NCBI GenBank assembly: GCA_045535075.1
Contig: JAZSKX010000018.1
Span: 288,001 to 352,000, forward strand
Origin: Candidatus Spyradenecus sp.
GTDB lineage: Bacteria > Verrucomicrobiota > Verrucomicrobiia > Opitutales > UBA953
DNA: 64,000 bases
Direction of reading: 5' to 3'
Shown: piece after piece, positions 1-64,000 of the stretch
Position numbering within the stretch: position 1 is the stretch's first letter
Layout: each line of letters starts with the position of its first letter
Notes under the pieces: model-generated
Databases searched by the model: none
Told to the model about the DNA's origin: nothing
What the model saw: only the letters and a program-made list of their open reading frames with translations
Program-made: the position numbers and the translations under genes

Positions 1-497
1 TCGACGTGTTCCCGCGACCATTCAAAAAATTCGGCATGGTCCGTCCGGAAATAAAGCATCGCCCCGGGACGGGAACGCTGCGCCCAAAGATCGAGCGTCG
101 AATTTTGGATAATCCGGTTTTTGTGGTGGCGTTTTTTGGGCCACGGATCGAGAAAAAGTAAAAACAGCTTATCGAGCGTAACCTTCGGCGGAAGCGCTTC
201 AAAAAATTCATCGGCATCCGCTTTAAGAAAGTCAACATTCGTAAGACCGGCAAGATCGCGTTTGCGCAAAGCGCGTTCGATTCGCTTCGTAATCAAATCG
301 ATTCCGATGCAATTCTCCTGCGGGAACGCGGCTCCGTAAGCGGCGAGAAAATGCCCGTGCCCGCACCCGATTTCGAGCGTCAGGCCGTTTAGCGAAAACC
401 CGCCGATAAGTTCTTCCGGGAGAAACGCCGCGATTTTTTTGCGCAGAGCGTCAATGCGCTCGGCACGATCCGCCATCGCTTTTTCGTAGTCCGACAT
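1..497 (-). CDS. trmB: tRNA (guanine-N7)-methyltransferase, 3' end runs off the window
   Basis: Not in the ORF track. Manual translation from ATG at 497 gives MSDYEK...LEIGCGHGHFL...FLDPWPKKRHHKNR...FRTDH, the TrmB signature motifs. Confidence 0.92.
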   Translation of the reverse strand, partial: MSDYEKAMADRAERIDALRKKIAAFLPEELIGGFSLNGLTLEIGCGHGHFLAAYGAAFPQENCIGIDLITKRIERALRKRDLAGLTNVDFLKADADEFFEALPPKVTLDKLFLLFLDPWPKKRHHKNRIIQNSTLDLWAQRSRPGAMLYFRTDHAEFFEWSREHV

Positions 498-500
498 GCT

Positions 501-806
501 TTACGCTTGCTCCGTGTGCGGCTTGAAAAATGCGGCGGTTTTCCCGACTTGGGAAACGCAAAACGTTCCCGCAGCGGCTTCGATTTCTGCACAAAGCTTC
601 ATAATGCGCTTGCGATCCGGAAAATGGAAACGCACTTTTACAAGGTCTTCGTGCTTAAAAACAATTTCAAGCTGTTTTACAATATCGCCGAGTTCGGTTT
701 CGCGCCCGATTTGGATTTTGGCATCGAGCGTTTGCGCCAGCCCGCGCAATTTTTTCTTTTCCGCTCCCGTGAGCGATTCGAAGGAAAATGAATTTTCGGA
801 ATTCAT
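501..806 (-). CDS. yhbY: YhbY/CRM-domain RNA-binding protein
   Basis: 101 aa; LTGAEKKKLRGLAQTL...IQIG...HEDLVKVRF...QVGKTAAFFK is the CRM pattern. Confidence 0.85.
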   Translation of the reverse strand: MNSENSFSFESLTGAEKKKLRGLAQTLDAKIQIGRETELGDIVKQLEIVFKHEDLVKVRFHFPDRKRIMKLCAEIEAAAGTFCVSQVGKTAAFFKPHTEQA

Positions 807-815
807 GGCAGAGGA

Positions 816-1937
816 TTAAGCGTCTTCGTCGTTGGTTTGTGCGGGAACGGCGTCGGAGCCGATTCCGAGGTCGGCGAGTTTATTGCGCATGTCCGCGTCC
901 TGAAGCGCATCGATAAGTTCGCCGATATCGCCGTCGATAATTTGCGGCAAGCCGTGAAGCGACAGCCCGATTCGATGGTCCGTCAAGCGGTTTTGCGGGA
1001 AATTATACGTACGAATACGCTCGGAGCGGTCGCCGCTTCCGATTTGGTTTTTCCGTTGTGTGGCGTATTTCAGATTTTCCTCCTCCTGTTTCTTTTCGTA
1101 AATACGGGAAAGAAGAATTTTCATCGCCTTCGCACGATTGCGCAACTGCGAGCGTTCGTCCGCACAATAAACCATAATTCCCGTCGGTTTGTGAATAATC
1201 TGCACGGCGGATTCGGTTTTATTGACGTGCTGCCCGCCGGCACCGGATGCACGGCAAACCGTCAGTTCGATATCTTCCGGCGCAATCTGAACGTCCACTT
1301 CTTCCGCTTCGGGAAGCACGGCAACCGTCGCCGCCGACGTGTGAACGCGCCCGGCGGCTTCCGTCGCGGGAACACGCTGAACGCGATGGACGCCGCTTTC
1401 GAATTTGAGCATCTTGAAAACATCCGTTCCCGTGATGAGCACGGAGACTTCCTTGAAACCGCCGACTTCCGACGGTGCGGAACTGAGCATTTCCCATTTC
1501 CATCCGCTTGTTTCGGCGTAACGCGTGTACATACGGAAAAGGTCTCCGGCAAAAAGCGAAGCTTCGTCCCCGCCCGTTCCCGCACGGATTTCGACAATCG
1601 TATTGCGGGAATCCGTCGGTTCCGGCGGAATCATCGCGAGCATCAGTTTTTCGTAAAGAGCCTCAAGTTCGGTTTCCAGCTGAGGAATTTCTTCTCGCGC
1701 GAGCTCACGCAATTCGTCGTCAATCTCAGCGTCGTCGCACATTGCGCGGTTGTCCTCAAGCGCTTTTTGTGTGGCGACACATTTTTCGTAAAGCGAAACG
1801 GTATTGCACAGGCGCGAGTGCTCGGCGGAAATTGTTCCCGCCTTGCGCTGGTCGCTATAAAAATCGGGCGCATTCATCAGCCCTTCAATTTCTGCAATAC
1901 GAATTTTTGCAGGTTGAATATCCGGAAGATCTTTCAT
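816..1937 (-). CDS. prfA: peptide chain release factor 1
   Basis: GGQ motif (GAGGQHVN) and RF1-specific PxT (RVPATE). Confidence 0.97.
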
Positions 1938-1955
1938 GTAAAAAATGAGTTAATG

Positions 1956-3758
1956 TTAGTTTTGACGCGATTTAACTTCCGCTCCGTAATCAAACGGCGT
2001 ATCGAAGTCAACGACGACACGGAATCCGCGCAACCGGCTTTTTTCTTTGAGCATCGACTTCTGAACGTGTTCCTCCGCAAGCAATTCCTGCGGGAACTGG
2101 CAATCGCCTCCTGCCGACGTTCCGGCAATTTCTCCGGCCTTTCGTTCTTCGTAAATCCACTCAGAGACGTTCCCGTAAAGATCGAAAAATCCTGCAGCGT
2201 TGGCAGACTTGCTCGCGCAAGGATGAACTTGTGCTCCGGAATTGCCCAAAACCCATGCCTGCGCATCGATTTTTTCGGCATCGGGCGTTCCCGCGGCGGC
2301 AAGAAATTCCTCCATCGAGGGCGGGCGGACGCGATAGCCGACGATTACGCCGAGACGACGGCAGAACACTTCCACGTCTTCATACGAAACAGATTCAACG
2401 GGGAAGTCCGAATTCGCAGAATCGGCACTGGGATTATTTCCGACAACGAAAGTGTAAAGTGCCTGAGAAACTTCCGTTTTCATCATCTGAGCCTGCTCTG
2501 CGGGAACTCCCGGAATCGGATTCAAGAGCGCAAAGAACGCACTTTGAATCTGCGGAATATCGCGACTTTTCAAATCCAAATAGGCGAGCATATCCTGAAT
2601 TCTCCCGGAAAGGAGCGTGTTTTCCGGGAAGCGTTCCCGTAAGCGTGCGGCAATAACGGCATTTTTTCGAGCAAGCACCGGAATGCCTTCCGTGTTGCGG
2701 GAACGAATCGCCGACTGAATTTTTTCCATATTTTCCAAAAACTCCAAAAAGTCCGGGCGCGCCGCCGTATTTGCCAAAGCCTCCCCGAGCATTTTAAGAC
2801 GTTCGGGAACGGCAAATTCCGAACGCGGGAAATTCTTCTCTAAGAACTCCTGCCGTCGGTAAGCCTTATCCCAAATCTCTGCGGCAGCTTTCCAATCCCG
2901 ATTGGCTTCCGCCGCCTCCGCCGCTTTCTTCAACGCTTCGACTTCCTCGTAATCCGTCGAGGATTCCACCGTTTCAACCAAACGATTCAGCCGGGCGATG
3001 CGCTGAGAATCAGCGGGAATGACAGCGCGATAATCCGCCCAAAGGCGATTTTGAATTTTCAACGCCGCCCGAAGCTTTTGATTGGCAAGTCGCCAATTTC
3101 GTGCGTCAAGCGCCTCGGTTCCTTCCCGTTCAAGCTCGTCCGCCTGCGCCATCATCGGAATCGCCTGCATTGCGAGCATACGGTTATGCAAGCCGACCGT
3201 ACGGGCATGATTGCGCTTATCGGCAGACGCGAACTGCGTTTCGATGCGGCGCTCATGTTCGGCTGCTTCCCGAAAAAGTTTTTCTGCTTCGGAATATTTT
3301 TTCTCGTCGGCAAGTTTTTCTGCGGCAGCCTCGATTGCAAGCGTATGTTCGCGGATTTTATCTGCCCGAAGCGAGTGTAGCTTCCGGCGCATTTTGTCCA
3401 AGCGGAGATTCACGCGCGAATCAATTCCGGAATAAGCCAAATACTGAGCGAACGCAATAACCGCCTTATCGTAAATATCGATGTCTTCCGAAGTGATTTT
3501 ATCGCGCTTGATTTCGTGAATCGAATTAAAGCGCGCCTCAAGAGCTTCAAACTCCTGCTTGCACTGCAGTGCCTTGTCTCCGTCAATCTCGGTAGCAAAC
3601 GCATCGTCTGCACGTTCTTTCGAGCCTTTGAGCCCGCTGGCGTAATACGCGCAAAAAACAACGGCAACACCGACGATGACAAACAAAACGAAAGGTAAAA
3701 TCCCGCCGAATTTTCGATGCGGGACGTTTTTAAAAAAGCGAAATGCGGAAGACATCAT
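1956..3758 (-). CDS. membrane-anchored helical protein with C-terminal FGE/SUMF1 (formylglycine-generating enzyme-like) domain
   Basis: N-terminal TM; C-terminal TEVSQ...NPS...PVESVSY...FDLYGNVSEW...GFRVV. Start set at MMSSAF (3758) to avoid overlap with divergent tyrA. Confidence 0.75.
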   Translation of the reverse strand: MMSSAFRFFKNVPHRKFGGILPFVLFVIVGVAVVFCAYYASGLKGSKERADDAFATEIDGDKALQCKQEFEALEARFNSIHEIKRDKITSEDIDIYDKAVIAFAQYLAYSGIDSRVNLRLDKMRRKLHSLRADKIREHTLAIEAAAEKLADEKKYSEAEKLFREAAEHERRIETQFASADKRNHARTVGLHNRMLAMQAIPMMAQADELEREGTEALDARNWRLANQKLRAALKIQNRLWADYRAVIPADSQRIARLNRLVETVESSTDYEEVEALKKAAEAAEANRDWKAAAEIWDKAYRRQEFLEKNFPRSEFAVPERLKMLGEALANTAARPDFLEFLENMEKIQSAIRSRNTEGIPVLARKNAVIAARLRERFPENTLLSGRIQDMLAYLDLKSRDIPQIQSAFFALLNPIPGVPAEQAQMMKTEVSQALYTFVVGNNPSADSANSDFPVESVSYEDVEVFCRRLGVIVGYRVRPPSMEEFLAAAGTPDAEKIDAQAWVLGNSGAQVHPCASKSANAAGFFDLYGNVSEWIYEERKAGEIAGTSAGGDCQFPQELLAEEHVQKSMLKEKSRLRGFRVVVDFDTPFDYGAEVKSRQN

Positions 3759-3837
3759 AATTTTGTCTGAAAAATAAGGAATGGTAATACTTGTAAAAAT
3801 ATCGGATAAAAGCAAAATCAAAGAAAATCCTTCTCCC

Positions 3838-4701
3838 GTGAAGATAAAAAAATTAGCAATACTCGGCGCCGGACTTCTGGGCGCCTCCGTCATGCAAGCC
3901 GCAAAGAAACGCGGTATCACCGAAATTTGCGCCGCATGGTCGCGCTCGGCACAAACACGGGAACTCTGCCGGCAAGCCGCTTACATCGACTCCGTTTGCG
4001 AAACGCCGGAAGCCGCAGTGCGCGATGCCGACTGCGTTGTCGCCTGCGTTCCCGTCAACCGAATCGTTCCGCTACTTGCCCAAATCGTTCCCGCGCTCAA
4101 AGCAGGCGCGTTGATCACGGATGTCGGCAGCACCAAAGCGTCAATCTGCGCCGATGCCGACGCAACCCTGCCTGCGGAAATCTGCTTTGCAGGTGCACAC
4201 CCGATGGCGGGCTCGGAACTTAACGGCATTCTTGCCGCACGTGAAGATTTGTTAGAAAACCGCCTTTGCTTTATTGCCGATGACGAACGCTCCCGCCGAA
4301 CCGGCGCGCGGGAACGCGCCGAAGCATTTTGGTCCGCGCTCGGCATGCGCACGCACAAAGTCGCCCCCCAAGAACACGACGCTATCGTCGCCCACGTCAG
4401 CCATCTGCCGCACTCCGTCGCCGTCGCGCTTTCGGCGACACTTGCCGGCAAGCCCGATGCGTGGCGGGAATGCGGCGCAGGCGGCATGCGCGACACGACA
4501 CGCGTTTCCGCCGGCAACCCCCAAGTTTGGCGCGCAATCCTGGAAGAAAATCGGGCAGAAATCCTTCCCGCTCTCGAAGCTTTTCTGGAAAAATTTTCCG
4601 CCTTGAAAAATGCGCTTGAGCAGAAAGACTCCGCCGCACTTTCGGCGATTCTTTCCGCCGCCTCCGACTGGCGCGCGCCGCTCTCTCAAAACCCTTTTTA
4701 A
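3838..4701 (+). CDS. tyrA: prephenate dehydrogenase
   Basis: GAGLLG Rossmann motif, TDVGSTK, HPMAGSE, HD...SHLPH, RDTTRVS. GTG start at 3838 assumed. Confidence 0.9.
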   Translation: MKIKKLAILGAGLLGASVMQAAKKRGITEICAAWSRSAQTRELCRQAAYIDSVCETPEAAVRDADCVVACVPVNRIVPLLAQIVPALKAGALITDVGSTKASICADADATLPAEICFAGAHPMAGSELNGILAAREDLLENRLCFIADDERSRRTGARERAEAFWSALGMRTHKVAPQEHDAIVAHVSHLPHSVAVALSATLAGKPDAWRECGAGGMRDTTRVSAGNPQVWRAILEENRAEILPALEAFLEKFSALKNALEQKDSAALSAILSAASDWRAPLSQNPF

Positions 4702-4719
4702 CCTTAATAAAAATCCGAT

Positions 4720-5445
4720 ATGCAAGCCTTCCTCCGAAAAATAACGTTATCCGTCTCTCTCGCCCTGCTCGCCAGCGTTCCCGCAATCGCCGGCAACACT
4801 CCCAAAACTTGCGTTCCCGCAAGCCGAGAAGCCCAAGAATGGTGGAAAACACGCAACGCCGCCTTCAATGTCATCGCCCAAAACCGCAACGCTAAAATCG
4901 TTTTCCTGGGTGATTCAATCACGCACAACTGGGAAATCCCGGGGCGGGAACACTGGGAAAAACACTTTGCGCCGCTTGATGCCGTCAATTTCGGCATTTC
5001 CGGCGACAAAACGGAAAATATCCTTTGGCGCATCCGAAGCGGAAATTTTGCCGGGAAAATGAATCCCAAGCTCATTGTTCTCATGATCGGCACCAACAAC
5101 TGGCGTGATGACGCCGGCGATACCGCCCAAGGAATCAAAAAAATCCTGAAAGAGCTCCAAAAATCCGAACCTCAGGCAAAAATACTTCTCCTTGCAATCT
5201 TCCCGCGGGGCGCAAATAAAGATGACGTCGCCCGCCAAAAAAATGAAGCAGTCAACAAAGAAATCGAAAAATACGCCGACAACAAACGTGTTTTTTGGTT
5301 GAACATCAATGAGATTTTCCTTGAAAAGGACGACGCGCAAACGCTCCCGAAGTCCGTCATGCCCGACTTGCTTCACCCGAACGCCGAAGGGCATCGCCGC
5401 TGGGCGGAAGCCGTTCTCCCCGTCGTCAATCGGCTTTCGCGCTAA
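4720..5445 (+). CDS. secreted SGNH/GDSL esterase (PAF-acetylhydrolase IB-like)
   Basis: Signal peptide; GDSIT, GISGD, IGTNN and DLLHP blocks. Confidence 0.88.
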   Translation: MQAFLRKITLSVSLALLASVPAIAGNTPKTCVPASREAQEWWKTRNAAFNVIAQNRNAKIVFLGDSITHNWEIPGREHWEKHFAPLDAVNFGISGDKTENILWRIRSGNFAGKMNPKLIVLMIGTNNWRDDAGDTAQGIKKILKELQKSEPQAKILLLAIFPRGANKDDVARQKNEAVNKEIEKYADNKRVFWLNINEIFLEKDDAQTLPKSVMPDLLHPNAEGHRRWAEAVLPVVNRLSR

Positions 5446-5595
5446 TCCGAAATCGCGTTCCCGCAACTTCGGACTCTCCGGAACTCAACCCAAAGACTTC
5501 CTCCCGGCGTCGCACTCGAAAGTTTTTTTAAAATAAGCTTGCGTTTCCGCCGCCCGAAATGTTTTATTCACACTTCAATATTTTTTAGCACAGCA

Positions 5596-5910
5596 ATGAA
5601 AGCGACAATCATCACGCAAGGACGCCAATTCACCGTTTCCGAAGGCGATATTTTGACAGTTAACCGCTATCCCGAAACAAACGCGGGAGACACGGTAACC
5701 GTTGACAAAGTTATTTTCGCCGGCGAAGGCGCAGACGCTAAAATCGGTACGCCGACAATCGAAGGCGCGAAAGTCACGCTGAAAGTTCTCGAAAACAAAC
5801 GCGGGGAAAAAATCACGATTTTCAAAATGCGTCGCCGCAAAAGCTCCTACCGCCGCCGCGGTCATCGCCAAGAGCTTTCGGTCGTCAAAGTTGAATCGAT
5901 CGCCCTCTAA
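5596..5910 (+). CDS. rplU: 50S ribosomal protein L21
   Basis: MKATIITQGRQFTV...RRRGHRQELS; adjacent to rpmA. Confidence 0.95.
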   Translation: MKATIITQGRQFTVSEGDILTVNRYPETNAGDTVTVDKVIFAGEGADAKIGTPTIEGAKVTLKVLENKRGEKITIFKMRRRKSSYRRRGHRQELSVVKVESIAL

Positions 5911-5939
5911 TTCCATTTAACTAAAAATACTTAACAACC

Positions 5940-6194
5940 ATGGCACATCATAAAGGCGGAGGAACTTCTTCCAACGGACGCGACTCAAATGCACAGCGTC
6001 GCGGCGTAAAACTCTATGGCGGACAATTCGCAACGGCGGGCAGCATTCTCATGCGCCAGTGCGGAACGAAAATGCGCCCGGGCAAGAACGTCGGTTGCGG
6101 TCGCGACTACACGCTCTTCGCTCTTTGCGACGGCACGGTCGTTTGGGATCGTGAGCACCGCAAAGTTTCGATCGATCCGATTGAAGCCAAGTAA
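5940..6194 (+). CDS. rpmA: 50S ribosomal protein L27
   Basis: [16 protein letters not shown]...RQCGTK...GRDYTLFAL. Confidence 0.97.
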
Positions 6195-6210
6195 GTTTTC
6201 TTAAACTTAT

Positions 6211-6247
6211 AAAAAAAAGAGCCGCAGAGAAATGCGGCTCTTTTTTT
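6211..6247. terminator. bidirectional intrinsic terminator between rpmA and corA
   Basis: A-tract, GAGCCGCA-GAGAAA-TGCGGCTC stem-loop, T-tract, between convergent genes. Confidence 0.88.
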
Positions 6248-6268
6248 GTTCCCGCGGGAACGCCGCTC

Positions 6269-7471
6269 TTAAAACCACTTCTTTACACGGAAGAAAATCA
6301 CAGAGCCGATAACAAAAAGCGCCATCAGTGCGCTGACGATGTAAAATCCGTATTCCGACTGCAAGCCCGGCAAATGCACAAAGTTCATCCCGAAAAGCCC
6401 AGTAATAAACGTAATCGGAATGAACATAAAAGTGATCACGGTCAAAAAGCGAATAATCTCACTCGTTCGGCGCTCATGTTCGGAATGATAAAAATCCTGT
6501 AGTTCCTGCAAAATAATACGGGAATGCTCAATACGGTCGAATGCCCGCAACGTGTGGTCGTAAAGGTCGGAAAAATACATATCCATTTCCGGCGGGAGCA
6601 AAGGATGATCATAGCGCTCGAATGTTCGAACCATGTCGCGAAGCGGGTAAATCATGCGCCCGATACGCACAACGAGGCGCTTCAGGTGATAGATGGTTCG
6701 AATGTCTTCCCCGTCGGAATCGCCGTCGGCAGCACGCACGGTTTCATCTTCCAAATCCGAAATCGCATCTTCGATTTCTTCTGTCAGATACAGGATTCGG
6801 TCAACAAGCGTATCAATAAGCGTGTAAAGCAGATAAGGCGAACCCCACTTTCGGATTTTTCCGGAGTTTTCGGCAATTCGTCGTTCGATGCTTTCGAAAA
6901 CGAGCTCCCGTTTTTCGTGAAAAGAAATCAAGAAGTTGTTCCCCGCGACAAACGAAATCTGCTGACCTTTCGGTTGCATTTCTTCGACTCCGAGACGCAC
7001 GGCGCGAGCAATCGCCAGAATGACTTCCTCGCCGTATTCTTCGAATTTCGGACGCGACCAAACGTTAAGAATATCTTCCTGGGCGAGCATCGGAATATTG
7101 AAGAGCGCTCCGACGACATGAACGAGTTGCGGGTCTTTCATCCCCATCATCTGGACCCAAACAATTCCTTTTTTCGCCTCGGCATATTTCGTAAGACCGT
7201 CGATGTCCGTAAACTCTTCCAAAGAATACCCGCTTTCGTCGTAACAAATCACGCGAAATTGCGCCGACTCCAAGTTTTCGAACGGCGACTCAATCGGAAG
7301 CTGCCCCGGCTCCCGCCCGATTTCGAACATGTCTTCATCTTCATCAAGCGCCTCGGAAACCGACGGTTGCTCCAAACTCAAGCGCGTTCCCACGATTTTT
7401 TTCCAACGCGTCCACCAGCGTGAAATGTCATGGAAAAACTTCGTTCGCGCGGCGCGATGCTTCGTTGACAT
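6269..7471 (-). CDS. corA: magnesium/cobalt transporter CorA
   Basis: EDIL...RPKFE; two C-terminal TMs with GLFGMNF. Confidence 0.93.
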   Translation of the reverse strand: MSTKHRAARTKFFHDISRWWTRWKKIVGTRLSLEQPSVSEALDEDEDMFEIGREPGQLPIESPFENLESAQFRVICYDESGYSLEEFTDIDGLTKYAEAKKGIVWVQMMGMKDPQLVHVVGALFNIPMLAQEDILNVWSRPKFEEYGEEVILAIARAVRLGVEEMQPKGQQISFVAGNNFLISFHEKRELVFESIERRIAENSGKIRKWGSPYLLYTLIDTLVDRILYLTEEIEDAISDLEDETVRAADGDSDGEDIRTIYHLKRLVVRIGRMIYPLRDMVRTFERYDHPLLPPEMDMYFSDLYDHTLRAFDRIEHSRIILQELQDFYHSEHERRTSEIIRFLTVITFMFIPITFITGLFGMNFVHLPGLQSEYGFYIVSALMALFVIGSVIFFRVKKWF

Positions 7472-7489
7472 AGTCGAAATTCCTTTCTC

Positions 7490-8884
7490 TTAAATGGTTC
7501 GCGAAGCAGAACGCTCCAAAAGGACGATCGCCTCCCCATGGCGGAAAAGGGTAATTTGTCCGGACGCCGAAACAACAATCGCCGCGCAATCAACCGCCAA
7601 GGAAATTGCGCAGGCCGCCGCGTGGCGCGTTCCGAAACCGCTCGGGAGAACCGCCTTGGTTCCTTGAAGCGTTGCCGTAATTTGGCTTCCCGCAGAATCA
7701 ATAACGCCGTCTTGGTCAATAATGAACGCACCGTCAATCAACGCCAATTCCTTAACGGTTTCTTCGACAAAGGCGTTCGAAATATTGCGGTCTTCCCGCG
7801 CATACCCGCTCAACGGATTCAGCAAAAGCGGACGTGTAAATTGACGGATTTTATCACATTCCCCGATAACAAAAAGCGTTCCGACCGGCTTCCCTTCCCG
7901 CCCCTCGACGGCAAGTTCCGTTGCCAACGCAATCGTTTTTTCCAAAACTTCCGGGCGCACCTTTGCGGGAACGAGCGAGCTGGTTCGCGACGTCATAACC
8001 GTCGGAAATTCATTGGCAACATCAATAACCAAAATCGAGTCGAGCTTATTGGTTGCATTCATTCCGCCAATGCAACAAATGCGATCCGACGGCTTAATGA
8101 TTCCCCGCATCAAGCCGATAAACATTGCCGCGCGCAATTGCGACATCCGGTGATTTCCGAAAGAACGGACCGTAATAACTTCGGGTTTTTCTCCCGCATC
8201 GGAATGAAAATCATAATTTTCGGAAGAAACGATAACGGTCTTAAAAGACGGATAAACAAATCGCTCCAAAAGCGGCGGGGTGCGAAAAGTATCGGCAAAA
8301 AGCAATAGCACGTTGCACTTCGTTCCTCGAATAATCCGCTGCGCCGCACGCCCAATGAGACGATTTGTCCCGGACTCATGGTCTTGCGCCTGCTTGGAAA
8401 CCCCTTTGAGAAGTTTTGAAATTTCCGCTCGAAAATCTTTCAGCGAAACCGCCTTTTTGAGATTTTCCAAAAAATCCTCTCCTGCAAGTGCATGGGCAAT
8501 TTCCGAAAGAGCCCGATGATACATACGCGTCTTTGACGACGCGAGGACGAGAAAAATGATCCGCGGCGATTCCGCCGAGCTCGTTCCCGCAGACGAATCT
8601 TCCGTGCCTTCCGGAGCCTTCTCCTCTTCCGGCAAGCGCCCCACGGCAAAAATAAACTGCGAATCAATCACCGTGCACACATTCGGCACGGTAATGTAGT
8701 TCCCGCCGACGCTTGTCGGCATCGTCGCCTGTCGTTCGACAAGCGTTCTGCGCAGATTTTCCCGCATTACAGGCGGCGTTCCCGCCGGCAAAGCGACGTC
8801 GAGCAACTCGCCGAGCGCCGCCGCAAAATCGCGGTTTTTCAACTCGATAATGCGGTTTTGGGATAAAAAGCGATCGATACGCAT
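7490..8884 (-). CDS. PTS-EIIA-like domain fused to DisA_N diadenylate cyclase domain (DacZ/CdaZ-like)
   Basis: EGREGKPVGTLFVIG...KELALIDGAF...GFGTRHAAA is the DAC domain; the N-terminus resembles PTS_EIIA_2. Confidence 0.82.
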   Translation of the reverse strand: MRIDRFLSQNRIIELKNRDFAAALGELLDVALPAGTPPVMRENLRRTLVERQATMPTSVGGNYITVPNVCTVIDSQFIFAVGRLPEEEKAPEGTEDSSAGTSSAESPRIIFLVLASSKTRMYHRALSEIAHALAGEDFLENLKKAVSLKDFRAEISKLLKGVSKQAQDHESGTNRLIGRAAQRIIRGTKCNVLLLFADTFRTPPLLERFVYPSFKTVIVSSENYDFHSDAGEKPEVITVRSFGNHRMSQLRAAMFIGLMRGIIKPSDRICCIGGMNATNKLDSILVIDVANEFPTVMTSRTSSLVPAKVRPEVLEKTIALATELAVEGREGKPVGTLFVIGECDKIRQFTRPLLLNPLSGYAREDRNISNAFVEETVKELALIDGAFIIDQDGVIDSAGSQITATLQGTKAVLPSGFGTRHAAACAISLAVDCAAIVVSASGQITLFRHGEAIVLLERSASRTI

Positions 8885-8953
8885 TTGCTTGTGTACTTGG
8901 GGTTAAGAAACAAACAAAAAGCAGGGACTTGCGACACCTGCTTCTCTAAAAAA

Positions 8954-9325
8954 TCAACGTTCCCAGTCGAGTGCGCCTTTCTTGACTTCGTACCAGAGTC
9001 CGAAAATCACAATTCCGAGAAACACCGCCAGTGTCCACAAAATCGGAACTCCGGCTCCGAGAAACTCGCGATAAATCAAAGCCGACGGAATCAGGAAAAC
9101 CACCTCGATATCAAACAGGATAAACAGCATCGCCGTCAGGTAAAAGCGCACGGAAAAACGCGGATGCACCGTTCCTTCGCCCTTCAATCCGCATTCATAA
9201 GGCAATTTTTGCGAACGATTCGACTTGCCGAATTGCCCGACGATATGACTCGCGATAATAATCACAATCGGCAAACAAACGCCGATAATTACTTGAATGA
9301 GAATGGGCAGATAGTTTTCCTGCAT
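8954..9325 (-). CDS. nuoA: NADH-quinone oxidoreductase subunit A
   Basis: PYECG, RFYLTAMLFILFDIEVVFL, KKGALDW. Start MQENYLP at 9325. Confidence 0.93.
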   Translation of the reverse strand: MQENYLPILIQVIIGVCLPIVIIIASHIVGQFGKSNRSQKLPYECGLKGEGTVHPRFSVRFYLTAMLFILFDIEVVFLIPSALIYREFLGAGVPILWTLAVFLGIVIFGLWYEVKKGALDWER

Positions 9326-9533
9326 AGTATCGGAAAAGATATTCCGCCAATCGCTATTACGCAAGGCGAAAACGCCCGCAAAGGCTTTAAATACACACAA
9401 CGCGCCCGCTCCCGCCTCAAAAAAGAACGTTCCCGCAAACCTTATCCGAATTAAATTTCCGAAAACCTCTTTGAATTTTATGGCGATTTTACACTTTTAC
9501 GATTAGAGTTTCCGCTCCATATAATCTCGAGCC

Positions 9534-10259
9534 ATGAAAAATAGTCTTATCGCCGTATTAGCTTTTGTCGCGCTTGCCTGCGTTCCCGCGTTTGCAGCGC
9601 CGAAACAATCGTCCGCCGAAACGTCTCCGGCGCTTTGGGCGAAAAAAGCCAAGCAATTTGCCGGAAAGCAGGTTTACACCTACGTCGAAGAAATCGGAGC
9701 TGCCGGCTACGCGACTTCGGACGCGCCTTTCGTTGTCGTTCCCGTGAAAACGGCGACGGAATCCGGGAAAAGTAACGGACGCATTCTCGTCCTTATTCCG
9801 TTTGCGTCGTTTGAAAAATTCGGCGAAGCCTATGCCCCGAAACACGAAAAAGGCGGAAGCACGTTCGGGAAAAAAGCCGAGTTGAAAAAACTCTCCGGGA
9901 TTTTCACTATTCACAAAAAAACGCCGGTTCTCCTCGTCGGACTTCCGATTCAAGCCTTAAAAAATGCGCCTGAGGCCCCAAAGCAACTCGAAGCGCAACT
10001 CGCCGCCGAAGCCAAGGAAACAGGAGCCGACAAATCTTCCCGCGAAGGCTACACAAAAAAAATTTTCCGCGTCAGCGCCATCGGGAAAGACGCAAAAATG
10101 AAATCCGAATTTAAACGCCTCGTCGGGCTTTACAATAAAGGTAAAAAATCCGCAGATAAGTTTAAGCCCGATCAAATGGCTTCGGCACTTGAAGACGGCG
10201 ACGACCCCTACACGGCCTTCGACGAAGCGAAGAAAATCGAATGGGAAATTTGCTACTAA
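9534..10259 (+). CDS. secreted Lys-rich hypothetical protein
   Basis: 241 aa ORF with AxA signal peptide; no recognised family. Confidence 0.75.
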
Positions 10260-10272
10260 TTTTCGAACTCGC

Positions 10273-11118
10273 ATGAAAGCCTACTTAGACCTTCTTCGAA
10301 ACGTTCTCGAAAACGGCGAAGACCGTAGCGACCGCACCGGCGTGGGAACGCGCGGGATTTTCGGCGCGCAAATCCGTTTCGATTTGTCGAAAGGCTTTCC
10401 GCTCGTTACAACGAAAAAAGTCCACACGCGCTCCATCATTCAGGAACTGCTCTGGTTCATCGGCGGGCACACAAACAACGCGTGGCTGCGGGAACGCGGA
10501 GTTACGATTTGGGACGAATGGAGCACCGCCGAGCAATGCGCGCGCTTCGGGCGAGCCGAAGGCGACCTCGGTCCGATTTACGGGCACCAATGGCGCAATT
10601 TCGGGGCGACGAAAAATCCCGACGGTTCCTTCGCGCGCGACGGCGTTGACCAAATCTCCAATCTCATCGCCGAAATCAAGCGCAATCCCGCCTCGCGCCG
10701 CCTCATCGTTTCCGGCTGGAATCCCGGCGAAGCCGACAAAGTGGCGCTCCCGCCGTGCCACACGCTGTTTCAATTTTACGTCGGCGGGAACGGTAAACTG
10801 AGCTGCCAGCTCTACCAGCGCAGCGCGGATTTGTTCCTCGGCGTGCCGTTCAATATCGCGAGCTACGCGCTTTTTACGCACATGATCGCGCAGGTCTGCG
10901 GGCTCGGCGCCGGCGATTTCGTCCACACTTTCGGCGACGCACATATTTACAACAACCACTTCGAGCAGGTAAACCGCCAGCTTTCCCGCGAGCCGCGCGC
11001 GCTCCCGACCCTGAAGCTCAATCCGGACGTGCGCGATATTTTCGCGTTCCGCTACGAAGATATTTCCATCGAAAACTACGATCCGCATCCGGGCATCAAA
11101 GCCCCCGTCGCCGTGTAA
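10273..11118 (+). CDS. thyA: thymidylate synthase
   Basis: [37 protein letters not shown]. Confidence 0.97.
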
Positions 11119-11124
11119 AAAAAC

Positions 11125-11221
11125 GAACCACTAATGAACACGAAGTAACACGAATTATCTTAATTTAAGAGAAGGCTACTTTCACAAAACATTCGTGAAA
11201 ATTCGTGTTTAGTCGTGGTTC
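11125..11221. repeat. imperfect ~30-bp inverted repeat built from CACGAA units (REP-like)
   Basis: AACCACTAATGAACACGAAGTAACACGAAT (11126-11155) vs ATTCGTGAAAATTCGTGTTTAGTCGTGGTT (11191-11220). Confidence 0.75.
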
Positions 11222-11231
11222 CCGTATTTTT

Positions 11232-11738
11232 ATGTCTGAGTTTCTGAAAATTTCCCGCCCGCTAACCGCTATCGCCGCGATGGCAAAAAACCGCGTTATC
11301 GGCAACGGGAACGCGATTCCCTGGCACGTTCCCGAGGATTTTAAATTTTTCAAGCAAACGACGATGGGCGGTATTTTGCTGATGGGACGCAAAACCTATG
11401 AATCCATCGGGCGACCGCTTCCCGGGCGCATCACCGCTGTGCTTTCCCGCGCCGGAAAACTGGCCGCGGGAACGCCGCCGAACGAAAATCTTCTCTGCAT
11501 TCGCGAGCTTACCGAACTCGAAAATATCGCGCCGGAACGCAAAATTTTTGTCGCCGGCGGCGCGGAAATTTACCGACAACTCCTGCCGCTTTGCTCAGAA
11601 CTTTTCCTTACAACAATCGACGCCAAGCCTGCCGGCGACGCGTTTTTCCCGCCGTTTGAAGAAGATTTCGACGCGGGAACGGAACTCCTTCGAGGCGAAA
11701 ATTTTGTTGTTCGAAAATACATTCACCTCAGACGATAA
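11232..11738 (+). CDS. folA: dihydrofolate reductase
   Basis: NRVIG...IPWHVPEDFKFFK...MGRKTYESIGRPLPGR...GGAEIY...GDAFFP. Confidence 0.95.
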   Translation: MSEFLKISRPLTAIAAMAKNRVIGNGNAIPWHVPEDFKFFKQTTMGGILLMGRKTYESIGRPLPGRITAVLSRAGKLAAGTPPNENLLCIRELTELENIAPERKIFVAGGAEIYRQLLPLCSELFLTTIDAKPAGDAFFPPFEEDFDAGTELLRGENFVVRKYIHLRR

Positions 11739-11759
11739 CACATTTCTTTCAATTTTTTC

Positions 11760-13799
11760 ATGCACCCAGACACCGCATTTCCGGCTCAATTCGAACAAGA
11801 GCAACTTCATCGAAAATACATTCGAACATTTCGCATCATTTTTTACATCGCACTCGGCGGCATTTTCGGACTTGCCTTTTTCTCCGACGGCGGGAACGAC
11901 GCCCGAACCCTGCCCTTTTTCCTTTTCGCCGGATTCGTTGCGCTAAGTTGCGAAATGCTGGCAACGGCAAAACGCTTGGGGCGCGGCGCTCTGCTGTCGG
12001 CGGGATTTCTTCTTTTTCTCCCGTGGTTTGTGTTGCAAGTTTTGGAAATCCTTTGGCTTTCGCCGTTCCCGGGCAATGCGGAACTTGCGCTCTGCACAAG
12101 CCTTGTTCCGTTTTCGCTCTTTTTCATCGCCCTGCACTGTAGCCGAAGTAACGGCGGACAAATGCGCCTGCTCGCGGGAACACTCATTTTTCTGCTTCTC
12201 GGAACAATCGCAGGAATCACTTATCAGATCAATCTCAGCGAAGATTTTTCGGGCTCGCTGGCAATGAAAATTTTCGCCGGCTATCTCTCCGACCCGGCAG
12301 CAGCCGGCGGCGTTGCGATTCTTATATTCTTTGCCTCGATTGTGCTTGTGCTCCGCCGAGGAACGGATTCCCGCAACCGCATGTTTGCGCTTTACACCGG
12401 ATTGCTTGCATTTTGTATGATTCTGCTGACGCGCAACACCGCCGTATGGCTGTCGGCTCTCGCGGGAACGGTAATTTTTGCAAGTCTCCAAGTCCATAAA
12501 AAGACGGTACGCGCAGCAACGATTATCCTGCTCGCCTGCGGAATCGCCGTTACTCCGATTTTTTCGGAAATGCCGTTTAAGACTCCGCCGGAAATCGCCG
12601 GCGTTCAAAAATCGGAAAGCTCAAAAACGGAACCTCTTCCCTCGCGTATCGAATTACAAAAAATCGCCCTTTCCGTTTTTTCGGACGCTCCGATTCTTGG
12701 TTCGGGAACCTCGTCTTTTTGTTCCGAATTCCGTCAAAAAGCGCCGCAGCAATGGCAAATTTCCCCTTCTACGAGCAACAATCTTTATACGTTCGTGCTT
12801 GCGGAAAACGGAATTGTCGGGTTTGTGCTCCTGTTCGTTCCCGCGGGATTCATTTTCCTCCGAGCGGTAAAAGTTTGCCTCGCGCTCCCGCGTGAAAAGC
12901 ACAGTAGTTCGTCCCCAAAAAACAACGATGAAAAGCTCCACAACGCCAACACGCGTTCGCTCCTGTCCGGTTTGCTCGGCGGCGTTACCGCGATTGCGAT
13001 CCTCGTCGCACAGGATTTTTCGCCGAGTTTTCTTCCCGTCATTTTGGGCGTATCTGTTTTCGGCGGAATTATAATGCACGAAAGTGCACCGTCGCGATTC
13101 GCTCGCGTTTGTATTTGTAGCGGGAAACGCCGCAAAGTCGCCTTCGCGTCGGCGATTCTTCTCCCCGCCGGGATTTTTGCGCTGGCGCTTCCCGCGACCT
13201 ACAGCGCAGCGCAATGTGATGTCGGCAAACGAGCCATCGCTCCCTTCCTTCAAAATTTCTACGGGAACGCCAATTCGGAAACCGAATATTTCGAACCGCA
13301 AAAAATAGAAGCACACTTTCTCGCTGCAATATCCGCGCATCCGAAAAATGCGGAAGCGCGTATCGAGCTCGCGCGCCTTTACATTCTTTCCGCTTACGTC
13401 GCTCCGGAATCCATTCCCGCACTTGCGCAAGCCATGAACGATGTAACTCAGAAAGCGATTGCCGCCGCTCCGGAACTCGCGGAAGCTTATCTTTACAACG
13501 CGATAGCAAGAATCCTCCTCGGCGAAAAAGATGCCGCCCGCGAAGCGCTTGACCGGGCAGAAAAGCTGGCGCCGAACGATCTTCCGCTTCTCTTCCAAAT
13601 CGCGGAAGCACACAGGATGCTTTCGCCGCAAAAAACACCTCCGAAAGCAATTTTAGAACATATTACACAAATCGCTCCCGCGTCTCCGCGAGTCCGGCAA
13701 ATGAACTCAATTGTCGATTTAACCTCGCAAAGTCAGGACTCAAAAACGAAAAAACCGGAAGAACCGGACGCGTCTCTTCAGTCGCTTTTCGAAATTTAA
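11760..13799 (+). CDS. O-antigen ligase (Wzy_C)-family polytopic membrane protein with C-terminal TPR-like repeats
   Basis: Many TMs; R...PILGSG.SSF...LAENGIVG; helical TPR-like C-terminus. Confidence 0.7.
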   Translation: MHPDTAFPAQFEQEQLHRKYIRTFRIIFYIALGGIFGLAFFSDGGNDARTLPFFLFAGFVALSCEMLATAKRLGRGALLSAGFLLFLPWFVLQVLEILWLSPFPGNAELALCTSLVPFSLFFIALHCSRSNGGQMRLLAGTLIFLLLGTIAGITYQINLSEDFSGSLAMKIFAGYLSDPAAAGGVAILIFFASIVLVLRRGTDSRNRMFALYTGLLAFCMILLTRNTAVWLSALAGTVIFASLQVHKKTVRAATIILLACGIAVTPIFSEMPFKTPPEIAGVQKSESSKTEPLPSRIELQKIALSVFSDAPILGSGTSSFCSEFRQKAPQQWQISPSTSNNLYTFVLAENGIVGFVLLFVPAGFIFLRAVKVCLALPREKHSSSSPKNNDEKLHNANTRSLLSGLLGGVTAIAILVAQDFSPSFLPVILGVSVFGGIIMHESAPSRFARVCICSGKRRKVAFASAILLPAGIFALALPATYSAAQCDVGKRAIAPFLQNFYGNANSETEYFEPQKIEAHFLAAISAHPKNAEARIELARLYILSAYVAPESIPALAQAMNDVTQKAIAAAPELAEAYLYNAIARILLGEKDAAREALDRAEKLAPNDLPLLFQIAEAHRMLSPQKTPPKAILEHITQIAPASPRVRQMNSIVDLTSQSQDSKTKKPEEPDASLQSLFEI

Positions 13800-13811
13800 C
13801 GCTACAGAGTT

Positions 13812-14051
13812 ATGGACGAAACAAAAGCCAAAACACTGAAAATCAATCTCCGCGTTACAGCCAAGATCGCCGGCGGAATTATTTTTGCCGCTCTTGCGTT
13901 TTTTGTCGCATTCCGAATCGGGCTCCCCGGCAAAACGGAACCGTCCGCTTACGCCGACACTTCCGCCGCGAGCGAAACCAATAAGACAGGAACGCTACTT
14001 CCGCCGCCGCCTTTTGCCGGCAATCCGCCGCTTTCGTCGATGAAAAGATAA
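13812..14051 (+). CDS. small single-TM hypothetical protein
   Basis: Fills the gap in a co-directional run; one TM and a Pro-rich tail. Confidence 0.55.
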   Translation: MDETKAKTLKINLRVTAKIAGGIIFAALAFFVAFRIGLPGKTEPSAYADTSAASETNKTGTLLPPPPFAGNPPLSSMKR

Positions 14052-14060
14052 AATGCTCCG

Positions 14061-14927
14061 ATGATGCCGTCGAAGAAAATTATTTTGGGAACGCGACAAA
14101 GTCCGCTCGCGCTCGCACAAACGGAACTCGCACGGGAACGCCTGCAAGCCCGCTTCCCCGAAGCAGAAATCACCGTCCGCAAGTTTATTACACAAGGAGA
14201 TAAAAAACTTGAGTGGTCGCTTGAGAAAAGCGGCGGTAAAGGACTTTTTACAAGTGAACTCGAAGCCGCCCTCGTCGCAGGAGAAATCGATATCGCCGTT
14301 CACAGCGGGAAAGATTTGCCGACAACGATGGGCGACGGGCTTTGCGTTGCCGGGTGCCTCCCGCGGGAACGCGCCAACGACATTCTCGTCGTCCGTAGCG
14401 GGATTGACGTTCCCGCGAGCATCGCGAGTGGTTCGCCGCGCCGCCGCGCACAAGCCGCCAAGCTTTTCCCGCAAGCGAGCTTCCGTGAATTGCGCGGGAA
14501 CGTCCGCACGCGCTTACAGAAAATTGCCGACGGGATTGCCGATGCGACATTTCTTGCCGCCGCCGGGCTCAGCCGATTGGGTATCGCCGCGTTTCCGGGA
14601 CTCGAATTCCGCGAAATGCCGCTTGAGCAATTCGTTCCCGCCGCAGCACAAGCCGCAATCGCGTTGCAATGCCGTAGCGAGGATGCCGCTGTTTTCTCCT
14701 CGGTTTGCGATGATGCGACAACACAGGCATTTAATATTGAACGTGCATTTTTGGAATCCCTCGGGGAAGGTTGCCACACGGCATTTGCCGTTCACTACGC
14801 CGACGAACGCCTGCTGATTTTTCGCGAAGACATCGGGTTTATCTCCGAACGGCAAAGCTTCCCGCAGGATTTGCCGGGAATCCGAAAAAAAGTTTCTCAA
14901 ATCCTTTCTCAAATTTTAAACCGCTAA
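14061..14927 (+). CDS. hemC: hydroxymethylbilane synthase
   Basis: GTRQSPLALAQ, GGKGLFTSELE, AVHSGKDLP, RGNVRTRL, cofactor Cys in GEGCH. Confidence 0.95.
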   Translation: MMPSKKIILGTRQSPLALAQTELARERLQARFPEAEITVRKFITQGDKKLEWSLEKSGGKGLFTSELEAALVAGEIDIAVHSGKDLPTTMGDGLCVAGCLPRERANDILVVRSGIDVPASIASGSPRRRAQAAKLFPQASFRELRGNVRTRLQKIADGIADATFLAAAGLSRLGIAAFPGLEFREMPLEQFVPAAAQAAIALQCRSEDAAVFSSVCDDATTQAFNIERAFLESLGEGCHTAFAVHYADERLLIFREDIGFISERQSFPQDLPGIRKKVSQILSQILNR

Positions 14928-14930
14928 GTT

Positions 14931-15725
14931 ATGAAAAAAAATTCCGCTCCGCTACAAGGTAAGCGCATCGTTATTACGCGCCCGAAAGAACAAAACGCCG
15001 AACTGCGCGATCTCCTCGTCGCCCAAGGCGCAACGGTGCTCGAGATGCCGCTAATCGAAATTCGTTTCCCCGAACAAAACGAAGAAGTCGTCCCCGAAAT
15101 TTTAGGCGGATTCGGCGAATACGATTGGTTGGTCTTTACAAGCGTAAACGGCGTTCGCGGATTCTTTGCTCATTTCTTCGCCCGCTATAAGGACTTGCGC
15201 TCGCTCGGCCCGTGCCGCATCGCCTGCGTCGGCCCCGCGACCGCACACGCCGTTGAGGCGCTTCACCTCGAAGTCGATTGCGTTCCCGAAACACATACCG
15301 GCGAAGCACTCGCGGACAAACTGCTTAACGACCACGGCGTTGAAAATCAAAAAATCTGCGTCGTCACGGGAAATCGTAATTCTGACGTATTACCCAAAAA
15401 ACTCGAAACCATCGGACGCGCAATCGTCGATACATTTCCGGTTTATGCGACAGACGACGCCGATGTTTCCGCCCAAAGCGCCGCAGAAGATTTCCGTGAA
15501 AACGGCGCGCACGCCATCGTTTTTGCAAGTGCGTCGTCCGTCAAATCCTTTGTCGCCCAAGCAGCCGCGCTCGCTCTGCAAAAAGATGCCGTCCGCCCGC
15601 AAGTTGTCGCCATCGGCACTCCGACCGCATCCGAATTGCGTTCTGCTGCCATTCCCGTCGCGGGAACGGCTACTGCCGCTACGCCCGCCGCGATCGTCGA
15701 AACCATCTTGCAAATTTTCGCATAA
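14931..15725 (+). CDS. hemD: uroporphyrinogen-III synthase
   Basis: VITRP, WLVFTSVNGV, ACVGPATA, FASASSV. Confidence 0.92.
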   Translation: MKKNSAPLQGKRIVITRPKEQNAELRDLLVAQGATVLEMPLIEIRFPEQNEEVVPEILGGFGEYDWLVFTSVNGVRGFFAHFFARYKDLRSLGPCRIACVGPATAHAVEALHLEVDCVPETHTGEALADKLLNDHGVENQKICVVTGNRNSDVLPKKLETIGRAIVDTFPVYATDDADVSAQSAAEDFRENGAHAIVFASASSVKSFVAQAAALALQKDAVRPQVVAIGTPTASELRSAAIPVAGTATAATPAAIVETILQIFA

Positions 15726-15773
15726 TCTTTGACCATTTCACTCAATCGCAATTAACCCCAACACATTAAACCC

Positions 15774-16142
15774 ATGCTAAAAAAACACATTAAGAAATTC
15801 AGTGCCATCATCGCATCTCTCTCGGTCCTCTTTGTTGCCGGATGCGGAGATTCCCCGGAAGATGTTGCCCAAAAATACATAGATGCGCTCGTTAAAGGAG
15901 ACCTCGCTGCCATGAACGAAGTTTCTACGGCAAAGACGGCGCAGCTGAACGGTTTTCTTATCGCCGCAATGGAAAACGACCCTAAGAAAGAGCAAAAGAA
16001 AAAAGAATTGGAAGCCGAACTGAGCAATATTTCCAAAGTCGAAATTAACGGTGATTCGGCAGATGTTTATTTTGGCGACGGCAAGCCGATAACGCTGAAA
16101 AAAGTGGACGGCGAATGGAAGGTGGACGTTAAGAAAAACTAG
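15774..16142 (+). CDS. lipoprotein (DUF4878-like)
   Basis: Lipobox VAGC; SPEDVAQKY...LKKVDGEWKV. Confidence 0.75.
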   Translation: MLKKHIKKFSAIIASLSVLFVAGCGDSPEDVAQKYIDALVKGDLAAMNEVSTAKTAQLNGFLIAAMENDPKKEQKKKELEAELSNISKVEINGDSADVYFGDGKPITLKKVDGEWKVDVKKN

Positions 16143-16154
16143 AATCTTCCTCAC

Positions 16155-16187
16155 GGGAACTCGCATACGCGGGTTCCCTTTTTCTTT
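16155..16187 (+). terminator. intrinsic terminator whose stem contains the abundant motif
   Basis: GGGAACTCGC-ATAC-GCGGGTTCCC followed by TTTTTCTTT. Confidence 0.75.
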
Positions 16188-16202
16188 CCCGTATAAATAT
16201 CC

Positions 16203-16841
16203 ATGCCGCGTATGCGCCATAAAAAAATGCTTTTGAGCCTGAGCATCGCGGCAATTTTGAGCGTCGCGGCGGTTTGGTTTTGTATGGAAGACGAAAACAC
16301 GGATGACTCAAACCACTCAATCAACACTCCGGAAATTTTGCACTCCCTAAGCAAAATTCCTTTAAAAAGCGGGGATCTAATCCTGCGCCACGGGAACGGG
16401 ATTTGGTCGAATCTCATCCGCGAGAAAAATTTTTCGGACAAGCGATTCTCCCACATCGGAATTCTCGTGAAAGAAAACGGAAATCTATTCGTTGTGCACG
16501 CCGATTGCGACGCAGTCGGGAACGGAAGCGTGAGAAAAGATTATTTGGAAGATTTTTTGAAAAATACGCACAGAATCGGGATTTTTCGCCTGAAAACAGC
16601 CGACTCTGATATGGCGGTAAAGATCGCAACGTCGTTTGTCGGAGTCGCGTTCGACCGCAAATTCAAGCTCGACGACTCAAGTGAGCTTTATTGTTCAGAG
16701 CTTATTTATCTTGCGATGAAAAATACGTTCCCGCGTTTTACCCCTAAAACAATCGAGCTCTGCGGACAAAAAATAATTCCGGTTGACGCGCTTGTTTCTG
16801 CTGAGTACACCGTCGAATTGTTTGATTCCGGCGCAAAATAA
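16203..16841 (+). CDS. permuted papain-like NlpC/P60 amidase (YiiX/YebB-like)
   Basis: [23 protein letters not shown]-terminal TM. Start may be 16227. Confidence 0.8.
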
Positions 16842-16894
16842 ATTGCCAAAAGCCTCAGAAAAGCGTTTCCTTGCGGGAACGCATTTTTCAAACC

Positions 16895-18271
16895 ATGAGT
16901 GAAGTTCGCACACGTTTTGCACCGAGCCCGACGGGCTTTTTTCACATCGGAAGCGCACGCACCGCGCTCTTTAACTGGCTTTACGCCCGCGCCACGGGCG
17001 GAACGTTCGTTTTGCGTATCGAAGACACCGACAAGGAGCGCAACACGCAGGAATTTCTCGACGTCATTCTCGAATCCATGCGCTGGCTCGGAATGGACTG
17101 GGACGAAGGTCCGCAAGTCGGCGGCGACTACGGTCCGTATTTCCAATCGCAGCGTAGCGATTTTTACAAACAGAAAGTCCGGGAACTCATGGACAAAGGG
17201 CGCGCCTACGAAAAGGACGGTGCGATTTGGTTCCGTCTCGAAGGCGAACGCGAAACCGTTTATGACGATTTTCTGAAAAAAGAATACGAACGCGTTCACG
17301 CCGCGCCGGTCATTATCGACGACATTATCCGCGGGCGCGTCGAACGCGCCGAAGACCGCGACTTCGTCATCGTGCGCGGGAACGGCGAACCCGTTTTCCA
17401 CCTCGTGAACGTCGTTGACGACATTGCGATGAAAATCACGCATGTCATTCGCGGCGAAGACCATCTTTCCAACACGAGTAAACACGTTGAGCTCTACAAG
17501 GCTTTCGGCGTGGAGCCGCCGAAATTCGCGCACATTCCGCTGATTTTGAAAACGGAAGGCTCGGGCAAAATGTCCAAACGCGACCGCGGCGCGCTCATCG
17601 AAGAATATCAGTCGCGCCACTTCCTGCCCGCCGCCGTGCGCAACTTCCTTTGCATGCTCGGCTGGACGCCGAAGGACGGGCGGGAAATTCTCCCGATTGA
17701 GGACATTATCGCGCAGTTTGACCTTGCCGACGTGCATCAGGCAAACGCGCGTTTTGACGAACGCAAAATGGCGTTTTTCAATCAGGAATATCTGCGCGCG
17801 CTTCCGGACGAATCTTTCGCGTGGCTCGCCGCTCCCGTGCTCGGCGAAGCAAAAGTTATCGACGACAAAACGGACGAAGATTATCTGCAAAAAGTCCTCG
17901 CGCTGTGCAAGCCGAAGATGAACGCACTCGATACGCTCCCGAACTTTGTCGGCTACTTTTTCACGGAAGATTTCCCGATTGACGAAAAGGCACTCGCCAA
18001 ACAAAGCAAACGCGGCGATCCCGCGGCGCGTTGCCGCGAACTCGTTCCCGCGCTCGAAGCGGCGGCGGACGTCGCTCCCGCGACGATTGACGCGCTTTTT
18101 GAAAAGCTCGGCGCGGAAAACGGCGTGAAGCCGACGGATTACTTTGCGCCGATGCGCCTCGCCGTTTCCGGGCAGGCGGGCGGGCCCGGCTTGCACGAAT
18201 TGCTTGAGCTTCTCGGCAAGGAACGCGTGCTTTCCCGCATCAAAAAATTCGTCGAAAAATTCGCGAAATAA
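16895..18271 (+). CDS. gltX: glutamate-tRNA ligase
   Basis: [29 protein letters not shown]. Confidence 0.96.
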
Positions 18272-18347
18272 TTTTGAACAAAAAGAAATGCGTTTTACGC
18301 TTTCTTTATGTTTTCAGAGTGTTAGTTAGATAGAGTTAGTAGAGATT

Positions 18348-18385
18348 GGCGGGCGGTTCCCAAAGGAATCGCCCGTTTTATTTAT
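18348..18385. terminator. terminator hairpin between convergent gltX and DUF3857 gene
   Basis: GGCGGGCGGTTCC-CAAA-GGAATCGCCCGTT followed by T-rich sequence. Confidence 0.7.
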
Positions 18386-20037
18386 TTCGCCTTCGGAATC
18401 TCGACCGGTTCCGAAACGTTCTCGACAAAAAGCAGTCGGTTGTTTTCCGGCTCAAACCATGCTCGCATCAGGGTTCGAAATTCCGGATATTCCTCCGGAG
18501 TAATTTCCGTTTTCGTCAAATTTAAATGCTTGCGCACTCCCACCCACGCGCCGTCTTTTGTAACGTGAAACTGTACGCATCCGACAGAATTTTTCACTTC
18601 CGACAATCCCGGCATTTCTGCCAAAGCCCACCCCTCGGGAATTTGAATTGTGTAAACATAATTTTCGGAGAACGTTGTTCCCGTGGCAGGAATCCTCAGA
18701 TTCGCCTTCCTTTTTTCGGGAAGCGTTTCAAAATCCGTCGACGCAATTCCCTGCTTCGCGACGGGAACGCGCCAAAGCCACGTTCCGCTCCGAGGCGAGA
18801 ACTCGCGGCTGCATTCAAGGAGCAAAACTTTTTCGGGAAGCCACCGGCATTTATTACTCACCGGCTCGGACGCAATCAGTTGCTTCGCAACGCTGTCCGC
18901 ATTTTCCCGAATATCCGCACCGTCGAATTCTGCGGTTCCGCGGATTATTTCTTTTCCGTTCACAATCTCGCAACGCGCAGCAAGAGAAATTTTCTGTAGA
19001 ATATTTTCTTTCGGAACAACAGAAATGCGCTCCCCGGAAATCGACTCAATCCAAAACTCGTCGTCTTTCGGCGAATGAATAATTTTAAAGTCGTTCCCGA
19101 GACTTTCCGAAAGCATCGCCCAAAGCAAGCGCGCTTTTTCGTGAGGAGTCCCGTAAGCGGATTTTAAGACAGCGTCGGGCTCCCGCAAATCGCTTTCCAA
19201 AAGTAAAGTGCTCGGAATCGGAATGTTCGCAATTTGATCTCGAACAAAGCGAATAATCGCCGCCTTTTTCTCATCGTCCGACATCTCCTCGTCAAGCAAA
19301 AGACTTAACGCCAGTTTTGCTTCCGCTCCGAGTCTGACATTCTCGGTCGAACCAAAATCCCGCAAAGTCGCCGCCGGCATTCCCGGATAAATCACGGGAA
19401 CGGTTTTCTCCGCCGTAAAGTATTTTTCACGGGAACGCGCCGGCACATCAAAATATTCCGTAGACGAACCGTTGAAATTCATCACGAGGCGTTCGCACGG
19501 AAGCGGCATGTCCGCATATTCGTCAAAAACCATATTGCAGGTTGCGTCGGAGAAGACGGAATAATCGAGGAAGATCGTCGCTCCGGGTTCGAGCGCCGTA
19601 TGCGTTATAACGAGCTCCCGCAAAAAATTAAATGCCGGAGCATCAGCAGCGCAACGCGGCAAAACGGTATTAAACGCGTTTTCGGGAACATCGACGCGAG
19701 TACTGCCATCCGCCATAATCGTATATGCGGCATTGATCTTTATTCGCTGAAATTTCGGGTTATAAACAATAAATGTTTCCCCGCAAACTTCGTTCATTGC
19801 AAAAAGCGTATTTATGCGTAATTCCGTTTTTTGGCGAAACTCACAAGCCCCGTTTGCCTCAAAGAAATAATTTTTTTCAACGTTTTTATAAATGGCTTCG
19901 GGGACATCAGCACTCGGAAAGTTTTTCAAAATAATTCCTCCCGACGATTCGATTTCCGATTTTTCCTGAGCACAAAGCACTGCGGAAACGCCGACAAGCG
20001 CAAGCAAAGACAAAAAAGTTTTCCCGACAATATTCAT
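18382..20037 (-). CDS. secreted DUF3857/transglutaminase-like protein, probably non-catalytic
   Basis: Signal peptide; GETFIVYNP..VPENAFN..ELVITHTALE; YGTPHEKA where Cys is expected; C-terminal VKNSVG...ITPEEYPEFR. Confidence 0.7.
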   Translation of the reverse strand: MNIVGKTFLSLLALVGVSAVLCAQEKSEIESSGGIILKNFPSADVPEAIYKNVEKNYFFEANGACEFRQKTELRINTLFAMNEVCGETFIVYNPKFQRIKINAAYTIMADGSTRVDVPENAFNTVLPRCAADAPAFNFLRELVITHTALEPGATIFLDYSVFSDATCNMVFDEYADMPLPCERLVMNFNGSSTEYFDVPARSREKYFTAEKTVPVIYPGMPAATLRDFGSTENVRLGAEAKLALSLLLDEEMSDDEKKAAIIRFVRDQIANIPIPSTLLLESDLREPDAVLKSAYGTPHEKARLLWAMLSESLGNDFKIIHSPKDDEFWIESISGERISVVPKENILQKISLAARCEIVNGKEIIRGTAEFDGADIRENADSVAKQLIASEPVSNKCRWLPEKVLLLECSREFSPRSGTWLWRVPVAKQGIASTDFETLPEKRKANLRIPATGTTFSENYVYTIQIPEGWALAEMPGLSEVKNSVGCVQFHVTKDGAWVGVRKHLNLTKTEITPEEYPEFRTLMRAWFEPENNRLLFVENVSEPVEIPKAK

Positions 20038-20055
20038 GGATAAAAATTTAATTTG

Positions 20056-22005
20056 TTATTGTTTTTTAATGACAATCGGAGACTTTGAAAATTTTTCGTA
20101 AGCACGCAGAGCATCGCGCACTTCGCCCCATTCGCCGGCCTCGTAAACACGTTTATTCATTTGTAATTTTTGCGAATACGAAAGCGATCGCGCATTTGTT
20201 TCAAGCTTACCCGTGAAGCTTGCAGCCGTTCCCGTCACATTTTCCTTTTGAACCTGAACAAGCGCGTCAAAGGGAAGTTCAATTTTTTCCGAAAACTCAG
20301 CCGTACGGGAACAGGAATCCCTAAACGCGTAGCGCCGTTCGTCAATTTTTGTATTTATTTTTTCATAACGCCGCCCCTGAGCGAAAACATTTTTAAAGAC
20401 GATCGGCTCATAAATCAAAATACCTTCCGCGCTTGCCGCATAATTCGGGATTTTAAATTTCGCTTTGAGTTTCAACGGCATTTCGAGATAGCTCCGCCAA
20501 TCGTTCCCAAGTTCGAGACTTTCGATTTCAACATTCGGAGCAATCGCATAAATCTCCCGCTCGATTTTCTGAACCCAGTCTTCGACATAGCCTTCGCAGT
20601 AGGCGCGACGGATCCTTGCATCTGTCTGTCCTTCCGCCTCAAGCACATATTCCGCGTGAAGCGTACCGTCCGCATCCAGTTTCCCCGTAACATTCACGCG
20701 CAAGTAATGATTTTCCGCGGGAGCGACAGGCGTTTTACACAAATCCGAGCCTTCGGGAACGCCCGGCAAATAATGCTGTTGAGATTCTGCGGAAGACCAA
20801 AGTTCCCGCACAAACGGAACCCAAGTCGGATCAAGCGGCTCCCACTTGCCGGCGACTTTCACAAGCGCAACACTGTGGTTAAAATGGTCTGCGGGAAGGG
20901 ATTCGATACGCGATCCCGCCATCGTCATTGCCGGGCAAGCCTCAAAACCTGCCATTCGCAACATTGAAATCAGCAACGCCGCCTTGTCTTTGCAAACGCC
21001 GCAACGATCCGTAAAATTCATATCTGTAGGGTGAAGCGTATAGCCTTCCCCTTTCCCCATCGAAATCCCCGAATAACGCATGTTGTCGGCGACCCAATGA
21101 GTCAGACGCGCAATTTTTTCCCGATCGGTTTTCGCTCCCGCGATAATCTCATCAACCTTGCGTTGCGCATTCGGAGTCGGCAAAAAACTTCCGAAGTCCT
21201 CGTTAACACGATGAAACCAAAGAGACTTCTCCCGCCACGAACGCGTTGTTGTCAGCTGGAGCTTTGGAGCGACATCAAATAAATCCGCCATGTTGTCTTC
21301 TTTCTGAAACGGAAGTATATCCTTCGAAACAAAACGATATTCGGTTTTCCCGTCATCAAGAAAATTTACTTCCGGAACAACGCTTCCCTGGTAAAACTTG
21401 TACTGAAGGGGCTTGCGAATCGCCACGGAATAAACTTTCTCGCATACGGGAGCATCTACACTCCAGAACGGAACGATATCATAAAACTCGCCTCGCATCG
21501 GAGGGATAAATTTTTCCTCTTCCGCATTTCCGCTACCTGCTCCGGAGCCCCCCGAAGCACCGTCGAGCAAGGCGTATGTAAATCCCTTTTTATCAATTCC
21601 GTATTCGAGAACATCTCCTTTTTCGAGACGTCCGACTTCAAGCATAATTTGCCTTGCGCCCCAGTAAATTGCACGTGCCGGAGCCGCATAATCACAAGCA
21701 TTCGCGCAATCGAGCTCCCGAACGCTTCCGTCCGGCTTAATAATTCTCGCAAACGCGAATTCGGCAAACGCCGTAAGCGGATCGTAATCATACTTAACAA
21801 TACGATTCGCCAATGCGCCTTTCTCGTTGTTGATTTTTATTTTTTTGAAAAGGCGAAAAATTCCGCTCCCGTTGTCGGCAACATCGACATGGATTTTGTC
21901 GCTAAGCACGATGTAATCCGCCTTATTCGCAAGCTCATCAAATTCCGTTCCCGCAAAAGCGGAGATTCCAAACAGTCCGACACTCCAAAGCAATTTCCGA
22001 ATCAT
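20056..22005 (-). CDS. secreted DUF3857 + transglutaminase-core protein
   Basis: Triad GVCKDKA / HFNH / LDPTW; signal peptide. Confidence 0.82.
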   Translation of the reverse strand: MIRKLLWSVGLFGISAFAGTEFDELANKADYIVLSDKIHVDVADNGSGIFRLFKKIKINNEKGALANRIVKYDYDPLTAFAEFAFARIIKPDGSVRELDCANACDYAAPARAIYWGARQIMLEVGRLEKGDVLEYGIDKKGFTYALLDGASGGSGAGSGNAEEEKFIPPMRGEFYDIVPFWSVDAPVCEKVYSVAIRKPLQYKFYQGSVVPEVNFLDDGKTEYRFVSKDILPFQKEDNMADLFDVAPKLQLTTTRSWREKSLWFHRVNEDFGSFLPTPNAQRKVDEIIAGAKTDREKIARLTHWVADNMRYSGISMGKGEGYTLHPTDMNFTDRCGVCKDKAALLISMLRMAGFEACPAMTMAGSRIESLPADHFNHSVALVKVAGKWEPLDPTWVPFVRELWSSAESQQHYLPGVPEGSDLCKTPVAPAENHYLRVNVTGKLDADGTLHAEYVLEAEGQTDARIRRAYCEGYVEDWVQKIEREIYAIAPNVEIESLELGNDWRSYLEMPLKLKAKFKIPNYAASAEGILIYEPIVFKNVFAQGRRYEKINTKIDERRYAFRDSCSRTAEFSEKIELPFDALVQVQKENVTGTAASFTGKLETNARSLSYSQKLQMNKRVYEAGEWGEVRDALRAYEKFSKSPIVIKKQ

Positions 22006-22111
22006 GCGTTGATTCTAAAAAACTCCGGAGACGTCGTGCGATTTAATTTTGAAAAGAAAATTCTTCCCCTTCTCTTCTCTCCGGCTACATTTGGCCCCTA
22101 AAATTAAGGAA

Positions 22112-22155
22112 CAACAAAAAACACGAAGGCCGCTCCCGACGGGAACGGCCTTTGT
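22112..22155 (-). terminator. terminator of the alpha operon, stem made of the abundant motif and its variant
   Basis: Minus strand reads ACAAAGGCCGTTCCC-GTC-GGGAGCGGCCTTCGT-GTTTTTTG. Confidence 0.8.
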
Positions 22156-22178
22156 CGTCTAGATTTAGCGAATAATAC

Positions 22179-22682
22179 TTATTCTGCTGCTACAGGAGCC
22201 GGAGCTTCCTCTGCAACGGGAGCTGCCTCCGCGGGAACTTCTTCCGCTTTAGCTTTCTTCGCCGGAGCTTTTTTCGGAGCCTTCTTGTAGCCTTCATCGT
22301 CCGCAGCGATCAGCTCAATGAGTGCCATCGGCGTAGCGTCGCCGATACGCGGAATCGCGAGCTTGTAAATGCGGGTATAGCCGCCGTTGCGGCTCAAGAA
22401 TTCCTGTGCGCGCTTGTTGAAAAGCACGGCAACGGGTTCTTCCTGACGAACCTTGGCGAGAGCAAGGCGATAGTAGTGAAGTTTCTTCACCTTGTCATCG
22501 GTTTGAGCCGCCTTCTTCGCAAGCGTAACAATCTTTTCCGCGAACGGGCGGAGAGCCTTTGCTTTAGCAAGCGTGGTTTGGATACGGCCATGAAGGAAAA
22601 GCGCTCCCGCCAGAGATGCCATGAGAGCCTGGCGGTGTTCTTTCTTAACGCCGAGTTGATAACGGTGTTTGCAGTGACGCAT
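22179..22682 (-). CDS. rplQ: 50S ribosomal protein L17 with Ala/Pro/Glu tail
   Basis: MRHCK...HGRIQTTLAKAK...RNGGYTRI. Confidence 0.97.
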   Translation of the reverse strand: MRHCKHRYQLGVKKEHRQALMASLAGALFLHGRIQTTLAKAKALRPFAEKIVTLAKKAAQTDDKVKKLHYYRLALAKVRQEEPVAVLFNKRAQEFLSRNGGYTRIYKLAIPRIGDATPMALIELIAADDEGYKKAPKKAPAKKAKAEEVPAEAAPVAEEAPAPVAAE

Positions 22683-22716
22683 GATGTTTTAAATTTCTAT
22701 TTTTAATGGTTGAGGA

Positions 22717-23853
22717 TTACTCTTCGTCTTCGTTGCCGTCAACGGTCGGACCGAGATCTTCGGTTGCATATTCTTCGCCGATTTCATCGTCTTCCTCAGA
22801 GATTTCGGGAAGAGCACCGGAAGCGCGCATATCGGCAAGCGCCTTGTGATGCGCAGCAATAATATCGCGATCGATGAGACGTTCGTCGAGCTTCATGCCA
22901 AGCGAAAGGCCGAGCTGTTCAAGTTTCGCCTTAATTTCGTTAAGCGATTTCTTCCCGAAATTGCGATACTTAAGCATTTCTGCTTCCGACTTGAGAGCGA
23001 GCTCGCCCACAGTCGTAATATTCGCGTTATTCAAGCAGTTCGCAGCACGCACCGAAAGTTCGATTTCGTTAACGCTCATATTGAGGAGTTTGCGAAGGCG
23101 ATTTTGTTCTTCGCTGACTTCCTTGCCTTCTGTTTCGAATTCGATTTTTTCATCCGAAACAGAATCAAAGACATCAAGGTGATGACGGAGAATCGCCGCC
23201 GCATCCTTGAGTGCTTCATCCGGAGAAGTCCGTCCGTCCGTCCAAATTTCAAGAATCAGCTTATCGTAGTCAGTCATTTGTCCGACGCGCGTATTTTCGA
23301 CGCTGTAGCGAACCAAACGAACCGGAGAGAAGAGTGAGTCGATAGCGATAACGCCAATCGCTTGGTCGGGAGCTTTGTTTCCTTCCGCCGGGCACCAGGA
23401 GCGACCGACGCGAACGCAAAGCTCCATGCGGAGACGACGTTTCTTGTTGATGGTGCAAATAACCTGATCCGGATTAATAATTTCAAGATCGGAAACGAGC
23501 TGAATATCCTGCGCCGTAACCGGTCCTTCGCGATCAACGTCGATAAGAACGTTGAAAGTGTCGCTCTTGTGCGCACGGATGATAACCTTTTTGAGATTTA
23601 AGACAACATCCGTAACATCTTCAACGACATCGTCGATGGACTGAAATTCATGGTCCACTCCATCAATCTTGACAGAGCAGATTGCTGCGCCCTCGATAGA
23701 GCTGAGGAGCACGCGACGGAGCGCATTGCCCATCGTTTGCCCATAGCCCGTCTCAAACGGCTCTGCAATGAATTTTGCGTAAGTATCAGTCGATACCGTT
23801 TCATCTTTTTTGAGATGTTTCGGTAATTCAAATTTCCCAAGACGTTTTGGCAT
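22717..23853 (-). CDS. rpoA: RNA polymerase alpha subunit
   Basis: EPFETGYGQTMGNALRRVLLSS; ELSVRAANCL; NFGKKSLNEI. Confidence 0.98.
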   Translation of the reverse strand: MPKRLGKFELPKHLKKDETVSTDTYAKFIAEPFETGYGQTMGNALRRVLLSSIEGAAICSVKIDGVDHEFQSIDDVVEDVTDVVLNLKKVIIRAHKSDTFNVLIDVDREGPVTAQDIQLVSDLEIINPDQVICTINKKRRLRMELCVRVGRSWCPAEGNKAPDQAIGVIAIDSLFSPVRLVRYSVENTRVGQMTDYDKLILEIWTDGRTSPDEALKDAAAILRHHLDVFDSVSDEKIEFETEGKEVSEEQNRLRKLLNMSVNEIELSVRAANCLNNANITTVGELALKSEAEMLKYRNFGKKSLNEIKAKLEQLGLSLGMKLDERLIDRDIIAAHHKALADMRASGALPEISEEDDEIGEEYATEDLGPTVDGNEDEE

Positions 23854-23888
23854 TTTCGGTATCTTCTAATTAGATGATTAAAAGTGGA

Positions 23889-24497
23889 TTAGCGGCTGTA
23901 GAATTCAACGATGAGTTGGACGTTGATGTCCTGAGCCATTTCTTCACGAGCCGGTTTGCGATCAACCGTACCTTCAAGCGTTCCCGCCGTGAGTGTGAGC
24001 CACGCCGGAACCGGACGCGTCTGATTTTCTTCCACTCCGCGAGTTGCGAGTTGTTTTGAGGAAGTACGATTGCGGACTTCAATCTTGTCGCCGACGCTGC
24101 AGCAGAAGCTCGGAATGTCGACTTTATGTCCGTTTACGCAGATATGTCCGTGACCGACCAACTGGCGAGCGGCACGGCGCGTATTCGCAAAGCCCAAGAG
24201 ATAGACGACGCTATCCAGGCGCATTTCAAGGAGCGTAAGGAAGTTTTCACCGACAACGCCACCCATGCGCTTTGCGCGGGCGTACGTAAGACGGAACTGC
24301 TTTTCGCCGAGACCATACATGAAGCGGAGCTTCTGCTTCTCATTCAGGCCGATGGAATATTCCGAAGCCTTACGACGAAGCGTGGGGCCGTGAACTCCCG
24401 GAGGATACGGCTTGCGTTCCTCTGCCTTACAGGTCGGAAGAATATTCTGACCAAAACGGCGATTTAACTTACTGGTGGGTCCTGTGTATCGTGACAT
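23889..24497 (-). CDS. rpsD: 30S ribosomal protein S4
   Basis: MSRYTGP...EKQKLR..LEMRLD...IVEFYSR. Confidence 0.98.
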   Translation of the reverse strand: MSRYTGPTSKLNRRFGQNILPTCKAEERKPYPPGVHGPTLRRKASEYSIGLNEKQKLRFMYGLGEKQFRLTYARAKRMGGVVGENFLTLLEMRLDSVVYLLGFANTRRAARQLVGHGHICVNGHKVDIPSFCCSVGDKIEVRNRTSSKQLATRGVEENQTRPVPAWLTLTAGTLEGTVDRKPAREEMAQDINVQLIVEFYSR

Positions 24498-24621
24498 TTC
24501 TGTATTATTTTTGGCGGCTTAATCGACTGCCCGGGTTGCCATTGCCGGACAGGAATAGAAAAGAGCGAGAAAGCCTGCAAAAACCGAAAAGGAATTTGCA
24601 GGCAAAAATCCGTTATTCCAA

Positions 24622-25095
24622 TTAAACGCGACGGCGCTTCGGCGGACGGCATCCGTTATGCGGAACCGGCGTAACGTCCGTAATCGAAAGAACATTCAAT
24701 CCAAGCGATTGAAGTGCGCGGATCGCAGAGTCGCGTCCCATTCCCGGACCGCGAACTTTGACGATAACGTCTTTCAAACCATGCGACATCGCAACGCGAG
24801 CGGCATCCTGACAAACAACCTGCGCGGCAAAAGCCGTAGACTTACGGGAACCGCGGAAATTGCATTGCCCGGACGAAGAGCGGGAAATCACGTTCCCGTT
24901 CGTGTCGCAAAAAGTAATTTTCGTATTATTGAAAGTTGCAAGAATATTGCAGACACCGGTCGTAATATTCTTAGAGCCTTTGGCTCGGCGCACCTTGATT
25001 TCTTCCAAACCTTCGGCAAGCAAATCTTTCGCCGTGATTTCTTTCTTTTCAGGAGCTGCGGGAGCAACTTCTTTCTTGACTTCTTCTTGACTCAT
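24622..25095 (-). CDS. rpsK: 30S ribosomal protein S11 (N-terminal extension)
   Basis: [32 protein letters not shown]. Confidence 0.98.
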
Positions 25096-25115
25096 TGAAA
25101 GTAGCTTTCTGTTAA

Positions 25116-25487
25116 TTATTTGGAAACGACACCAATCGTCTTGCGCGCGCCCTTACGGGTACGAGCATTGGTCTTCGTGCGCTGTCCGCGAACCGGAAGA
25201 CCGCGGAAATGGCGGAGTCCGCGATAGGATTTGATGGACTGCAAGCGCTTGACGTTCCCGCTGATTTCGCGGCGAAGGTCGCCTTCGCATTTGTAGCCTC
25301 GTTCAACAATATAGTTGACGATTTTGTTGAGCTGTTCTTCCGTAAGCTTGTCGGAACGAAGCGCGGGATCGATCCCGAGAGCGTTCACGATCTCCGTGGC
25401 ACGGGTCGGGCCGATACCATAGATATAGCGCAACGCGAATTCGACGCGTTTGTTATTCGGAATGTCTACACCAAGTAAGCGTGGCAT
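25116..25487 (-). CDS. rpsM: 30S ribosomal protein S13
   Basis: [30 protein letters not shown]. Confidence 0.98.
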
Positions 25488-25589
25488 GGATTTTTATGTT
25501 TTATCGTTTGTTTAGAAAGGGAAAAGTTTGAAAGGATGTCAAAACTTCTCGTAATTTGAAAGAAAAAAAATAAAAAACGGAAAGAAGCC

Positions 25590-26351
25590 TCAGAGTGTTG
25601 TAAGAATTTCCGGTTCATCCTCCGTGATTAGAATTGTGTGTTCTGCGTGTGCAGCGGGCTTTCGGTCTCGTGTTAAAACCGTCCATCCGTCTTCTGCGAT
25701 ATCAATAAGATGGGTTCCCATGTTAATCATAGGCTCAATAGCTAAAGTCATCCCCGGGCGTAGCTTCTCTCCTTTGTGCGGCTTTCCGTAGTTTGGCACT
25801 TGCGGATCTTCGTGCATAGAACGCCCTACTCCATGACCGGTAAATTCTCTTACAATTCCGTAACCGTACGGTTTCACAAACTGTTCGATCGCATGAGAAA
25901 TATCTCCGATCCTGTTCCCGCGCTTTGCAGCCGCAATTCCGGCGTAAAGAGCCTTTTCCGTTACTTCGCAAAGTTTTCGGACAGGTTCCGCAACCGGTTC
26001 AATCAAAACCGTTCGCGTATTATCTCCGACAAAGCCTTTGTAGCGAGTAACGACATCCAGCGAAACAATATCCCCCGGCTGAATCGTCCGACGCATCGTC
26101 CCGATCCCGTGAATAACCTCTTCATTCACGGAAACACAAATATAGCCCGGGAAAACAAGATTGCCGTACCGGTAATTGTGGCTTGTGCTTTCCGCTCCAA
26201 GTTCCTCAATTACTTTGCGTGCGAAATTATCGATATCGTAAGTTGTCATTCCCGCTTCGACGAATTTAGCCGTGCGGTCAAGCACCTGCGCAGCGACCTT
26301 GCAGGCTTCACGCATCAGAGAAATTTCGGTTGTAGAAAGCGGAATGATCAT
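25590..26351 (-). CDS. map: methionine aminopeptidase type I
   Basis: SVNEEVIHGI, GHGVG..MHEDP, IEPMIN, HAEHT. Confidence 0.96.
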   Translation of the reverse strand: MIIPLSTTEISLMREACKVAAQVLDRTAKFVEAGMTTYDIDNFARKVIEELGAESTSHNYRYGNLVFPGYICVSVNEEVIHGIGTMRRTIQPGDIVSLDVVTRYKGFVGDNTRTVLIEPVAEPVRKLCEVTEKALYAGIAAAKRGNRIGDISHAIEQFVKPYGYGIVREFTGHGVGRSMHEDPQVPNYGKPHKGEKLRPGMTLAIEPMINMGTHLIDIAEDGWTVLTRDRKPAAHAEHTILITEDEPEILTTL

Positions 26352-26384
26352 TTTGTAAAAGAACAGAAACGACGATTCGCAATA

Positions 26385-27932
26385 TTACGCAGCAGCAGGG
26401 ACAAGCGTGTAAGCTTGCCATGCGTTAATCCCGTAAGCGATCAGTCCGAGAATGAAAATTCCGAGCAAAACGTAGGTCAAACGCCCAATTCCCTTTTCCT
26501 CGCCGACTTCTGCAATACGGCGGGAACGAGACGGGAGCGGTGTCGCTACGCCTCCGATTCGGCTTTTCTTAAGAAAACCTTCATAATGACGTTGCAGGAG
26601 CAAAGATTCCACCTGGCGCATCGTATCCAAAACAACCCCGACAGCGATAAGTCCGCTCGTCCCTCCGATAACCCGTGCCAAACGCGGGAAAAGGTTGAGA
26701 TTGTAGATAAAATAATCCGGAATTAATGCAATCACCACGAGGAAAATACCTCCGGCAAATGTAAGACGATTCATGACGAACTCAAGATACGCAGCCGTAT
26801 GCTGCCCCGGACGGATTCCCGGAATATAGCCGTTGTTCTTCTTCAAATCGTCCGCGACCTGAATCGGTTTAAACATCACCGAAACCCAAAAGAAGCTGAA
26901 TGTAAAAACAAAAGCTCCCATCAGGAAATAATATACGCTCTGTCCCGGCATCACGTAAGAACTCCAGGGCAGAAGGAAGCTCAATGCCGGAGTCGAAGTT
27001 CCGAGCCACGTCAGCGGCATCGAAAGGAAGGATAAAATTGCTCCGGCAAAAATAACCGGCATAACTCCCGCGTAGTTAACTTTCATCGGAAGGTACGTCG
27101 TCTGACCGCCGTACATCTTACGCCCGACAACACGTTTTGCGTATTGAACGGGAATCTTGCGGACAGCTTGCGTAATCATAACCAGCAATGCACATCCGAC
27201 CACGAAGAGGGCAATCATCCCTACAAATTTCAGGAATGTATACTCCGACGCTCCGGTTCCATCCACGACCGTTTCACCGAAAAGGCCCGAAATAAAAGGA
27301 GAAATCGCTTGCGGCATGTCCGCAACAATCCCGAGAACAATGAGGATTGAAGCTCCGTTTCCAATACCCCGCTGCGTAATTTGCTCTCCAAGCCAAGTCA
27401 TAATTACCGCTCCCGCCGTCAGGATGATTGTTCCCATAACGACAAAAAGCGTTTTATCGCATACGAGAATACTACCCGTAAACTCGTTGATCCCGAGTGC
27501 CCGACCGACCGTTTCCGGATTGGAAAGCATGTTCGTGATCATAAGCCCTTGGATAAGAGCAATTACGATTGTCATGTAGCGCGTGTATTGCGCAATCTTC
27601 TGCTGTCCGTTCTCTTCCTGACGCAGACGAGCCAAGCTCGGAAGCACGGCCCCCATTAACTGCATGATAATCGACGCACTGATGTAAGGCATAATCCCAA
27701 GCGCAAAAATTGCGCCCTTCAGCATTGCCCCACCCGTGAACGCATTATACAAGCCGACGACTCCGTTCCCCTTCTGAAGAAGTTGATCGACGAAGCTCGT
27801 AAGCATCGTCAAATCAATCCCCGGAAGCGGGAGATTGCCACCGATACGGGAGATAAAAATCAACCCGAGCGTAACAATAATCCGATTCCGGAGTTCGGGA
27901 ACGCGCCAGCAATTAAAGAAGGCCGAAAACAT
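26385..27932 (-). CDS. secY: preprotein translocase SecY with C-terminal hydrophobic extension
   Basis: FALGIMPYISASII, WLGEQIT..GIGNG, AGVMPVIFA, IPGIRPG. Confidence 0.98.
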   Translation of the reverse strand: MFSAFFNCWRVPELRNRIIVTLGLIFISRIGGNLPLPGIDLTMLTSFVDQLLQKGNGVVGLYNAFTGGAMLKGAIFALGIMPYISASIIMQLMGAVLPSLARLRQEENGQQKIAQYTRYMTIVIALIQGLMITNMLSNPETVGRALGINEFTGSILVCDKTLFVVMGTIILTAGAVIMTWLGEQITQRGIGNGASILIVLGIVADMPQAISPFISGLFGETVVDGTGASEYTFLKFVGMIALFVVGCALLVMITQAVRKIPVQYAKRVVGRKMYGGQTTYLPMKVNYAGVMPVIFAGAILSFLSMPLTWLGTSTPALSFLLPWSSYVMPGQSVYYFLMGAFVFTFSFFWVSVMFKPIQVADDLKKNNGYIPGIRPGQHTAAYLEFVMNRLTFAGGIFLVVIALIPDYFIYNLNLFPRLARVIGGTSGLIAVGVVLDTMRQVESLLLQRHYEGFLKKSRIGGVATPLPSRSRRIAEVGEEKGIGRLTYVLLGIFILGLIAYGINAWQAYTLVPAAA

Positions 27933-27957
27933 TCGTACGCGTCATTCTGCCGCCGAA

Positions 27958-28425
27958 TTATTCAGCGGCGGCTTCTTCTACAGAGCAGGAAAGGACTTCG
28001 ACTTTCCCGCCGGCAGCTTCAATCTTAGCCTTAGCGGAATCGGAGAATTTTTGTGCCGAAACCGTAACGGCTTTCGAGATTTCGCCCATGCCAAGCACTT
28101 TAATGAAAAGCTCGTTTGCACGAACCAGCCCGGCACGAACCATCGCATCACGATCAATTACATCGCCTTCAATTTTCGCGAGCTGACCGACATTGACAAC
28201 CGCAAATTCAACGCGGTTGACATTACGGAAGCCGCGATGCGGAAGCTTACGATAAAGCGGCATCTGACCACCTTCAAAGCCGGGGCGAACACCTCCGCCG
28301 GAACGGGCTTTCATCCCTTTGTGCCCGCGACCGGAAGTTTTTCCGTGTCCGCTTCCCATCCCGCAACCGAGACGTTTATGACGGTGCGTCGAACCTTCAA
28401 TTTTAGGAAGAGTGTGAAGTTTCAT
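27958..28425 (-). CDS. rplO: 50S ribosomal protein L15
   Basis: GKTSGRGHKG..ARSGG..GFEGGQMPL. Confidence 0.98.
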   Translation of the reverse strand: MKLHTLPKIEGSTHRHKRLGCGMGSGHGKTSGRGHKGMKARSGGGVRPGFEGGQMPLYRKLPHRGFRNVNRVEFAVVNVGQLAKIEGDVIDRDAMVRAGLVRANELFIKVLGMGEISKAVTVSAQKFSDSAKAKIEAAGGKVEVLSCSVEEAAAE

Positions 28426-28453
28426 TTTAACTATGAACTAAATATATTATTAA

Positions 28454-29068
28454 TTACGAGCGCGAAGCACGAATTTGTTCGAGCGTGCGCAACTTGCAAA
28501 GCCCGTCAAGCGTCGCCTTCACGAGAGCACCCGGATTATTGGAACCAAGCGACTTCGAAAGTACGTCTTTGACTCCCGCAACTTCGAGCACCGCGCGAAC
28601 TCCGCCGCCGGCAATAACACCGGTACCGGGTGATGCCGGGCGAAGAAGAACCTGACCTCCGTCATGAGAACCAAGGACTTCGTGCGGAATCGTATTGTTA
28701 CGGAGCTGAACCGGGATCAAATTCTTGTGAGCACGTTCCGTGCCCTTACGAATTGCATCCGGAACTTCTTTCGCCTTACCGTAACCGATGCCGACATTTC
28801 CTTTCCCGTCACCGGAAACGACCAATGCAGCAAAGCTGAAGCGACGTCCGCCCTTAACAACCTTAGCACAGCGATTAATGTGGACAACCTTGTCGATGTA
28901 CTCGGAAGCTTCCGCTTCCTGGCGAGGAGCACGACGATCATTACGACGACCGCCCTGACGACCGTTCCCGCGACCGCGGGGTGCCTGTTGGATGGGAGCT
29001 ACAGCTTCCGCCGCCGGCGTTTCAACCGGAGCAACTGTATTTTCAGGAGCTGAAATTTCTTGCGACAT
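28454..29068 (-). CDS. rpsE: 30S ribosomal protein S5 (N-terminal extension)
   Basis: [24 protein letters not shown]. Confidence 0.98.
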
Positions 29069-29077
29069 GGTAAATCC

Positions 29078-29443
29078 TTAGAATTGAAGTCCTGCTTCGC
29101 GGAGAGCTTCCGCGAATGCCTTGACGGTTCCGTGATAGCGACGACCCGCACGGTCAAAAACGATGGCGTTAACACCGGCCGCTTTCGCCTTTTCCCCAAA
29201 AATCTTTCCGAAAGCTTTTGCACCCGCAACATTCGGAAGAATTTTTTGGGCTCGCAAATCTTTTTGAGTCGTAGAGCCGCCAAGAATGGTGCGCCCTTCG
29301 CCATCGACAATAACTTGCGCGTGAATGTGGAGATTCGTGAATTTCACAACCAAGCGCGGACGTTCCGCCGTGCCCACAACCGTCTTACGAATACGATAGC
29401 GACGGCGTTGCAAAAGTTTAATTTTTCTGTCGTTCTTTTTCAT
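29078..29443 (-). CDS. rplR: 50S ribosomal protein L18
   Basis: GTAERPRL; VFDR..YHG; REAGLQF. Confidence 0.97.
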   Translation of the reverse strand: MKKNDRKIKLLQRRRYRIRKTVVGTAERPRLVVKFTNLHIHAQVIVDGEGRTILGGSTTQKDLRAQKILPNVAGAKAFGKIFGEKAKAAGVNAIVFDRAGRRYHGTVKAFAEALREAGLQF

Positions 29444-29463
29444 TTATCAGAAAACGTTAGAGA

Positions 29464-30000
29464 TTATGCGGTTTTCTTGCCTTCCTTGCGGAGGACGAAT
29501 TCACCGACGATACGGACGCCCTTGCCCTTGTACGGTTCAACCGGTTTGAATGCCTTGATGTCAGCAGCAACCTGTCCGACGACGCGCTTGTCAGCTCCGG
29601 AAATGTCAATCTTGACGCCATCCGTAATGACGACCTTAATCCCTGCGGGAACGTCGTAAATAATCGGATGGGATTGCCCGAGAGCAAGATCCAACTTGTT
29701 CCCGCTGAGCACGGCTTTGAAGCCGACCCCTTGAATTTCAAGTTGTTTCGAATAACCTTCCGTAACACCCTTAACCATATTGTTAACGATGGCACGAGCC
29801 GTCCCGTGCATAGCACCGGCAAAGCGCGTATCATTCAACGGGTTGACGTGAACAAGATTTTCTTCGACTTTGATTTCAACACAATCCGCAAACGTTTGCG
29901 AAAGTTTACCCTTGGGACCTTCAACGCTAACGGTGTTCCCGTCAACAGCAACTTTCACGCCCGCGGGAATTTGAACAGCGATTTTACCAATTCGACTCAT
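29464..30000 (-). CDS. rplF: 50S ribosomal protein L6
   Basis: MSRIGK; EPYKGKGVR. Confidence 0.98.
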   Translation of the reverse strand: MSRIGKIAVQIPAGVKVAVDGNTVSVEGPKGKLSQTFADCVEIKVEENLVHVNPLNDTRFAGAMHGTARAIVNNMVKGVTEGYSKQLEIQGVGFKAVLSGNKLDLALGQSHPIIYDVPAGIKVVITDGVKIDISGADKRVVGQVAADIKAFKPVEPYKGKGVRIVGEFVLRKEGKKTA

Positions 30001-30027
30001 TGTATTGTCTCCTTGTTGTACGGGTTA

Positions 30028-30423
30028 TTACCAAACCTGAGCGAGGATTTCGCCGCCGACCTTTTGTTGGCGGGCTTCCGCGTCGCTGAGAATACCTTTC
30101 GAGGTCGTGAGAACGGAAATTCCCATCCCTCCGATGACTTTCGGAATATCGCTATAGCCGGTATAGATACGACGTCCCGGTTTCGAAATACGGTTGATTT
30201 CCGTAATAACCGGCTTTTTGCCGTTATATTTCAGGGTGATTTCGATGACGGGAAGTTTGTTCTTCTCCGTTTTCGTAAAATCTGCAATATATCCCGCTTC
30301 TTTGAGAATACGGGCAACGCCTTCGCGAACCGAAGACCATTGAGCAGAAACGCTTTTCAGACCTGCGTGACTTCCGTTACGAATAATCGTAAGAAAATCG
30401 CCTAAGGTATCATGAGTAGCCAT
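30028..30423 (-). CDS. rpsH: 30S ribosomal protein S8
   Basis: ISKPGRRIY; TTSKG; VGGEIL. Confidence 0.98.
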   Translation of the reverse strand: MATHDTLGDFLTIIRNGSHAGLKSVSAQWSSVREGVARILKEAGYIADFTKTEKNKLPVIEITLKYNGKKPVITEINRISKPGRRIYTGYSDIPKVIGGMGISVLTTSKGILSDAEARQQKVGGEILAQVW

Positions 30424-30455
30424 ATTAAATTTTTCCTGTATTTGCGGTTAATAAA

Positions 30456-30761
30456 TTACCAAGAAGCTTTCGTCACGCCCGGAATTTTACCGTTCGACGC
30501 AAGCTCACGGAAGGTGATGCGGGAAAGTCCGAACTTACCGATATAAGCACGCGGACGTCCCGTGATGCTGCAACGATTGCGGAGACGAATCTTGCTGGAA
30601 TTGCGAGGAAGCTTGTCCAAAGCAACCTGAGCTTTGTAAAATTCTTCGTCGCTCGTTTCAGGATTCGCAATAATAGCCTTAAGCGAAGCACGTTTTTCTG
30701 CGTACTTAGCAACGAGACGCGCACGCTTCAGATTCTTTGCAATGGAAGATTTTTTTGCCAT
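30456..30761 (-). CDS. rpsN: 30S ribosomal protein S14 (101-aa non-zinc form)
   Basis: MAKKS...[11 protein letters not shown]...PGVTKASW. Confidence 0.98.
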
Positions 30762-30775
30762 GACGTTATCCGATA

Positions 30776-31354
30776 TTAGTTGTTAGCAGCATTTTCCGTA
30801 GCACTCTTGGAGGATTTACGGAACGGCATTCCCATGAGGCGGAGGAGCTCACGTCCTTCATCGTCGGTCTTAGCCGTCGTAACAATCGTGATATCCATAC
30901 CGATATTTGCACGTTGCGAACCATCACCCTGCGTTTCCGGGAAGATCGTATGATCGGAAATACCGAGCGAATAGTTCCCGCGACCATCCAAGCGATTGGA
31001 AACCCCACGGAAGTCGCGAATCATCGGCAGCGCAATGTAAATGAGACGTGCGAGGAATTCGTACATAGCGTCGCCTCGAAGCGTAACCATGCAACCAAGC
31101 GGCATTCCTTCACGAACACGGAAATTCGAAACGCTCTTGCGGGCATGAGTTACCACAGGGCGCTGACCGGCAATTTTCGAAATTTCTTTAAGAATTTCAG
31201 CCTGCGCGTTCTTATCGGTGTCAGCAGCATAAGCCGAATTAATGACAACCTTCGTAATTGCAGGAACCTGATGCGGATTGTCGATTTTGAGCGTCTTTTT
31301 GAGCTCCGGAACGACTTTCTCTGCGTAAATTTTCTTCAGAACAGGTGTATGCAT
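30776..31354 (-). CDS. rplE: 50S ribosomal protein L5
   Basis: [28 protein letters not shown]. Confidence 0.98.
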
Positions 31355-31375
31355 TTTCTGATTCTCTCCTGATTA

Positions 31376-31633
31376 TTATTTTGCAGCTCTCTTGGCATCA
31401 TACTTCGAAGCAAGCATCACATTGGAAGCATGAATCGGAGCTTCTTTATCGATAATGCCGCCTTCAACGCCGGCTTGTTCATTTGCCTTTGTGTGGCGTT
31501 TAACAATATTGAGCCCTTCAACAACGACCGTGTTCTTCGACGGGAACACCGCGAGAATCTTTCCGCGTTTACCTTTTTCGGAACCGGAAATAACAACGAC
31601 TTCGTCGTCTTTCTTAAGATTTTGTTTTGCCAT
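31376..31633 (-). CDS. rplX: 50S ribosomal protein L24 (short form)
   Basis: KOW motif; EAPIHASNV. Confidence 0.96.
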
Positions 31634-31635
31634 GA

Positions 31636-32004
31636 TTAGAGCACCTCCGGTGCGAGAGAAACGATTTTCATGAATTTCTGGCGGAGTTCACGCGCCACCG
31701 GTCCAAAAATACGGGTTCCGCGCGGATTGCCGTTCCCGTCGAGAATAACGACGGCATTCGAATCGAAGCGAAGATAGCTTCCGTCCGCACGACGAATCGG
31801 AGCTTTCGTCCGAACGACAACGGCCTTAACGACCTTACCCTTCTTGACAGCATCGGGAGCACTCGGAGTCGAATCCTTGACCGCACAAACGATAATATCG
31901 CCGACGGAAGCCGTATCGGTAATCTGCCCGAGACGACGGATCATTTCAACCTGGCGCGCGCCGGTGTTATCGGCAACGTCCAAACGCGATTTAAGTTGTA
32001 CCAT
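31636..32004 (-). CDS. rplN: 50S ribosomal protein L14
   Basis: [26 protein letters not shown]. Confidence 0.98.
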
Positions 32005-32024
32005 AATTCTTACCTCCTGGGGAA

Positions 32025-32312
32025 TTAGACCGCGGCTTCGCCGACAATTTTAGCAGCCTGCACGACTCCGACAACACGGAAGCGTTTCAGTTTGCTCATC
32101 GGACGCGTTTCCATGATTTCCACTTTGTCGCCGATGTTGCATTCATTCTTCTCGTCATGAGCATGAATAACGGTCTTGCGTTTGATTTCCTTACCGAAAA
32201 TCGGGTGCGGTTTCTTATAAAAATACGTGACCTTTACGCTCTTATCGCCGGTTTTGCTAGTAACAACACCGATAAGAACTTTACGGGACGGACGTTTTTG
32301 TTCTTCAGACAT
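32025..32312 (-). CDS. rpsQ: 30S ribosomal protein S17
   Basis: [23 protein letters not shown]. Confidence 0.97.
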
Positions 32313-32331
32313 GGTTAAATAATGTGGATGA

Positions 32332-32550
32332 TTAATTTTGCGCTACCGACTTTTCGCCGAGAACGGTCATAATGCGAGCATTCTCGCGGCGAAGCGTGCG
32401 AATACGAGCCGGATTCTGAACCTGTCCGGTCTGCGCACGCAGACGCAAGTTCAAGAGTTCCTCACGGTTTTCGCGAAGCTTCTTGGAAAGTTCTTCCACG
32501 GAATTTTCGCGAATTTTCGCGGCAGCAGTTTGTTTGTTTTGTGCGCTCAT
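32332..32550 (-). CDS. rpmC: 50S ribosomal protein L29
   Basis: EELLNLR..GQVQNPARIR; operon position. Confidence 0.95.
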   Translation of the reverse strand: MSAQNKQTAAAKIRENSVEELSKKLRENREELLNLRLRAQTGQVQNPARIRTLRRENARIMTVLGEKSVAQN

Positions 32551-32604
32551 TTTTGTGTGAAAGGGCGATAAAATAGTTTTCAGTCGCAGAATGCAATACT
32601 TATT

Positions 32605-33036
32605 TTACAAGTAAAGATCCTGTTGTTCACGGCTAATGAATCGGCAGCGAATCGGAAGCTTCGTGTCTGCGAGGCGCATAGCTTCACGCGCAGCAGAAAG
32701 CGGAACGCCGGAAACTTCAAAGAGCATCGTTCCCGGACGAACGATTGCCGCCCAGTACTCGACATTCCCTTTACCCGAGCCCATTCGGACTTCAGCCGGT
32801 TTTTGTGTAACCGGTTTATGAGGGAACACGCGCATCCACATCTTCCCTTTACGCTTCAAGCTACGGGAAATGGCGACACGAGCCGCTTCAAGTTGAGCCG
32901 CCGTCATACGGCAACGTTCCAAAGCCTGAATCCCGAATTCGCCGAAAGCGAGATCGTTGCAGGATTGAGCGGTTCCGTAAATGCGTCCTTTCTGTACCTT
33001 ACGGTATTTAACGCGAGATGGTTGAATATTTGCCAT
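32605..33036 (-). CDS. rplP: 50S ribosomal protein L16
   Basis: RVFPHKPVTQKPAEVRMGSGKG. Confidence 0.98.
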   Translation of the reverse strand: MANIQPSRVKYRKVQKGRIYGTAQSCNDLAFGEFGIQALERCRMTAAQLEAARVAISRSLKRKGKMWMRVFPHKPVTQKPAEVRMGSGKGNVEYWAAIVRPGTMLFEVSGVPLSAAREAMRLADTKLPIRCRFISREQQDLYL

Positions 33037-33065
33037 TGGATTTTCCTTTCTCTATAGGAGTGGAA

Positions 33066-33695
33066 TTAGATTTCGGATTCCTTCGTGCAAATCCAGCACT
33101 TGATTCCGAGTTTTCCGTAAACCGTATTGGCTTCCGCAAATCCGTAGTCGATATTTTCACGAAGCGTGTGCAACGGAACACGACCGACGCGAGCGGATTC
33201 AACACGAGCAATTTCTGCGCCGCCAAGACGACCGGCAATGCGGAGACGAATACCATCTGCACCCATGCTCATCGTAGCTTGAATAGCCTTCTTCATCGCA
33301 CGACGGAATGCAATACGGCGTTCGAGTTGAAGAGCGATATTTTCAGCAACGAGCTGAGCCACAAGATCCGGTTTTTTAATTTCCTGGATATCAAGAATAA
33401 CGTCTTTACCCGAAATCTTGGCAAGATCGTCGCGGAGCTTTTCGAGCTCTCCGCCCTTACGACCGATAACAACGCCCGGCTTCGCGGTGAAAATTTTCAC
33501 GCGGATGCGAGCTCCCGCACGTTCAATCGAAATCGACGGAACGCCTGCCTGACGCAGTTTTTCGTGAAGGAACTGACGAATTTCGTAGTCGCTCTTGATG
33601 TTCGCGGGGAACGTCTTCTTATCTGCGAACCAACGAGATTCCCAGTTGCGGCGAACCGCGAGACGAAAACCGATAGGATTTGTTTTCTGACCCAT
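33066..33695 (-). CDS. rpsC: 30S ribosomal protein S3
   Basis: MGQKTNPIGFRL; GRLGGAEIAR; PLHTLR. Confidence 0.98.
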   Translation of the reverse strand: MGQKTNPIGFRLAVRRNWESRWFADKKTFPANIKSDYEIRQFLHEKLRQAGVPSISIERAGARIRVKIFTAKPGVVIGRKGGELEKLRDDLAKISGKDVILDIQEIKKPDLVAQLVAENIALQLERRIAFRRAMKKAIQATMSMGADGIRLRIAGRLGGAEIARVESARVGRVPLHTLRENIDYGFAEANTVYGKLGIKCWICTKESEI

Positions 33696-33714
33696 AGTCT
33701 AAAATTGCGGATGG

Positions 33715-34050
33715 TTATTTTTTATCGCCGACCACAATCGTGATGTGGCTGGTGGATTTACGAATCGGATGTGCGCTACCTTTCGCCGTCGGGCGGAAGC
33801 GCTTCAGCATCGGACCTTGACCAACCGTCGCAGCAACAACAACCAAATCCTTCGCGGAAAGATTATTGTTATTTTCGGCGTTAGCAATGGCGCTGTTGAG
33901 CGTTTTGGCCAGCAAGCGGGCGGATTTGCGCGGAATAAAACGGAGAAGATCAGCCGCTTCGAGTACCGGGCGACCTTGAATTTGGCGTGCAACGTCACGC
34001 ACCTTCGACGGTGTCATGCGCACAAACTTGGTAATAGCTTTAACTTCCAT
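33715..34050 (-). CDS. rplV: 50S ribosomal protein L22
   Basis: SAIANAENN; KRFRP.AKG..HPIRK.TSHI. Confidence 0.97.
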   Translation of the reverse strand: MEVKAITKFVRMTPSKVRDVARQIQGRPVLEAADLLRFIPRKSARLLAKTLNSAIANAENNNNLSAKDLVVVAATVGQGPMLKRFRPTAKGSAHPIRKSTSHITIVVGDKK

Positions 34051-34061
34051 GTGGAACTAAG

Positions 34062-34412
34062 TTAAAAAGTAATGGTTTTGAGTTTGACCGAATCTCCGGT
34101 CAAAATCGTTTGTTTCGTATTAAGTTGTGTAATCAAAGCAACCGAATTTTCGGCGTTTGCTTCGGCAATGATAAGCTCGGCAACGGATTCGCCGTCGCGT
34201 TCGACGACGCAAAGAGCTCCAGTGCAGAAATTCTTTTCCATTCCCGAATTGAGAAGCACTAAATCGGCGCTCGTTCCCGCAACTACTTTCTGAACCGAAG
34301 CCAGTCCCTCCGAAGAAATTTCGTAAGACAGAACCTTGGCAAAAAGCGTTCCCGCAAGCCCGATAAACATCAGGCTTGCGATAACTAAAGCAGTTGCAAA
34401 ACGTGATTTCAC
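34062..34412 (-). CDS. exported hypothetical protein inserted between rpsS and rplV
   Basis: 116-aa GTG-start ORF exactly filling the gap; signal peptide/TM followed by a beta-rich domain. Confidence 0.8.
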   Translation of the reverse strand: MKSRFATALVIASLMFIGLAGTLFAKVLSYEISSEGLASVQKVVAGTSADLVLLNSGMEKNFCTGALCVVERDGESVAELIIAEANAENSVALITQLNTKQTILTGDSVKLKTITF

Positions 34413-34415
34413 GAA

Positions 34416-34691
34416 TTAGACAGCTTTCTTCGTAGGAGCCGTATGAGCCTTGAACGTGCGCGTCGGCGCAAATTCACCGAGCTTGTGGCCAACCATGTTT
34501 TCCGTCACATAAACGGGAACAAAAACTTTCCCGTTGTGAACGTTGAGGTTGAGTCCGACAAAGTCCGGCGTCACCGTGGAGCGACGCGACCAGGTTTTAA
34601 TCGGCTTGTGATCTCCGGCTTTCTGTGCCGCTTGAACCTTCTCCATGAGAGATGCTTCGACATAAAAGCCTTTTTTGATTGAACGTGCCAT
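34416..34691 (-). CDS. rpsS: 30S ribosomal protein S19
   Basis: [20 protein letters not shown]. Confidence 0.98.
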
Positions 34692-34697
34692 TGTCTA

Positions 34698-35555
34698 TTA
34701 GCCCTTCTTAACTTTGCGTCCGTTGCGACGAACAATAATATGAACGTTCGTGGACTTGGATTTAATGCGCGTCGGGAACCCTTTCGCGAGTTGTCCCCAC
34801 GGAGAAGAGAGGTGCTGGCGGCCACCGCCACCCTTGGACTTACCCTGACCCCCGCCGTTCGGGTGGTCAACCGGATTCATCACCATACCGCGAACACGCG
34901 GACGGCGTCCAAGCCAGCGATTGCGCCCTGCTTTGCCGAGCGTGCGGTTATAATGTTCGCCATTGCCGACATAACCGATGGTTGCACGGCAATCCGCGTT
35001 CAGATAACGCTGTTCTCCGGAAGGCATTTTGACGATAGCAAGATCGCCTTCGATACCGAGCAACTGAGCGGCATTACCGGCGGAACGCGCAATACGCGCC
35101 TTTTGACCGGGTTCCATCTGAATCGCATGAATAAAGGTCGCGGGAGCGATATAGCGCAGCTTGACCGTGCATCCCGGATTGAATTCTTCAACCGGATTCA
35201 TCGTCGAAACAACGGTATCACCGACTTTCAAACCTTCAGGAGCAAGAATGTAAGCTTTTTCCCCATCCGTGTATTGGATGAGAGCCAAGTTTGCCGAGCG
35301 GTTAGGATCGTACTCGAGAGCGAGAACGGTCGCCGGAATTTCAACTTTCGCACGACGGAAGTCCACCAAGCGATAGAGACGCTTGTGCCCTCCTCCGCGA
35401 CGACGCGAAGTAATGCGACCGTTATTGTTACGACCGCCGGTGCGATGCTTGGATTCAACCAAGTCTTTTTCCGGACGCTTTTTCGCGAGATCCTGCTTAT
35501 TGCGAACAAGGAAACGCTGCGAAGGCGTAAGCGGACGATTAGATTTGAGTGCCAT
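34698..35555 (-). CDS. rplB: 50S ribosomal protein L2
   Basis: [27 protein letters not shown]. Confidence 0.98.
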
Positions 35556-35581
35556 ATTATATGTTCCTCTATCTTAAAACG

Positions 35582-35869
35582 TTAAATGAGTTCAATCTTG
35601 TCACCCTTTTTGAGCGTGACGATTGCTTTTTTAACATCCGGAGCCTTGATGACTTCCCCGCGCTTCGTGCGGGATTGTTTCACCTTGCCCTTGGTGTTGA
35701 CAACATGAACGCGTTCGACGGTAACCTTAAAGGTCGCTTCAACCGCCTTGGCGATTTCCGGTTTCTCCGCATTCGGATAAACTTCAAAAACGTATTTGTT
35801 GGCTTCCGCGAGGGTAGCCGTCTTTTCGGAGACGAGCGGACGTTTGAGGACGCTGTATGCAGATTTCAT
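35582..35869 (-). CDS. rplW: 50S ribosomal protein L23
   Basis: PLVSEK; KKAIVTL. Confidence 0.97.
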   Translation of the reverse strand: MKSAYSVLKRPLVSEKTATLAEANKYVFEVYPNAEKPEIAKAVEATFKVTVERVHVVNTKGKVKQSRTKRGEVIKAPDVKKAIVTLKKGDKIELI

Positions 35870-35883
35870 AATGAATATTCTCC

Positions 35884-36504
35884 TTATTGAGCGCGTTCGA
35901 TGATTTTCTGCAAACCTTGTTCGCTGACCAAAACCTGATCAAAAGCAACAAGATCCAACGCATTGAGCGTTGCGGCATCCGTAACGGAAACACGTTCGAT
36001 ATTGCGGATGGAAAGCACCGTATTGTCGTCCCATGCTTCAGAGACGATGAGCATTTTTCCTTTCGGGAAAACCTTCGAGAAGACCGAAGCCATAATTTTC
36101 GTCTTCGGTTGAGCAGCTTCAAAGCGTTCAATGACGCTCAATCCGCCTTCGTTCGCCAAATCAACAAGCGCACGTGCGAATGCAAGCTTTTTCATTTTAG
36201 CATTAATCGACTTGGACCAATCGCGCGGACGCGGACCAAATACAACACCGCCCTTGTAAAGTTGCGGAGCGCGCTTGTCGCCGTGACGAGCACCGCCCGA
36301 ACCTTTTTGCGGACCTTGTTTTTTACCGGATCCGGCAACTTCGCCATAGTCTTTCGTTTTGGCGCTTCCCTGACGAAGATTCGCCTGATAAGCGACAATC
36401 GCCTGTTTCAACGCTGCAACGCCCTTGCCTTCTTCAAGCTGCGGGAGCGCAAATTCTTTTTCAGCGCAGGAGCTTCCGTCAACTGTGTAAACTTTAAGTT
36501 TCAT
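35884..36504 (-). CDS. rplD: 50S ribosomal protein L4
   Basis: QKGSGGARHG; GGVVFGPRPR. Confidence 0.97.
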   Translation of the reverse strand: MKLKVYTVDGSSCAEKEFALPQLEEGKGVAALKQAIVAYQANLRQGSAKTKDYGEVAGSGKKQGPQKGSGGARHGDKRAPQLYKGGVVFGPRPRDWSKSINAKMKKLAFARALVDLANEGGLSVIERFEAAQPKTKIMASVFSKVFPKGKMLIVSEAWDDNTVLSIRNIERVSVTDAATLNALDLVAFDQVLVSEQGLQKIIERAQ

Positions 36505-36519
36505 CGTTCAGTTCTCTCC

Positions 36520-37155
36520 TTATTTTGCTTTTTTCGCTTCACGAACATAGACCAAATCCCCATTCGCTCCGGGAATGCTTCCCTTGATGAGAATGAGATT
36601 TTGATCTTCGACAATCTTAACGACCGTAAGATTCTGCGTCGTGCGACGAACCTGTCCCATATGTCCCGGCATGTCTTTTCCCTTAAAGACGTGTCCCGGC
36701 GTCTGACGCATCCCGATAGAACCCGGGCGACGGTGCATCATGTGACCATGGGAAGCCGGCTGTCCGGCTTGGTTGTGGCGCTTAACGTTACCTTGGAAGC
36801 CGCGACCTTTGGTCGTTCCGATAACGTCAACAATTTGACCTTCTTTGAAAGTCGTGACGGTAAGTACGTCTCCGACTTTATATTCGGGAGCTTTGTCGTC
36901 AAAGCGGATCTCGCTCAGCACGGAGTGCGTTTCGATTCCGGCTTTGGCAAAATGCCCTTGAACGGGCTTTGTCAAACGCTCTTTTTTCTGGGCGCCGTAG
37001 GCAATTTGTACGGCATTGTATCCGTCAGACTCAGCGGTCTTGACTTGAACAACAGGGCACGGACCCGCTTGAACCACGGTTACGGGAACGAGATTGTCGT
37101 TCCCGTCGTAGATTTGGGTCATCCCAATTTTTTTGCCAATCAGTTGTAACTTCAT
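36520..37155 (-). CDS. rplC: 50S ribosomal protein L3
   Basis: GKKIGMTQ; KGRGFQG.VKRH; RPGSIG. Confidence 0.98.
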   Translation of the reverse strand: MKLQLIGKKIGMTQIYDGNDNLVPVTVVQAGPCPVVQVKTAESDGYNAVQIAYGAQKKERLTKPVQGHFAKAGIETHSVLSEIRFDDKAPEYKVGDVLTVTTFKEGQIVDVIGTTKGRGFQGNVKRHNQAGQPASHGHMMHRRPGSIGMRQTPGHVFKGKDMPGHMGQVRRTTQNLTVVKIVEDQNLILIKGSIPGANGDLVYVREAKKAK

Positions 37156-37298
37156 TTTGTCTAAGAGGCAGGTGGAGGTTTAATTCCGTTTGCACAGACC
37201 TGCTTTAGGCTGCTAAATCTCGTTTATTTCGATTCTTTTACAGTCCTAAGGCTATCCGAAAACGAAAATTTTCAGTTATTGATTACGATTTAGCAGGC

Positions 37299-37607
37299 TT
37301 AGACATTAATGCTAATATCAACGCCTGCGGGAAGATTCAGTTTCTTGAGTTCATCGACCGTTTGAGCAGTCGGACCGATGATATCAATCAAGCGCTTGTG
37401 TGTGCGCTGTTCAAATTGATCCATCGACTTTTTGTCAACGTGCGGCGAGCGGTTAACCGTCCAACGCTCAATAGAGGTCGGAAGCGGCACCGGGCCGGAA
37501 ACGCGAGCGCCGGTGCGCTTCGCGGTTTCGACAATATCGCCGGCAGACTGATCGATTACTCGATAGTCAAAGCCTTTGAGTTTAATACGAATTTTTTGAC
37601 GAGCCAT
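37299..37607 (-). CDS. rpsJ: 30S ribosomal protein S10
   Basis: [25 protein letters not shown]. Confidence 0.98.
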
Positions 37608-37637
37608 AGCTGTAAAAACTGAAGTTAAATGTTAGAA

Positions 37638-39788
37638 TTACGAGCGAGCCGGAGCACGGGAAGCCGTTTCTACGATTTCCTTGAGCACATTCGCGGGAAC
37701 CTGTTCAAAGTGATCCGGTTCCATCGTATAGGAAGCACGACCCTTCGAAAGCGAGCGAACGTCCGTCGCATAACCGAACATCGTCTGGAGCGGAACCATC
37801 GCATTGATGGTGCAAACACCGTTCTTGGTCTCCATGTTCTGAATCTGACCGCGACGGCGATTCAAGTCGCCCATGATATCTCCTTGGTATTCTTCCGGCG
37901 TAACGACTTCAACCTTGGTAATCGGCTCGAGGAGAATCGGAGCAGCCTTCGCCATTGCATCCTTAAGAGCAAAGATACCTGCCATTTTGAACGCCATTTC
38001 GGAGGAGTCGACTTCGTGGAACGAACCAAATACGATGCGCGCTTTGAAGTCGATGACCGGATATCCGGCAATCGTCCCGTTGTTCGCCGCTTCCTGAATC
38101 CCTTCGATCGTCGGCTTGATATATTCCTTCGGGATAACGCCACCGACGATTTCGTTGATGACTTCAATGCCCTTGCCCGGATTCGGTTCGATTTCGATTT
38201 CGGCATGACCGTATTGACCACGACCGCCGGACTGACGAACGAACTTTCCGATACCGCGAGAATTGCCCGTGATCGTTTCACGGTAGGAAATCTGCGGACG
38301 ACCGGATTTTGCTTCGACCTTAAATTCGCGACGCAGACGGTCGACGATAATATCGAGGTGAAGCTCGCCCATTCCGGAGATAATGGTTTGCCCCGTTTCC
38401 TGGTCGGAAGAAACACGGAAAGTCGGGTCTTCCTGAGCAAGGCGTTGGAGACCGATGGAAAGTTTTTCCTGGTCAGCTTTCGTCGCAGGCTCAATCGCCA
38501 TCGAGATAACCGGTTCCGGGAACGACGGCGGTTCGAGGATAATATCTTCTTCGCGCGTGCAAAGCGTATCACCCGTTACGATTTCTTTCGGACCGATAAC
38601 AGCGCAAATATCTCCGGAGTAAGCCGTATCAATTTCTTCGCGATCCATCGCCTTCATAATCATGAGGCGGGAAACACGTTCCGTCTTGCGGGTACGCGGA
38701 TTGTAAAGAGCGTCACCTTTCTTAAGCGTTCCGCGATAGACGCGGAAGAAGACGAGCTGTCCGACATACGGGTCAGACCACAGCTTGAAGCAAAGTCCGA
38801 TCGGCTTTGCATTATCGTCCGGTTCGACTCCGATTTCGGTTTCTCCATCGTCCTTAAACGCCTTCATCGGCGGAAGGTCGAGCGGAGACGGCAAGTAATC
38901 GACAACGCAGTCGAGAACCATCTGAACGCCTTTATTCTTGAAAGAGGAACCCGGGATAACACCGACGAATTCAAGCGAAAGCGTTGCCTTACGGATAGCG
39001 ACACGAAGTTCGTCTGCGGAAATTTCTTCGCCGCCGAGATATTTTTCGGCAATCGTATCGTCAAAGTCGGAAACTGCTTCGATAAGACCTTCGCGATACT
39101 TGTCATAGTCCGCCTTCATATCTGCGGGAACATCCGTTACCGTGTAGCGCATCCCCTTCGGGTCGGAATCATCATAAACGTATGCACAGCCCTTGACGAG
39201 GTCAACAAGACCCGCAAAGGTGTCACCGGCTCCGATCGGGATGTAAAGCGGGTGTGCGTTCCCGCGAAGTTTTTCACGAATTCCGTTAACGGCATTGAAG
39301 AAATCAGCACCCGTGCGGTCCATCTTATTGATGTAAGCAATGCGCGGGACGCTGTACTTGTTCATCTGACGCCAAACGGTTTCAGATTGCGGCTGAACAC
39401 CGGCAACCGCACAGAAAACGGCAACAGCTCCGTCAAGCACGCGAAGCGAGCGTTCGACTTCCGCCGTAAAGTCCACGTGACCGGGCGTGTCGATAACATT
39501 CAAGCGGTGCGGAATTTTTGCAAACGGACCGTCAGCAACCGTCCATCCGCAGGAAACGGCAGCCGAGGTAATCGTGATACCGCGTTCCTGTTCCTGCTCC
39601 ATCCAGTCGGTCGTAGCAGCGCCTTCGTGAACTTCACCCGTTTTGTGGATGACGCCCGCGTAGAAGAGAATACGTTCGGAAGTCGTGGTTTTACCGGCGT
39701 CAATGTGAGCGGCAATACCGAAGTTACGTGTGTATTCCAACGGAGCTTTGCGCCCGGAGGAGTTTTTGCTGGAAAGTGCGGCGGCCAT
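37638..39788 (-). CDS. fusA: elongation factor G
   Basis: AHIDAGKTT, RGITI, DTPGHVDF, NKMD, GMGELHL. Confidence 0.98.
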   Translation of the reverse strand: MAAALSSKNSSGRKAPLEYTRNFGIAAHIDAGKTTTSERILFYAGVIHKTGEVHEGAATTDWMEQEQERGITITSAAVSCGWTVADGPFAKIPHRLNVIDTPGHVDFTAEVERSLRVLDGAVAVFCAVAGVQPQSETVWRQMNKYSVPRIAYINKMDRTGADFFNAVNGIREKLRGNAHPLYIPIGAGDTFAGLVDLVKGCAYVYDDSDPKGMRYTVTDVPADMKADYDKYREGLIEAVSDFDDTIAEKYLGGEEISADELRVAIRKATLSLEFVGVIPGSSFKNKGVQMVLDCVVDYLPSPLDLPPMKAFKDDGETEIGVEPDDNAKPIGLCFKLWSDPYVGQLVFFRVYRGTLKKGDALYNPRTRKTERVSRLMIMKAMDREEIDTAYSGDICAVIGPKEIVTGDTLCTREEDIILEPPSFPEPVISMAIEPATKADQEKLSIGLQRLAQEDPTFRVSSDQETGQTIISGMGELHLDIIVDRLRREFKVEAKSGRPQISYRETITGNSRGIGKFVRQSGGRGQYGHAEIEIEPNPGKGIEVINEIVGGVIPKEYIKPTIEGIQEAANNGTIAGYPVIDFKARIVFGSFHEVDSSEMAFKMAGIFALKDAMAKAAPILLEPITKVEVVTPEEYQGDIMGDLNRRRGQIQNMETKNGVCTINAMVPLQTMFGYATDVRSLSKGRASYTMEPDHFEQVPANVLKEIVETASRAPARS

Positions 39789-39819
39789 TGTAAATATGCT
39801 CGACTTTTTCGGTTAAAAA

Positions 39820-40299
39820 TTAGTTACCCCAGCGAAGGTGCGCGAAAGCGCGGTTCGCCTGAGCCATTTTGTGAGTTTCTTCGCGTTTTTTAACAACCGT
39901 TCCCGTGTTGTTGTACGCATCAATGAATTCGGCGGCCAACGATTCCGTCATCGGCTGCCCCTTACGCGCAGAAGCCGCATTGACGAGCCAACGGAAGGCC
40001 ATGCTTGTCTGACGCTCATGGGAAATTTCAACCGGAACCTGATAGGTTGCCCCGCCGACGCGGCGGCTTTTAACTTCCAATTTCGGGCGGCAATTTTCCA
40101 ATGCGCCGAGGAGAAGTTCCATCGGATCACCCTTTTCAAGTTTTTCGCTAACGCGCTCAATCGCGCCATAGACAATGCGCTGAGCAACCGTCTTTTTGCC
40201 GTTTTTCATAACGACATTGATGAGCTGGCTCACAAGCGGGCTGTTATAACGTGCATCCGGTTGGTGCACTTTTTTCGTTGCTTTACGACGACGTGACAT
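39820..40299 (-). CDS. rpsG: 30S ribosomal protein S7
   Basis: [24 protein letters not shown]. Confidence 0.98.
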
Positions 40300-40322
40300 T
40301 GCAAAAGTCTCCTATAGCTTAA

Positions 40323-40703
40323 TTATTTTCCGCCTTTCGGACGTTTAACGCCATATTTCGAGCGGCTACGACGACGTTTTTCAACGCCTGCGCAGTCGAG
40401 CGGACCGCGAACAATGTGATAACGCACACCCGGCAAGTCCTTGACACGGCCACCGCGAATCAAAACGACGCTGTGTTCCTGAAGCTTGTGTCCTTCGTCC
40501 GGAATATAGGAAATAACTTCCGTTCCCGTCGTAAGGCGAACTTTCGCAACTTTACGTTGAGCGGAATTCGGCTTTTTAGGCGTACGCGTCATAACCTGAA
40601 TGCAGACGCCGCGTTTGAACGGCGAGCAATTCAAGGCGGGTGATTTCGACTTGATGTTGGCTTTAGCCCGCGGCTTGCGGACGAGTTGATTGATTGTTGG
40701 CAT
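40323..40703 (-). CDS. rpsL: 30S ribosomal protein S12
   Basis: [30 protein letters not shown]. Confidence 0.98.
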
Positions 40704-40859
40704 GTCCTAAACTTGAAATTGAAATAAAAAGGAACGTTGAAAAAAAAGCATTTGGGAACAAGATGCAAGTTTTTTTTAACGAAATTAAAATTTTTCTTGC
40801 CAGAATCAGAAAAAATTTGCACTTGCCCCTCCGGGGTTCGTGTCCGTAGCATCTCCCGC

Positions 40860-42068
40860 ATGAGTGAAAATTTCACCGTTGAATACTATTTTGTCGATGC
40901 ACAAGGTTCCCGCAACGGACCGATTAACGAAGCGGATTTTATCGACGAAATTGCAGTCGGGACAATTTCGCCCGAAACGCCGGTTTGGCGCACGGGAGAA
41001 TCCGATTGGCGTCCGTTCGGAGCCGTTCGCAAAATATGGTTTCCACCCCTTGAACAAGAAACTGCCGGCGTTCCCGTGTTTGAGCGCCTCAGTGCCGACA
41101 CGTCGTTCGGCTCGCTTTTCTCCGACACCTGGAGTTTTCTTTTCTCGGGAAATAATTTTTGGATGCTCCTCGCAGGCGGCATCCTCTGGGTTTTAATCGA
41201 AGCGGCAGCATCGACAGTCCTTAGCGAACTGACCACCCTCGTCGTGTCTTTTATCTCCACACTCGTCTTCCTGCTTTTCCTTCGCAAGTGGGATCGCGGC
41301 GAGAAGCCGGAATTCGCCGACCTGTTCCCGCTAAAACAGTTTTTCTTCCTCCCGTGGCTTCGCTCTCTCGGCGCCTCCGTTCTCGCGGGAACGGCCATTT
41401 TTATTCCGACGCTCATCGCCATCCTCATCGGAATCGGAAGCATCGCAAAAATCGCCTACCAGAATCCGGAGCTTCTCGAAAGAAACACACAGCTGACAAA
41501 CACGCTTTTAAACACTCTCCAGCAATACGACACATCGGGACAAACCGGCAAAATCCCGCAAATTGCGATTCAAGGCGAACAGGATGCCGACGAAATGCTT
41601 CCCGAAGTCGAATCTGCCGAGATCGTTTTTCCGGACAGCACGACGCTTGCCAAGGAATTTTCAATTAATGCTGAAATTTTCGAAGAACTCATCGACGGCT
41701 ACGGAGATATGTCGGAAGCCGTTATCGAGTCTCCGATTTTCCCGATCGCATTGATTCTCTCAATCCCGTTCATCGCTCTCAGCATCTTCCTTTCCGTTCG
41801 CCTCGCATTCGTAAGTTATTTCCCGCTCGATGCAGAAACCGGAGTTATCGATTCGTTAAAATATTCATGGAAACTAAGTTCCGGAAAGTTTTGGAAAATC
41901 TTTATCTTCGGCATCCTTTTAGGGATACTTTTCCTCTTCGGAACAATGATTACACTCGGGCTCGGCTACCTTGTCCTTTGCCCTTACATCCTTGTCGCGT
42001 TCCCGGTACTTTACGCCAAGCTAATCAAATCCCGCTCTGATTTGAATATTCCGTCGTCGCGCCTGTAA
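40860..42068 (+). CDS. GYF_2 (DUF4339)-domain polytopic membrane protein
   Basis: YY..GP..I..GTISPETPVWRTG..DWRP, then multiple TMs; SLKYSWKLSSGKFW. Confidence 0.75.
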   Translation: MSENFTVEYYFVDAQGSRNGPINEADFIDEIAVGTISPETPVWRTGESDWRPFGAVRKIWFPPLEQETAGVPVFERLSADTSFGSLFSDTWSFLFSGNNFWMLLAGGILWVLIEAAASTVLSELTTLVVSFISTLVFLLFLRKWDRGEKPEFADLFPLKQFFFLPWLRSLGASVLAGTAIFIPTLIAILIGIGSIAKIAYQNPELLERNTQLTNTLLNTLQQYDTSGQTGKIPQIAIQGEQDADEMLPEVESAEIVFPDSTTLAKEFSINAEIFEELIDGYGDMSEAVIESPIFPIALILSIPFIALSIFLSVRLAFVSYFPLDAETGVIDSLKYSWKLSSGKFWKIFIFGILLGILFLFGTMITLGLGYLVLCPYILVAFPVLYAKLIKSRSDLNIPSSRL

Positions 42069-42188
42069 ACGCGTTCGAAAAGTAAACGAATCACGCAATC
42101 CGGGAAACCTTTCGTTCCCGCGGCTTTAGCTTTCTCTTGCTTTTTGCGGGAAGGAATGAAATGCTTTGCGCCCGTTTTTTTTTCAAAA

Positions 42189-44015
42189 ATGAAAGCAATC
42201 AGAAACATCGCAATCATCGCGCACGTCGACCACGGGAAAACAACGCTTGTCGATAAAATCATCCGACAGGCGAAAATGTTTCGCGACAATCAAACGATGC
42301 AGGAATGCTTTCTCGACAGCAACGATCTCGAACGGGAACGCGGAATTACGATTCTTTCAAAAAATATCTCCATTCAGTATAGGGGCGTAAAAATTAACGT
42401 CATTGACACTCCCGGACACAGCGACTTCGGAGGACAAGTCGAACGCGTGCTCAACCTCACCGACGGTGTTATTTTGCTCGTCGACTCCGCCGAAGGGCCG
42501 ATGCCGCAAACGCGTTTCGTCCTCGAAAAAGCTCTGCGCCTCGGCAAAAAAGCAATTGTTGTCGTCAATAAAATCGACAAACCGGACGCACGTCCGACGG
42601 AAGTCGTCGATGCCGTTTTCGACCTGTTTTGTGAACTTAATGCGAATGAAGATCAGCTCGACTTCCCCCTGCTCTACGCGAGCGGCCGCGACGGTTGGGC
42701 GGTGAAAGATTTGGAAAACGACCCGCGCAATTCGATTGTCCCGCTGCTGGATGCCGTCATCGAACACGTTCCCGCGCCGGCACTCGTCGAAGGTCCGCTC
42801 CAAATGCAAATTGCGACCTTGGATTATTCGGACTACGTCGGGCGTATCGGCATCGGGCGCGTCTCCCGGGGCGAGATTAAACTCAATTCGCCGGTCGTCG
42901 TTCTTGACCGCGACGGGAACGCCCGCAACGCACAAATCAAGCAGCTTTTCACCTTCGAAGGCTTAGAGCGCCAAGACTGTGAAAGCGTCAAATGCGGCGA
43001 CATCTGCGGCGTCGTCGGGATCGAAGATATTTATGTTTCGGACACGATTGCCGACGCGGAAACTCCGGAAATGCTCCCGCCGATTGCAATCGACGAACCG
43101 ACAATTTCGATGATCTTCCGCGTGAACGATTCGCCGTTTTTCGGCAAAGACGGCAAATTCGTCACGGCGCGCCATATCCGCAACCGTTTAATGAAAGAAT
43201 CACAGAGCGACGTTGCTCTGCGCGTCTGCGAAGCCGGGAACGGCGGCGAAATGTTCGAAGTCTCCGGCCGCGGCGTTTTGCATCTCGCAATTCTGATTGA
43301 AACAATGCGACGGGAAGGCTTCGAGCTTGCAGTCTCGCGCCCTCGCGTCATTACCAAAATTGTGGACGGCGTTTTGCACGATCCGATGGAGCAGCTGACA
43401 ATTGACGTTCCCGAGGAATCCGCCGGGAACGTAATCACGCTCGTCGGACAACGTCGCGGCGAAATGACGCACATGGAGACGCGCGGGAATCGCCAGCTCA
43501 TTGAATTTACGATTCCCACGCGCGGAATCATCGGCTTGCGCTCGAAAATTCTCACCGCATCGGCAGGCGAAGCGATTGTTTCGCATCGTTTTGATCATTA
43601 TGCGCCGTTCAAAGGCGACATTCCCGCGCGCATTAACGGCTCGATGGTTTCACTCGGGCAAGGAAAAGCCGTCGCTTACGCCATCGATGCGCTTCAACTG
43701 CGCGGCACGTTTTTTATCGATCCGGGAGAAGAAACTTACGAAGGCATGGTTGTCGGCGAACATTGCAAAGACAAGGATTTACCGGTGAATTTGCAAAAAG
43801 GCAAAGAATTGACGAACATGCGCGCAGCGGGAAGCGACCGGAAAATGAAAATTGCTCCCGCGACGAAACTTTCATTGGAACAGGCCTTGGAATACATCGC
43901 CGACGACGAGCTCGTCGAGGTCACGCCGCATTTCATCCGGCTTCGCAAAATTTATCTGACGGAAGAAGGTCGTAAACGAGCAGCCAAAGCGCTCAAAGAC
44001 GGCGTTCTCGCATAA
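42189..44015 (+). CDS. typA: translational GTPase TypA/BipA
   Basis: AHVDHGKTTLVD; LHLAILIE.MRREG; ELVEVTP..IRLRK. Confidence 0.97.
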   Translation: MKAIRNIAIIAHVDHGKTTLVDKIIRQAKMFRDNQTMQECFLDSNDLERERGITILSKNISIQYRGVKINVIDTPGHSDFGGQVERVLNLTDGVILLVDSAEGPMPQTRFVLEKALRLGKKAIVVVNKIDKPDARPTEVVDAVFDLFCELNANEDQLDFPLLYASGRDGWAVKDLENDPRNSIVPLLDAVIEHVPAPALVEGPLQMQIATLDYSDYVGRIGIGRVSRGEIKLNSPVVVLDRDGNARNAQIKQLFTFEGLERQDCESVKCGDICGVVGIEDIYVSDTIADAETPEMLPPIAIDEPTISMIFRVNDSPFFGKDGKFVTARHIRNRLMKESQSDVALRVCEAGNGGEMFEVSGRGVLHLAILIETMRREGFELAVSRPRVITKIVDGVLHDPMEQLTIDVPEESAGNVITLVGQRRGEMTHMETRGNRQLIEFTIPTRGIIGLRSKILTASAGEAIVSHRFDHYAPFKGDIPARINGSMVSLGQGKAVAYAIDALQLRGTFFIDPGEETYEGMVVGEHCKDKDLPVNLQKGKELTNMRAAGSDRKMKIAPATKLSLEQALEYIADDELVEVTPHFIRLRKIYLTEEGRKRAAKALKDGVLA

Positions 44016-44031
44016 CCCTAACTCTATAAAA

Positions 44032-44247
44032 ATGTTAAGTAACAACGACAAAATCACACGCACGGCACCCGCGATCTGCTCTTTTTTGGGAAGATACGCT
44101 CTTGTCGCATTTTTACTCTGGGCGATGTTCAGCCTCTTTAAGTTCTTTTTTCTCCAATTCGGAATGTTTGTCGGATTTGCGGGAATTCTGTGTGCGATTC
44201 TCACGGTTTCGCTAATCATCGCACTCCCGTTTCTCGCGAAACAATAA
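44032..44247 (+). CDS. small two-TM hypothetical protein
   Basis: 71 aa, hydrophobic, directly after typA. Confidence 0.55.
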   Translation: MLSNNDKITRTAPAICSFLGRYALVAFLLWAMFSLFKFFFLQFGMFVGFAGILCAILTVSLIIALPFLAKQ

Positions 44248-44299
44248 ACCTTATCAATAAAAATCCGACCGGCATCTTTCGGGCGTTGCCGGTCATTGA

Positions 44300-45670
44300 T
44301 CACGTTCCCGCAACCGAAGATTCGCTTTCCGGCGTTTTTCTCCCGAAATCTGCGGGAAGGTGCTTTCGGACTTCGGCGACAAGCCAAAATCCCGGCAAAG
44401 TACATAAAATCGCCCACCAAAAGAAATTTTCGTAACCGAGCCATTCCTGAAATGCTCCGGACCAAAATTTCGGCAACATCACGCCAAGCGCCATAAATCC
44501 CGTGCAAATCGCATAATGAGCGACGGCTCGGCGTGTTCCCGCGCACACATAAAGCATATAAAGCATGTAGCCGGTGAAACCGAATCCGTAGCCGAACTGC
44601 TCAACAACAATACTCGCACCGATAAGCCCAAGCGATTCAGGTTGCCAATGCGCAAGTGCGACGTAAATCAAATCAGGCAAATTTAGCAGAAAAATCATTT
44701 GCCAAAGCCACGCACGCAAACCGTTGCGGGAAACCAGCCAACCGGCGATAACTCCGCCCGCAAGCATCGCAACCACTCCGAACGTTCCGTTAAGCAACCC
44801 GAAAACACGATTATCCAAAGCCAACCCGCCCTGTTCGATCGCATCTTTAAAGAACAACGGCGAGATAACTCCGAGCTGAACTTCGCCGAAACGGAAAAAA
44901 AGCAGGAAGAAAATCAAAAATCCGATGCGTTCTTTTTTAAAAAACGTTTTCCACGTCTCCCAAAAATCCGAGGCAAGTGAAGTCGTTTTTCCGGAAGCCG
45001 GACAATCGTTTGTCGGGAACGGAAGAATCTTTGCGTGGAAAAACGCCAAAAGAGCCGTAAGCACGGCAACGCCCAGCAAAACGTAATTCCACGCCGTTCC
45101 CGCAGCATTCCCGCAAGCAATCAACAAGCCTGCAACCCAGATAATTCCGCCTTTGGCAAAAACCTGAGAAATCCGAAAAAACGTGCTTCGCCAACCGGAA
45201 AAAAATGCCTGCCTTCCCGAATCCAGAGCAAGCATGTAAAATCCGTCGGCAGCGATATCATGCGTCGCGGAAATGACGGCAATCGAAAAAAGAAGCGCGA
45301 CAATCGCCGCCGCGGGAACGCCGAAACTCAGCGCCACGGCAAATCCGGCAAGCAAAAGCGCTCCCGCGAATTGCGTTTTCACAATCCAAGAGCGTTTGCG
45401 CCCAAGGCTGTCCACAAGCGGGCTCCAAAGCGCCTTCAGCACCCACGGCAAATAAGCCCATGCTGCAATAAACGTGATAACCGCGTTCCCGAATCCGAGA
45501 TCTTTCATCGCAACAGGCGCGACGAGATCGACAATTGCATTGGGCAACCCCTGTGTGAAATAAAGCGTCGCCACCCAAAGAGCCGCGACGCCGCGCTGAG
45601 AAATTTTATTTCCCACAAAAAAATTCACGCTTCCGAAAACGGAATTACCGCTCCCGCTAATGACTTTCAA
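44300..45670 (-). CDS. AmpG-like MFS transporter
   Basis: LYFTQGLP, LPWVLKALWSPLVD, SATHDIAADGFY. True start may be slightly downstream. Confidence 0.85.
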   Translation of the reverse strand: MKVISGSGNSVFGSVNFFVGNKISQRGVAALWVATLYFTQGLPNAIVDLVAPVAMKDLGFGNAVITFIAAWAYLPWVLKALWSPLVDSLGRKRSWIVKTQFAGALLLAGFAVALSFGVPAAAIVALLFSIAVISATHDIAADGFYMLALDSGRQAFFSGWRSTFFRISQVFAKGGIIWVAGLLIACGNAAGTAWNYVLLGVAVLTALLAFFHAKILPFPTNDCPASGKTTSLASDFWETWKTFFKKERIGFLIFFLLFFRFGEVQLGVISPLFFKDAIEQGGLALDNRVFGLLNGTFGVVAMLAGGVIAGWLVSRNGLRAWLWQMIFLLNLPDLIYVALAHWQPESLGLIGASIVVEQFGYGFGFTGYMLYMLYVCAGTRRAVAHYAICTGFMALGVMLPKFWSGAFQEWLGYENFFWWAILCTLPGFWLVAEVRKHLPADFGRKTPESESSVAGT

Positions 45671-45815
45671 TCGTCACGCGAGAAGCCGATCCGCCGAGAT
45701 TGATGACTTTCGGTCCGGACGAGCACGCCGTCGCCAAAAGGCAGGCGAGCGCTAACAAAAGCGCACACGCTGCAATCTTTCCGGCGCGTTCCCGCGAATG
45801 CTTATTTACCTGCAT
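45657..45815 (-). CDS. putative small lipoprotein
   Basis: MQVNKHSRER...ALLLALACLLATA-CSSGPK; overlaps both neighbours in an operon-like way. Confidence 0.45.
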   Translation of the reverse strand: MQVNKHSRERAGKIAACALLLALACLLATACSSGPKVINLGGSASRVTIESH

Positions 45816-46584
45816 TGCCGGCATCTTTCCCAAGCGTTTTTTCGCCGAAAGCATCCACCGCCTTGAAAAGTTTGTGGAAGAAATCGGCAACCGTCACGTT
45901 GAGCGAAAGCATTTCACTGTTCGTCAAATCAATGGAGTCGCCAACCTTGAATGCCCGACGCGTGTCCGCCAAGCGAACTTCCGGCTTGTCTTCCGGCTTG
46001 AGCGGCTGAATCGTTTGAACGGTTTTAAATTCGAAGGCAAGCTCGCCGTCGTCATCAACATCTTCCGCAGAAACAACGCCGTTGCGTTGCATCAGCGCAC
46101 GAAGCGCAATCCCGAGTGTCGTTACCGCATCTTCGAGAGAATTCGTAATCCCGAATTCTTTTTCAAAAGCCTCAAACTTATCGGGGATTGACGAATTAAC
46201 AAACGCACCTTGCTTTTGCCCGACAAGTTCATTGGTCGCCTTCGGATCTTTTTCCATCGCCGCCTTGTTCGCGATAAGCGTGCAAAGCAAATGGCAATTA
46301 TCCATACACGCCGCCGCAAGTCCGAGCAAATCATTGAGCGACTGGCGAAGAATCAGACCGTGGACATAGCCCTTCATCGCCTCAAACGGCATGTGCACGG
46401 GAGCAACCGGCATAATGCGCGTCATCCCGCTAAACGTATCATAATTTTCGGCACTGACCGACTGGGATGCCGCAAGATTGAATGCGAGCAAATCAAATTG
46501 GCGCTGGAGTGCGCCGAGAAAATGGCGGCTGATCGCCTGCAAGCTGATGACCTGTTGTTTCGGATTGTTTTGTTCTTCGGACAT
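45802..46584 (-). CDS. hypothetical cytoplasmic protein
   Basis: 260-aa ORF from MSEEQ with natural composition. Confidence 0.75.
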   Translation of the reverse strand: MSEEQNNPKQQVISLQAISRHFLGALQRQFDLLAFNLAASQSVSAENYDTFSGMTRIMPVAPVHMPFEAMKGYVHGLILRQSLNDLLGLAAACMDNCHLLCTLIANKAAMEKDPKATNELVGQKQGAFVNSSIPDKFEAFEKEFGITNSLEDAVTTLGIALRALMQRNGVVSAEDVDDDGELAFEFKTVQTIQPLKPEDKPEVRLADTRRAFKVGDSIDLTNSEMLSLNVTVADFFHKLFKAVDAFGEKTLGKDAGNAGK

Positions 46585-46675
46585 AATCTCTAAAATGCAA
46601 TCGTCAAAACCCCGTTCCCGCAATGCAATTTTCTAAAGAATACGAAAACTCCGCTCCGCCTTGCCCACAAGGGTG

Positions 46676-46720
46676 AAAATTGTCCGCAGACGCCCGAAAC
46701 AGACTTCCGCGGACAATTTT
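46676..46720. terminator. 12-bp inverted repeat downstream of the uvrA-like gene
   Basis: AAAATTGTCCGC ... GCGGACAATTTT. Confidence 0.6.
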
Positions 46721-46795
46721 CTATGGGAATGTCTGTCTATATATTCGTTCCGAATCTCCGAAAATCACGCGACACCCGAAAAAATCTTTTAATTT

Positions 46796-49486
46796 TCATT
46801 TGAGACAAGTTTTCAAATACGGAGCAGTCGGCGAACGCTTAATTTTCAACAAACCGTTCGGGGCGCCTTGGTAGAGGACGTAGCCGCCGTCGTTCCCGCC
46901 GACGGGACCGATTTCGACAATCCAATCCGCTTCGGCAATCACATCCAAATGATGCTCAACAATGATGATTGTGTGCCCCTCATCGGCGAGGCGATGCACA
47001 AGCTTGAGCAGCTTCACGCAATCTGCCTGATGCAAGCCGATTGTCGGCTCTTCGAGAATGTAGCAATTTTTCTTCATCGCCTCGGCTCCGCCCTTACCCA
47101 TGCGTTCTTTCCACGACGGGAGCGCGGTAACAAGCTCGCTGACAAGTTTGAGGCGTTGCGATTCTCCGCCCGAAAGCGTCGGCGAACTCTGCCCGAGCGT
47201 CAGATAGCCGAGTCCGCATTCGCACATGAGCGTGCAGATTTCCTGAAGTTTTTTGTGAAAGGAGAAAAATTCAGCGGCCTCGGCGAAAGTCATCGCAAGC
47301 ACATCGGCGATATTCTTCCCGTTCCAACGAATATCTTCGACGGCGGGCGAATAACGCGTTCCCGCGCAATCTTCGCAAACGACGTTGGCATCAGGCATAA
47401 AATTCATTTCGAGTTTGATGCTTCCCGCGCCGGCGCAGGTTTCGCAGCGTCCGCCCTTGGTATTAAAGGAAAAAAATCCCGCACCGTACCCGCGCATTTG
47501 CGATTCGGGCAAAGTCGCGAAAACATTTCTGATAATATCGAACGCGCCGATGTATGTCGCCGGCGTCGAACGCGATGTTTTGCCGATAGGCTCCTGCGAG
47601 ACAACGACAATTTTGCGAAAATGCTCAACGCCGGAAACCTCGTCGAAGGCAAGTTGCTCGTCGTCATCAGCAATAATGCGTTCCCGCAAAGCATGTTTTC
47701 CGGAAAGTGTTTTCATTTTTCCCGAAACGGCAAAAGCAAGCGACGGCGCAAGCAAGTCGCTCACAAGCGTGGATTTTCCCGCTCCGGAAACGCCGCAGAC
47801 GACGCTTACGCAGCCGACGGGGAAACGGACATCTTCGCCTTTCAGATTGCGTAAGCAGGCATTTTTAATTTCGACAACGGGAACATTTCTTACATTGCGA
47901 CGCTTCCCGCGCATCGGATGCACGATGCCTTCCCGCAAAAATTTCAGGGTCAAAGAATTTTTCTCTTTTTGCGCGCCGGATTCCAAATCATTCGGCGTTC
48001 CCGCGAAAAGAATCTCGCCTCCGTGCGTTCCCGCGCCGGGGCCCAAGTCAATCACGCGGTCGGCGGCGCGCATCGTTTCTTCGTCGTGCTCGACAACAAG
48101 CAATCCGTTTCCGCGATCGCGCAGATTTTTCAGCGATTTGATTAAATCAGCGTTGTCGCAGGGATGAAGCCCGATGCTGGGTTCGTCCAAGACGTAAAGT
48201 ACGCCGGAAAGATTGGAGCCGAGCTGCGCCGCGAGACGAATGCGTTGTGCTTCGCCGCCGGAAAGCGTATTGCTTGCACGATCAAGCGAAAGATAGCTCA
48301 ACCCGACACCGTCAAGAAACTTCAGACGGGAACGAATTTCGGGAACGACACGTGCGGCGATTGCCTTTCCGCGAGCATCAAGCTCAAGGCATTCTAAGCT
48401 CGCGAGCAATTTTTTCGGTGTCATTGCCAACAATTCCGGCAACGAGCACTCTGTCGTTTTCTTTCCGTTTCTAATGCTTACCGAAACTGCGCGAGAAAGC
48501 GGATTGAGCCGTGCGCCGCCGCACTCCGGGCAACGCTTCGCGGAAACGACGTCCGACAATGCATCCTCGTTCAACGCGCCTTCCTTCGCGCCCCAAGATT
48601 CGACAATGCGCCCGTGCCCGCGACAAGCCGGGCACCATCCGCGCGGAGAATTCCACGAAAAATCTTTCGGATCAAGTTCGGGAAATGCTTCCCCGGTTTT
48701 AGGGTCGATACGTTCCCGGGAAAACCATTCCAACGCGTTCCCGCGATCGTCCAAAACAACGCAAGATTTCTTTCCCAGCTCTAGCGCCTTTTTGACGGAA
48801 GCAACGATATCTTTTCCGCGTTTCAAATCACAAAGCACCAATTCGATGTCGTGTTCGCGATAGCGATCCAATGGTTTGAAATCCCGAAGCTCGATTAATT
48901 GCCCATCGGCACGCATCCGCTCAAATCCGTGTTCGATTGCCCAAGTCGCCAACGGGCCGTGGTGCCCCTTGCGATTGCGAATGACCGGCGCGGCAAGCCA
49001 AAGCGCTTTTGCCGATTTTGATTTTTCCCGAACCAATGCTTCGATGCGGCGCACAACATCGTCAAGCGTTCCCGCGACCAAGGGCGTTCCCGTGAGCGGA
49101 TTGTGCATGATGCCGATTTTCGCAAAAAGCAAACGCAGGTATTGTGCGACCTCGGTGACGGTTGCAACCGTGGATTTGGCGCTCCCGCGCGTAACGCGTT
49201 GTTCGATGGCGACAGTCGGCGGCAAGCCCTCGATAACATCAGCGTCCGGGCGCGGCAACTGCTCGACGAATTGGCGGGCGTATGCGCTCATGCATTCCAT
49301 GAAGCGGCGTTGTCCTTCGGCAAAAACGACATCGAACGCGAGCGTCGATTTCCCGGAGCCGGAAAGCCCGGTAACGACAACCAATTCGTTCAGCGGAATA
49401 TCAAGAGACACATTTTTCAGATTGTGTTCCCGCACTCCGCGCAGGCGAATCACGCTTGAATCAGCCCAATCGTCGTTCGATTTCAT
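46796..49486 (-). CDS. uvrA: excinuclease ABC subunit A-like ATPase
   Basis: EHNLKN, GLSGSGKS, CxxC zinc motifs, LSGGEAQR, GVSGAGKS, LSGGESQR. Confidence 0.88.
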   Translation of the reverse strand: MKSNDDWADSSVIRLRGVREHNLKNVSLDIPLNELVVVTGLSGSGKSTLAFDVVFAEGQRRFMECMSAYARQFVEQLPRPDADVIEGLPPTVAIEQRVTRGSAKSTVATVTEVAQYLRLLFAKIGIMHNPLTGTPLVAGTLDDVVRRIEALVREKSKSAKALWLAAPVIRNRKGHHGPLATWAIEHGFERMRADGQLIELRDFKPLDRYREHDIELVLCDLKRGKDIVASVKKALELGKKSCVVLDDRGNALEWFSRERIDPKTGEAFPELDPKDFSWNSPRGWCPACRGHGRIVESWGAKEGALNEDALSDVVSAKRCPECGGARLNPLSRAVSVSIRNGKKTTECSLPELLAMTPKKLLASLECLELDARGKAIAARVVPEIRSRLKFLDGVGLSYLSLDRASNTLSGGEAQRIRLAAQLGSNLSGVLYVLDEPSIGLHPCDNADLIKSLKNLRDRGNGLLVVEHDEETMRAADRVIDLGPGAGTHGGEILFAGTPNDLESGAQKEKNSLTLKFLREGIVHPMRGKRRNVRNVPVVEIKNACLRNLKGEDVRFPVGCVSVVCGVSGAGKSTLVSDLLAPSLAFAVSGKMKTLSGKHALRERIIADDDEQLAFDEVSGVEHFRKIVVVSQEPIGKTSRSTPATYIGAFDIIRNVFATLPESQMRGYGAGFFSFNTKGGRCETCAGAGSIKLEMNFMPDANVVCEDCAGTRYSPAVEDIRWNGKNIADVLAMTFAEAAEFFSFHKKLQEICTLMCECGLGYLTLGQSSPTLSGGESQRLKLVSELVTALPSWKERMGKGGAEAMKKNCYILEEPTIGLHQADCVKLLKLVHRLADEGHTIIIVEHHLDVIAEADWIVEIGPVGGNDGGYVLYQGAPNGLLKIKRSPTAPYLKTCLK

Positions 49487-50108
49487 TTTTTAGTTTTTCG
49501 GAAATTACGTCCGCCGAATCATTCGCTTCAACGACAAAAAATCGCTGCGGAAATTTTTCGGCAAGCTTAAGATAAGCGGCACGCACACGCTCATAAAACG
49601 CAAGTTCCATGGTTTCCATGCGATCTTGTTTGTCTCCGTTTTCTCCGGCACGGGAACGCACGCGCGCAAAACCGACGGACGGATCCAAATCGAGCAAAAC
49701 CGTCAAATCCGGCTCCAAGCCTCCGGTAGCAAATCGGTTGACGGCGGAAACGGCGGCCTCGCCGAGTCCGCGCCCGGCACCTTGATAGGCGACGGAAGAA
49801 TCCGTAAAGCGATCCGAAATTACATAAACGCCGCGTTCCAACGCGGGAACGATGACCTCGCGAACGAGTTGCGCGCGCGCCGCCGAAAACAAAAGCGCTT
49901 CGGCTTCCTGCGTCAGCGTATCGCCGTAATCAGCGAATTTCAGAATCTTGCGGACATCCTCGCCGAGCGCGGTTCCGCCGGGTTCCCGCGTAAGCAAAAC
50001 CTCTTTTCCGCGTTCCCGCAGAAACGCCGCCAAGCGCGTAATTTGCGTGGTTTTTCCGACGCCTTCTCCGCCTTCAAAAGAAATAAATCGTCCGCGTTGT
50101 GTTCCCAT
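49461..50108 (-). CDS. tmk: thymidylate kinase
   Basis: FISFEGGEGVGKTTQ, TREPGG, DRFTDSSVAYQG. Confidence 0.95.
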   Translation of the reverse strand: MGTQRGRFISFEGGEGVGKTTQITRLAAFLRERGKEVLLTREPGGTALGEDVRKILKFADYGDTLTQEAEALLFSAARAQLVREVIVPALERGVYVISDRFTDSSVAYQGAGRGLGEAAVSAVNRFATGGLEPDLTVLLDLDPSVGFARVRSRAGENGDKQDRMETMELAFYERVRAAYLKLAEKFPQRFFVVEANDSADVISEKLKNEIERRLG

Positions 50109-50273
50109 TGTATTTATATTCAGTTCTTTTACCTGCGGGCGCAAAAGGAAAATTCTCAAAGAGGAAAGCCCTGATTCGCTTAGACGAAAAAAACCGGCAA
50201 ATTCCGATTCTCGTCTAAGCAAAAATCCGGAAAGCGCCGGTTTCATCATAAATTCGGATGCTTCGTCCTTTTC

Positions 50274-51566
50274 TTAGGATTTCGAATTTGTAATTTCGGA
50301 AAGGCTTCGAACTCGATTATGCGCGATCGGCGTCCATTCCACTTTTTTGAACAATGCCGTAATTGCAATCGGCAAATAAGTCAGCATAAAAATCGGGAAC
50401 GTGAACATGTAAAAGAGCTTCTTAAATGCGCCGCAGTGAATTTTCTTCCATTGCGTTGCGGTTGTAATCGCGCCGATTACCCAAAGCGTCCAATACATTC
50501 CGCTGAACGTTCCCAAAATGCTGAGTCCGATATTGCCGATATCCCAGCCGAGAATAAGCCCCGTAACGATCCCGATGAGGCAATTCAGAAGTGTCAGCAT
50601 GCTGATGACAAGCGCCGGCATAATCGTCATCGTCATGTCGTAACAGGACGTGAATTTCGAGGTGAAGAGGTTTTTAAGCAGGCTTCCTCCGAATTTTCCC
50701 CAAACCTGAATATACCCCTTTGCCCAACGCAGGCGCTGTCTCCAGGATTGCGAAAAAGTAACCGGCTGTTCGTCGTAAAGCTCGGCATAGCGGGCGTAGC
50801 CGATTTTGCGCCCGTTAACGACGTTATAAACCGTAAATTCGATATCTTCCGTAAGCAGGAAGAATTTCCACCCGCCGGTTTCCCGAATGACCTTCGACGA
50901 GAACATGAATCCCGTTCCCGAAACGGCGCAACTCGTATTGAGCAACATGCGGGCGTGATTCAAATACTCGCTTTCCCGCAAAAACCAAAGCGCGTAGCCG
51001 GCGCTGATCCAATTATCCCCGAAGTTTTTCGAATTCCGATAACTCGTAACGACTTCGTAGCCATCGGAAAACGTCTTGTTCATTTCCTCGAGGTAATGCG
51101 GATCGAGCACATTATCCGCATCGAAAACGACATAGGCGTCAAAATGTGAATCGCCGTAATCGCGCACGATATTCGAGTAAAGCATGTCGAGCGCATAGCC
51201 CTTCCCGACAAGTTCCTTATTAAAACGTTCGTAAACAACCGCACCGCCTTCCCGCGCGACTTTCGCCGTTTCGTCGGTGCAGTTATCCGCAATTACAAAA
51301 ATCGTGAAAAGCGCACGGTCATACGTTTGTTTGTTCAGGCTTTCCAACAATAACGGAAGCACACACTGCTCGTTTCGCGCGGAAATTAAAACGGCAATCC
51401 GATTCGGGCGTGCCGGCTTGTGCGGGCGATCCCGCATGATAAAAGACACCGCAATGTAGAAAAACTGATACAGGTAGCAGACAAGAAACGTCATGCTGAG
51501 TATCGCATTGACGGCAACAAACAAAAAATCCCCCGAAAGGTCTATGGGCTGAGAGTTCAATGTCAT
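50274..51566 (-). CDS. processive GT2 glycosyltransferase (cellulose-synthase-like)
   Basis: ADNCTD, FDAD, TED, QRLRW; flanking TMs. ATG at 51566 or TTG at 51590. Confidence 0.88.
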   Translation of the reverse strand: MTLNSQPIDLSGDFLFVAVNAILSMTFLVCYLYQFFYIAVSFIMRDRPHKPARPNRIAVLISARNEQCVLPLLLESLNKQTYDRALFTIFVIADNCTDETAKVAREGGAVVYERFNKELVGKGYALDMLYSNIVRDYGDSHFDAYVVFDADNVLDPHYLEEMNKTFSDGYEVVTSYRNSKNFGDNWISAGYALWFLRESEYLNHARMLLNTSCAVSGTGFMFSSKVIRETGGWKFFLLTEDIEFTVYNVVNGRKIGYARYAELYDEQPVTFSQSWRQRLRWAKGYIQVWGKFGGSLLKNLFTSKFTSCYDMTMTIMPALVISMLTLLNCLIGIVTGLILGWDIGNIGLSILGTFSGMYWTLWVIGAITTATQWKKIHCGAFKKLFYMFTFPIFMLTYLPIAITALFKKVEWTPIAHNRVRSLSEITNSKS

Positions 51567-51616
51567 ATCAAAAAATGGCGTCTTACTCAAAAGAGCCTAA
51601 ATTTGTGCTTTCCGTC

Positions 51617-51646
51617 ATTATACGCGCGTTCCGCAGAAAACTACAA
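51617..51646 (-). promoter_or_regulatory. sigma70-like promoter of the GT2 gene
   Basis: Minus strand TTGTAG-N18-TATAAT. Confidence 0.5.
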
Positions 51647-51745
51647 TGCCAATATTCAATATTCTCGCGGGAACGCATCAAGCCCGGAATTTGCGGACTC
51701 CCGCCCGCTCGGGGGCGCGTCGTTTCCCGATTTGTAAATTTCAAT

Positions 51746-51774
51746 TTGCGGGAACGGACAAGTTCGGCGATAAT
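51746..51774 (+). promoter_or_regulatory. sigma70-like promoter of purB
   Basis: TTGCGG-N17-GATAAT, about 30 nt before the ATG. Confidence 0.45.
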
Positions 51775-51805
51775 CAAGGTTTTAATTTTTCTAAAACTAA
51801 AATCT

Positions 51806-53230
51806 ATGGAACAAATCGCAGACGTTCTCGCTCAACGCTACGCCACGGAACCGATTCGCAAAATCTGGTCGGCAACCGGACGCATCATCCTCGAACGCGA
51901 ATTTTGGATCGCCGTCATGCGCGCTCAGCGCGACCTCGGGCTCGACATTCCCGCTGAAGCCATTGAGGCTTACGAACGCGTCAAGGAAAACGTCAATCTC
52001 GATTCCATCAACGCGCGGGAACGCATCACGCGCCACGACGTCAAAGCCCGTATCGAAGAATTTTGCGATCTCGCCGGCTTTGAGCACATTCACAAGGGAA
52101 TGACTTCCCGCGACCTCACGGAATCCGTCGAACAGCTTCAGGTTTTCCGCTCGCTCGAATACATTCGCCTCAAAACCGTCGCCGCCGTCAAACGCCTCGC
52201 CGAGCGTGCCGCAGAAACGCGCGACATTGCGATGACTTCCCGCACGCACAACGTTGCGGCACAGCTCACGACTTTCGGCAAGCGTTTCGCGATGTTCGGC
52301 GAAGACATGCTCGTCGCTCTGCGGGAGCTCGACGCGCTTATCGCCAACTACCCGGCGCGCGGCGTAAAAGGTGCCGTCGGCACGCAACTCGATCTGCTCA
52401 CGCTGTTTGACCACGATGTCGAAAAGGCGATGGAATTTGATTCCCGCGTCCGCAAGCACCTCGGCATTCCGCACGCATTCAATGCAACGGGGCAGGTTTA
52501 CCCGCGCTCGCTCGATTTTGCGACGATTTCCACGCTCGTCCACATTGGCTCCGGCGCGTCCAGCTTCGCGAAAACGTTGCGCCTGATGGCGGGGCACGAG
52601 CTCGCCAGCGAAGGCTTCCTGCCGGGACAAGTCGGCTCGTCGGCGATGCCGCACAAAATGAATTCCCGCAGCTGCGAACGTTTGAACGGTCTGCACGTCA
52701 TTTTGAAAGGCTATCTCGCTATGGCGGCGGATCTCGCCGGCGACCAATGGAACGAAGGCGACGTTTCCTGTTCCGTCGTGCGCCGCGTGGCGCTCCCGGA
52801 TTCCTTCTTCGCGATTGATGCGTTGCTCGAAACCTTCCTCGTCATTTTGAACCAGATGGAAATTAACGTTCCCGTCATTGAGCGCGAAAAGAATTATTAC
52901 CTGCCGTTCCTGCTGACGACGACCATCATGATGGAAGCCGTCAAACGCGGCGTGGGGCGCGAAACCGCGCACGAAGTTATCAAGGAACACGCCGTCGCCA
53001 CCGCGCGCGATATTCGCCAAGGCAAAATTTCGAACAATAACCTGTTCGACCGCCTCGCCGAAGACGGTCGCCTGAAACTTTCCCGCGACGATTTCGACGC
53101 GATCGCCAAAATCGCCGCCGCCGAAACGGGAACGGCAGGCATGCAGGTCGACAACTTTGTCGCCACCGCCAACGAACTTTTAGCAAAATTTCCCGCCGCC
53201 GCAGAAATCAAGCCCGGCGCAATTCTGTAA
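51806..53230 (+). CDS. purB: adenylosuccinate lyase
   Basis: RHDVKA, HKGMTSRD, SRTH, GSSAMPHKMN. Confidence 0.95.
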   Translation: MEQIADVLAQRYATEPIRKIWSATGRIILEREFWIAVMRAQRDLGLDIPAEAIEAYERVKENVNLDSINARERITRHDVKARIEEFCDLAGFEHIHKGMTSRDLTESVEQLQVFRSLEYIRLKTVAAVKRLAERAAETRDIAMTSRTHNVAAQLTTFGKRFAMFGEDMLVALRELDALIANYPARGVKGAVGTQLDLLTLFDHDVEKAMEFDSRVRKHLGIPHAFNATGQVYPRSLDFATISTLVHIGSGASSFAKTLRLMAGHELASEGFLPGQVGSSAMPHKMNSRSCERLNGLHVILKGYLAMAADLAGDQWNEGDVSCSVVRRVALPDSFFAIDALLETFLVILNQMEINVPVIEREKNYYLPFLLTTTIMMEAVKRGVGRETAHEVIKEHAVATARDIRQGKISNNNLFDRLAEDGRLKLSRDDFDAIAKIAAAETGTAGMQVDNFVATANELLAKFPAAAEIKPGAIL

Positions 53231-53256
53231 AAAATTAAGGCTTATTAAAGAAGCCT

Positions 53257-53299
53257 AAAAAAGCGTTCCCGTGAAATAAATCACGGGAACGCTTCTTCT
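53257..53299. terminator. bidirectional terminator formed by an inverted motif pair
   Basis: Perfect 14-bp arms AAGCGTTCCCGTGA-AATAAA-TCACGGGAACGCTT between convergent genes. Confidence 0.85.
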
Positions 53300-53325
53300 G
53301 TCTTTAACCGCGAATCTTTTTCCGC

Positions 53326-55365
53326 TTATTTCGCAGGACGTCCGTCAAAGAAGAAAACTTCAAAAGGCTTCAACGTGAAGGAGAGCTCCTTGTCGAGCGG
53401 AATCGTCGCGCCGGAAATCCCCTGGAGTTTTCGCTGTCCGCCCTTAAAGGAATCTTTCAGCGTAATAGAGCCCTGGACATGCGCGGGAACGTCGAGCAAT
53501 TGACGCAACGTCGCCGTAAGCGTTTTTTCGTCTTTAGAAGAATTGCGCAAGGCGAGAGTCGCCTTTTTTCCGTTCCAGGAAGCCCAACCGTAGATGTCTC
53601 CGCATTTTTTTTCGTTGTCCCACGGATTGCCGCCGACCCAGTGAGCGTCGTCGAGCACATCGGCGTTCCCGCGGAACCACTTGATGCACTCGGCAAGTTC
53701 TTTCCAGAGATCGAGTTTCGTCATGATGTCGTTATCGACATAAAGCTCCTGCAAGGCGCTCCCGCTGGCGAACGCACAACGCATTTCCTTGAGAATGTCG
53801 TCGCGTCCGTCGGCGTTGTTTGCCATGCAATTCGGCGGTCCGTGGCGGGTTATCATGAGTCCGTGCGTCATGATTGAATTAATCGGGCACAGCGGCGAGC
53901 CTTGAACAAAGACTTCGTAAACAAGGCGATCTCGATAGGTAATCCATTTATTTCGATTATTCCCGTCTCCGATGCCGCCATGGTCGTTTTCCTGTCGCCA
54001 AATGGAGTCTGCAATGTGAAACCAAAACGGCGAAGCCCATGTGCCGACGGTCGTATTGAGGAAAATATCCGGGCGTTTTTTACGAAGAGCTTTCTCAACT
54101 TTGATAATGCCTTCTGCGTCTTCCTCTCCTCCCGGACCTTTCGCGTGGAATTTCGTGCTGATCCCGTCGAACTTGAAATAGCGCATGTCGTAATCGGCAA
54201 CCATTTGCGAACAACGCCCGACGAACGCGTCGAAGTATTCCTTGTTCGAAAGCTCAAAATTGCCGATTTGGTTGTTCGGGTGATTTTTATTCCAATAGCC
54301 GAGACGCTGAGTCTTGGACGCGCCGTAGCCGCCGACGGGCCCAAGCCAAGCACCCATTCCCGCGCCTTGCTTCAGCGCTGCGGTATTGAGTTTTTCAAAA
54401 CCGTTCGGGAACCCGCTGTGGAAGCCCCAGAGCGAATTAAAATCGTCCCAGCCGTCGTCCCAAACGAACGCGTCAACACCGATTTTATGTTTTTTGAAAA
54501 GGTTTTTGTTCCACTCTTCAATGACATCGAGGCATTGTTTTTCCGACATGCGGTTCTTCGGATCCGGGTCGTTGTTGCGGTTGATGTTGAGCTCATACCA
54601 CGAATTGTAGTGGACAAACGAGCGCCACGGCACAGCGCGTTCCCGCTCATTGTAAGCGAGGAAGGAGCGGCGCTCCTGCCCGGGAACGAGAGCTCCGATA
54701 ACGGAGGAAACATCCCAGATTTCGCCCTTTTTCAGCGTGGTTTTACGCGACCATTTTCCCGTCATCGTGTCGCCGGAAACTTCGTTAAGCGCCATCGGCG
54801 TTTCGAGCGCGGCAAAAACCTTTTCCGTTACGACGGGCGAGCCGCGCGTGTTCCCGAGGACTTTTGCTCCCGGAAGCTTGATTTCAAGCGGAACAATTGC
54901 CTGCATCGGAGTATCGGCCTTCGCCTTAATTTTCAGCTCTTGGCGGATGTAATGCGAGCCGTCGCGCAAAACCGCGCGCCATCTTACGGAAAGATTGCCT
55001 TTGCTGAACGTGCCGACGATTGCCTGCCCGGCAAAACGTTCGGAAAGTTTGACGGCTTTCGGATTCGCTTTGAGAGCAACTTTCTTAAGCGTGCCCTTCA
55101 TTTGCGATGCTTTAATGATTTCACCGTCACCGAGAACAATCTTGAAAAGCTCATCCCCTTCGGCGACCGTTTTCCCGCCGAATTTTACTTCGAAACCCTT
55201 TTTTGCATCAAAACGCGCGGCAACAAGCTCGTTAGAAAGACGTGTCCCCGATGCAAGTGCAACGCCGGGCTGCTTCTCAGACGGGAACGCAACATCCGCA
55301 TTCAGCGCCGGAAGCGCCAATGCCAATAAAGTCAGTGTAAGGAAGATTTTCTTTAGGGATTTCAT
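53326..55365 (-). CDS. secreted glycoside-hydrolase-like protein (clan GH-D-like TIM barrel)
   Basis: Signal peptide; YNSWY, WDDGWD, GFPNG and YFKFDG motifs. Confidence 0.7.
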   Translation of the reverse strand: MKSLKKIFLTLTLLALALPALNADVAFPSEKQPGVALASGTRLSNELVAARFDAKKGFEVKFGGKTVAEGDELFKIVLGDGEIIKASQMKGTLKKVALKANPKAVKLSERFAGQAIVGTFSKGNLSVRWRAVLRDGSHYIRQELKIKAKADTPMQAIVPLEIKLPGAKVLGNTRGSPVVTEKVFAALETPMALNEVSGDTMTGKWSRKTTLKKGEIWDVSSVIGALVPGQERRSFLAYNERERAVPWRSFVHYNSWYELNINRNNDPDPKNRMSEKQCLDVIEEWNKNLFKKHKIGVDAFVWDDGWDDFNSLWGFHSGFPNGFEKLNTAALKQGAGMGAWLGPVGGYGASKTQRLGYWNKNHPNNQIGNFELSNKEYFDAFVGRCSQMVADYDMRYFKFDGISTKFHAKGPGGEEDAEGIIKVEKALRKKRPDIFLNTTVGTWASPFWFHIADSIWRQENDHGGIGDGNNRNKWITYRDRLVYEVFVQGSPLCPINSIMTHGLMITRHGPPNCMANNADGRDDILKEMRCAFASGSALQELYVDNDIMTKLDLWKELAECIKWFRGNADVLDDAHWVGGNPWDNEKKCGDIYGWASWNGKKATLALRNSSKDEKTLTATLRQLLDVPAHVQGSITLKDSFKGGQRKLQGISGATIPLDKELSFTLKPFEVFFFDGRPAK

Positions 55366-55557
55366 AATCAGGCATGATTATAAAAAAGAATTCGGAAAAG
55401 CGAAATTTAAAAAACGTCCATAGCCCAAACACTATAGTGTTGACAAGTTAATCTTTTCTTAAAATCATAAGCTCAATGTTTACTCTAATGCTGGGAATTA
55501 AAAGCCGGAGACTTTCGGATTGTCGGATGTCCATTGTTAAATCGTTAGGTTAAACTC

Positions 55558-55603
55558 GGCGTCTCCGCGGGAACGATTGTCCTGCGGAGGCGCCATCATT
55601 TTT
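55558..55603 (+). terminator. 15-bp hairpin followed by T-tract
   Basis: GGCGTCTCCGCGGGA-ACGATTG-TCCTGCGGAGGCGCC-ATCATTTTT; G-U pairs favour the + strand. Confidence 0.65.
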
Positions 55604-55628
55604 CGTTCTCATATCCTCCTGTAACCCA

Positions 55629-55663
55629 AAGCCTTCCCGTTGTATTGCGGGAAGGCTTCTTTT
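55629..55663 (+). terminator. second terminator hairpin upstream of the PEP-CTERM gene
   Basis: AAGCCTTCCCGT-TGTATT-GCGGGAAGGCTT-CTTTT. Confidence 0.7.
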
Positions 55664-55728
55664 ATATCACACAAATTCGGTAGGATTTATTTCTTGAATG
55701 AAAATTTTACAAGCTTATCATTTGGCGA

Positions 55729-56538
55729 ATGAAAAACATAAAATTTCTCTCTTGCCTTACTTTCGCACTTTCGGGAGTAACTTCCGGCGTTTTTGCGGCT
55801 GACGCGACATTAAGCTATACGGATGCCTTCGGGATCGCCCAAAACCAATCGGAATCCTTAGGGTATTTCATTTTGGAAGAAAACGCCCGCGACGTCGTTT
55901 TCAACACGGGAACGAACTACCTTTTCAGTAAAGACCTATATCTCAACGCCGGACGCATTGAAAATCTTGAACTCATCGCGACGGGAAACGAAGACGACGC
56001 TCGCGTTTACAATAAGACGACGATCGACGGGAACGTCAAAATTTCGGGCGCAACCGGTTGCTTCTATTCTTACGGCGGAACGATTGAAAGCGGGGCACAC
56101 TTCACCCTAAACGGAGGGCGATTTGATTTCGCCAATTCGAGCTTACACAAATGGAAAATCGGAGAAGAAACGGGAACGCGCGCATTAATTTCAGGAACGG
56201 GAACCGTCACCATTCGTAATACGACATTGAATGGCGAAGCCTTTACTTCGTGGCTACAGCTGGATTTCGCGAACTATGATGTTTTAAAAAAGACGAAAAC
56301 GCTGAGTCTTGTCGACGCCGGAACTATCGTCGGTTCCGGATTAAATTTTCGCGATATCTCCGTCTTTGTCGACGGCTGGCAAGTTTTTGACTACACGGCA
56401 AGTCTGGACTGGAATTCCGACAGCGTAAATTTCGGCAAAATCTCAATCACGCATCCGATTCCGGAGCCGTCTGCTTTCGGCATGCTTGCCGGATTATGCG
56501 CCTTAGCGTTTGCGGGAACGCGCCGCCGTCACCAATAA
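55729..56538 (+). CDS. PEP-CTERM sorting-domain surface protein
   Basis: Signal peptide; C-terminal IPEPSAFGMLAGLCALAFAGTRRRHQ. Confidence 0.9.
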   Translation: MKNIKFLSCLTFALSGVTSGVFAADATLSYTDAFGIAQNQSESLGYFILEENARDVVFNTGTNYLFSKDLYLNAGRIENLELIATGNEDDARVYNKTTIDGNVKISGATGCFYSYGGTIESGAHFTLNGGRFDFANSSLHKWKIGEETGTRALISGTGTVTIRNTTLNGEAFTSWLQLDFANYDVLKKTKTLSLVDAGTIVGSGLNFRDISVFVDGWQVFDYTASLDWNSDSVNFGKISITHPIPEPSAFGMLAGLCALAFAGTRRRHQ

Positions 56539-56591
56539 AAAAAGCGTTCCCGCTTAAGCCGGCTTTCGCCGCACGGGAACGCTTCTCTTTT
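56536..56591. terminator. bidirectional terminator formed by an inverted motif pair
   Basis: A-tract, AAGCGTTCCCG (56542-56552), N21, CGGGAACGCTT (56574-56584), CTCTTTT, between convergent genes. Confidence 0.75.
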
Positions 56592-56617
56592 AGCCTTAAT
56601 CGTTAAGCTCTCAAAAC

Positions 56618-57850
56618 TTACATCATGTTTTCCGGACCGTTGACCTTGGCGTTCACCTTGAGGCGAAGCGCGTTCAGGTGGATGAAGCCGGAAGCGTCGT
56701 CCTGGTCGTAAGCATTGGTCGGGTCGGCTTCCATCGTCGCGATGTCCGGATTGTAGAGCGAGCACGGCGACTTGCGACCGGCAACGTAGCAGCAACCCTT
56801 GTAGAGCTTGACGCGCACCGTTCCCGTGACGTTTTTCTGCGTTTCCGTAACAAGTGCCTGCAACGCGAGGCGTTCCGGCGCATACCAAAATCCGTTATAA
56901 ACGAGTTCCGCATATTTCGGAATGAGGCTGTCGCGCAAGTGCATCGTATCGCGATCCATCGTGATGGATTCCATCTGGCGATGCGCGAAGAAAAGAATCG
57001 CTCCGCCCGGGGTTTCATAAACGCCGCGCGACTTCATGCCGACAAAACGGTTTTCAACCATGTCAACGCGCCCGATGCCGTGCTTTCCGCCGAGCTTGTT
57101 GAGCGTTTGCATCACTTCAAGCGGCGTCATCTTCTTGCCGTCGATGGCGACGCAGTTACCTTTTTCAAAATCGAGTTCGATAAATTCCGGTGCGTCGGGA
57201 GCGTCTTCCGGAGCGACGGAGAGTTTGAACATCGCCTTGTTTTCCGGGCAGAACGCGTCGAACCACGGATCTTCCATGATCCCGGCTTCGTAGGAAATGT
57301 GGAGCAAGTTGCGGTCCATCGAATACGGCTTTTTCATGCTCGCTTCGACGGGAAGCCCCTGCGCCACGCAGTAATCGATCATTTCCTTGCGCCCCGGGAA
57401 CTGCGCGCGGAACGTTTCGTCGCGCCACGGAGCGATGATTTTCAAATCCGGAGCGAGCGCGGCAGCGGCGAGCTCAAAGCGCACCTGGTCGTTGCCCTTG
57501 CCCGTCGCACCGTGAGCGATAGCGTCGCAACCTTCCGCCTTGGCGATTTCGACCATGCGTTTCGCGATAAGCGGACGCGCAATCGACGTGCCGAGGAAGT
57601 ATTGTCCTTCGTAAATCGCTCCCGCCTGCATCATCGGGAAAATGAAGTCGCGGGCAAATTCTTCCTGCAAATCTTCAATGTAAATTTTGGAAGCGCCGGT
57701 TTTCTTGCTCTTTTCTTCGAGCCCGGAAAGCTCTTCTTCCTGTCCGACGTTCGCGCAGTAAGCGACCATTTCGGCGTTGTATTTTTCTTTAATCCAGGAA
57801 AGGAGCACGGACGTGTCCAATCCGCCGGAATATGCGAGAAGAATCTTCAT
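56618..57850 (-). CDS. argG: argininosuccinate synthase
   Basis: [33 protein letters not shown]. Confidence 0.98.
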
Positions 57851-57888
57851 AGCAATGATTGTTTTGTGTGATTAAAAAGTAAGCGGGA

Positions 57889-57917
57889 ATCATGCGCCGC
57901 GTTCCCGCGAAAATCAA
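57889..57917 (-). promoter_or_regulatory. sigma70-like promoter of argG
   Basis: Minus strand TTGATT-N17-CATGAT. Confidence 0.45.
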
Positions 57918-58043
57918 CGCGGAATTTAGCAATAAAGCGTAGAAACCGTAAACTGCCGTAAATATTTTTAGCCGCGGGCAGCACGATTTTCTCGGATGTT
58001 TTTCAAAAAGCTCCGCGAAAAATAATCCGCTCCGCCCGTGAAA

Positions 58044-58880
58044 CTATTTTCCGGCGGAAACGAACCCCTTCAGCCAAGCTTCCGCGAGTTGCGGCCAAAC
58101 AAGCCCGACGCCGGATCGCATGCCGTAGCCGTGCCCGCCTTTCGACAAATAATGCAAATCCACGGGACGGCGATTCGCACGCATCGCCTCCGCCATCACC
58201 AACGCGCTTCGGCTACTATAATAATAATCGTCGAGCGTCCCGAAAATGAACATCGGCGGCGTGTTCGCCGAAACCTTGAGCTCCGGCGTCAGGCTGTGCC
58301 CGGGACCGCCGTCGAGATACGCCGGATAAATCAACATCGCAAAATCGGGACGGCAACTGAGCTTGTCGGCAGCGTCCCGCGGCGGATAAAGCGTTTCCTC
58401 AAATCGCGTTGCCGCACGTGCAGAAAGGCTCGCTCCCGCAGAAAAACCGATGACTCCGACTTTCTCCGGCGCGTATTTTTCCCGCACGACACGAATCGCA
58501 CGCTGAAGATCCTGCAACGCGCCGTTCGGATTCGCGGGAACGCGATATGCCAGCGTAAACGCCGTAAAACCCCGGCGCGCCAGCCACTGCGCGACCTCGG
58601 TTCCTTCCTTGTCGTAAGAAAGCACCTGATACGCGCCGCCGGGGCAAACAATGACGGCAACGCCGTTCGGCTCCTTTTCGGGAAGAGCAACTTCCAAGGT
58701 CGGGTTCGAAACCCGCGTCAGGCGAATTACGCCCTTTTCCGTTTTTGTGTCGGTAACGTGCTTTTCCCCAGGCGTATTTTCTGCGGGAACGCTCGGCTTC
58801 CAAATTTCGATGATTTCCGCATGAACAGCGGCAGAAAGGCAAAACGCGAGACAAGTAACGGCAACAAGAATTTTTCTCAT
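58044..58880 (-). CDS. secreted alpha/beta hydrolase (carbohydrate esterase-like)
   Basis: CPGGAY, GFSAG nucleophile elbow, GGHGYG; signal peptide. Confidence 0.88.
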   Translation of the reverse strand: MRKILVAVTCLAFCLSAAVHAEIIEIWKPSVPAENTPGEKHVTDTKTEKGVIRLTRVSNPTLEVALPEKEPNGVAVIVCPGGAYQVLSYDKEGTEVAQWLARRGFTAFTLAYRVPANPNGALQDLQRAIRVVREKYAPEKVGVIGFSAGASLSARAATRFEETLYPPRDAADKLSCRPDFAMLIYPAYLDGGPGHSLTPELKVSANTPPMFIFGTLDDYYYSSRSALVMAEAMRANRRPVDLHYLSKGGHGYGMRSGVGLVWPQLAEAWLKGFVSAGK

Positions 58881-59018
58881 GAGAAGAAAGCCTAGCGTTT
58901 TTTTCGCGACAGGCAAAAAAATGTTCCCGCAAGAAAATCCCGCGGGAACGATTTTTCTGTTTCCAAAGAAACTTTCTTCGGAGAAGCCGACCAAACTTAT
59001 CAGCTTCTAAGCCACAAA

Positions 59019-60725
59019 CTACTTATCCAAACCCCAGCGTTCCCGTAGCCAGCGTTCAACGGGCGCGAAGCAAAGCCGGTCCATGACCAAGCCGACAAGG
59101 ATAATAACGAGCATGACCCCGTAAACTTTTTCGACATTCATTTCTTCGCGTCCGGCGTTGAGCATCCAGCCCAAACCGATGCCGCTGAAAATATAAACAT
59201 AAATTTCGGCAGACATCAGCGAGCGCCACGCAAACGCCCAGCCTTGCTTCATACCGGAGAAAATTAACGGGAGCGCCGCCGGGAACATCACGTGCGTCCA
59301 CAGGTGAAAATGCTTCGAGCCCATTGTCCGCGCGGCACGCACATAAAGCGGCGGGACGGAACGAATCCCGCTTTCCGTCGCCAACATGAGCGACCAAACC
59401 GAACCCATAACGACAACCGTCAGGATTGCCCATTCGTCCTGCCCGAAAATCACAAGCGAAATCGGCACCCAACAAACGCTCGGCAGAGCTTGAAACCCGA
59501 GCGCCAAAACGCCGAGCGTGCTACGCATCAGCGCACTTTGCGCCAGCAAAAGCCCGAGCGGAAGCGCAATCGCAAATCCGATGGCGTAGCCCAAAAGCAG
59601 GCGACGCATCGTTACGACAAGAGCGCTCAAAATCGAACCGTCCCAAACGCCGTCCCAAAGAAAACCTGCGATTTCCGACGGTAACGGGAACACGCCGGCG
59701 CGCATTTTCGGCGGAAGCTCCGTCGTTTGAACCAAATCTTCGACTTCGATTTTTTCCGGAATCATTCCCGTTCCGAAGCCGTCGTTGACATATTCGGCGA
59801 GCGATTTTTTGTTTACTTCGCCGACAAACTTGATGCGCGGGAACGCGTTGTTGACGATACGCATCGGGAATTCCGCGTGCGTTTCCCGCGTAAGCGCGCG
59901 CTGGAGCAAAACCTTTGCTTCGTCCGGATGGGCGTTAATCCAAGCCGTCAATTCGCCGTGCGCTTTAGCAAAGGCATTCAACAGTTTTCGCCGCTTCGTC
60001 AGCGTTTCCGTCGAAGCCGCCAAAACGGTCGTTACCGAGGCGTAATCTTCGAGAAAAATTTTTCCGCCGGTTTCCAATTCGAGACGCGAAACCCACGGCT
60101 CGACGGTCCAAGCAGCTTCAAGCGTTCCCGTGCGGAAAAGCGCAAGTTGATCCGGATTTTTGGTCGGCGCAATTTGCACTTTCGCGTCGTTCTGCCCGGC
60201 AGGAATTCCGCTTTTAATTAACCACGCGCGGCAGGCAACGTCCTGCGTATTGCCGAGTTGGGGCGTTGCGATTTTTTTGCCGATAAAATCCTCCGGGCGC
60301 GTTCCCGTGAAATCGCCGCGCACGACAAGTGCCGCGCCGCCTTCGGCGCTCCCGCAAACGATGCGTACGGCGCCCTGCCGGCGAATGTACGCATTGATTG
60401 CCGGCGACGGGCCGACGTACGACATATCAATCGAGCCGATGGTCAAGCCTTCCATCGCCGACGGGCCGGCGTTGTAGGGTTGCCAAAAAAGTTTCGTTCC
60501 CGCAGGAAGCCGCGCCTCAAACCACGGCTTGCCTTCGAGCGCCAATTGCTGGGCAATAAGCGCCTGAGCGTGCGTGATATTCGGGAAATAGCCGACGCGC
60601 AATTCGTTTTCCGAGGCTGTTTTTTTCTTTAACGAAAAATCCGAAAGCCAATCGCTGCGCCCGACAAATTCGAGCCCGGCAATGAGCGCCACCGCAAAGA
60701 GAATGTAGAAAATAACACGTTTCAT
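59019..60725 (-). CDS. SsuA/TauA-like substrate-binding domain fused with SsuC-like ABC permease
   Basis: GYFPNITHA...PQLGNTQD (SBP) and AARTMGS...PAALP...WRSL.SAE (permease EAA loop). Confidence 0.88.
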   Translation of the reverse strand: MKRVIFYILFAVALIAGLEFVGRSDWLSDFSLKKKTASENELRVGYFPNITHAQALIAQQLALEGKPWFEARLPAGTKLFWQPYNAGPSAMEGLTIGSIDMSYVGPSPAINAYIRRQGAVRIVCGSAEGGAALVVRGDFTGTRPEDFIGKKIATPQLGNTQDVACRAWLIKSGIPAGQNDAKVQIAPTKNPDQLALFRTGTLEAAWTVEPWVSRLELETGGKIFLEDYASVTTVLAASTETLTKRRKLLNAFAKAHGELTAWINAHPDEAKVLLQRALTRETHAEFPMRIVNNAFPRIKFVGEVNKKSLAEYVNDGFGTGMIPEKIEVEDLVQTTELPPKMRAGVFPLPSEIAGFLWDGVWDGSILSALVVTMRRLLLGYAIGFAIALPLGLLLAQSALMRSTLGVLALGFQALPSVCWVPISLVIFGQDEWAILTVVVMGSVWSLMLATESGIRSVPPLYVRAARTMGSKHFHLWTHVMFPAALPLIFSGMKQGWAFAWRSLMSAEIYVYIFSGIGLGWMLNAGREEMNVEKVYGVMLVIILVGLVMDRLCFAPVERWLRERWGLDK

Positions 60726-60755
60726 GAGAGAAAAACTCCTTTCTTTTCGGGGCGT

Positions 60756-61595
60756 TTAGGCATCGGCAATGTTCCCGCCGGACTTGCCGAGGTAGCGTTT
60801 GAGCGCCGCCGTAATCGGGATTGAGGTTTTCGACAGTTCCGGGTCATTAATGTCGCGGGGACGCGGCAAGTCGACGCGAAAATCCTGCCCGACGCGTCCG
60901 GGATTCGGCGAAAGCAAGACGATGCGGTCTCCCAGACATGCGGCTTCGCGGATATTGTGCGTTACGAAAATAATCGTTTTCTGGCGCTGAACGAAAATGC
61001 GTTGCAAGTCGCCGTAAAGCTGTTCCCGCGTGAGTGCGTCCAATGCGGAAAACGGCTCGTCCATAAGCAAAATCCTCGGATTCGGGGCAAGGGAACGCGC
61101 CAGCGCCACGCGTTGTTTCATTCCGCCGGAGAGCTGATGAATGTTGGATTTATAAAATTTCTCCAAGCCGACAAGACTTAAATAATACATCGCGACTTCG
61201 GCCCGCTCGGCGTTATTCAGATTCGGTTTCAGTCGCAAGCCGAACATAACGTTTTGCAGGACATCCAGCCACGGGAACAGAGCGGATTCCTGAAACATGA
61301 CCATGCGATCGCGCCCGGGCCCGTGAATCGGCTCGCCGTCCATCAACACTTCGCCTTCCGTCGGCGTATCCAACCCCGCAACGAGATTCAGAATTGTCGA
61401 CTTTCCGCAACCGCTCGGCCCGACGAGGCAAACGAATTCGCCTTCGCCGATGTCAAGCGATACATTGTCGAGCGCAAGCACGGAGCCGTGACGGGAACGA
61501 AAAGTTTTACTGACGTTGCGCAAGCTGATTTTTGCCGCCGTCACGCATTCGCCGGCGATGCTCACCGGCTGGGGAGAAATGGGTTGAGAATTCAT
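60756..61595 (-). CDS. NitT/TauT/SsuB-family ABC ATP-binding protein
   Basis: GPSGCGKS, LSGGMKQR, LMDEPFSALD, FVTHN. Confidence 0.93.
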   Translation of the reverse strand: MNSQPISPQPVSIAGECVTAAKISLRNVSKTFRSRHGSVLALDNVSLDIGEGEFVCLVGPSGCGKSTILNLVAGLDTPTEGEVLMDGEPIHGPGRDRMVMFQESALFPWLDVLQNVMFGLRLKPNLNNAERAEVAMYYLSLVGLEKFYKSNIHQLSGGMKQRVALARSLAPNPRILLMDEPFSALDALTREQLYGDLQRIFVQRQKTIIFVTHNIREAACLGDRIVLLSPNPGRVGQDFRVDLPRPRDINDPELSKTSIPITAALKRYLGKSGGNIADA

Positions 61596-61796
61596 TTTCG
61601 GGGGAAGCTGAACGATTAAAACGCCGTAAAAAAATGCCGCGCTTCCCGTCAAAACGCAACGCCGAAAGACAAATTAAACACATCGCCCGCCAAACTTCCG
61701 ACGACCCTGAAATTAAAGATGCGGCGGAAGAAAAAAACACCGGCAAGCGAAACTTAGTTTTGCGTTCCCGCGAGCGGCGCTGTTTGATTTCCGTCT

Positions 61797-63587
61797 GTGA
61801 AAAAAATAATTTCTTCCGCGATTCTAATGGCATCTATCGTTTTCCCCAGCCCGGACTCTTACGGGCAGAATGTTCCCGCGCAACCCTCGCCTGCCGCCTC
61901 CAACCCGCAACCGACAGCCGGCGGCGACTTCATCAACCTGCTCTTGCTTGCGGACCTTGCGCTGTATTCATACCCGGACGACATTCGAGACTGCGCCGGG
62001 CGGCTTGTCGAACGCGCAGAAGCCATTCCCGATCCCGCGTTGCGGCGCCTCATTGTTTTCTCGCTCTCAAAAATCATTAACGCCCCCGAGAAAGCGGAGG
62101 AAGCGCGGCGGGAACACATGACAAAAATCGGGCAGCATTTTTTTGAAGTCGCCGCAACCGCGCGCAAGGGCAATCGCGACGAAGACGCGCTCGCTGCCGT
62201 ACAAATCGCGCTCAAATGCGCTCCCGGCAACGCTGAAGCCCGCATGCTTTTTGCTTCGCTCATTGAGCCGAAAGCCGCGCTCCAAACACTTCATTACGGC
62301 ATTCGATTTCTTGATTTAACTACGGATGTCGCGCCGGCTTATTTCAATCGCTACTTCGGCGCGCTTGCCGATTTGCAACAGGACCGCATCGCCGCCAAAC
62401 AGGCCCTGGCGCTACTCGACGGCAAAAAATCCAACGGCAAACCGGCGCTCCCGCCCGCCGTCCGAACCGTCGTCGCCAATCATGCGGCAATGGCGCTCTT
62501 TTGGCTCGGCGAATACGACGCGGCACTGAAAATAATTGAAAGCGAAAAAATCTCCGAAACGCAGCAGGGACTGATTCTGAAATCACGCTGCCTTTTCGAC
62601 CTGCGGCGTTCCCGTGAGGCAATCGCGTTGCTCAGCGGCAAGGTTAATGATTTCCCCGCGTCGAAACGCGACGTTATTTTGTCCCAACTGGCGCATTTCC
62701 ACCAATACCTGGGAGACTTGGACGCCGCTTTGGAAACCGCGAACCGCCGCATCGAAGAGAATCCGACCGCATCGCAACCGTACCTTCATCGCCTTTACCT
62801 GCTCAATAAGCTCGGGAAAAAAGACGCCTTCAACGAAGAACTTGCCGCCGTTTTTAAAACTTTTTCGGCACAACAATCCGCGTTGATTTCGTTGGCAAAT
62901 TTCTCCGCAGAAAACGGGAATCCCGCAATCGCGGAAACCTGCACGGCAATTGCCGTCGAAAAAAAGTTTCCGCCGAACATTTTTGTCGCCGCAACAATCG
63001 AAGCTTTCGTTACCGCAAAAATGCCGGAACAGGCAATCGACACTTATCAGAAAATTTCCAAGGCCTCGCCGAAAATGCTCGAAGGCATGGAATCCGCAAC
63101 AACGGCAATTCTTGCCGCCGCCTACACGCTCGCTGCCGAAAAAGCAGGCGACGATGCGGAAAATCGGACGCGTTTTGAAAGCCACGCCGATTTGTTGCTC
63201 GGACAATTCCTCGACGACACAACTCTCTCCCCGGAAAACTATATTTCCGTGAGTGCGCTTTTTGAACGCATCGGGCAAAACGAAACGGCGTTGAAAGTCG
63301 CTCGCTTCGGGCTCGCCGCGTTCCCGTGGCACGCACAGCTCCGCGCCAACACGATTATCCTGCGAATTCGTTGCGGGCAAATTGCGGGAACACGCGAGCA
63401 GACGCCGCTCTCAAAAGAAATTCGCGTCCTCGCCGGAATGCGTCGCCCGAACCCGAAAGTTTGGAGCATTGTCGCGCAATGGCTTGAAGCGACAAACCCG
63501 CTCTCGCAAAGCGAAATCGACACACTCAGGAAAATCGTCGCTCCGCTCGTCCGCGATGATTTGAGCTTGGAAATGGTCCGCGAATAG
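61797..63587 (+). CDS. secreted TPR-like protein
   Basis: GTG start, signal peptide, Ala-rich helical repeats. Confidence 0.75.
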   Translation: MKKIISSAILMASIVFPSPDSYGQNVPAQPSPAASNPQPTAGGDFINLLLLADLALYSYPDDIRDCAGRLVERAEAIPDPALRRLIVFSLSKIINAPEKAEEARREHMTKIGQHFFEVAATARKGNRDEDALAAVQIALKCAPGNAEARMLFASLIEPKAALQTLHYGIRFLDLTTDVAPAYFNRYFGALADLQQDRIAAKQALALLDGKKSNGKPALPPAVRTVVANHAAMALFWLGEYDAALKIIESEKISETQQGLILKSRCLFDLRRSREAIALLSGKVNDFPASKRDVILSQLAHFHQYLGDLDAALETANRRIEENPTASQPYLHRLYLLNKLGKKDAFNEELAAVFKTFSAQQSALISLANFSAENGNPAIAETCTAIAVEKKFPPNIFVAATIEAFVTAKMPEQAIDTYQKISKASPKMLEGMESATTAILAAAYTLAAEKAGDDAENRTRFESHADLLLGQFLDDTTLSPENYISVSALFERIGQNETALKVARFGLAAFPWHAQLRANTIILRIRCGQIAGTREQTPLSKEIRVLAGMRRPNPKVWSIVAQWLEATNPLSQSEIDTLRKIVAPLVRDDLSLEMVRE

Positions 63588-63640
63588 GAAACAAAGCCGT
63601 TCGCTCCCGCTGCTTGCGACTAACTTAATCCCTCCCGCTC

Positions 63641-64000
63641 GTGGACAATTCCGTCAACCTCACATTCTTTTCGCATCCGGAAATCGTACTTGATTATGCG
63701 CGGGCAGCGATAAATGTCGGGCTGTGGAATTCCGAAAAACAACTCTACAAAACATTCATTGCCCGGGACGCCGAAATCCTCGAACTCGGCGCCGGCGCCG
63801 GGCGCGTCTCCCTCGGGCTTGTACGCGAAGGATATTCAAAAATCACCGTTACGGATTTCGCACCGCCGATGGTTGAAATCGCACAAACGATTTTTGAAGA
63901 CGCCGCAATTCCGGCAAATGCAAGCATTCGTTTCGCCGTCGAGGACGCCACGCAGATTTCGTTCCCGCAAAACAGCTTCGACGCCGTCATCTTCGCATTC
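63641..64000 (+). CDS. class I SAM-dependent methyltransferase, runs off the window
   Basis: Manual translation from GTG 63641: ILELGAGAGRV...TDFAPPMVE...EDAT...SFDAVIF. Confidence 0.8.
   Translation, partial: MDNSVNLTFFSHPEIVLDYARAAINVGLWNSEKQLYKTFIARDAEILELGAGAGRVSLGLVREGYSKITVTDFAPPMVEIAQTIFEDAAIPANASIRFAVEDATQISFPQNSFDAVIFAF

Follow-up and report, generated by a model that had tools for sequence, protein, structure and literature searches.

A hyper-abundant CGGGAAC word specific to Candidatus Spyradenecus and its resemblance to DNA uptake sequences

The window analyzed here, a 64-kb stretch of Candidatus Spyradenecus DNA, raises the question of why a single short word, CGGGAAC or its complement GTTCCCG, should occur within it 188 times (92 forward, 96 reverse), and what might read or spread such a word. 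The hyper-abundance itself is confirmed, as none of 100 dinucleotide-preserving shuffles of the window reached 188 copies (mean 12.76, sd 3.89, maximum 23), and the full form RCGGGAACG accounts for 119 of the copies. The tallies of the preliminary description for positions 1-2850 (16 copies) and 59,000-61,600 (11 copies) proved exact on recounting; its estimate of a 30- to 45-fold excess holds for the densest stretches under a 50% GC null, but the window-wide excess over the dinucleotide shuffles is approximately 15-fold. We found no published report of this hyper-abundant word in the literature.

Abundance, anatomy and coding imprint

Across the whole genome (1,949,087 bp) the word occurs 6,528 times, or 3.35 times per kb, with CGGGAAC counted 3,169 times on the forward and 3,359 times on the reverse strand. 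Longer forms are also frequent (CGGGAACG, 5,159 copies; GCGGGAACG, 3,244; ACGGGAACG, 1,266), and the 9-mer RCGGGAACG makes up 2.1% of the genome sequence. The enrichment described earlier persists after correction for Markov composition and codon usage. Observed/expected ratios for GCGGGAACG are 182, 53, 40 and 17 at Markov orders 0, 1, 2 and 3, respectively, and the 5,426 copies in 1,423 called coding sequences (CDS) compare with 880 (sd 20) when synonymous codons are shuffled within each gene and 369 (sd 22) when codon order is shuffled, each null being run in 20 replicates.

The word can be written YY-R-CGGGAAC-G-C and is specific to the genomes of the genus Candidatus Spyradenecus. The flank preferences noted in the preliminary description are real: G fills position -1 in 62% of copies and A in 24%, and G fills position +8 in 79%. 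Beyond -3/+9 the flanks are flat, and the limitation of the information to approximately 10 bp rules out a mobile element; nor does the word have the extended, mostly intergenic character of a REP/MITE-type element, with 83% of genome copies lying inside CDS. Copies in CDS occupy all six frames. Density is greater in intergenic DNA (3.99 per kb, at 46% GC) than in CDS (3.24 per kb), and copies are spaced as in a Poisson process (CV 1.09; median gap 208 versus 205 expected). One-off variants are likewise enriched, with GCGGGAGCG reaching 515 copies against 63 expected. Those of the inner core C-G-G-G-A are not in excess, and among the one-off variants no selective depletion of transition (deamination-type) changes was detected. 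Within the window, the zone of lowest density (Table 1) overlaps a ribosomal-protein/secY/rpoA/fusA cluster identified from gene calls and Pfam.

The word is also imprinted on the proteome. Two frames lead in CDS, those encoding AGT/TGT (1,682 copies) and VPA/VPV (1,394 copies), and the most over-represented tripeptides of the proteome are VPA (5.0-fold) followed by AGT (4.9-fold). Strikingly, 82% of AGT tripeptides are encoded by GCGGGAACG, versus 7% expected, and between orthologues the proportion of word differences that alter the peptide ranges from 4/9 to 14/34. The word is created and maintained by point substitution through a process that acts on DNA rather than on proteins.

Table 1. 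Features of the word in the 64-kb window (positions are those of the window).
Feature	Position	Strand	Remarks
Abutting copies forming the palindrome GTTCCCGCGGGAAC	6248..6261	.	8 nt past the 3' end of corA
Low-density zone	20001..40000	-	5-8 copies per 4 kb versus 10-17 elsewhere; bin counts
Rarer arrangement CGGGAAC-N9-GTTCCCG	37083..37105	.	In a called ORF of the ribosomal-protein cluster; -20.7 kcal/mol
Inverted pair, 10-nt spacer	43407..43430	.	Within the typA/bipA gene (42144-44015)
Predicted bidirectional intrinsic terminator	53257..53298	.	GCGTTCCCG, 12-nt spacer, CGGGAACGC; flanking A-run and T-run
Strong terminator-like hairpin, 15 pairs	55558..55594	+	Single GCGGGAACG in the stem
GCGGGAACG encoding Ala-Gly-Thr	56510..56518	+	PEP-CTERM-type tail of ORF 55729-56538; favoured frame
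GTTCCCG-N13-CGGGAAC with flanking A/T runs	58923..58949	.	Terminator-like hairpin; -19.8 kcal/mol, z -3.7

Distribution and decay of the word among genomes

The 9-mer was found in all 19 Candidatus Spyradenecus (Opitutales) genomes, at 340-5,581 copies each. In 102 genomes from four sister genera it does not exceed 176 copies and none carries the word (0/102), including in genera of similar GC, and in a sample of 301 Verrucomicrobiota genomes enrichment was seen in only two, both from Candidatus Spyradenecus. The preliminary description had looked to relatives for the same word or for dialects of it. The same word occurs throughout the genus, with word and flanks identical in G000 and 11 sampled congeners at GC contents from 47 to 62%; no dialects were present among these genomes, and the sampled sister genera have no word of their own.

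Next, we assessed the retention of individual sites in 20 kb of the window, using the sites of G000 as reference. Between distant word-rich species retention is 2–4 times the neutral baseline, with 14/23 sites kept in the distant G009 (baseline 0.16, p=1.5e-6) and 18/45 in G004 (baseline 0.205, p=0.003). In contrast, G001 and G013 are closer but poor in the word, and each keeps 12/47 sites, equal to the 0.26 baseline; G014 retains 0/25. Private sites are nearly lacking in word-poor genomes (1/13 and 3/15). Two nested lineages of the genus are visibly losing the word at present, and this decay, together with above-neutral retention elsewhere, indicates that a drive is active at the DNA level and has lost strength on two occasions.

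Newly acquired DNA is poor in the word. Two Mu-like prophages carry 0.8-0.96 copies per kb and an NgoBV-type RM island 0.55, versus 3.35 genome-wide, an approximately 4-fold depletion in prophages and restriction islands, and the 24 viral contigs holding the pair are all at or below 0.77 per kb.

Candidate mechanisms and the machinery that may read the word

The best-fitting mechanism is that of a DNA uptake sequence, to which we assign a probability of roughly 0.5. Word-bearing DNA would be preferred by a receptor on the cell surface, part of the type IV pilus/ComEC machinery, and would then recombine into the chromosome with the aid of DprA and ComM; the uptake machinery would thereby be the reader of the word. 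Biased uptake and recombination would spread word-creating variants and repair broken copies, a form of molecular drive under which copies would build up wherever coding permits, inverted pairs could later be co-opted as terminator stems, and newly acquired DNA would arrive without the word.

The preliminary description had proposed that competence genes should accompany the motif, and this was upheld only in part. G000 encodes two Pfam-confirmed PilB-type ATPases and PilC, a third, shorter T2SSE-family match between these that is read as PilT by size only, a secretin, seven or eight prepilins, ComEC, DprA and ComM. However, ComEA was not found, Tex being the only strong HHH_3 match, and the genes do not track the word, being equally present in word-free sister genera. 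ComEC (41/41) and DprA (40/41) are universal or nearly so across the order, word-free genera and reduced genomes of 0.8-0.9 Mb included, and their presence therefore says little. Both decaying lineages keep the pilin operon, the ATPase/PilC cluster, the secretin operon, ComM, ComEC and DprA (reading frames were checked for ComEC, DprA and ComM only), such that the decay in these two lineages is not explained by loss of any known transformation gene. No ComP homologue was identified. A candidate receptor is a 141-aa orphan prepilin present in 4/4 congeners and not in the sister genus G019; it is represented by 12 clusters among 5.8 billion proteins, and its structural model (pLDDT 72) returned no significant match in a fold search.

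The failure of competence genes to co-vary with the word, across genera or within the decaying lineages, and the missing ComEA leave room for a possible, though less probable, explanation in which the word is read, and driven or selected for, by a genome-wide factor with no link to DNA uptake. Such a factor could be a sequence-specific repair or nicking enzyme with biased gene conversion, a HIP1-like modification or an abundant chromosome-organizing protein. The palindromic HIP1 word is linked to two methylases (PMC13756078), and the core C-G-G-G-A, with its lack of one-off excess, looks as if near-copies were efficiently converted. No candidate enzyme family tracks the word, however. Vsr occurs in 1/19 genus genomes (not G000) and DndC is above cut-off in 0/19, so neither gene accompanies word abundance as expected of a Vsr/Dnd drive. 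The methyltransferase link considered in the preliminary description was also not seen, four methylase families being patchy across the genus: C5 methylase is present in 10/19 genomes, N6_N4 methylase in 16/19 (not G000), N6_Mtase in 15/19 (not G003 or G018), and the Eco57I type above cut-off in 2/5. The undepleted transition variants argue further against this explanation, as does the non-palindromic form of the word. HIP1 may itself act in transformation, according to the accessible text of the same source (PMC13756078), and the non-uptake alternative is thus not cleanly separate from the uptake reading.

A role at the RNA level is suggested by the arrangement of neighbouring copies. Genome-wide, GTTCCCG-N6-16-CGGGAAC pairs number 170, of which 125 lie between genes, and close pairs favour GTTCCCG...CGGGAAC over the opposite arrangement by 228 to 62. 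Among 313 strong predicted terminators (hairpin plus T-run), 173 (55%) carry the word and 113 a pair. In the window, the inverted pair at 53265-53290 tops the ranking of terminator-like sites. The surrounding predicted terminator separates the convergent genes 51560-53230(+) and 53326-55365(-), and its RNA folds at -26.5 kcal/mol (+) and -31.2 kcal/mol (-), with z approximately -8 and 0/200 shuffles equally stable. That the word is mainly a building block of such very stable terminator hairpins, or another RNA-level signal, with the dispersed copies as spill-over, is nonetheless improbable. Pairs account for approximately 340 of the 6,528 copies, single copies are unable to form a hairpin, the CDS copies occupy all six frames, and terminators are likewise a secondary place of use for both DUS and USS (10.1101/2025.10.24.684340). 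The pair inside the typA/bipA gene also indicates that inverted pairs are not limited to terminators, and a further arrangement, in which two copies abut, lies beside corA (6269-7471, minus strand, Pfam).

Still harder to sustain is the view that the word acts like Chi or KOPS, as a polar signal for recombination or segregation. With the assembly in 18 contigs, GC skew served as the sole guide to the replichores, and on this basis forward copies make up 51% where the skew is positive (1,573/1,498 forward/reverse) and 45% where it is negative (1,232/1,482). Polarity does correlate weakly with skew (r=0.44 over 86 windows of 20 kb), but the bias is tiny and the correlation partly follows gene strand and the G excess of the word itself; moreover, GC skew is negative over the entire 64-kb window, where the strands are still equal. 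The absence of replichore polarity, which the preliminary description had singled out as informative, favours the idea of an uptake signal, as do the outcomes of the other refuting checks that it listed. Finally, the enrichment might be put down to base composition, codon usage, a recurring peptide or a small REP/MITE mobile element, an idea for which the dominance of the AGT/TGT and VPA/VPV frames might speak. It is refuted by the Markov, codon, frame, flank, GC and sister-genus tests: the Markov and codon-aware nulls fall short 6- to 45-fold, copies occur in all six frames as well as in intergenic DNA, the flanks are uninformative, and the same word spans the GC range of the genus while sister genera of similar GC lack it.

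Comparison with known genomic words

Chi and KOPS/AIMS are, like the Spyradenecus word, over-represented, non-palindromic short chromosomal words. They show a strong co-orientation with replication and a much lower density, whereas the Spyradenecus word is without meaningful polarity. HIP1 (GCGATCGC) of cyanobacteria is comparable in density, lineage-wide and evolutionarily conserved; it is reported to be a quasi-periodic palindrome recognized by two methylases and has been proposed to aid transformation (PMC13756078). The Spyradenecus word differs in being non-palindromic and Poisson-spaced, with no methylase family that tracks it. Within the same phylum, one genome of the 301-genome sample, G428, is rich in another strand-symmetric 9-mer, TCGTTAGGC/GCCTAACGA, with 1,803 copies versus 70 for the control; in G000 that 9-mer has 9 copies versus 52 for the control. 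Its sequence is unrelated, its host belongs to another order and its density is approximately 0.6 per kb versus 1.7-3.3 in Spyradenecus; the two words evolved independently.

The USS of Pasteurellaceae has AT-rich flanking segments, unlike the Spyradenecus word with its flat flanks beyond -3/+9. The two are alike in having a 9-bp core whose positions matter to differing degrees and in the use of pairs in terminators (PMC12616744; PMC2817400; 10.1101/2025.10.24.684340), as well as enriched word-specified tripeptides and, as far as the accessible parts of the sources describe it, absence from genes without homologues (PMC2817400; 10.1101/2025.10.24.684340). With the DUS of Neisseriaceae the word shares its short, non-palindromic form, thousands of copies on both strands, taxon restriction, biased coding frames, inverted-pair terminators, scarcity in acquired DNA, stringently conserved positions and an occupancy of approximately 2% of the chromosome (10.1101/2025.10.24.684340; PMC2397512). 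Frame bias, roughly doubled tripeptides, terminator inverted repeats and absence from genes without homologues are described in the available text for DUS and USS together (PMC2817400; 10.1101/2025.10.24.684340). The respective receptors are the minor pilin ComP for DUS (10.1101/2025.10.24.684340; PMC2397512) and, by prediction, ComN/PpdA for USS (PMC12616744; PMC2817400; 10.1101/2025.10.24.684340).

Density in Spyradenecus is 2.5-3 times that implied by published DUS/USS copy numbers of 1,471, 765 and 1,892 per genome, 83% of copies lie in CDS compared with 34.5% of DUS copies in N. meningitidis, and tripeptide enrichment is 3-5 fold rather than the approximately 2-fold of USS (PMC2817400). 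Dialects, typical of DUS and USS, were not seen in Spyradenecus, and the word is of another sequence and from another phylum than DUS. An uncultured gut genus of Verrucomicrobiota carries, in its genes, spacers and predicted terminators, a word that resembles the DNA-uptake tags of Neisseria and Haemophilus.

Abundance, anatomy and coding context of the word

Within the window, the heptamer CGGGAAC and its complement GTTCCCG occur 188 times (92 forward, 96 reverse) against an expectation of 12.8 (sd 3.9), a count reached by none of 100 dinucleotide-preserving shuffles, and the local tallies of the preliminary description (16 copies within positions 1-2850 and 11 between 59.0 and 61.6 kb) proved exact. 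The source genome (G000; 1,949,087 bp in 18 contigs, 52% GC), in which the window occupies C5:288001-352000, carries 6,528 copies, 3,169 forward and 3,359 reverse, at a density of 3.35 per kb, together with 5,159 copies of CGGGAACG, 3,244 of GCGGGAACG and 1,266 of ACGGGAACG. The nonamer RCGGGAACG is present 4,510 times and makes up 2.08% of all bases. Observed/expected ratios for GCGGGAACG are 182, 53, 40 and 17 under Markov models of order 0, 1, 2 and 3, respectively. We set aside the maximum-order Markov expectation and used low-order and codon-based nulls instead, because most occurrences of the sub-words belong to the word itself, which makes that expectation uninformative.

A logo of all copies contains information only from positions -3 to +9, reading roughly Y, Y, R, CGGGAAC, G, c, with at most 0.02 bits at any position beyond, and these flat flanks identify a bare word rather than a REP- or MITE-like element. 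The inner core C-G-G-G-A shows near-zero tolerance, its one-off variants lying at background level, while the outer positions are looser: observed/expected ratios are 24.6 for A in place of G at -1, 8.1 for AAC to AGC, and 11.6 and 9.3 for the final G to A or T. No selective loss of transition variants was seen in the one-off counts of G000, which argues against a drive by deamination repair, as this would deplete them. Spacing between copies is essentially Poisson (CV 1.09; median 208 versus 205 expected). Polarity is negligible, with 1,573 forward and 1,498 reverse copies in 20-kb windows of positive GC skew and 1,232 and 1,482 in those of negative skew; across the 64 kb studied here GC skew is uniformly negative, yet the strand counts are equal.

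An iterative codon model, which recovered the ribosomal operon correctly, called 1,423 genes over 86% of the genome. A longest-ORF caller was dropped because it chose antisense ORFs, for example opposite fusA (see the table of features). In the called CDS, 5,426 copies of CGGGAAC compare with 880 (sd 20) after synonymous-codon shuffling and 369 (sd 22) after codon-order shuffling (20 replicates each), and 3,634 copies of RCGGGAACG compare with 337 and 82. The word is a DNA-level phenomenon that overrides coding. It is found in all six frames, with GCG-GGA-ACG (Ala-Gly-Thr, plus Thr-Gly-Thr; 1,682 copies) favored on one strand and GTT-CCC-GCN (Val-Pro-Ala or Val; 1,394 copies) on the other, and it is denser in intergenic DNA (3.99 per kb, 46% GC) than in CDS (3.24 per kb, 53% GC). 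Relative to amino-acid composition, the two most over-represented tripeptides are VPA (5.0-fold) and AGT (4.9-fold); RER, TGT, VPV and RSR, which are other translations of the word, fall within the top nine, and the word spells 82% of AGT tripeptides where codon usage predicts 7%. The preliminary description had claimed strand-unbiased occurrence, use of all reading frames and common one-off variants such as CGGGAGC, and had proposed Markov and codon-aware nulls for the enrichment; the counts bear out each of these points, and the excess persists under both types of null.

Inverted pairs of the form GTTCCCG...CGGGAAC at distances of 30 nt or less number 228, where 148 would be expected, and are commonest at 19 nt; the opposite arrangement (CGGGAAC...GTTCCCG) is depleted, with 62 close pairs. 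Spacers of 6-16 nt account for 170 pairs, 125 of them intergenic by longest-ORF gene labels, and the typical intergenic pair, AAAAAAGC-GTTCCCG-loop-CGGGAAC-GCTTTTTT, lies 20-30 nt beyond an ORF end. A strong predicted terminator, taken as a hairpin of -10 kcal/mol or lower with a T-run behind it, no more than 70 nt past the stop, follows 313 of 1,422 genes; 173 of these 313 contain the word and 113 a pair, and the five strongest terminator-like sites in window 44-64 kb all include the word or a one-off variant. As pairs comprise only about 340 of the 6,528 copies, the predicted terminators are a secondary use of the word. No tRNA genes were found within the window, an Rfam scan of it at the gathering threshold returned no match, and no 16S site was found in the G000 assembly.

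Locations of features discussed in the text (C, contigs of G000 unless stated; L, loci)
Feature	Location	Strand	Word per kb	Details
Antisense ORF over fusA	window 37629-39893	+		754 aa, stop-free, exceeds fusA in length
fusA	window 37638-39788	-		716 aa
Antisense ORF over prfA	window 837-2642	+		very long, stop-free
prfA	window 816-1937	-
Terminator-like hairpin	window 53257-53298	both		fold -26.5 and -31.2 kcal/mol, z about -8
PEP-CTERM-type tail	window 56456-56538			3' end of ORF 55729-56538; PEP, hydrophobic stretch, Arg run
Orphan prepilin	C5:99,026-99,451			141 aa
Mu-like prophage	C16:183000-219000 (L107, L108)		0.80 and 0.87
Mu-like prophage	C8:20000-31500 (L106)		0.96
NgoBV-type restriction island	C12:44-49.5 kb		0.55	42% GC
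Type I RM locus	C12:72-78 kb		1.83	includes 3.4-kb word-free stretch
Fused-helicase island	C5:229-235 kb		1.13	45% GC; 5.4-kb word-free stretch
Fused helicase	C5:229517-234343 (L104:517-5343)	-		1,609 aa
Small contig	C18		0 copies	3.7 kb, ParB-like gene
Giant repeat-protein gene	within G019:C2:1-20000 (L125)	one strand		41 GTACCCG copies, most gaps multiples of 3

Distribution, retention and decay

The nonamer is in excess in all 19 genomes of the genus (340 to 5,581 copies), the outcome of the survey of relatives that the preliminary description had suggested. In the 102 genomes from four sister genera of the family the count does not exceed 176, a level close to that of the reversed-word control, and in an even sample of the phylum (301 genomes, 148 genera) only the two genomes that belong to this genus stand out, the next best having 326 copies in 3.8 Mb versus 98 for the control. 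Among named public records, the SecY encoded in the window comes closest to that of 'Candidatus Spyradenecus sp.' (96% identity), along with Opitutales or 'Opitutia' MAGs, which confirms the taxon assumed in the preliminary description. De novo k-mer ranking of 31-98 kb samples returned the word with unchanged flank preferences in congeners ranging from 47% GC (G009, 5.1 per kb) to 62% GC (G018, 3.0 per kb), and the word is thus not an effect of base composition and does not fall into dialects. In the sampled sister-genus genomes this ranking brought up no comparable word.

A candidate dialect in one of these, CGGGTACG in G019, was rejected: a single locus holds 42 of the 46 copies, which with one exception share a strand, and most gaps are multiples of 3; the copies belong to one giant repeat-protein gene, which mimics a genomic word in small samples. 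Local repeats also dominate the k-mer tables of two congeners, namely CTTTAATCT/AGATTAAAG in G013 (38 copies; L091-L095) and GGTTGGTGGTG-type runs in G014 (about 34 copies; L096-L100), and may be arrays or repeat-protein genes. G428, a genome of the same class, carries 1,803 copies of TCGTTAGGC versus 70 for the reversed control, its family-mate G183 carries 60 versus 79, and G000 carries 9 versus 52. The abundance of TCGTTAGGC in G428 and not in G000 indicates that at least two lineages of Verrucomicrobiota evolved different words independently.

Four congeners are word-poor, with about 750 copies each in G001, G002 and G013 and 340 in G014. A single-gene SecY tree of 15 of the 18 congeners (all but G016-G018) and six outgroups, ((G009,G008),(G014,(G004,(G000,(G013,G002,G001))))) with supports of 82-100%, nests the word-poor genomes in a word-rich clade, and the eight species of the other clade are all word-rich. 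Two independent reductions of the word are the most parsimonious reading of this topology, which may alternatively reflect one loss followed by two regains. We compared five of these relatives with G000 in an orthologous-site test over 20 kb of the window.

Fate of the word at orthologous sites in five relatives of G000 (baseline, 7-mer retention; private, sites in the relative; last column, orthologous positions without the word at which the peptide differs)
Genome	Status	DNA identity	G000 sites retained	Baseline	Private	Peptide differs
G009	word-rich, most distant	76%	14/23 (p=1.5e-6)	16%	5/19	4/9
G004	word-rich	77%	18/45 (p=0.003)	20.5%	12/30	12/22
G001	word-poor, closer	81%	12/47	26%	1/13	14/34
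G013	word-poor, closer	81%	12/47	26%	3/15	13/33
G014	word-poorest	78%	0/25 (p=0.005)	21%	1/1	7/24

Private sites are nearly missing from the word-poor genomes, which indicates that sites were lost there without gain. As the same G000 sites are followed throughout, protein constraint is no explanation for their better retention in a genome farther from G000 than in one nearer to it. Among the 6,049 columns aligned in six genomes, 11 G000 sites are missing in G001, and 9 of these 11 are found in G004 or G009; five sites common to G000 and G009 alone either arose in parallel where the sequence is prone to form the word or were lost several times elsewhere. For each perfect 8-mer there are 1.0-1.25 one-off 8-mers in word-rich genomes, 4.6 in G001, G002 and G013, 9.1 in G014 and 18 in the sister genera, a stepwise rise. 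The six-genome comparison supersedes a ribosomal-operon test in which sites appeared not to be conserved (1 of 22 versus L002); that test was misleading because the comparison locus was word-poor, and a word-rich locus, L007, aligned over 2,095 bases only. In most species the drive is at work, and in two lineages it is breaking down.

Two further features of these genomes were noted. Positions 40001-60000 of the window map to at least six different contigs in the closest relatives, G001 and G013, at 76-91% DNA identity, despite a SecY identity of 96%, and gene order within the genus is thus heavily rearranged. Many stretches of about 75 nt in G001, G004, G009 and G013 resemble the PEP-CTERM-type sorting tail in the window, pointing to a large paralogous family of exosortase-type substrates.

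Acquired DNA and candidate readers

The longest word-free or word-poor stretches of G000 are all horizontally acquired DNA (see the table of features). The Mu-like prophages encode Mu Gam, a MuB-like AAA protein, Mu Gp27, a terminase and a Mu portal; in one of them a 487-aa protein contains a domain like that of ADP-ribosyltransferase exoenzymes (E 6.5e-8), and another encodes a 912-aa YadA-head-repeat protein. The fused helicase, in which a DEAD/Helicase_C module is joined to a UvrD-type helicase, looks like an acquired defense-type gene. In a viral contig collection, the terminator-type pair was present in only 24 stretches, where word density reached at most 0.77 per kb with the two selecting copies included.

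The competence machinery that the preliminary description had proposed to look for is present in large part. Of 41 genomes of the order, all contain ComEC and 40 contain DprA, and G000 encodes Pfam-confirmed copies of a secretin, two PilB-type ATPases and PilC, along with ComM and seven or eight prepilins. The prepilin genes comprise a four-gene operon (C1:259.1-262.6 kb) and orphans on C5, C16 and C2. A third, shorter T2SSE-family match, from an ORF absent from the gene calls, lies between the two PilB-type ATPases and is read as a putative PilT by its size. ComEA was not found, Tex being the only strong HHH_3 match. The transformation genes of G000 also occur in word-free relatives, so none discriminates. 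The decaying lineages retain the pilin operon, the ATPase/PilC cluster, the secretin operon, ComM, ComEC and DprA (stop-free open frames were checked for ComEC, DprA and ComM); loss of pilus or competence genes was rejected as the cause of decay, no such loss being found in these lineages.

Additional copies of such genes occur elsewhere. G014 and G018 harbor a second secretin, a third GspE-type ATPase and an extra prepilin cluster, G019 has a second secretin, a third ATPase and its own prepilin clusters, and the extra set is missing from G000 and G003, a distribution that does not follow the word. G027 and G031, members of the order whose genomes have shrunk to 0.8-0.9 Mb, still encode ComEC and DprA; either the two genes serve something other than transformation there, or transformation matters in small genomes as well.

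The 141-aa orphan prepilin of G000 is intact in all four congeners tested, and a search of one sister-genus genome did not find it; only 12 clusters represent it among 5.8 billion proteins. It is kept also where the word decays. This protein fits the distribution of the word and, on this limited sequence evidence, is a putative receptor candidate. It was rejected as a ComP look-alike: a sequence search of solved structures matched the N-terminal pilin helix only, and Foldseek, run on a model of pLDDT 72, found nothing at E<=0.001, FimU and PilW appearing as weak rows.

Co-occurrence with a methylase, another check raised at the outset, gave a uniform answer, as no family examined tracks the word across the genus, and all were rejected as drivers, together with Vsr and DndC. 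Vsr is present in 1 of the 19 genomes and the C5 methylase in 10; N6_N4 methylase is found in 16, which do not include G000, and N6_Mtase in 15, being missing in the very word-rich G003 and G018. The Eco57I-type enzyme scores over the cut-off in 2 of 5 genomes, the G000 copy lying within a word-poor island, and DndC does so in none of 19.

Interpretation and comparison with known uptake sequences

We consider it very probable (about 0.95) that CGGGAAC is a real, drive-maintained, genus-specific word. Whether an uptake-sequence mechanism lies behind it, by analogy with the DNA uptake sequences (DUS) of Neisseriaceae and the uptake signal sequences (USS) of Pasteurellaceae, is in our judgment evenly balanced. 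The testable sequence-level hallmarks of a DNA uptake sequence are all present except dialects, and to this extent the idea put forward in the preliminary description holds; the genus showed no dialects, no ComEA was found, and no competence genes co-vary with the word. Given the last two of these results, another DNA-level reader that does not serve uptake stays a serious rival, if a somewhat unlikely one. We regard as distinctly doubtful the proposal that the word is no uptake tag but the footprint of an undescribed sequence-specific system rewriting near-copies genome-wide, by biased gene conversion or repair with a hypothetical reader; such a system, if real, would be open to loss, and the two decaying lineages would be instances of it. 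Every remaining reading has little probability.

Our literature search returned no report of the word, nor of uptake sequences in Verrucomicrobiota, and to our knowledge DNA uptake sequences have been described from only two proteobacterial families. The papers that mention the genus apparently deal with nomenclature or abundance. If the word is an uptake sequence, it would add to these families a third case of independent origin, from an uncultured gut genus within Verrucomicrobiota, and self-DNA tagging would be a recurrent solution rather than a proteobacterial oddity. The two nested lineages that are losing the word beside relatives that keep it constitute a natural experiment, and this contrast could reveal the reader. 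The word is also a near-perfect marker for assigning contigs to the genus and for flagging foreign DNA within it, and is usable for the design of DNA that the genus might take up.

By analogy, the word may provisionally be placed as a further case of the uptake-sequence class, of which DUS and USS are treated as the whole in the accessible part of one study (10.1101/2025.10.24.684340). The same part of that study describes co-option of DUS and USS into terminators, a use in which the predicted terminators formed by inverted pairs in G000 are alike. For USS, protein-DNA modeling has been applied to ComN, the predicted receptor (PMC12616744). At 2% of the genome in its nonamer form, the word is among the densest. 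According to the accessible part of another study (PMC2817400), the tripeptides specified by uptake sequences are roughly doubled, and the proteome of G000 is bent more strongly by its word than in the published DUS and USS cases.

Follow-up and report, generated by a model that had tools for sequence, protein, structure and literature searches.

Uptake tags, i.e. short words by which self DNA is taken up, have been described for the Neisseriaceae and the Pasteurellaceae (PMC3630211; bioRxiv 10.1101/2025.10.24.684340). In the Neisseriaceae, the DUS is a short asymmetric word repeated thousands of times over both strands, in genes as well as in spacers, and reaches nearly 6,000 copies in 2.4 Mb in its richest dialect; genes are exchanged among the species that share the word, and a slow decay is foreseen upon loss of specificity (PMC3630211). 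In the USS of the Pasteurellaceae, the inner core is strict and the outer positions are tolerant (PMC3458573). Both words have been co-opted into terminators, in the case of the DUS as inverted pairs with a strong orientation bias (PMC1852404, section 13), and Kingsford et al. found such pairs in 55% of the terminators of Neisseria and 17–29% of those of the Pasteurellaceae (PMC1852404), the explanation given in section 13 being that abundant words provide ready-made stems. The cyanobacterial HIP1 (GCGATCGC) is an octamer present in roughly at least one copy per gene and held as DNA; it is linked to two methylases and enhances transformation (PMC13756078), and a chromosomal role has been discussed for it (PMC5861425).

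The word described here, CGGGAACG, or more fully (Y)(Y)RCGGGAACG(C), also written (R)CGGGAACG(C), shares with the DUS all of the traits listed above, including a copy density like that of the richest dialect; with the USS, the strict core, the tolerant outer positions and the co-option into terminators; and with HIP1, the octamer length, the number of copies per gene, the hold at the DNA level and the proposed link to transformation. It differs from the DUS in being an unrelated 8–9-mer of another phylum, with no ComP_DUS pilin or ComEA found, with A/T tails outside the word and, in the genus, decay but no dialect, its uptake role being putative. It differs from the USS in its sequence, in lacking phased T tracts and in supplying a higher share of the terminators (40%), and from both in that the DUS and the USS bring their own tail, whereas this word does not. 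HIP1 is palindromic and has two conserved methylases, whereas the present word is asymmetric and places two copies in each stem. The system would work like DUS and USS yet is a member of neither, having another sequence, another phylum and no ComP. Terminators made of word pairs are a known phenomenon; the word system behind them is a novel variant. We found no published description of the word, of the genus or of uptake in this group; supplementary tables of surveys of over-represented words could list it.

The window (the whole 64,000-nt stretch of DNA that was analysed) belongs to an assembly of 1.95 Mb from a genus of uncultured gut Verrucomicrobia, 99.45% complete and hereafter called G000, whose genes were called with our own dicodon model. 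It contains 140 dispersed copies on both strands (positions 1–64000), and the whole assembly 5,159, i.e. one per 378 bp. Predicted genes hold 4,319 of them, nearly all single, and the spaces between genes 836, so that 84% are genic, in contrast to the DUS; the genic number falls to 387 after synonymous codon shuffling, an eleven-fold difference. Copies occur on both strands and in all six frames without replication polarity, the strand counts on oppositely skewed contigs (e.g. 410:331 and 430:579) being explained by gene direction. The force that holds the word acts on the DNA, not on the protein. Single mismatches do not exceed expectation at CGG and at the first A (ratios 0.21–0.98), while those at the other four positions are mostly 1.5–4.7 fold above it. 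The 7-mer has a median spacing of 207 bp and a mild over-dispersion, with 461 gaps under 31 bp vs 621 expected. The word is thinned to 0.92 per kb in the ribosomal-protein operon (22179–40703), and to 0.35–0.56 per kb in two other regions of the genome (G000:C16:186500-220300 and C8:21000-35200) that we take, from a reading of their genes, to be prophage-like; the early genes of these two regions appear by eye to be related to each other. Among viral contigs, four stretches carry a terminator-type pair at low word density.

Across the genus, the 9-mer is present in 3,060–5,581 copies in 15 of 19 genomes and in 340–760 in the four others, G214, G216, G218 and G219, compared with maxima of 176 in 118 other genomes of the family and of 234 in 191 genomes of the order outside the family. 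The fuller consensus AAGCGTTCCCG(Y) that had been proposed from the window is not supported. Of the 204 paired intergenic copies, 106 have TT directly after CGGGAACGC, compared with 37 of the 274 unpaired ones (background 10.9%) and 226 of the 1,961 in coding sequence (background 8.1%). This concentration indicates that the AAG suggested as part of the word belongs for the most part to the A/U tail of terminators. No phased T tracts accompany coding copies up to 25 nt from the core.

The original prediction presented nine stems in the window as intergenic terminators built from inverted pairs of the motif. The quoted sequences are present at all nine places, and three are exact GTTCCCG...CGGGAAC pairs at a gene end, the six others not being exact pairs. 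The first, at 53261–53294, is indeed perfect, with a 14-bp inverted repeat, a 6-nt loop and U-rich tails on both sides (z of -8.1 and -8.0 on the two strands when folding is compared with shuffles), and follows purB by 30 nt and, from the other side, a convergent gene of 679 aa by 31 nt, as a predicted bidirectional intrinsic terminator. One contig assembled from RNA runs stops near 53313 with unaligned letters, such contigs being unable to show RNA 3' ends. The same arms had been claimed for 56542–56584, and arms of 11 bp are found there (z of -4.4 and -5.5), forming with a long inner arm a predicted bidirectional terminator between a convergent PEP-CTERM gene and argG. The third exact pair, at 58923–58949 on the minus strand, is the predicted terminator of an ABC-transporter gene (59019–60725). 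Three further stems stand at gene ends with one exact arm each, or part of one, their partner being variant or partial: 16863–16882 (plus strand), the predicted terminator of gene 16203–16841 just upstream of gltX, pairs an exact arm with a one-mismatch arm through a G.U pair; 22123–22155 (minus strand), predicted to terminate transcription after rplQ, pairs an exact arm with the commonest variant; and 16155–16178 (plus strand), the predicted terminator of gene 15774–16142, partly overlaps one copy and contains no pair.

The three remaining stems are not terminators made of the word. At 42101–42120 there is no T tail, and 54 of 200 shuffles fold equally well (z of -0.53). The stems at 55558–55594 and 55629–55658 are strong hairpins, but they lie upstream of both divergent neighbours (55558–55658), not at a gene end, one with a single copy and the other with a double variant. 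They are found 70–170 nt upstream of the PEP-CTERM gene; the second has a U-rich tail and its double variant is compensatory. These two hairpins may possibly correspond to an attenuator or to the end of a small RNA. An Rfam search of the window gave no match. Overall, the exact pair is used at 5 of the 13 gene ends of the window having a predicted terminator.

At the genome scale, terminators were predicted with a simple scanner of our own, requiring a hairpin and a T tail and blind to the word. It finds one behind 405 of 1,576 genes: 169 contain an exact pair in the preferred orientation, 4 a reversed one, 50 one exact arm, 10 two near arms and 172 no word. In terms of distinct hairpins, word pairs account for 136 of 341 (about two in five), the remaining 60% or so having no exact pair. 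With 60 shuffled words as controls, the mean was 0.07 pairs and the maximum 1. This share is within the published range of 17–55% for Pasteurellaceae and Neisseria (PMC1852404). The preferred orientation is marked, with 181 intergenic pairs within 30 nt in the order GTTCCCG...CGGGAAC vs 20 in the reverse, and these pairs peak sharply at a gap of 12 nt. When the same word copies were re-placed randomly inside each spacer, pairs proved to exceed what local word density provides in convergent spacers (60 of 196 vs 18.4 +/- 3.5) and in tandem ones (103 of 1,048 vs 28.4 +/- 4.6), but not in divergent spacers (7 of 203 vs 4.2 +/- 1.6, maximum 9). Pairs in tandem spacers stand at a median of 26 nt behind the stop codon; of 108 such cases, 80 have the T tail on the sense side and 18 on the opposite side. 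These spacer, tail and orientation tests are those used in PMC1852404. By position, orientation and tail side, the pairs are supported as predicted intrinsic terminators. The pattern extends across the genus, other genomes containing 245 (G160), 132 (G213), 79 (G214) and 15 (G216) pairs, and a sister-genus genome (G030) has none.

Such pairs had also been taken as independent support for an uptake sequence. They do reveal a force at the DNA level and match the DUS/USS pattern, but the argument was overstated, as they do not indicate what reads the word: stems come ready-made with any abundant, asymmetric and GC-rich word, and predicted terminators are as numerous in a word-poor relative, so that pairs alone are no proof of uptake. 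Taking the evidence as a whole, we give a probability of about 60% to the word being a DUS-like tag for the uptake of self DNA, co-opted into predicted terminators. Its abundance, graded recognition, genus range and hold at the DNA level were counted in favor of the uptake tag, together with the terminator pairs, the competence machinery, the gene flow between species and the thinning in prophage-like regions. A type IV pilus/ComEC machine would prefer word-carrying DNA, and fragments with intact copies would replace mutated ones through biased uptake and recombination. With one copy per 300–400 bp, facing copies would often fall behind genes, where selection for termination would keep the orientation in which the U tail follows the G-rich arm and the loop encloses the purine-rich flank; the orientation bias would arise because this flank would clash with the U tail in reverse. 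Once the force had lapsed, the word would drift, and the hairpins would be kept by ordinary compensatory change.

Does the machinery contain a reader for this tag? ComEC, DprA and ComM are above cut-off in G000, which also has a ComF-like gene, a secretin, seven prepilins, PilT, two PilB-like ATPases and a PilC-like protein, with several pilus-protein matches below curated cut-offs. Pilus proteins resembling Amuc_1098/1100/1101 are present, this last set having been scanned as G218 orthologues, 76–97% identical. In the window, the 896-aa product of uvrA (46796–49486) falls below one model's equivalog cut-off and aligns in two stretches. ComEA was not found in G000, where the only HhH repeat lies within an 805-aa frame and below the TIGR00426 cut-off, and none of the seven pilins matches ComP_DUS. 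ComEC is present in 82 of 85 family genomes, word-less ones included, and the word-poor genomes have pilus genes, ComEC, DprA, ComF and ComM, mostly intact, the machine of G218 looking intact. Between G000 and G218, ComEC is 66% and DprA 77% identical, compared with a median of 87%. As the machinery is present in word-poor and word-less genomes, nothing in it tracks the word.

No reader protein was found. A gene-loss screen gave 236 of 1,576 G000 proteins missing or weak in the part of G218 examined, including some false absences (ComF was one), and two were tested genus-wide. The first encodes a 132-aa protein without family match (G000:C1:100340-100738, i.e. L268:640-1038), presumably TfoX-like, a label given by eye. 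Ten of the 19 genus genomes have it, and G218 clearly lacks it at the corresponding place in the gene order; it is absent in all four word-poor genomes, also in 5 of 15 word-rich ones, and present in three sister-genus genomes, and it was rejected as the reader. An MmeI-type gene was rejected as well, not being found in eight word-rich genomes and being 81% identical in the word-poor G214. A second secretin is present in all four word-poor genomes, but the type II secretion cluster is also found in three word-rich ones and in most of the family, and it was not retained as word-linked. This secretin occurs in 7 of 19 genus genomes and was not found in G000; the cluster is located in G218 at L213:6794-14835. 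A weak lead is an orphan pilin of 141 aa (G000:C5:99026-99451, i.e. L007:1489-1914), full-length in 18 of 18 genus genomes and matched by its N-terminal part only in 44 other family genomes. It evolves fast (46–91% identity), is 90–91% identical in the word-poor trio and resembles ordinary short pilins; a structure search gave no match at E 0.001, and the Atlas only N_methyl clusters.

The word-poor genomes show how word and terminators come apart. In the ribosomal operon, G218 is 87% identical to G000, compared with 83% for G124 and 72–81% for G213, G059 and G082; the low count of G218 is thus a loss, since this genome is closer to G000 than these four word-rich ones. The reading of G218 covered about 2.06 Mb, overlaps included, and stopped short of contig C69, which is at least 45 kb long. 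In 1,207 orthologues, 641 of the 3,370 G000 word sites are kept in G218, which is the rate of GC-matched control 8-mers (0.20–0.29), and, in the opposite direction, 641 of the 806 G218 word sites are present in G000. By comparison, loci of 13 word-rich relatives keep 195 of 339 G000 sites vs 0.10–0.33 for controls, a count that includes the recently exchanged argG, and loci of three word-poor relatives keep 7 of 42, 3 of 11 and 6 of 129 (argG included). The force on the word has lapsed twice, in the lineage of the word-poor trio and in G216. The argG tree served only to place G216 apart from the trio, and kinship was taken from the ribosomal operon and other genes, as exchange distorts that tree. 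No replacement dialect was detected in the stretches scanned, 142 kb from G218 and 89 kb from G216. The top short repeats are of the AGATTAAAGA type in G218 (L120-L131, L107) and of the GGGTTGGTGG type in G216 (L132-L139, L051), and similar A-rich runs precede some terminators in relatives.

Terminators have followed another course. They are predicted at 410 of 1,541 gene ends in G218 vs 405 of 1,576 in G000, with equal mean stability, and 87 of the 410 contain exact pairs; coding copies of the word are down about four-fold, and terminator pairs two-fold. The paired terminators of 133 G000 genes were compared with the ends of the orthologues in G218: exact pairs are present at 39, a single arm at 14 and near arms at 11; a further 38 have an unrelated hairpin, and 31 no predicted terminator. 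For 72 of 100 distinct G218 hairpins that are in register, the 49 changed stem positions comprise 21 compensatory, 21 wobble and 7 broken changes, in a set chosen as hairpins, which favors pairing. Coding copies drifting at the neutral rate while hairpins are kept by compensatory change means that selection on stems and the force on the word are separable, and termination, as predicted here, does not need the word.

To follow gene flow, all 19 genus genomes were compared with 40 kb of the window, and five with another 20 kb, in search of tracts of at least 800 bp at 94–99% identity. Six gene tracts, about 8 kb in all, were found (10274–11713, 16866–18275, 51799–55160 and 56513–58888), comprising thyA-folA, gltX, purB, argG and two other genes. 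The partners, whose background identity to G000 is about 70–80%, are G213 for five (gltX, purB, the 679-aa gene, argG and a hydrolase gene), G059 for four (thyA-folA, gltX, purB and argG), G082 for two (gltX and argG) and G215 for argG alone. The purB gene (51806–53230, plus strand) is 98% identical in DNA to G213 and G059, and 85% to the closer word-poor trio. From the 53261–53294 hairpin on, positions 53257–55160 are 96% identical to G213, in the tract of the gene of 679 aa and of no known family (53326–55365, minus strand). For argG (56618–57850, minus strand), positions 56513–57930, including the second hairpin, reach 98% with G213, and the argG tract 97% with G082, 95% with G059 and 94% with G215, compared with 89–91% for the word-poor trio. 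The tract of an alpha/beta-hydrolase gene (58063–58888, minus strand), a gene not found in the part of G218 examined, is 96% identical to G213. The gltX tract (16866–18275, plus strand), which starts inside the 16863 hairpin, shows 99% with G213, 96% with G059 and G082, and 88–89% with the trio, and the thyA-folA tract (10274–11713, plus strand) 94% with G059. The tracts of G213 lie at five separate places in another gene order, and a 9.9-kb contig of independent origin, from run X1, is collinear from purB to the hydrolase gene with about 3–4% differences, which argues against a chimeric assembly. To judge from these identities, distant word-rich species have recently exchanged genes.

No tract is shared with the four word-poor genomes among the matches listed, identity being at most 91%; 1 of 1,036 orthologues is at least 94% identical between G000 and G218, and none of 861 contains a 600-nt stretch at 95%. 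This contrast between word-rich and word-poor genomes rests on one sister clade and G216. Ten of the 14 other word-rich genomes also have no recent tract among the matches listed for the 40 kb searched across the genus, and the word is thus not sufficient for exchange. Relatives' loci set side by side with G000 and G218 gave no clear extra tracts outside argG. The tracts could have been moved by transduction. Species of the genus differ greatly in gene order, with matches interrupted at nearly every gene. The 679-aa gene is conserved across the genus and covered by an RNA-library contig, with no NCBIfam or Pfam match.

The ends of these tracts bear on the best surviving alternative, which we consider improbable: that the word works on DNA already inside the cell, as a recombination or processing signal such as an unpolarised Chi-like site, or as a micro-homology anchor for gene-sized exchange between genomes that differ in gene order, terminators being a by-product, albeit one of use as an anchor where genes end. 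Of the 12 tract ends, three coincide with a flagged hairpin or word copy (16866, 53257 and 56513), two others have a copy no more than 40 nt into the tract, and in L042 the identity with the window ends right after a word copy beyond the argG hairpin. Since BLAST extends through any shared hairpin, these ends may be artefacts, in a sample of 12 where partner DNA was seen for argG alone. The short median spacing of the 7-mer suits a short-range effect, and uptake genes do not track the word, but the leading-strand polarity of the Chi or KOPS kind is absent.

A site for an abundant chromosome-organising or nucleoid protein, with purifying selection on each copy, is less probable still. It would account for the graded, asymmetric recognition and the mild short-range over-dispersion, and the density is near that of HIP1, for which a chromosomal role has been discussed (PMC5861425). 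On the other hand, no DNA-binding gene was found that tracks word-rich vs word-poor genomes, the best candidate being the 132-aa protein mentioned above; two lineages let the sites decay, and the gene-flow contrast would be left unexplained.

We regard as quite unlikely a drive linked to methylation in the manner of HIP1, in which an orphan methyltransferase would mark the word, and repair or methyl-dependent transformation would enrich it. G000 encodes an MmeI-type enzyme, and CGGGAAC has the shape of a site of that family, but the gene is patchy, as described above. No N6/N4 methylase was found in three word-rich genomes, G000 among them, C5 methylases are present in only 10 of 19, and thus no genus-wide methylase was found in the three families searched (MmeI, N6/N4 and C5), which also sets the word apart from HIP1. 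The non-palindromic sequence of the word and its unequally strict positions speak against such a drive as well. Hairpins of REP/MITE elements are likewise intergenic inverted repeats found behind genes. Such a mobile family, or a word spread from terminators or from a codon or peptide preference, is almost certainly not the explanation, for although the arms are near-identical at about 180 sites, the 180 pairs have 165 different loops, 4-bp flanking duplications occur at 1 of 180 vs 2 in controls, the window has no Rfam match, and most copies are single, coding, in six frames and eleven-fold above synonymous shuffles.

Returning to the uptake tag, a broader scenario is possible but tentative, in which it would represent a third independent origin of such tags, in the Verrucomicrobiota, word-rich species of only about 75% identity swapping entire housekeeping genes in spite of their differing gene order, with hairpins at gene ends helping to anchor the exchange, and decayed lineages dropping out. 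If true, a case without ComP in another phylum would mean that self-recognition in transformation arose again, and adding the word to DNA would be a practical route to the genetics of uncultured gut Verrucomicrobia. Because the word has lapsed twice independently, with word-rich relatives at hand for comparison, the force on it can be told apart from selection for termination, which the DUS and USS families offer poorly, and the genus permits testing whether a tag governs gene flow between species. As a minor observation, a metagenome scan with the 141-aa pilin gave two loci; in one of them (L311, 7.9 kb), whose pilin is 63% identical, the variant CGGAAACG occurs 16 times vs 12 for CGGGAACG, and may possibly be a dialect.
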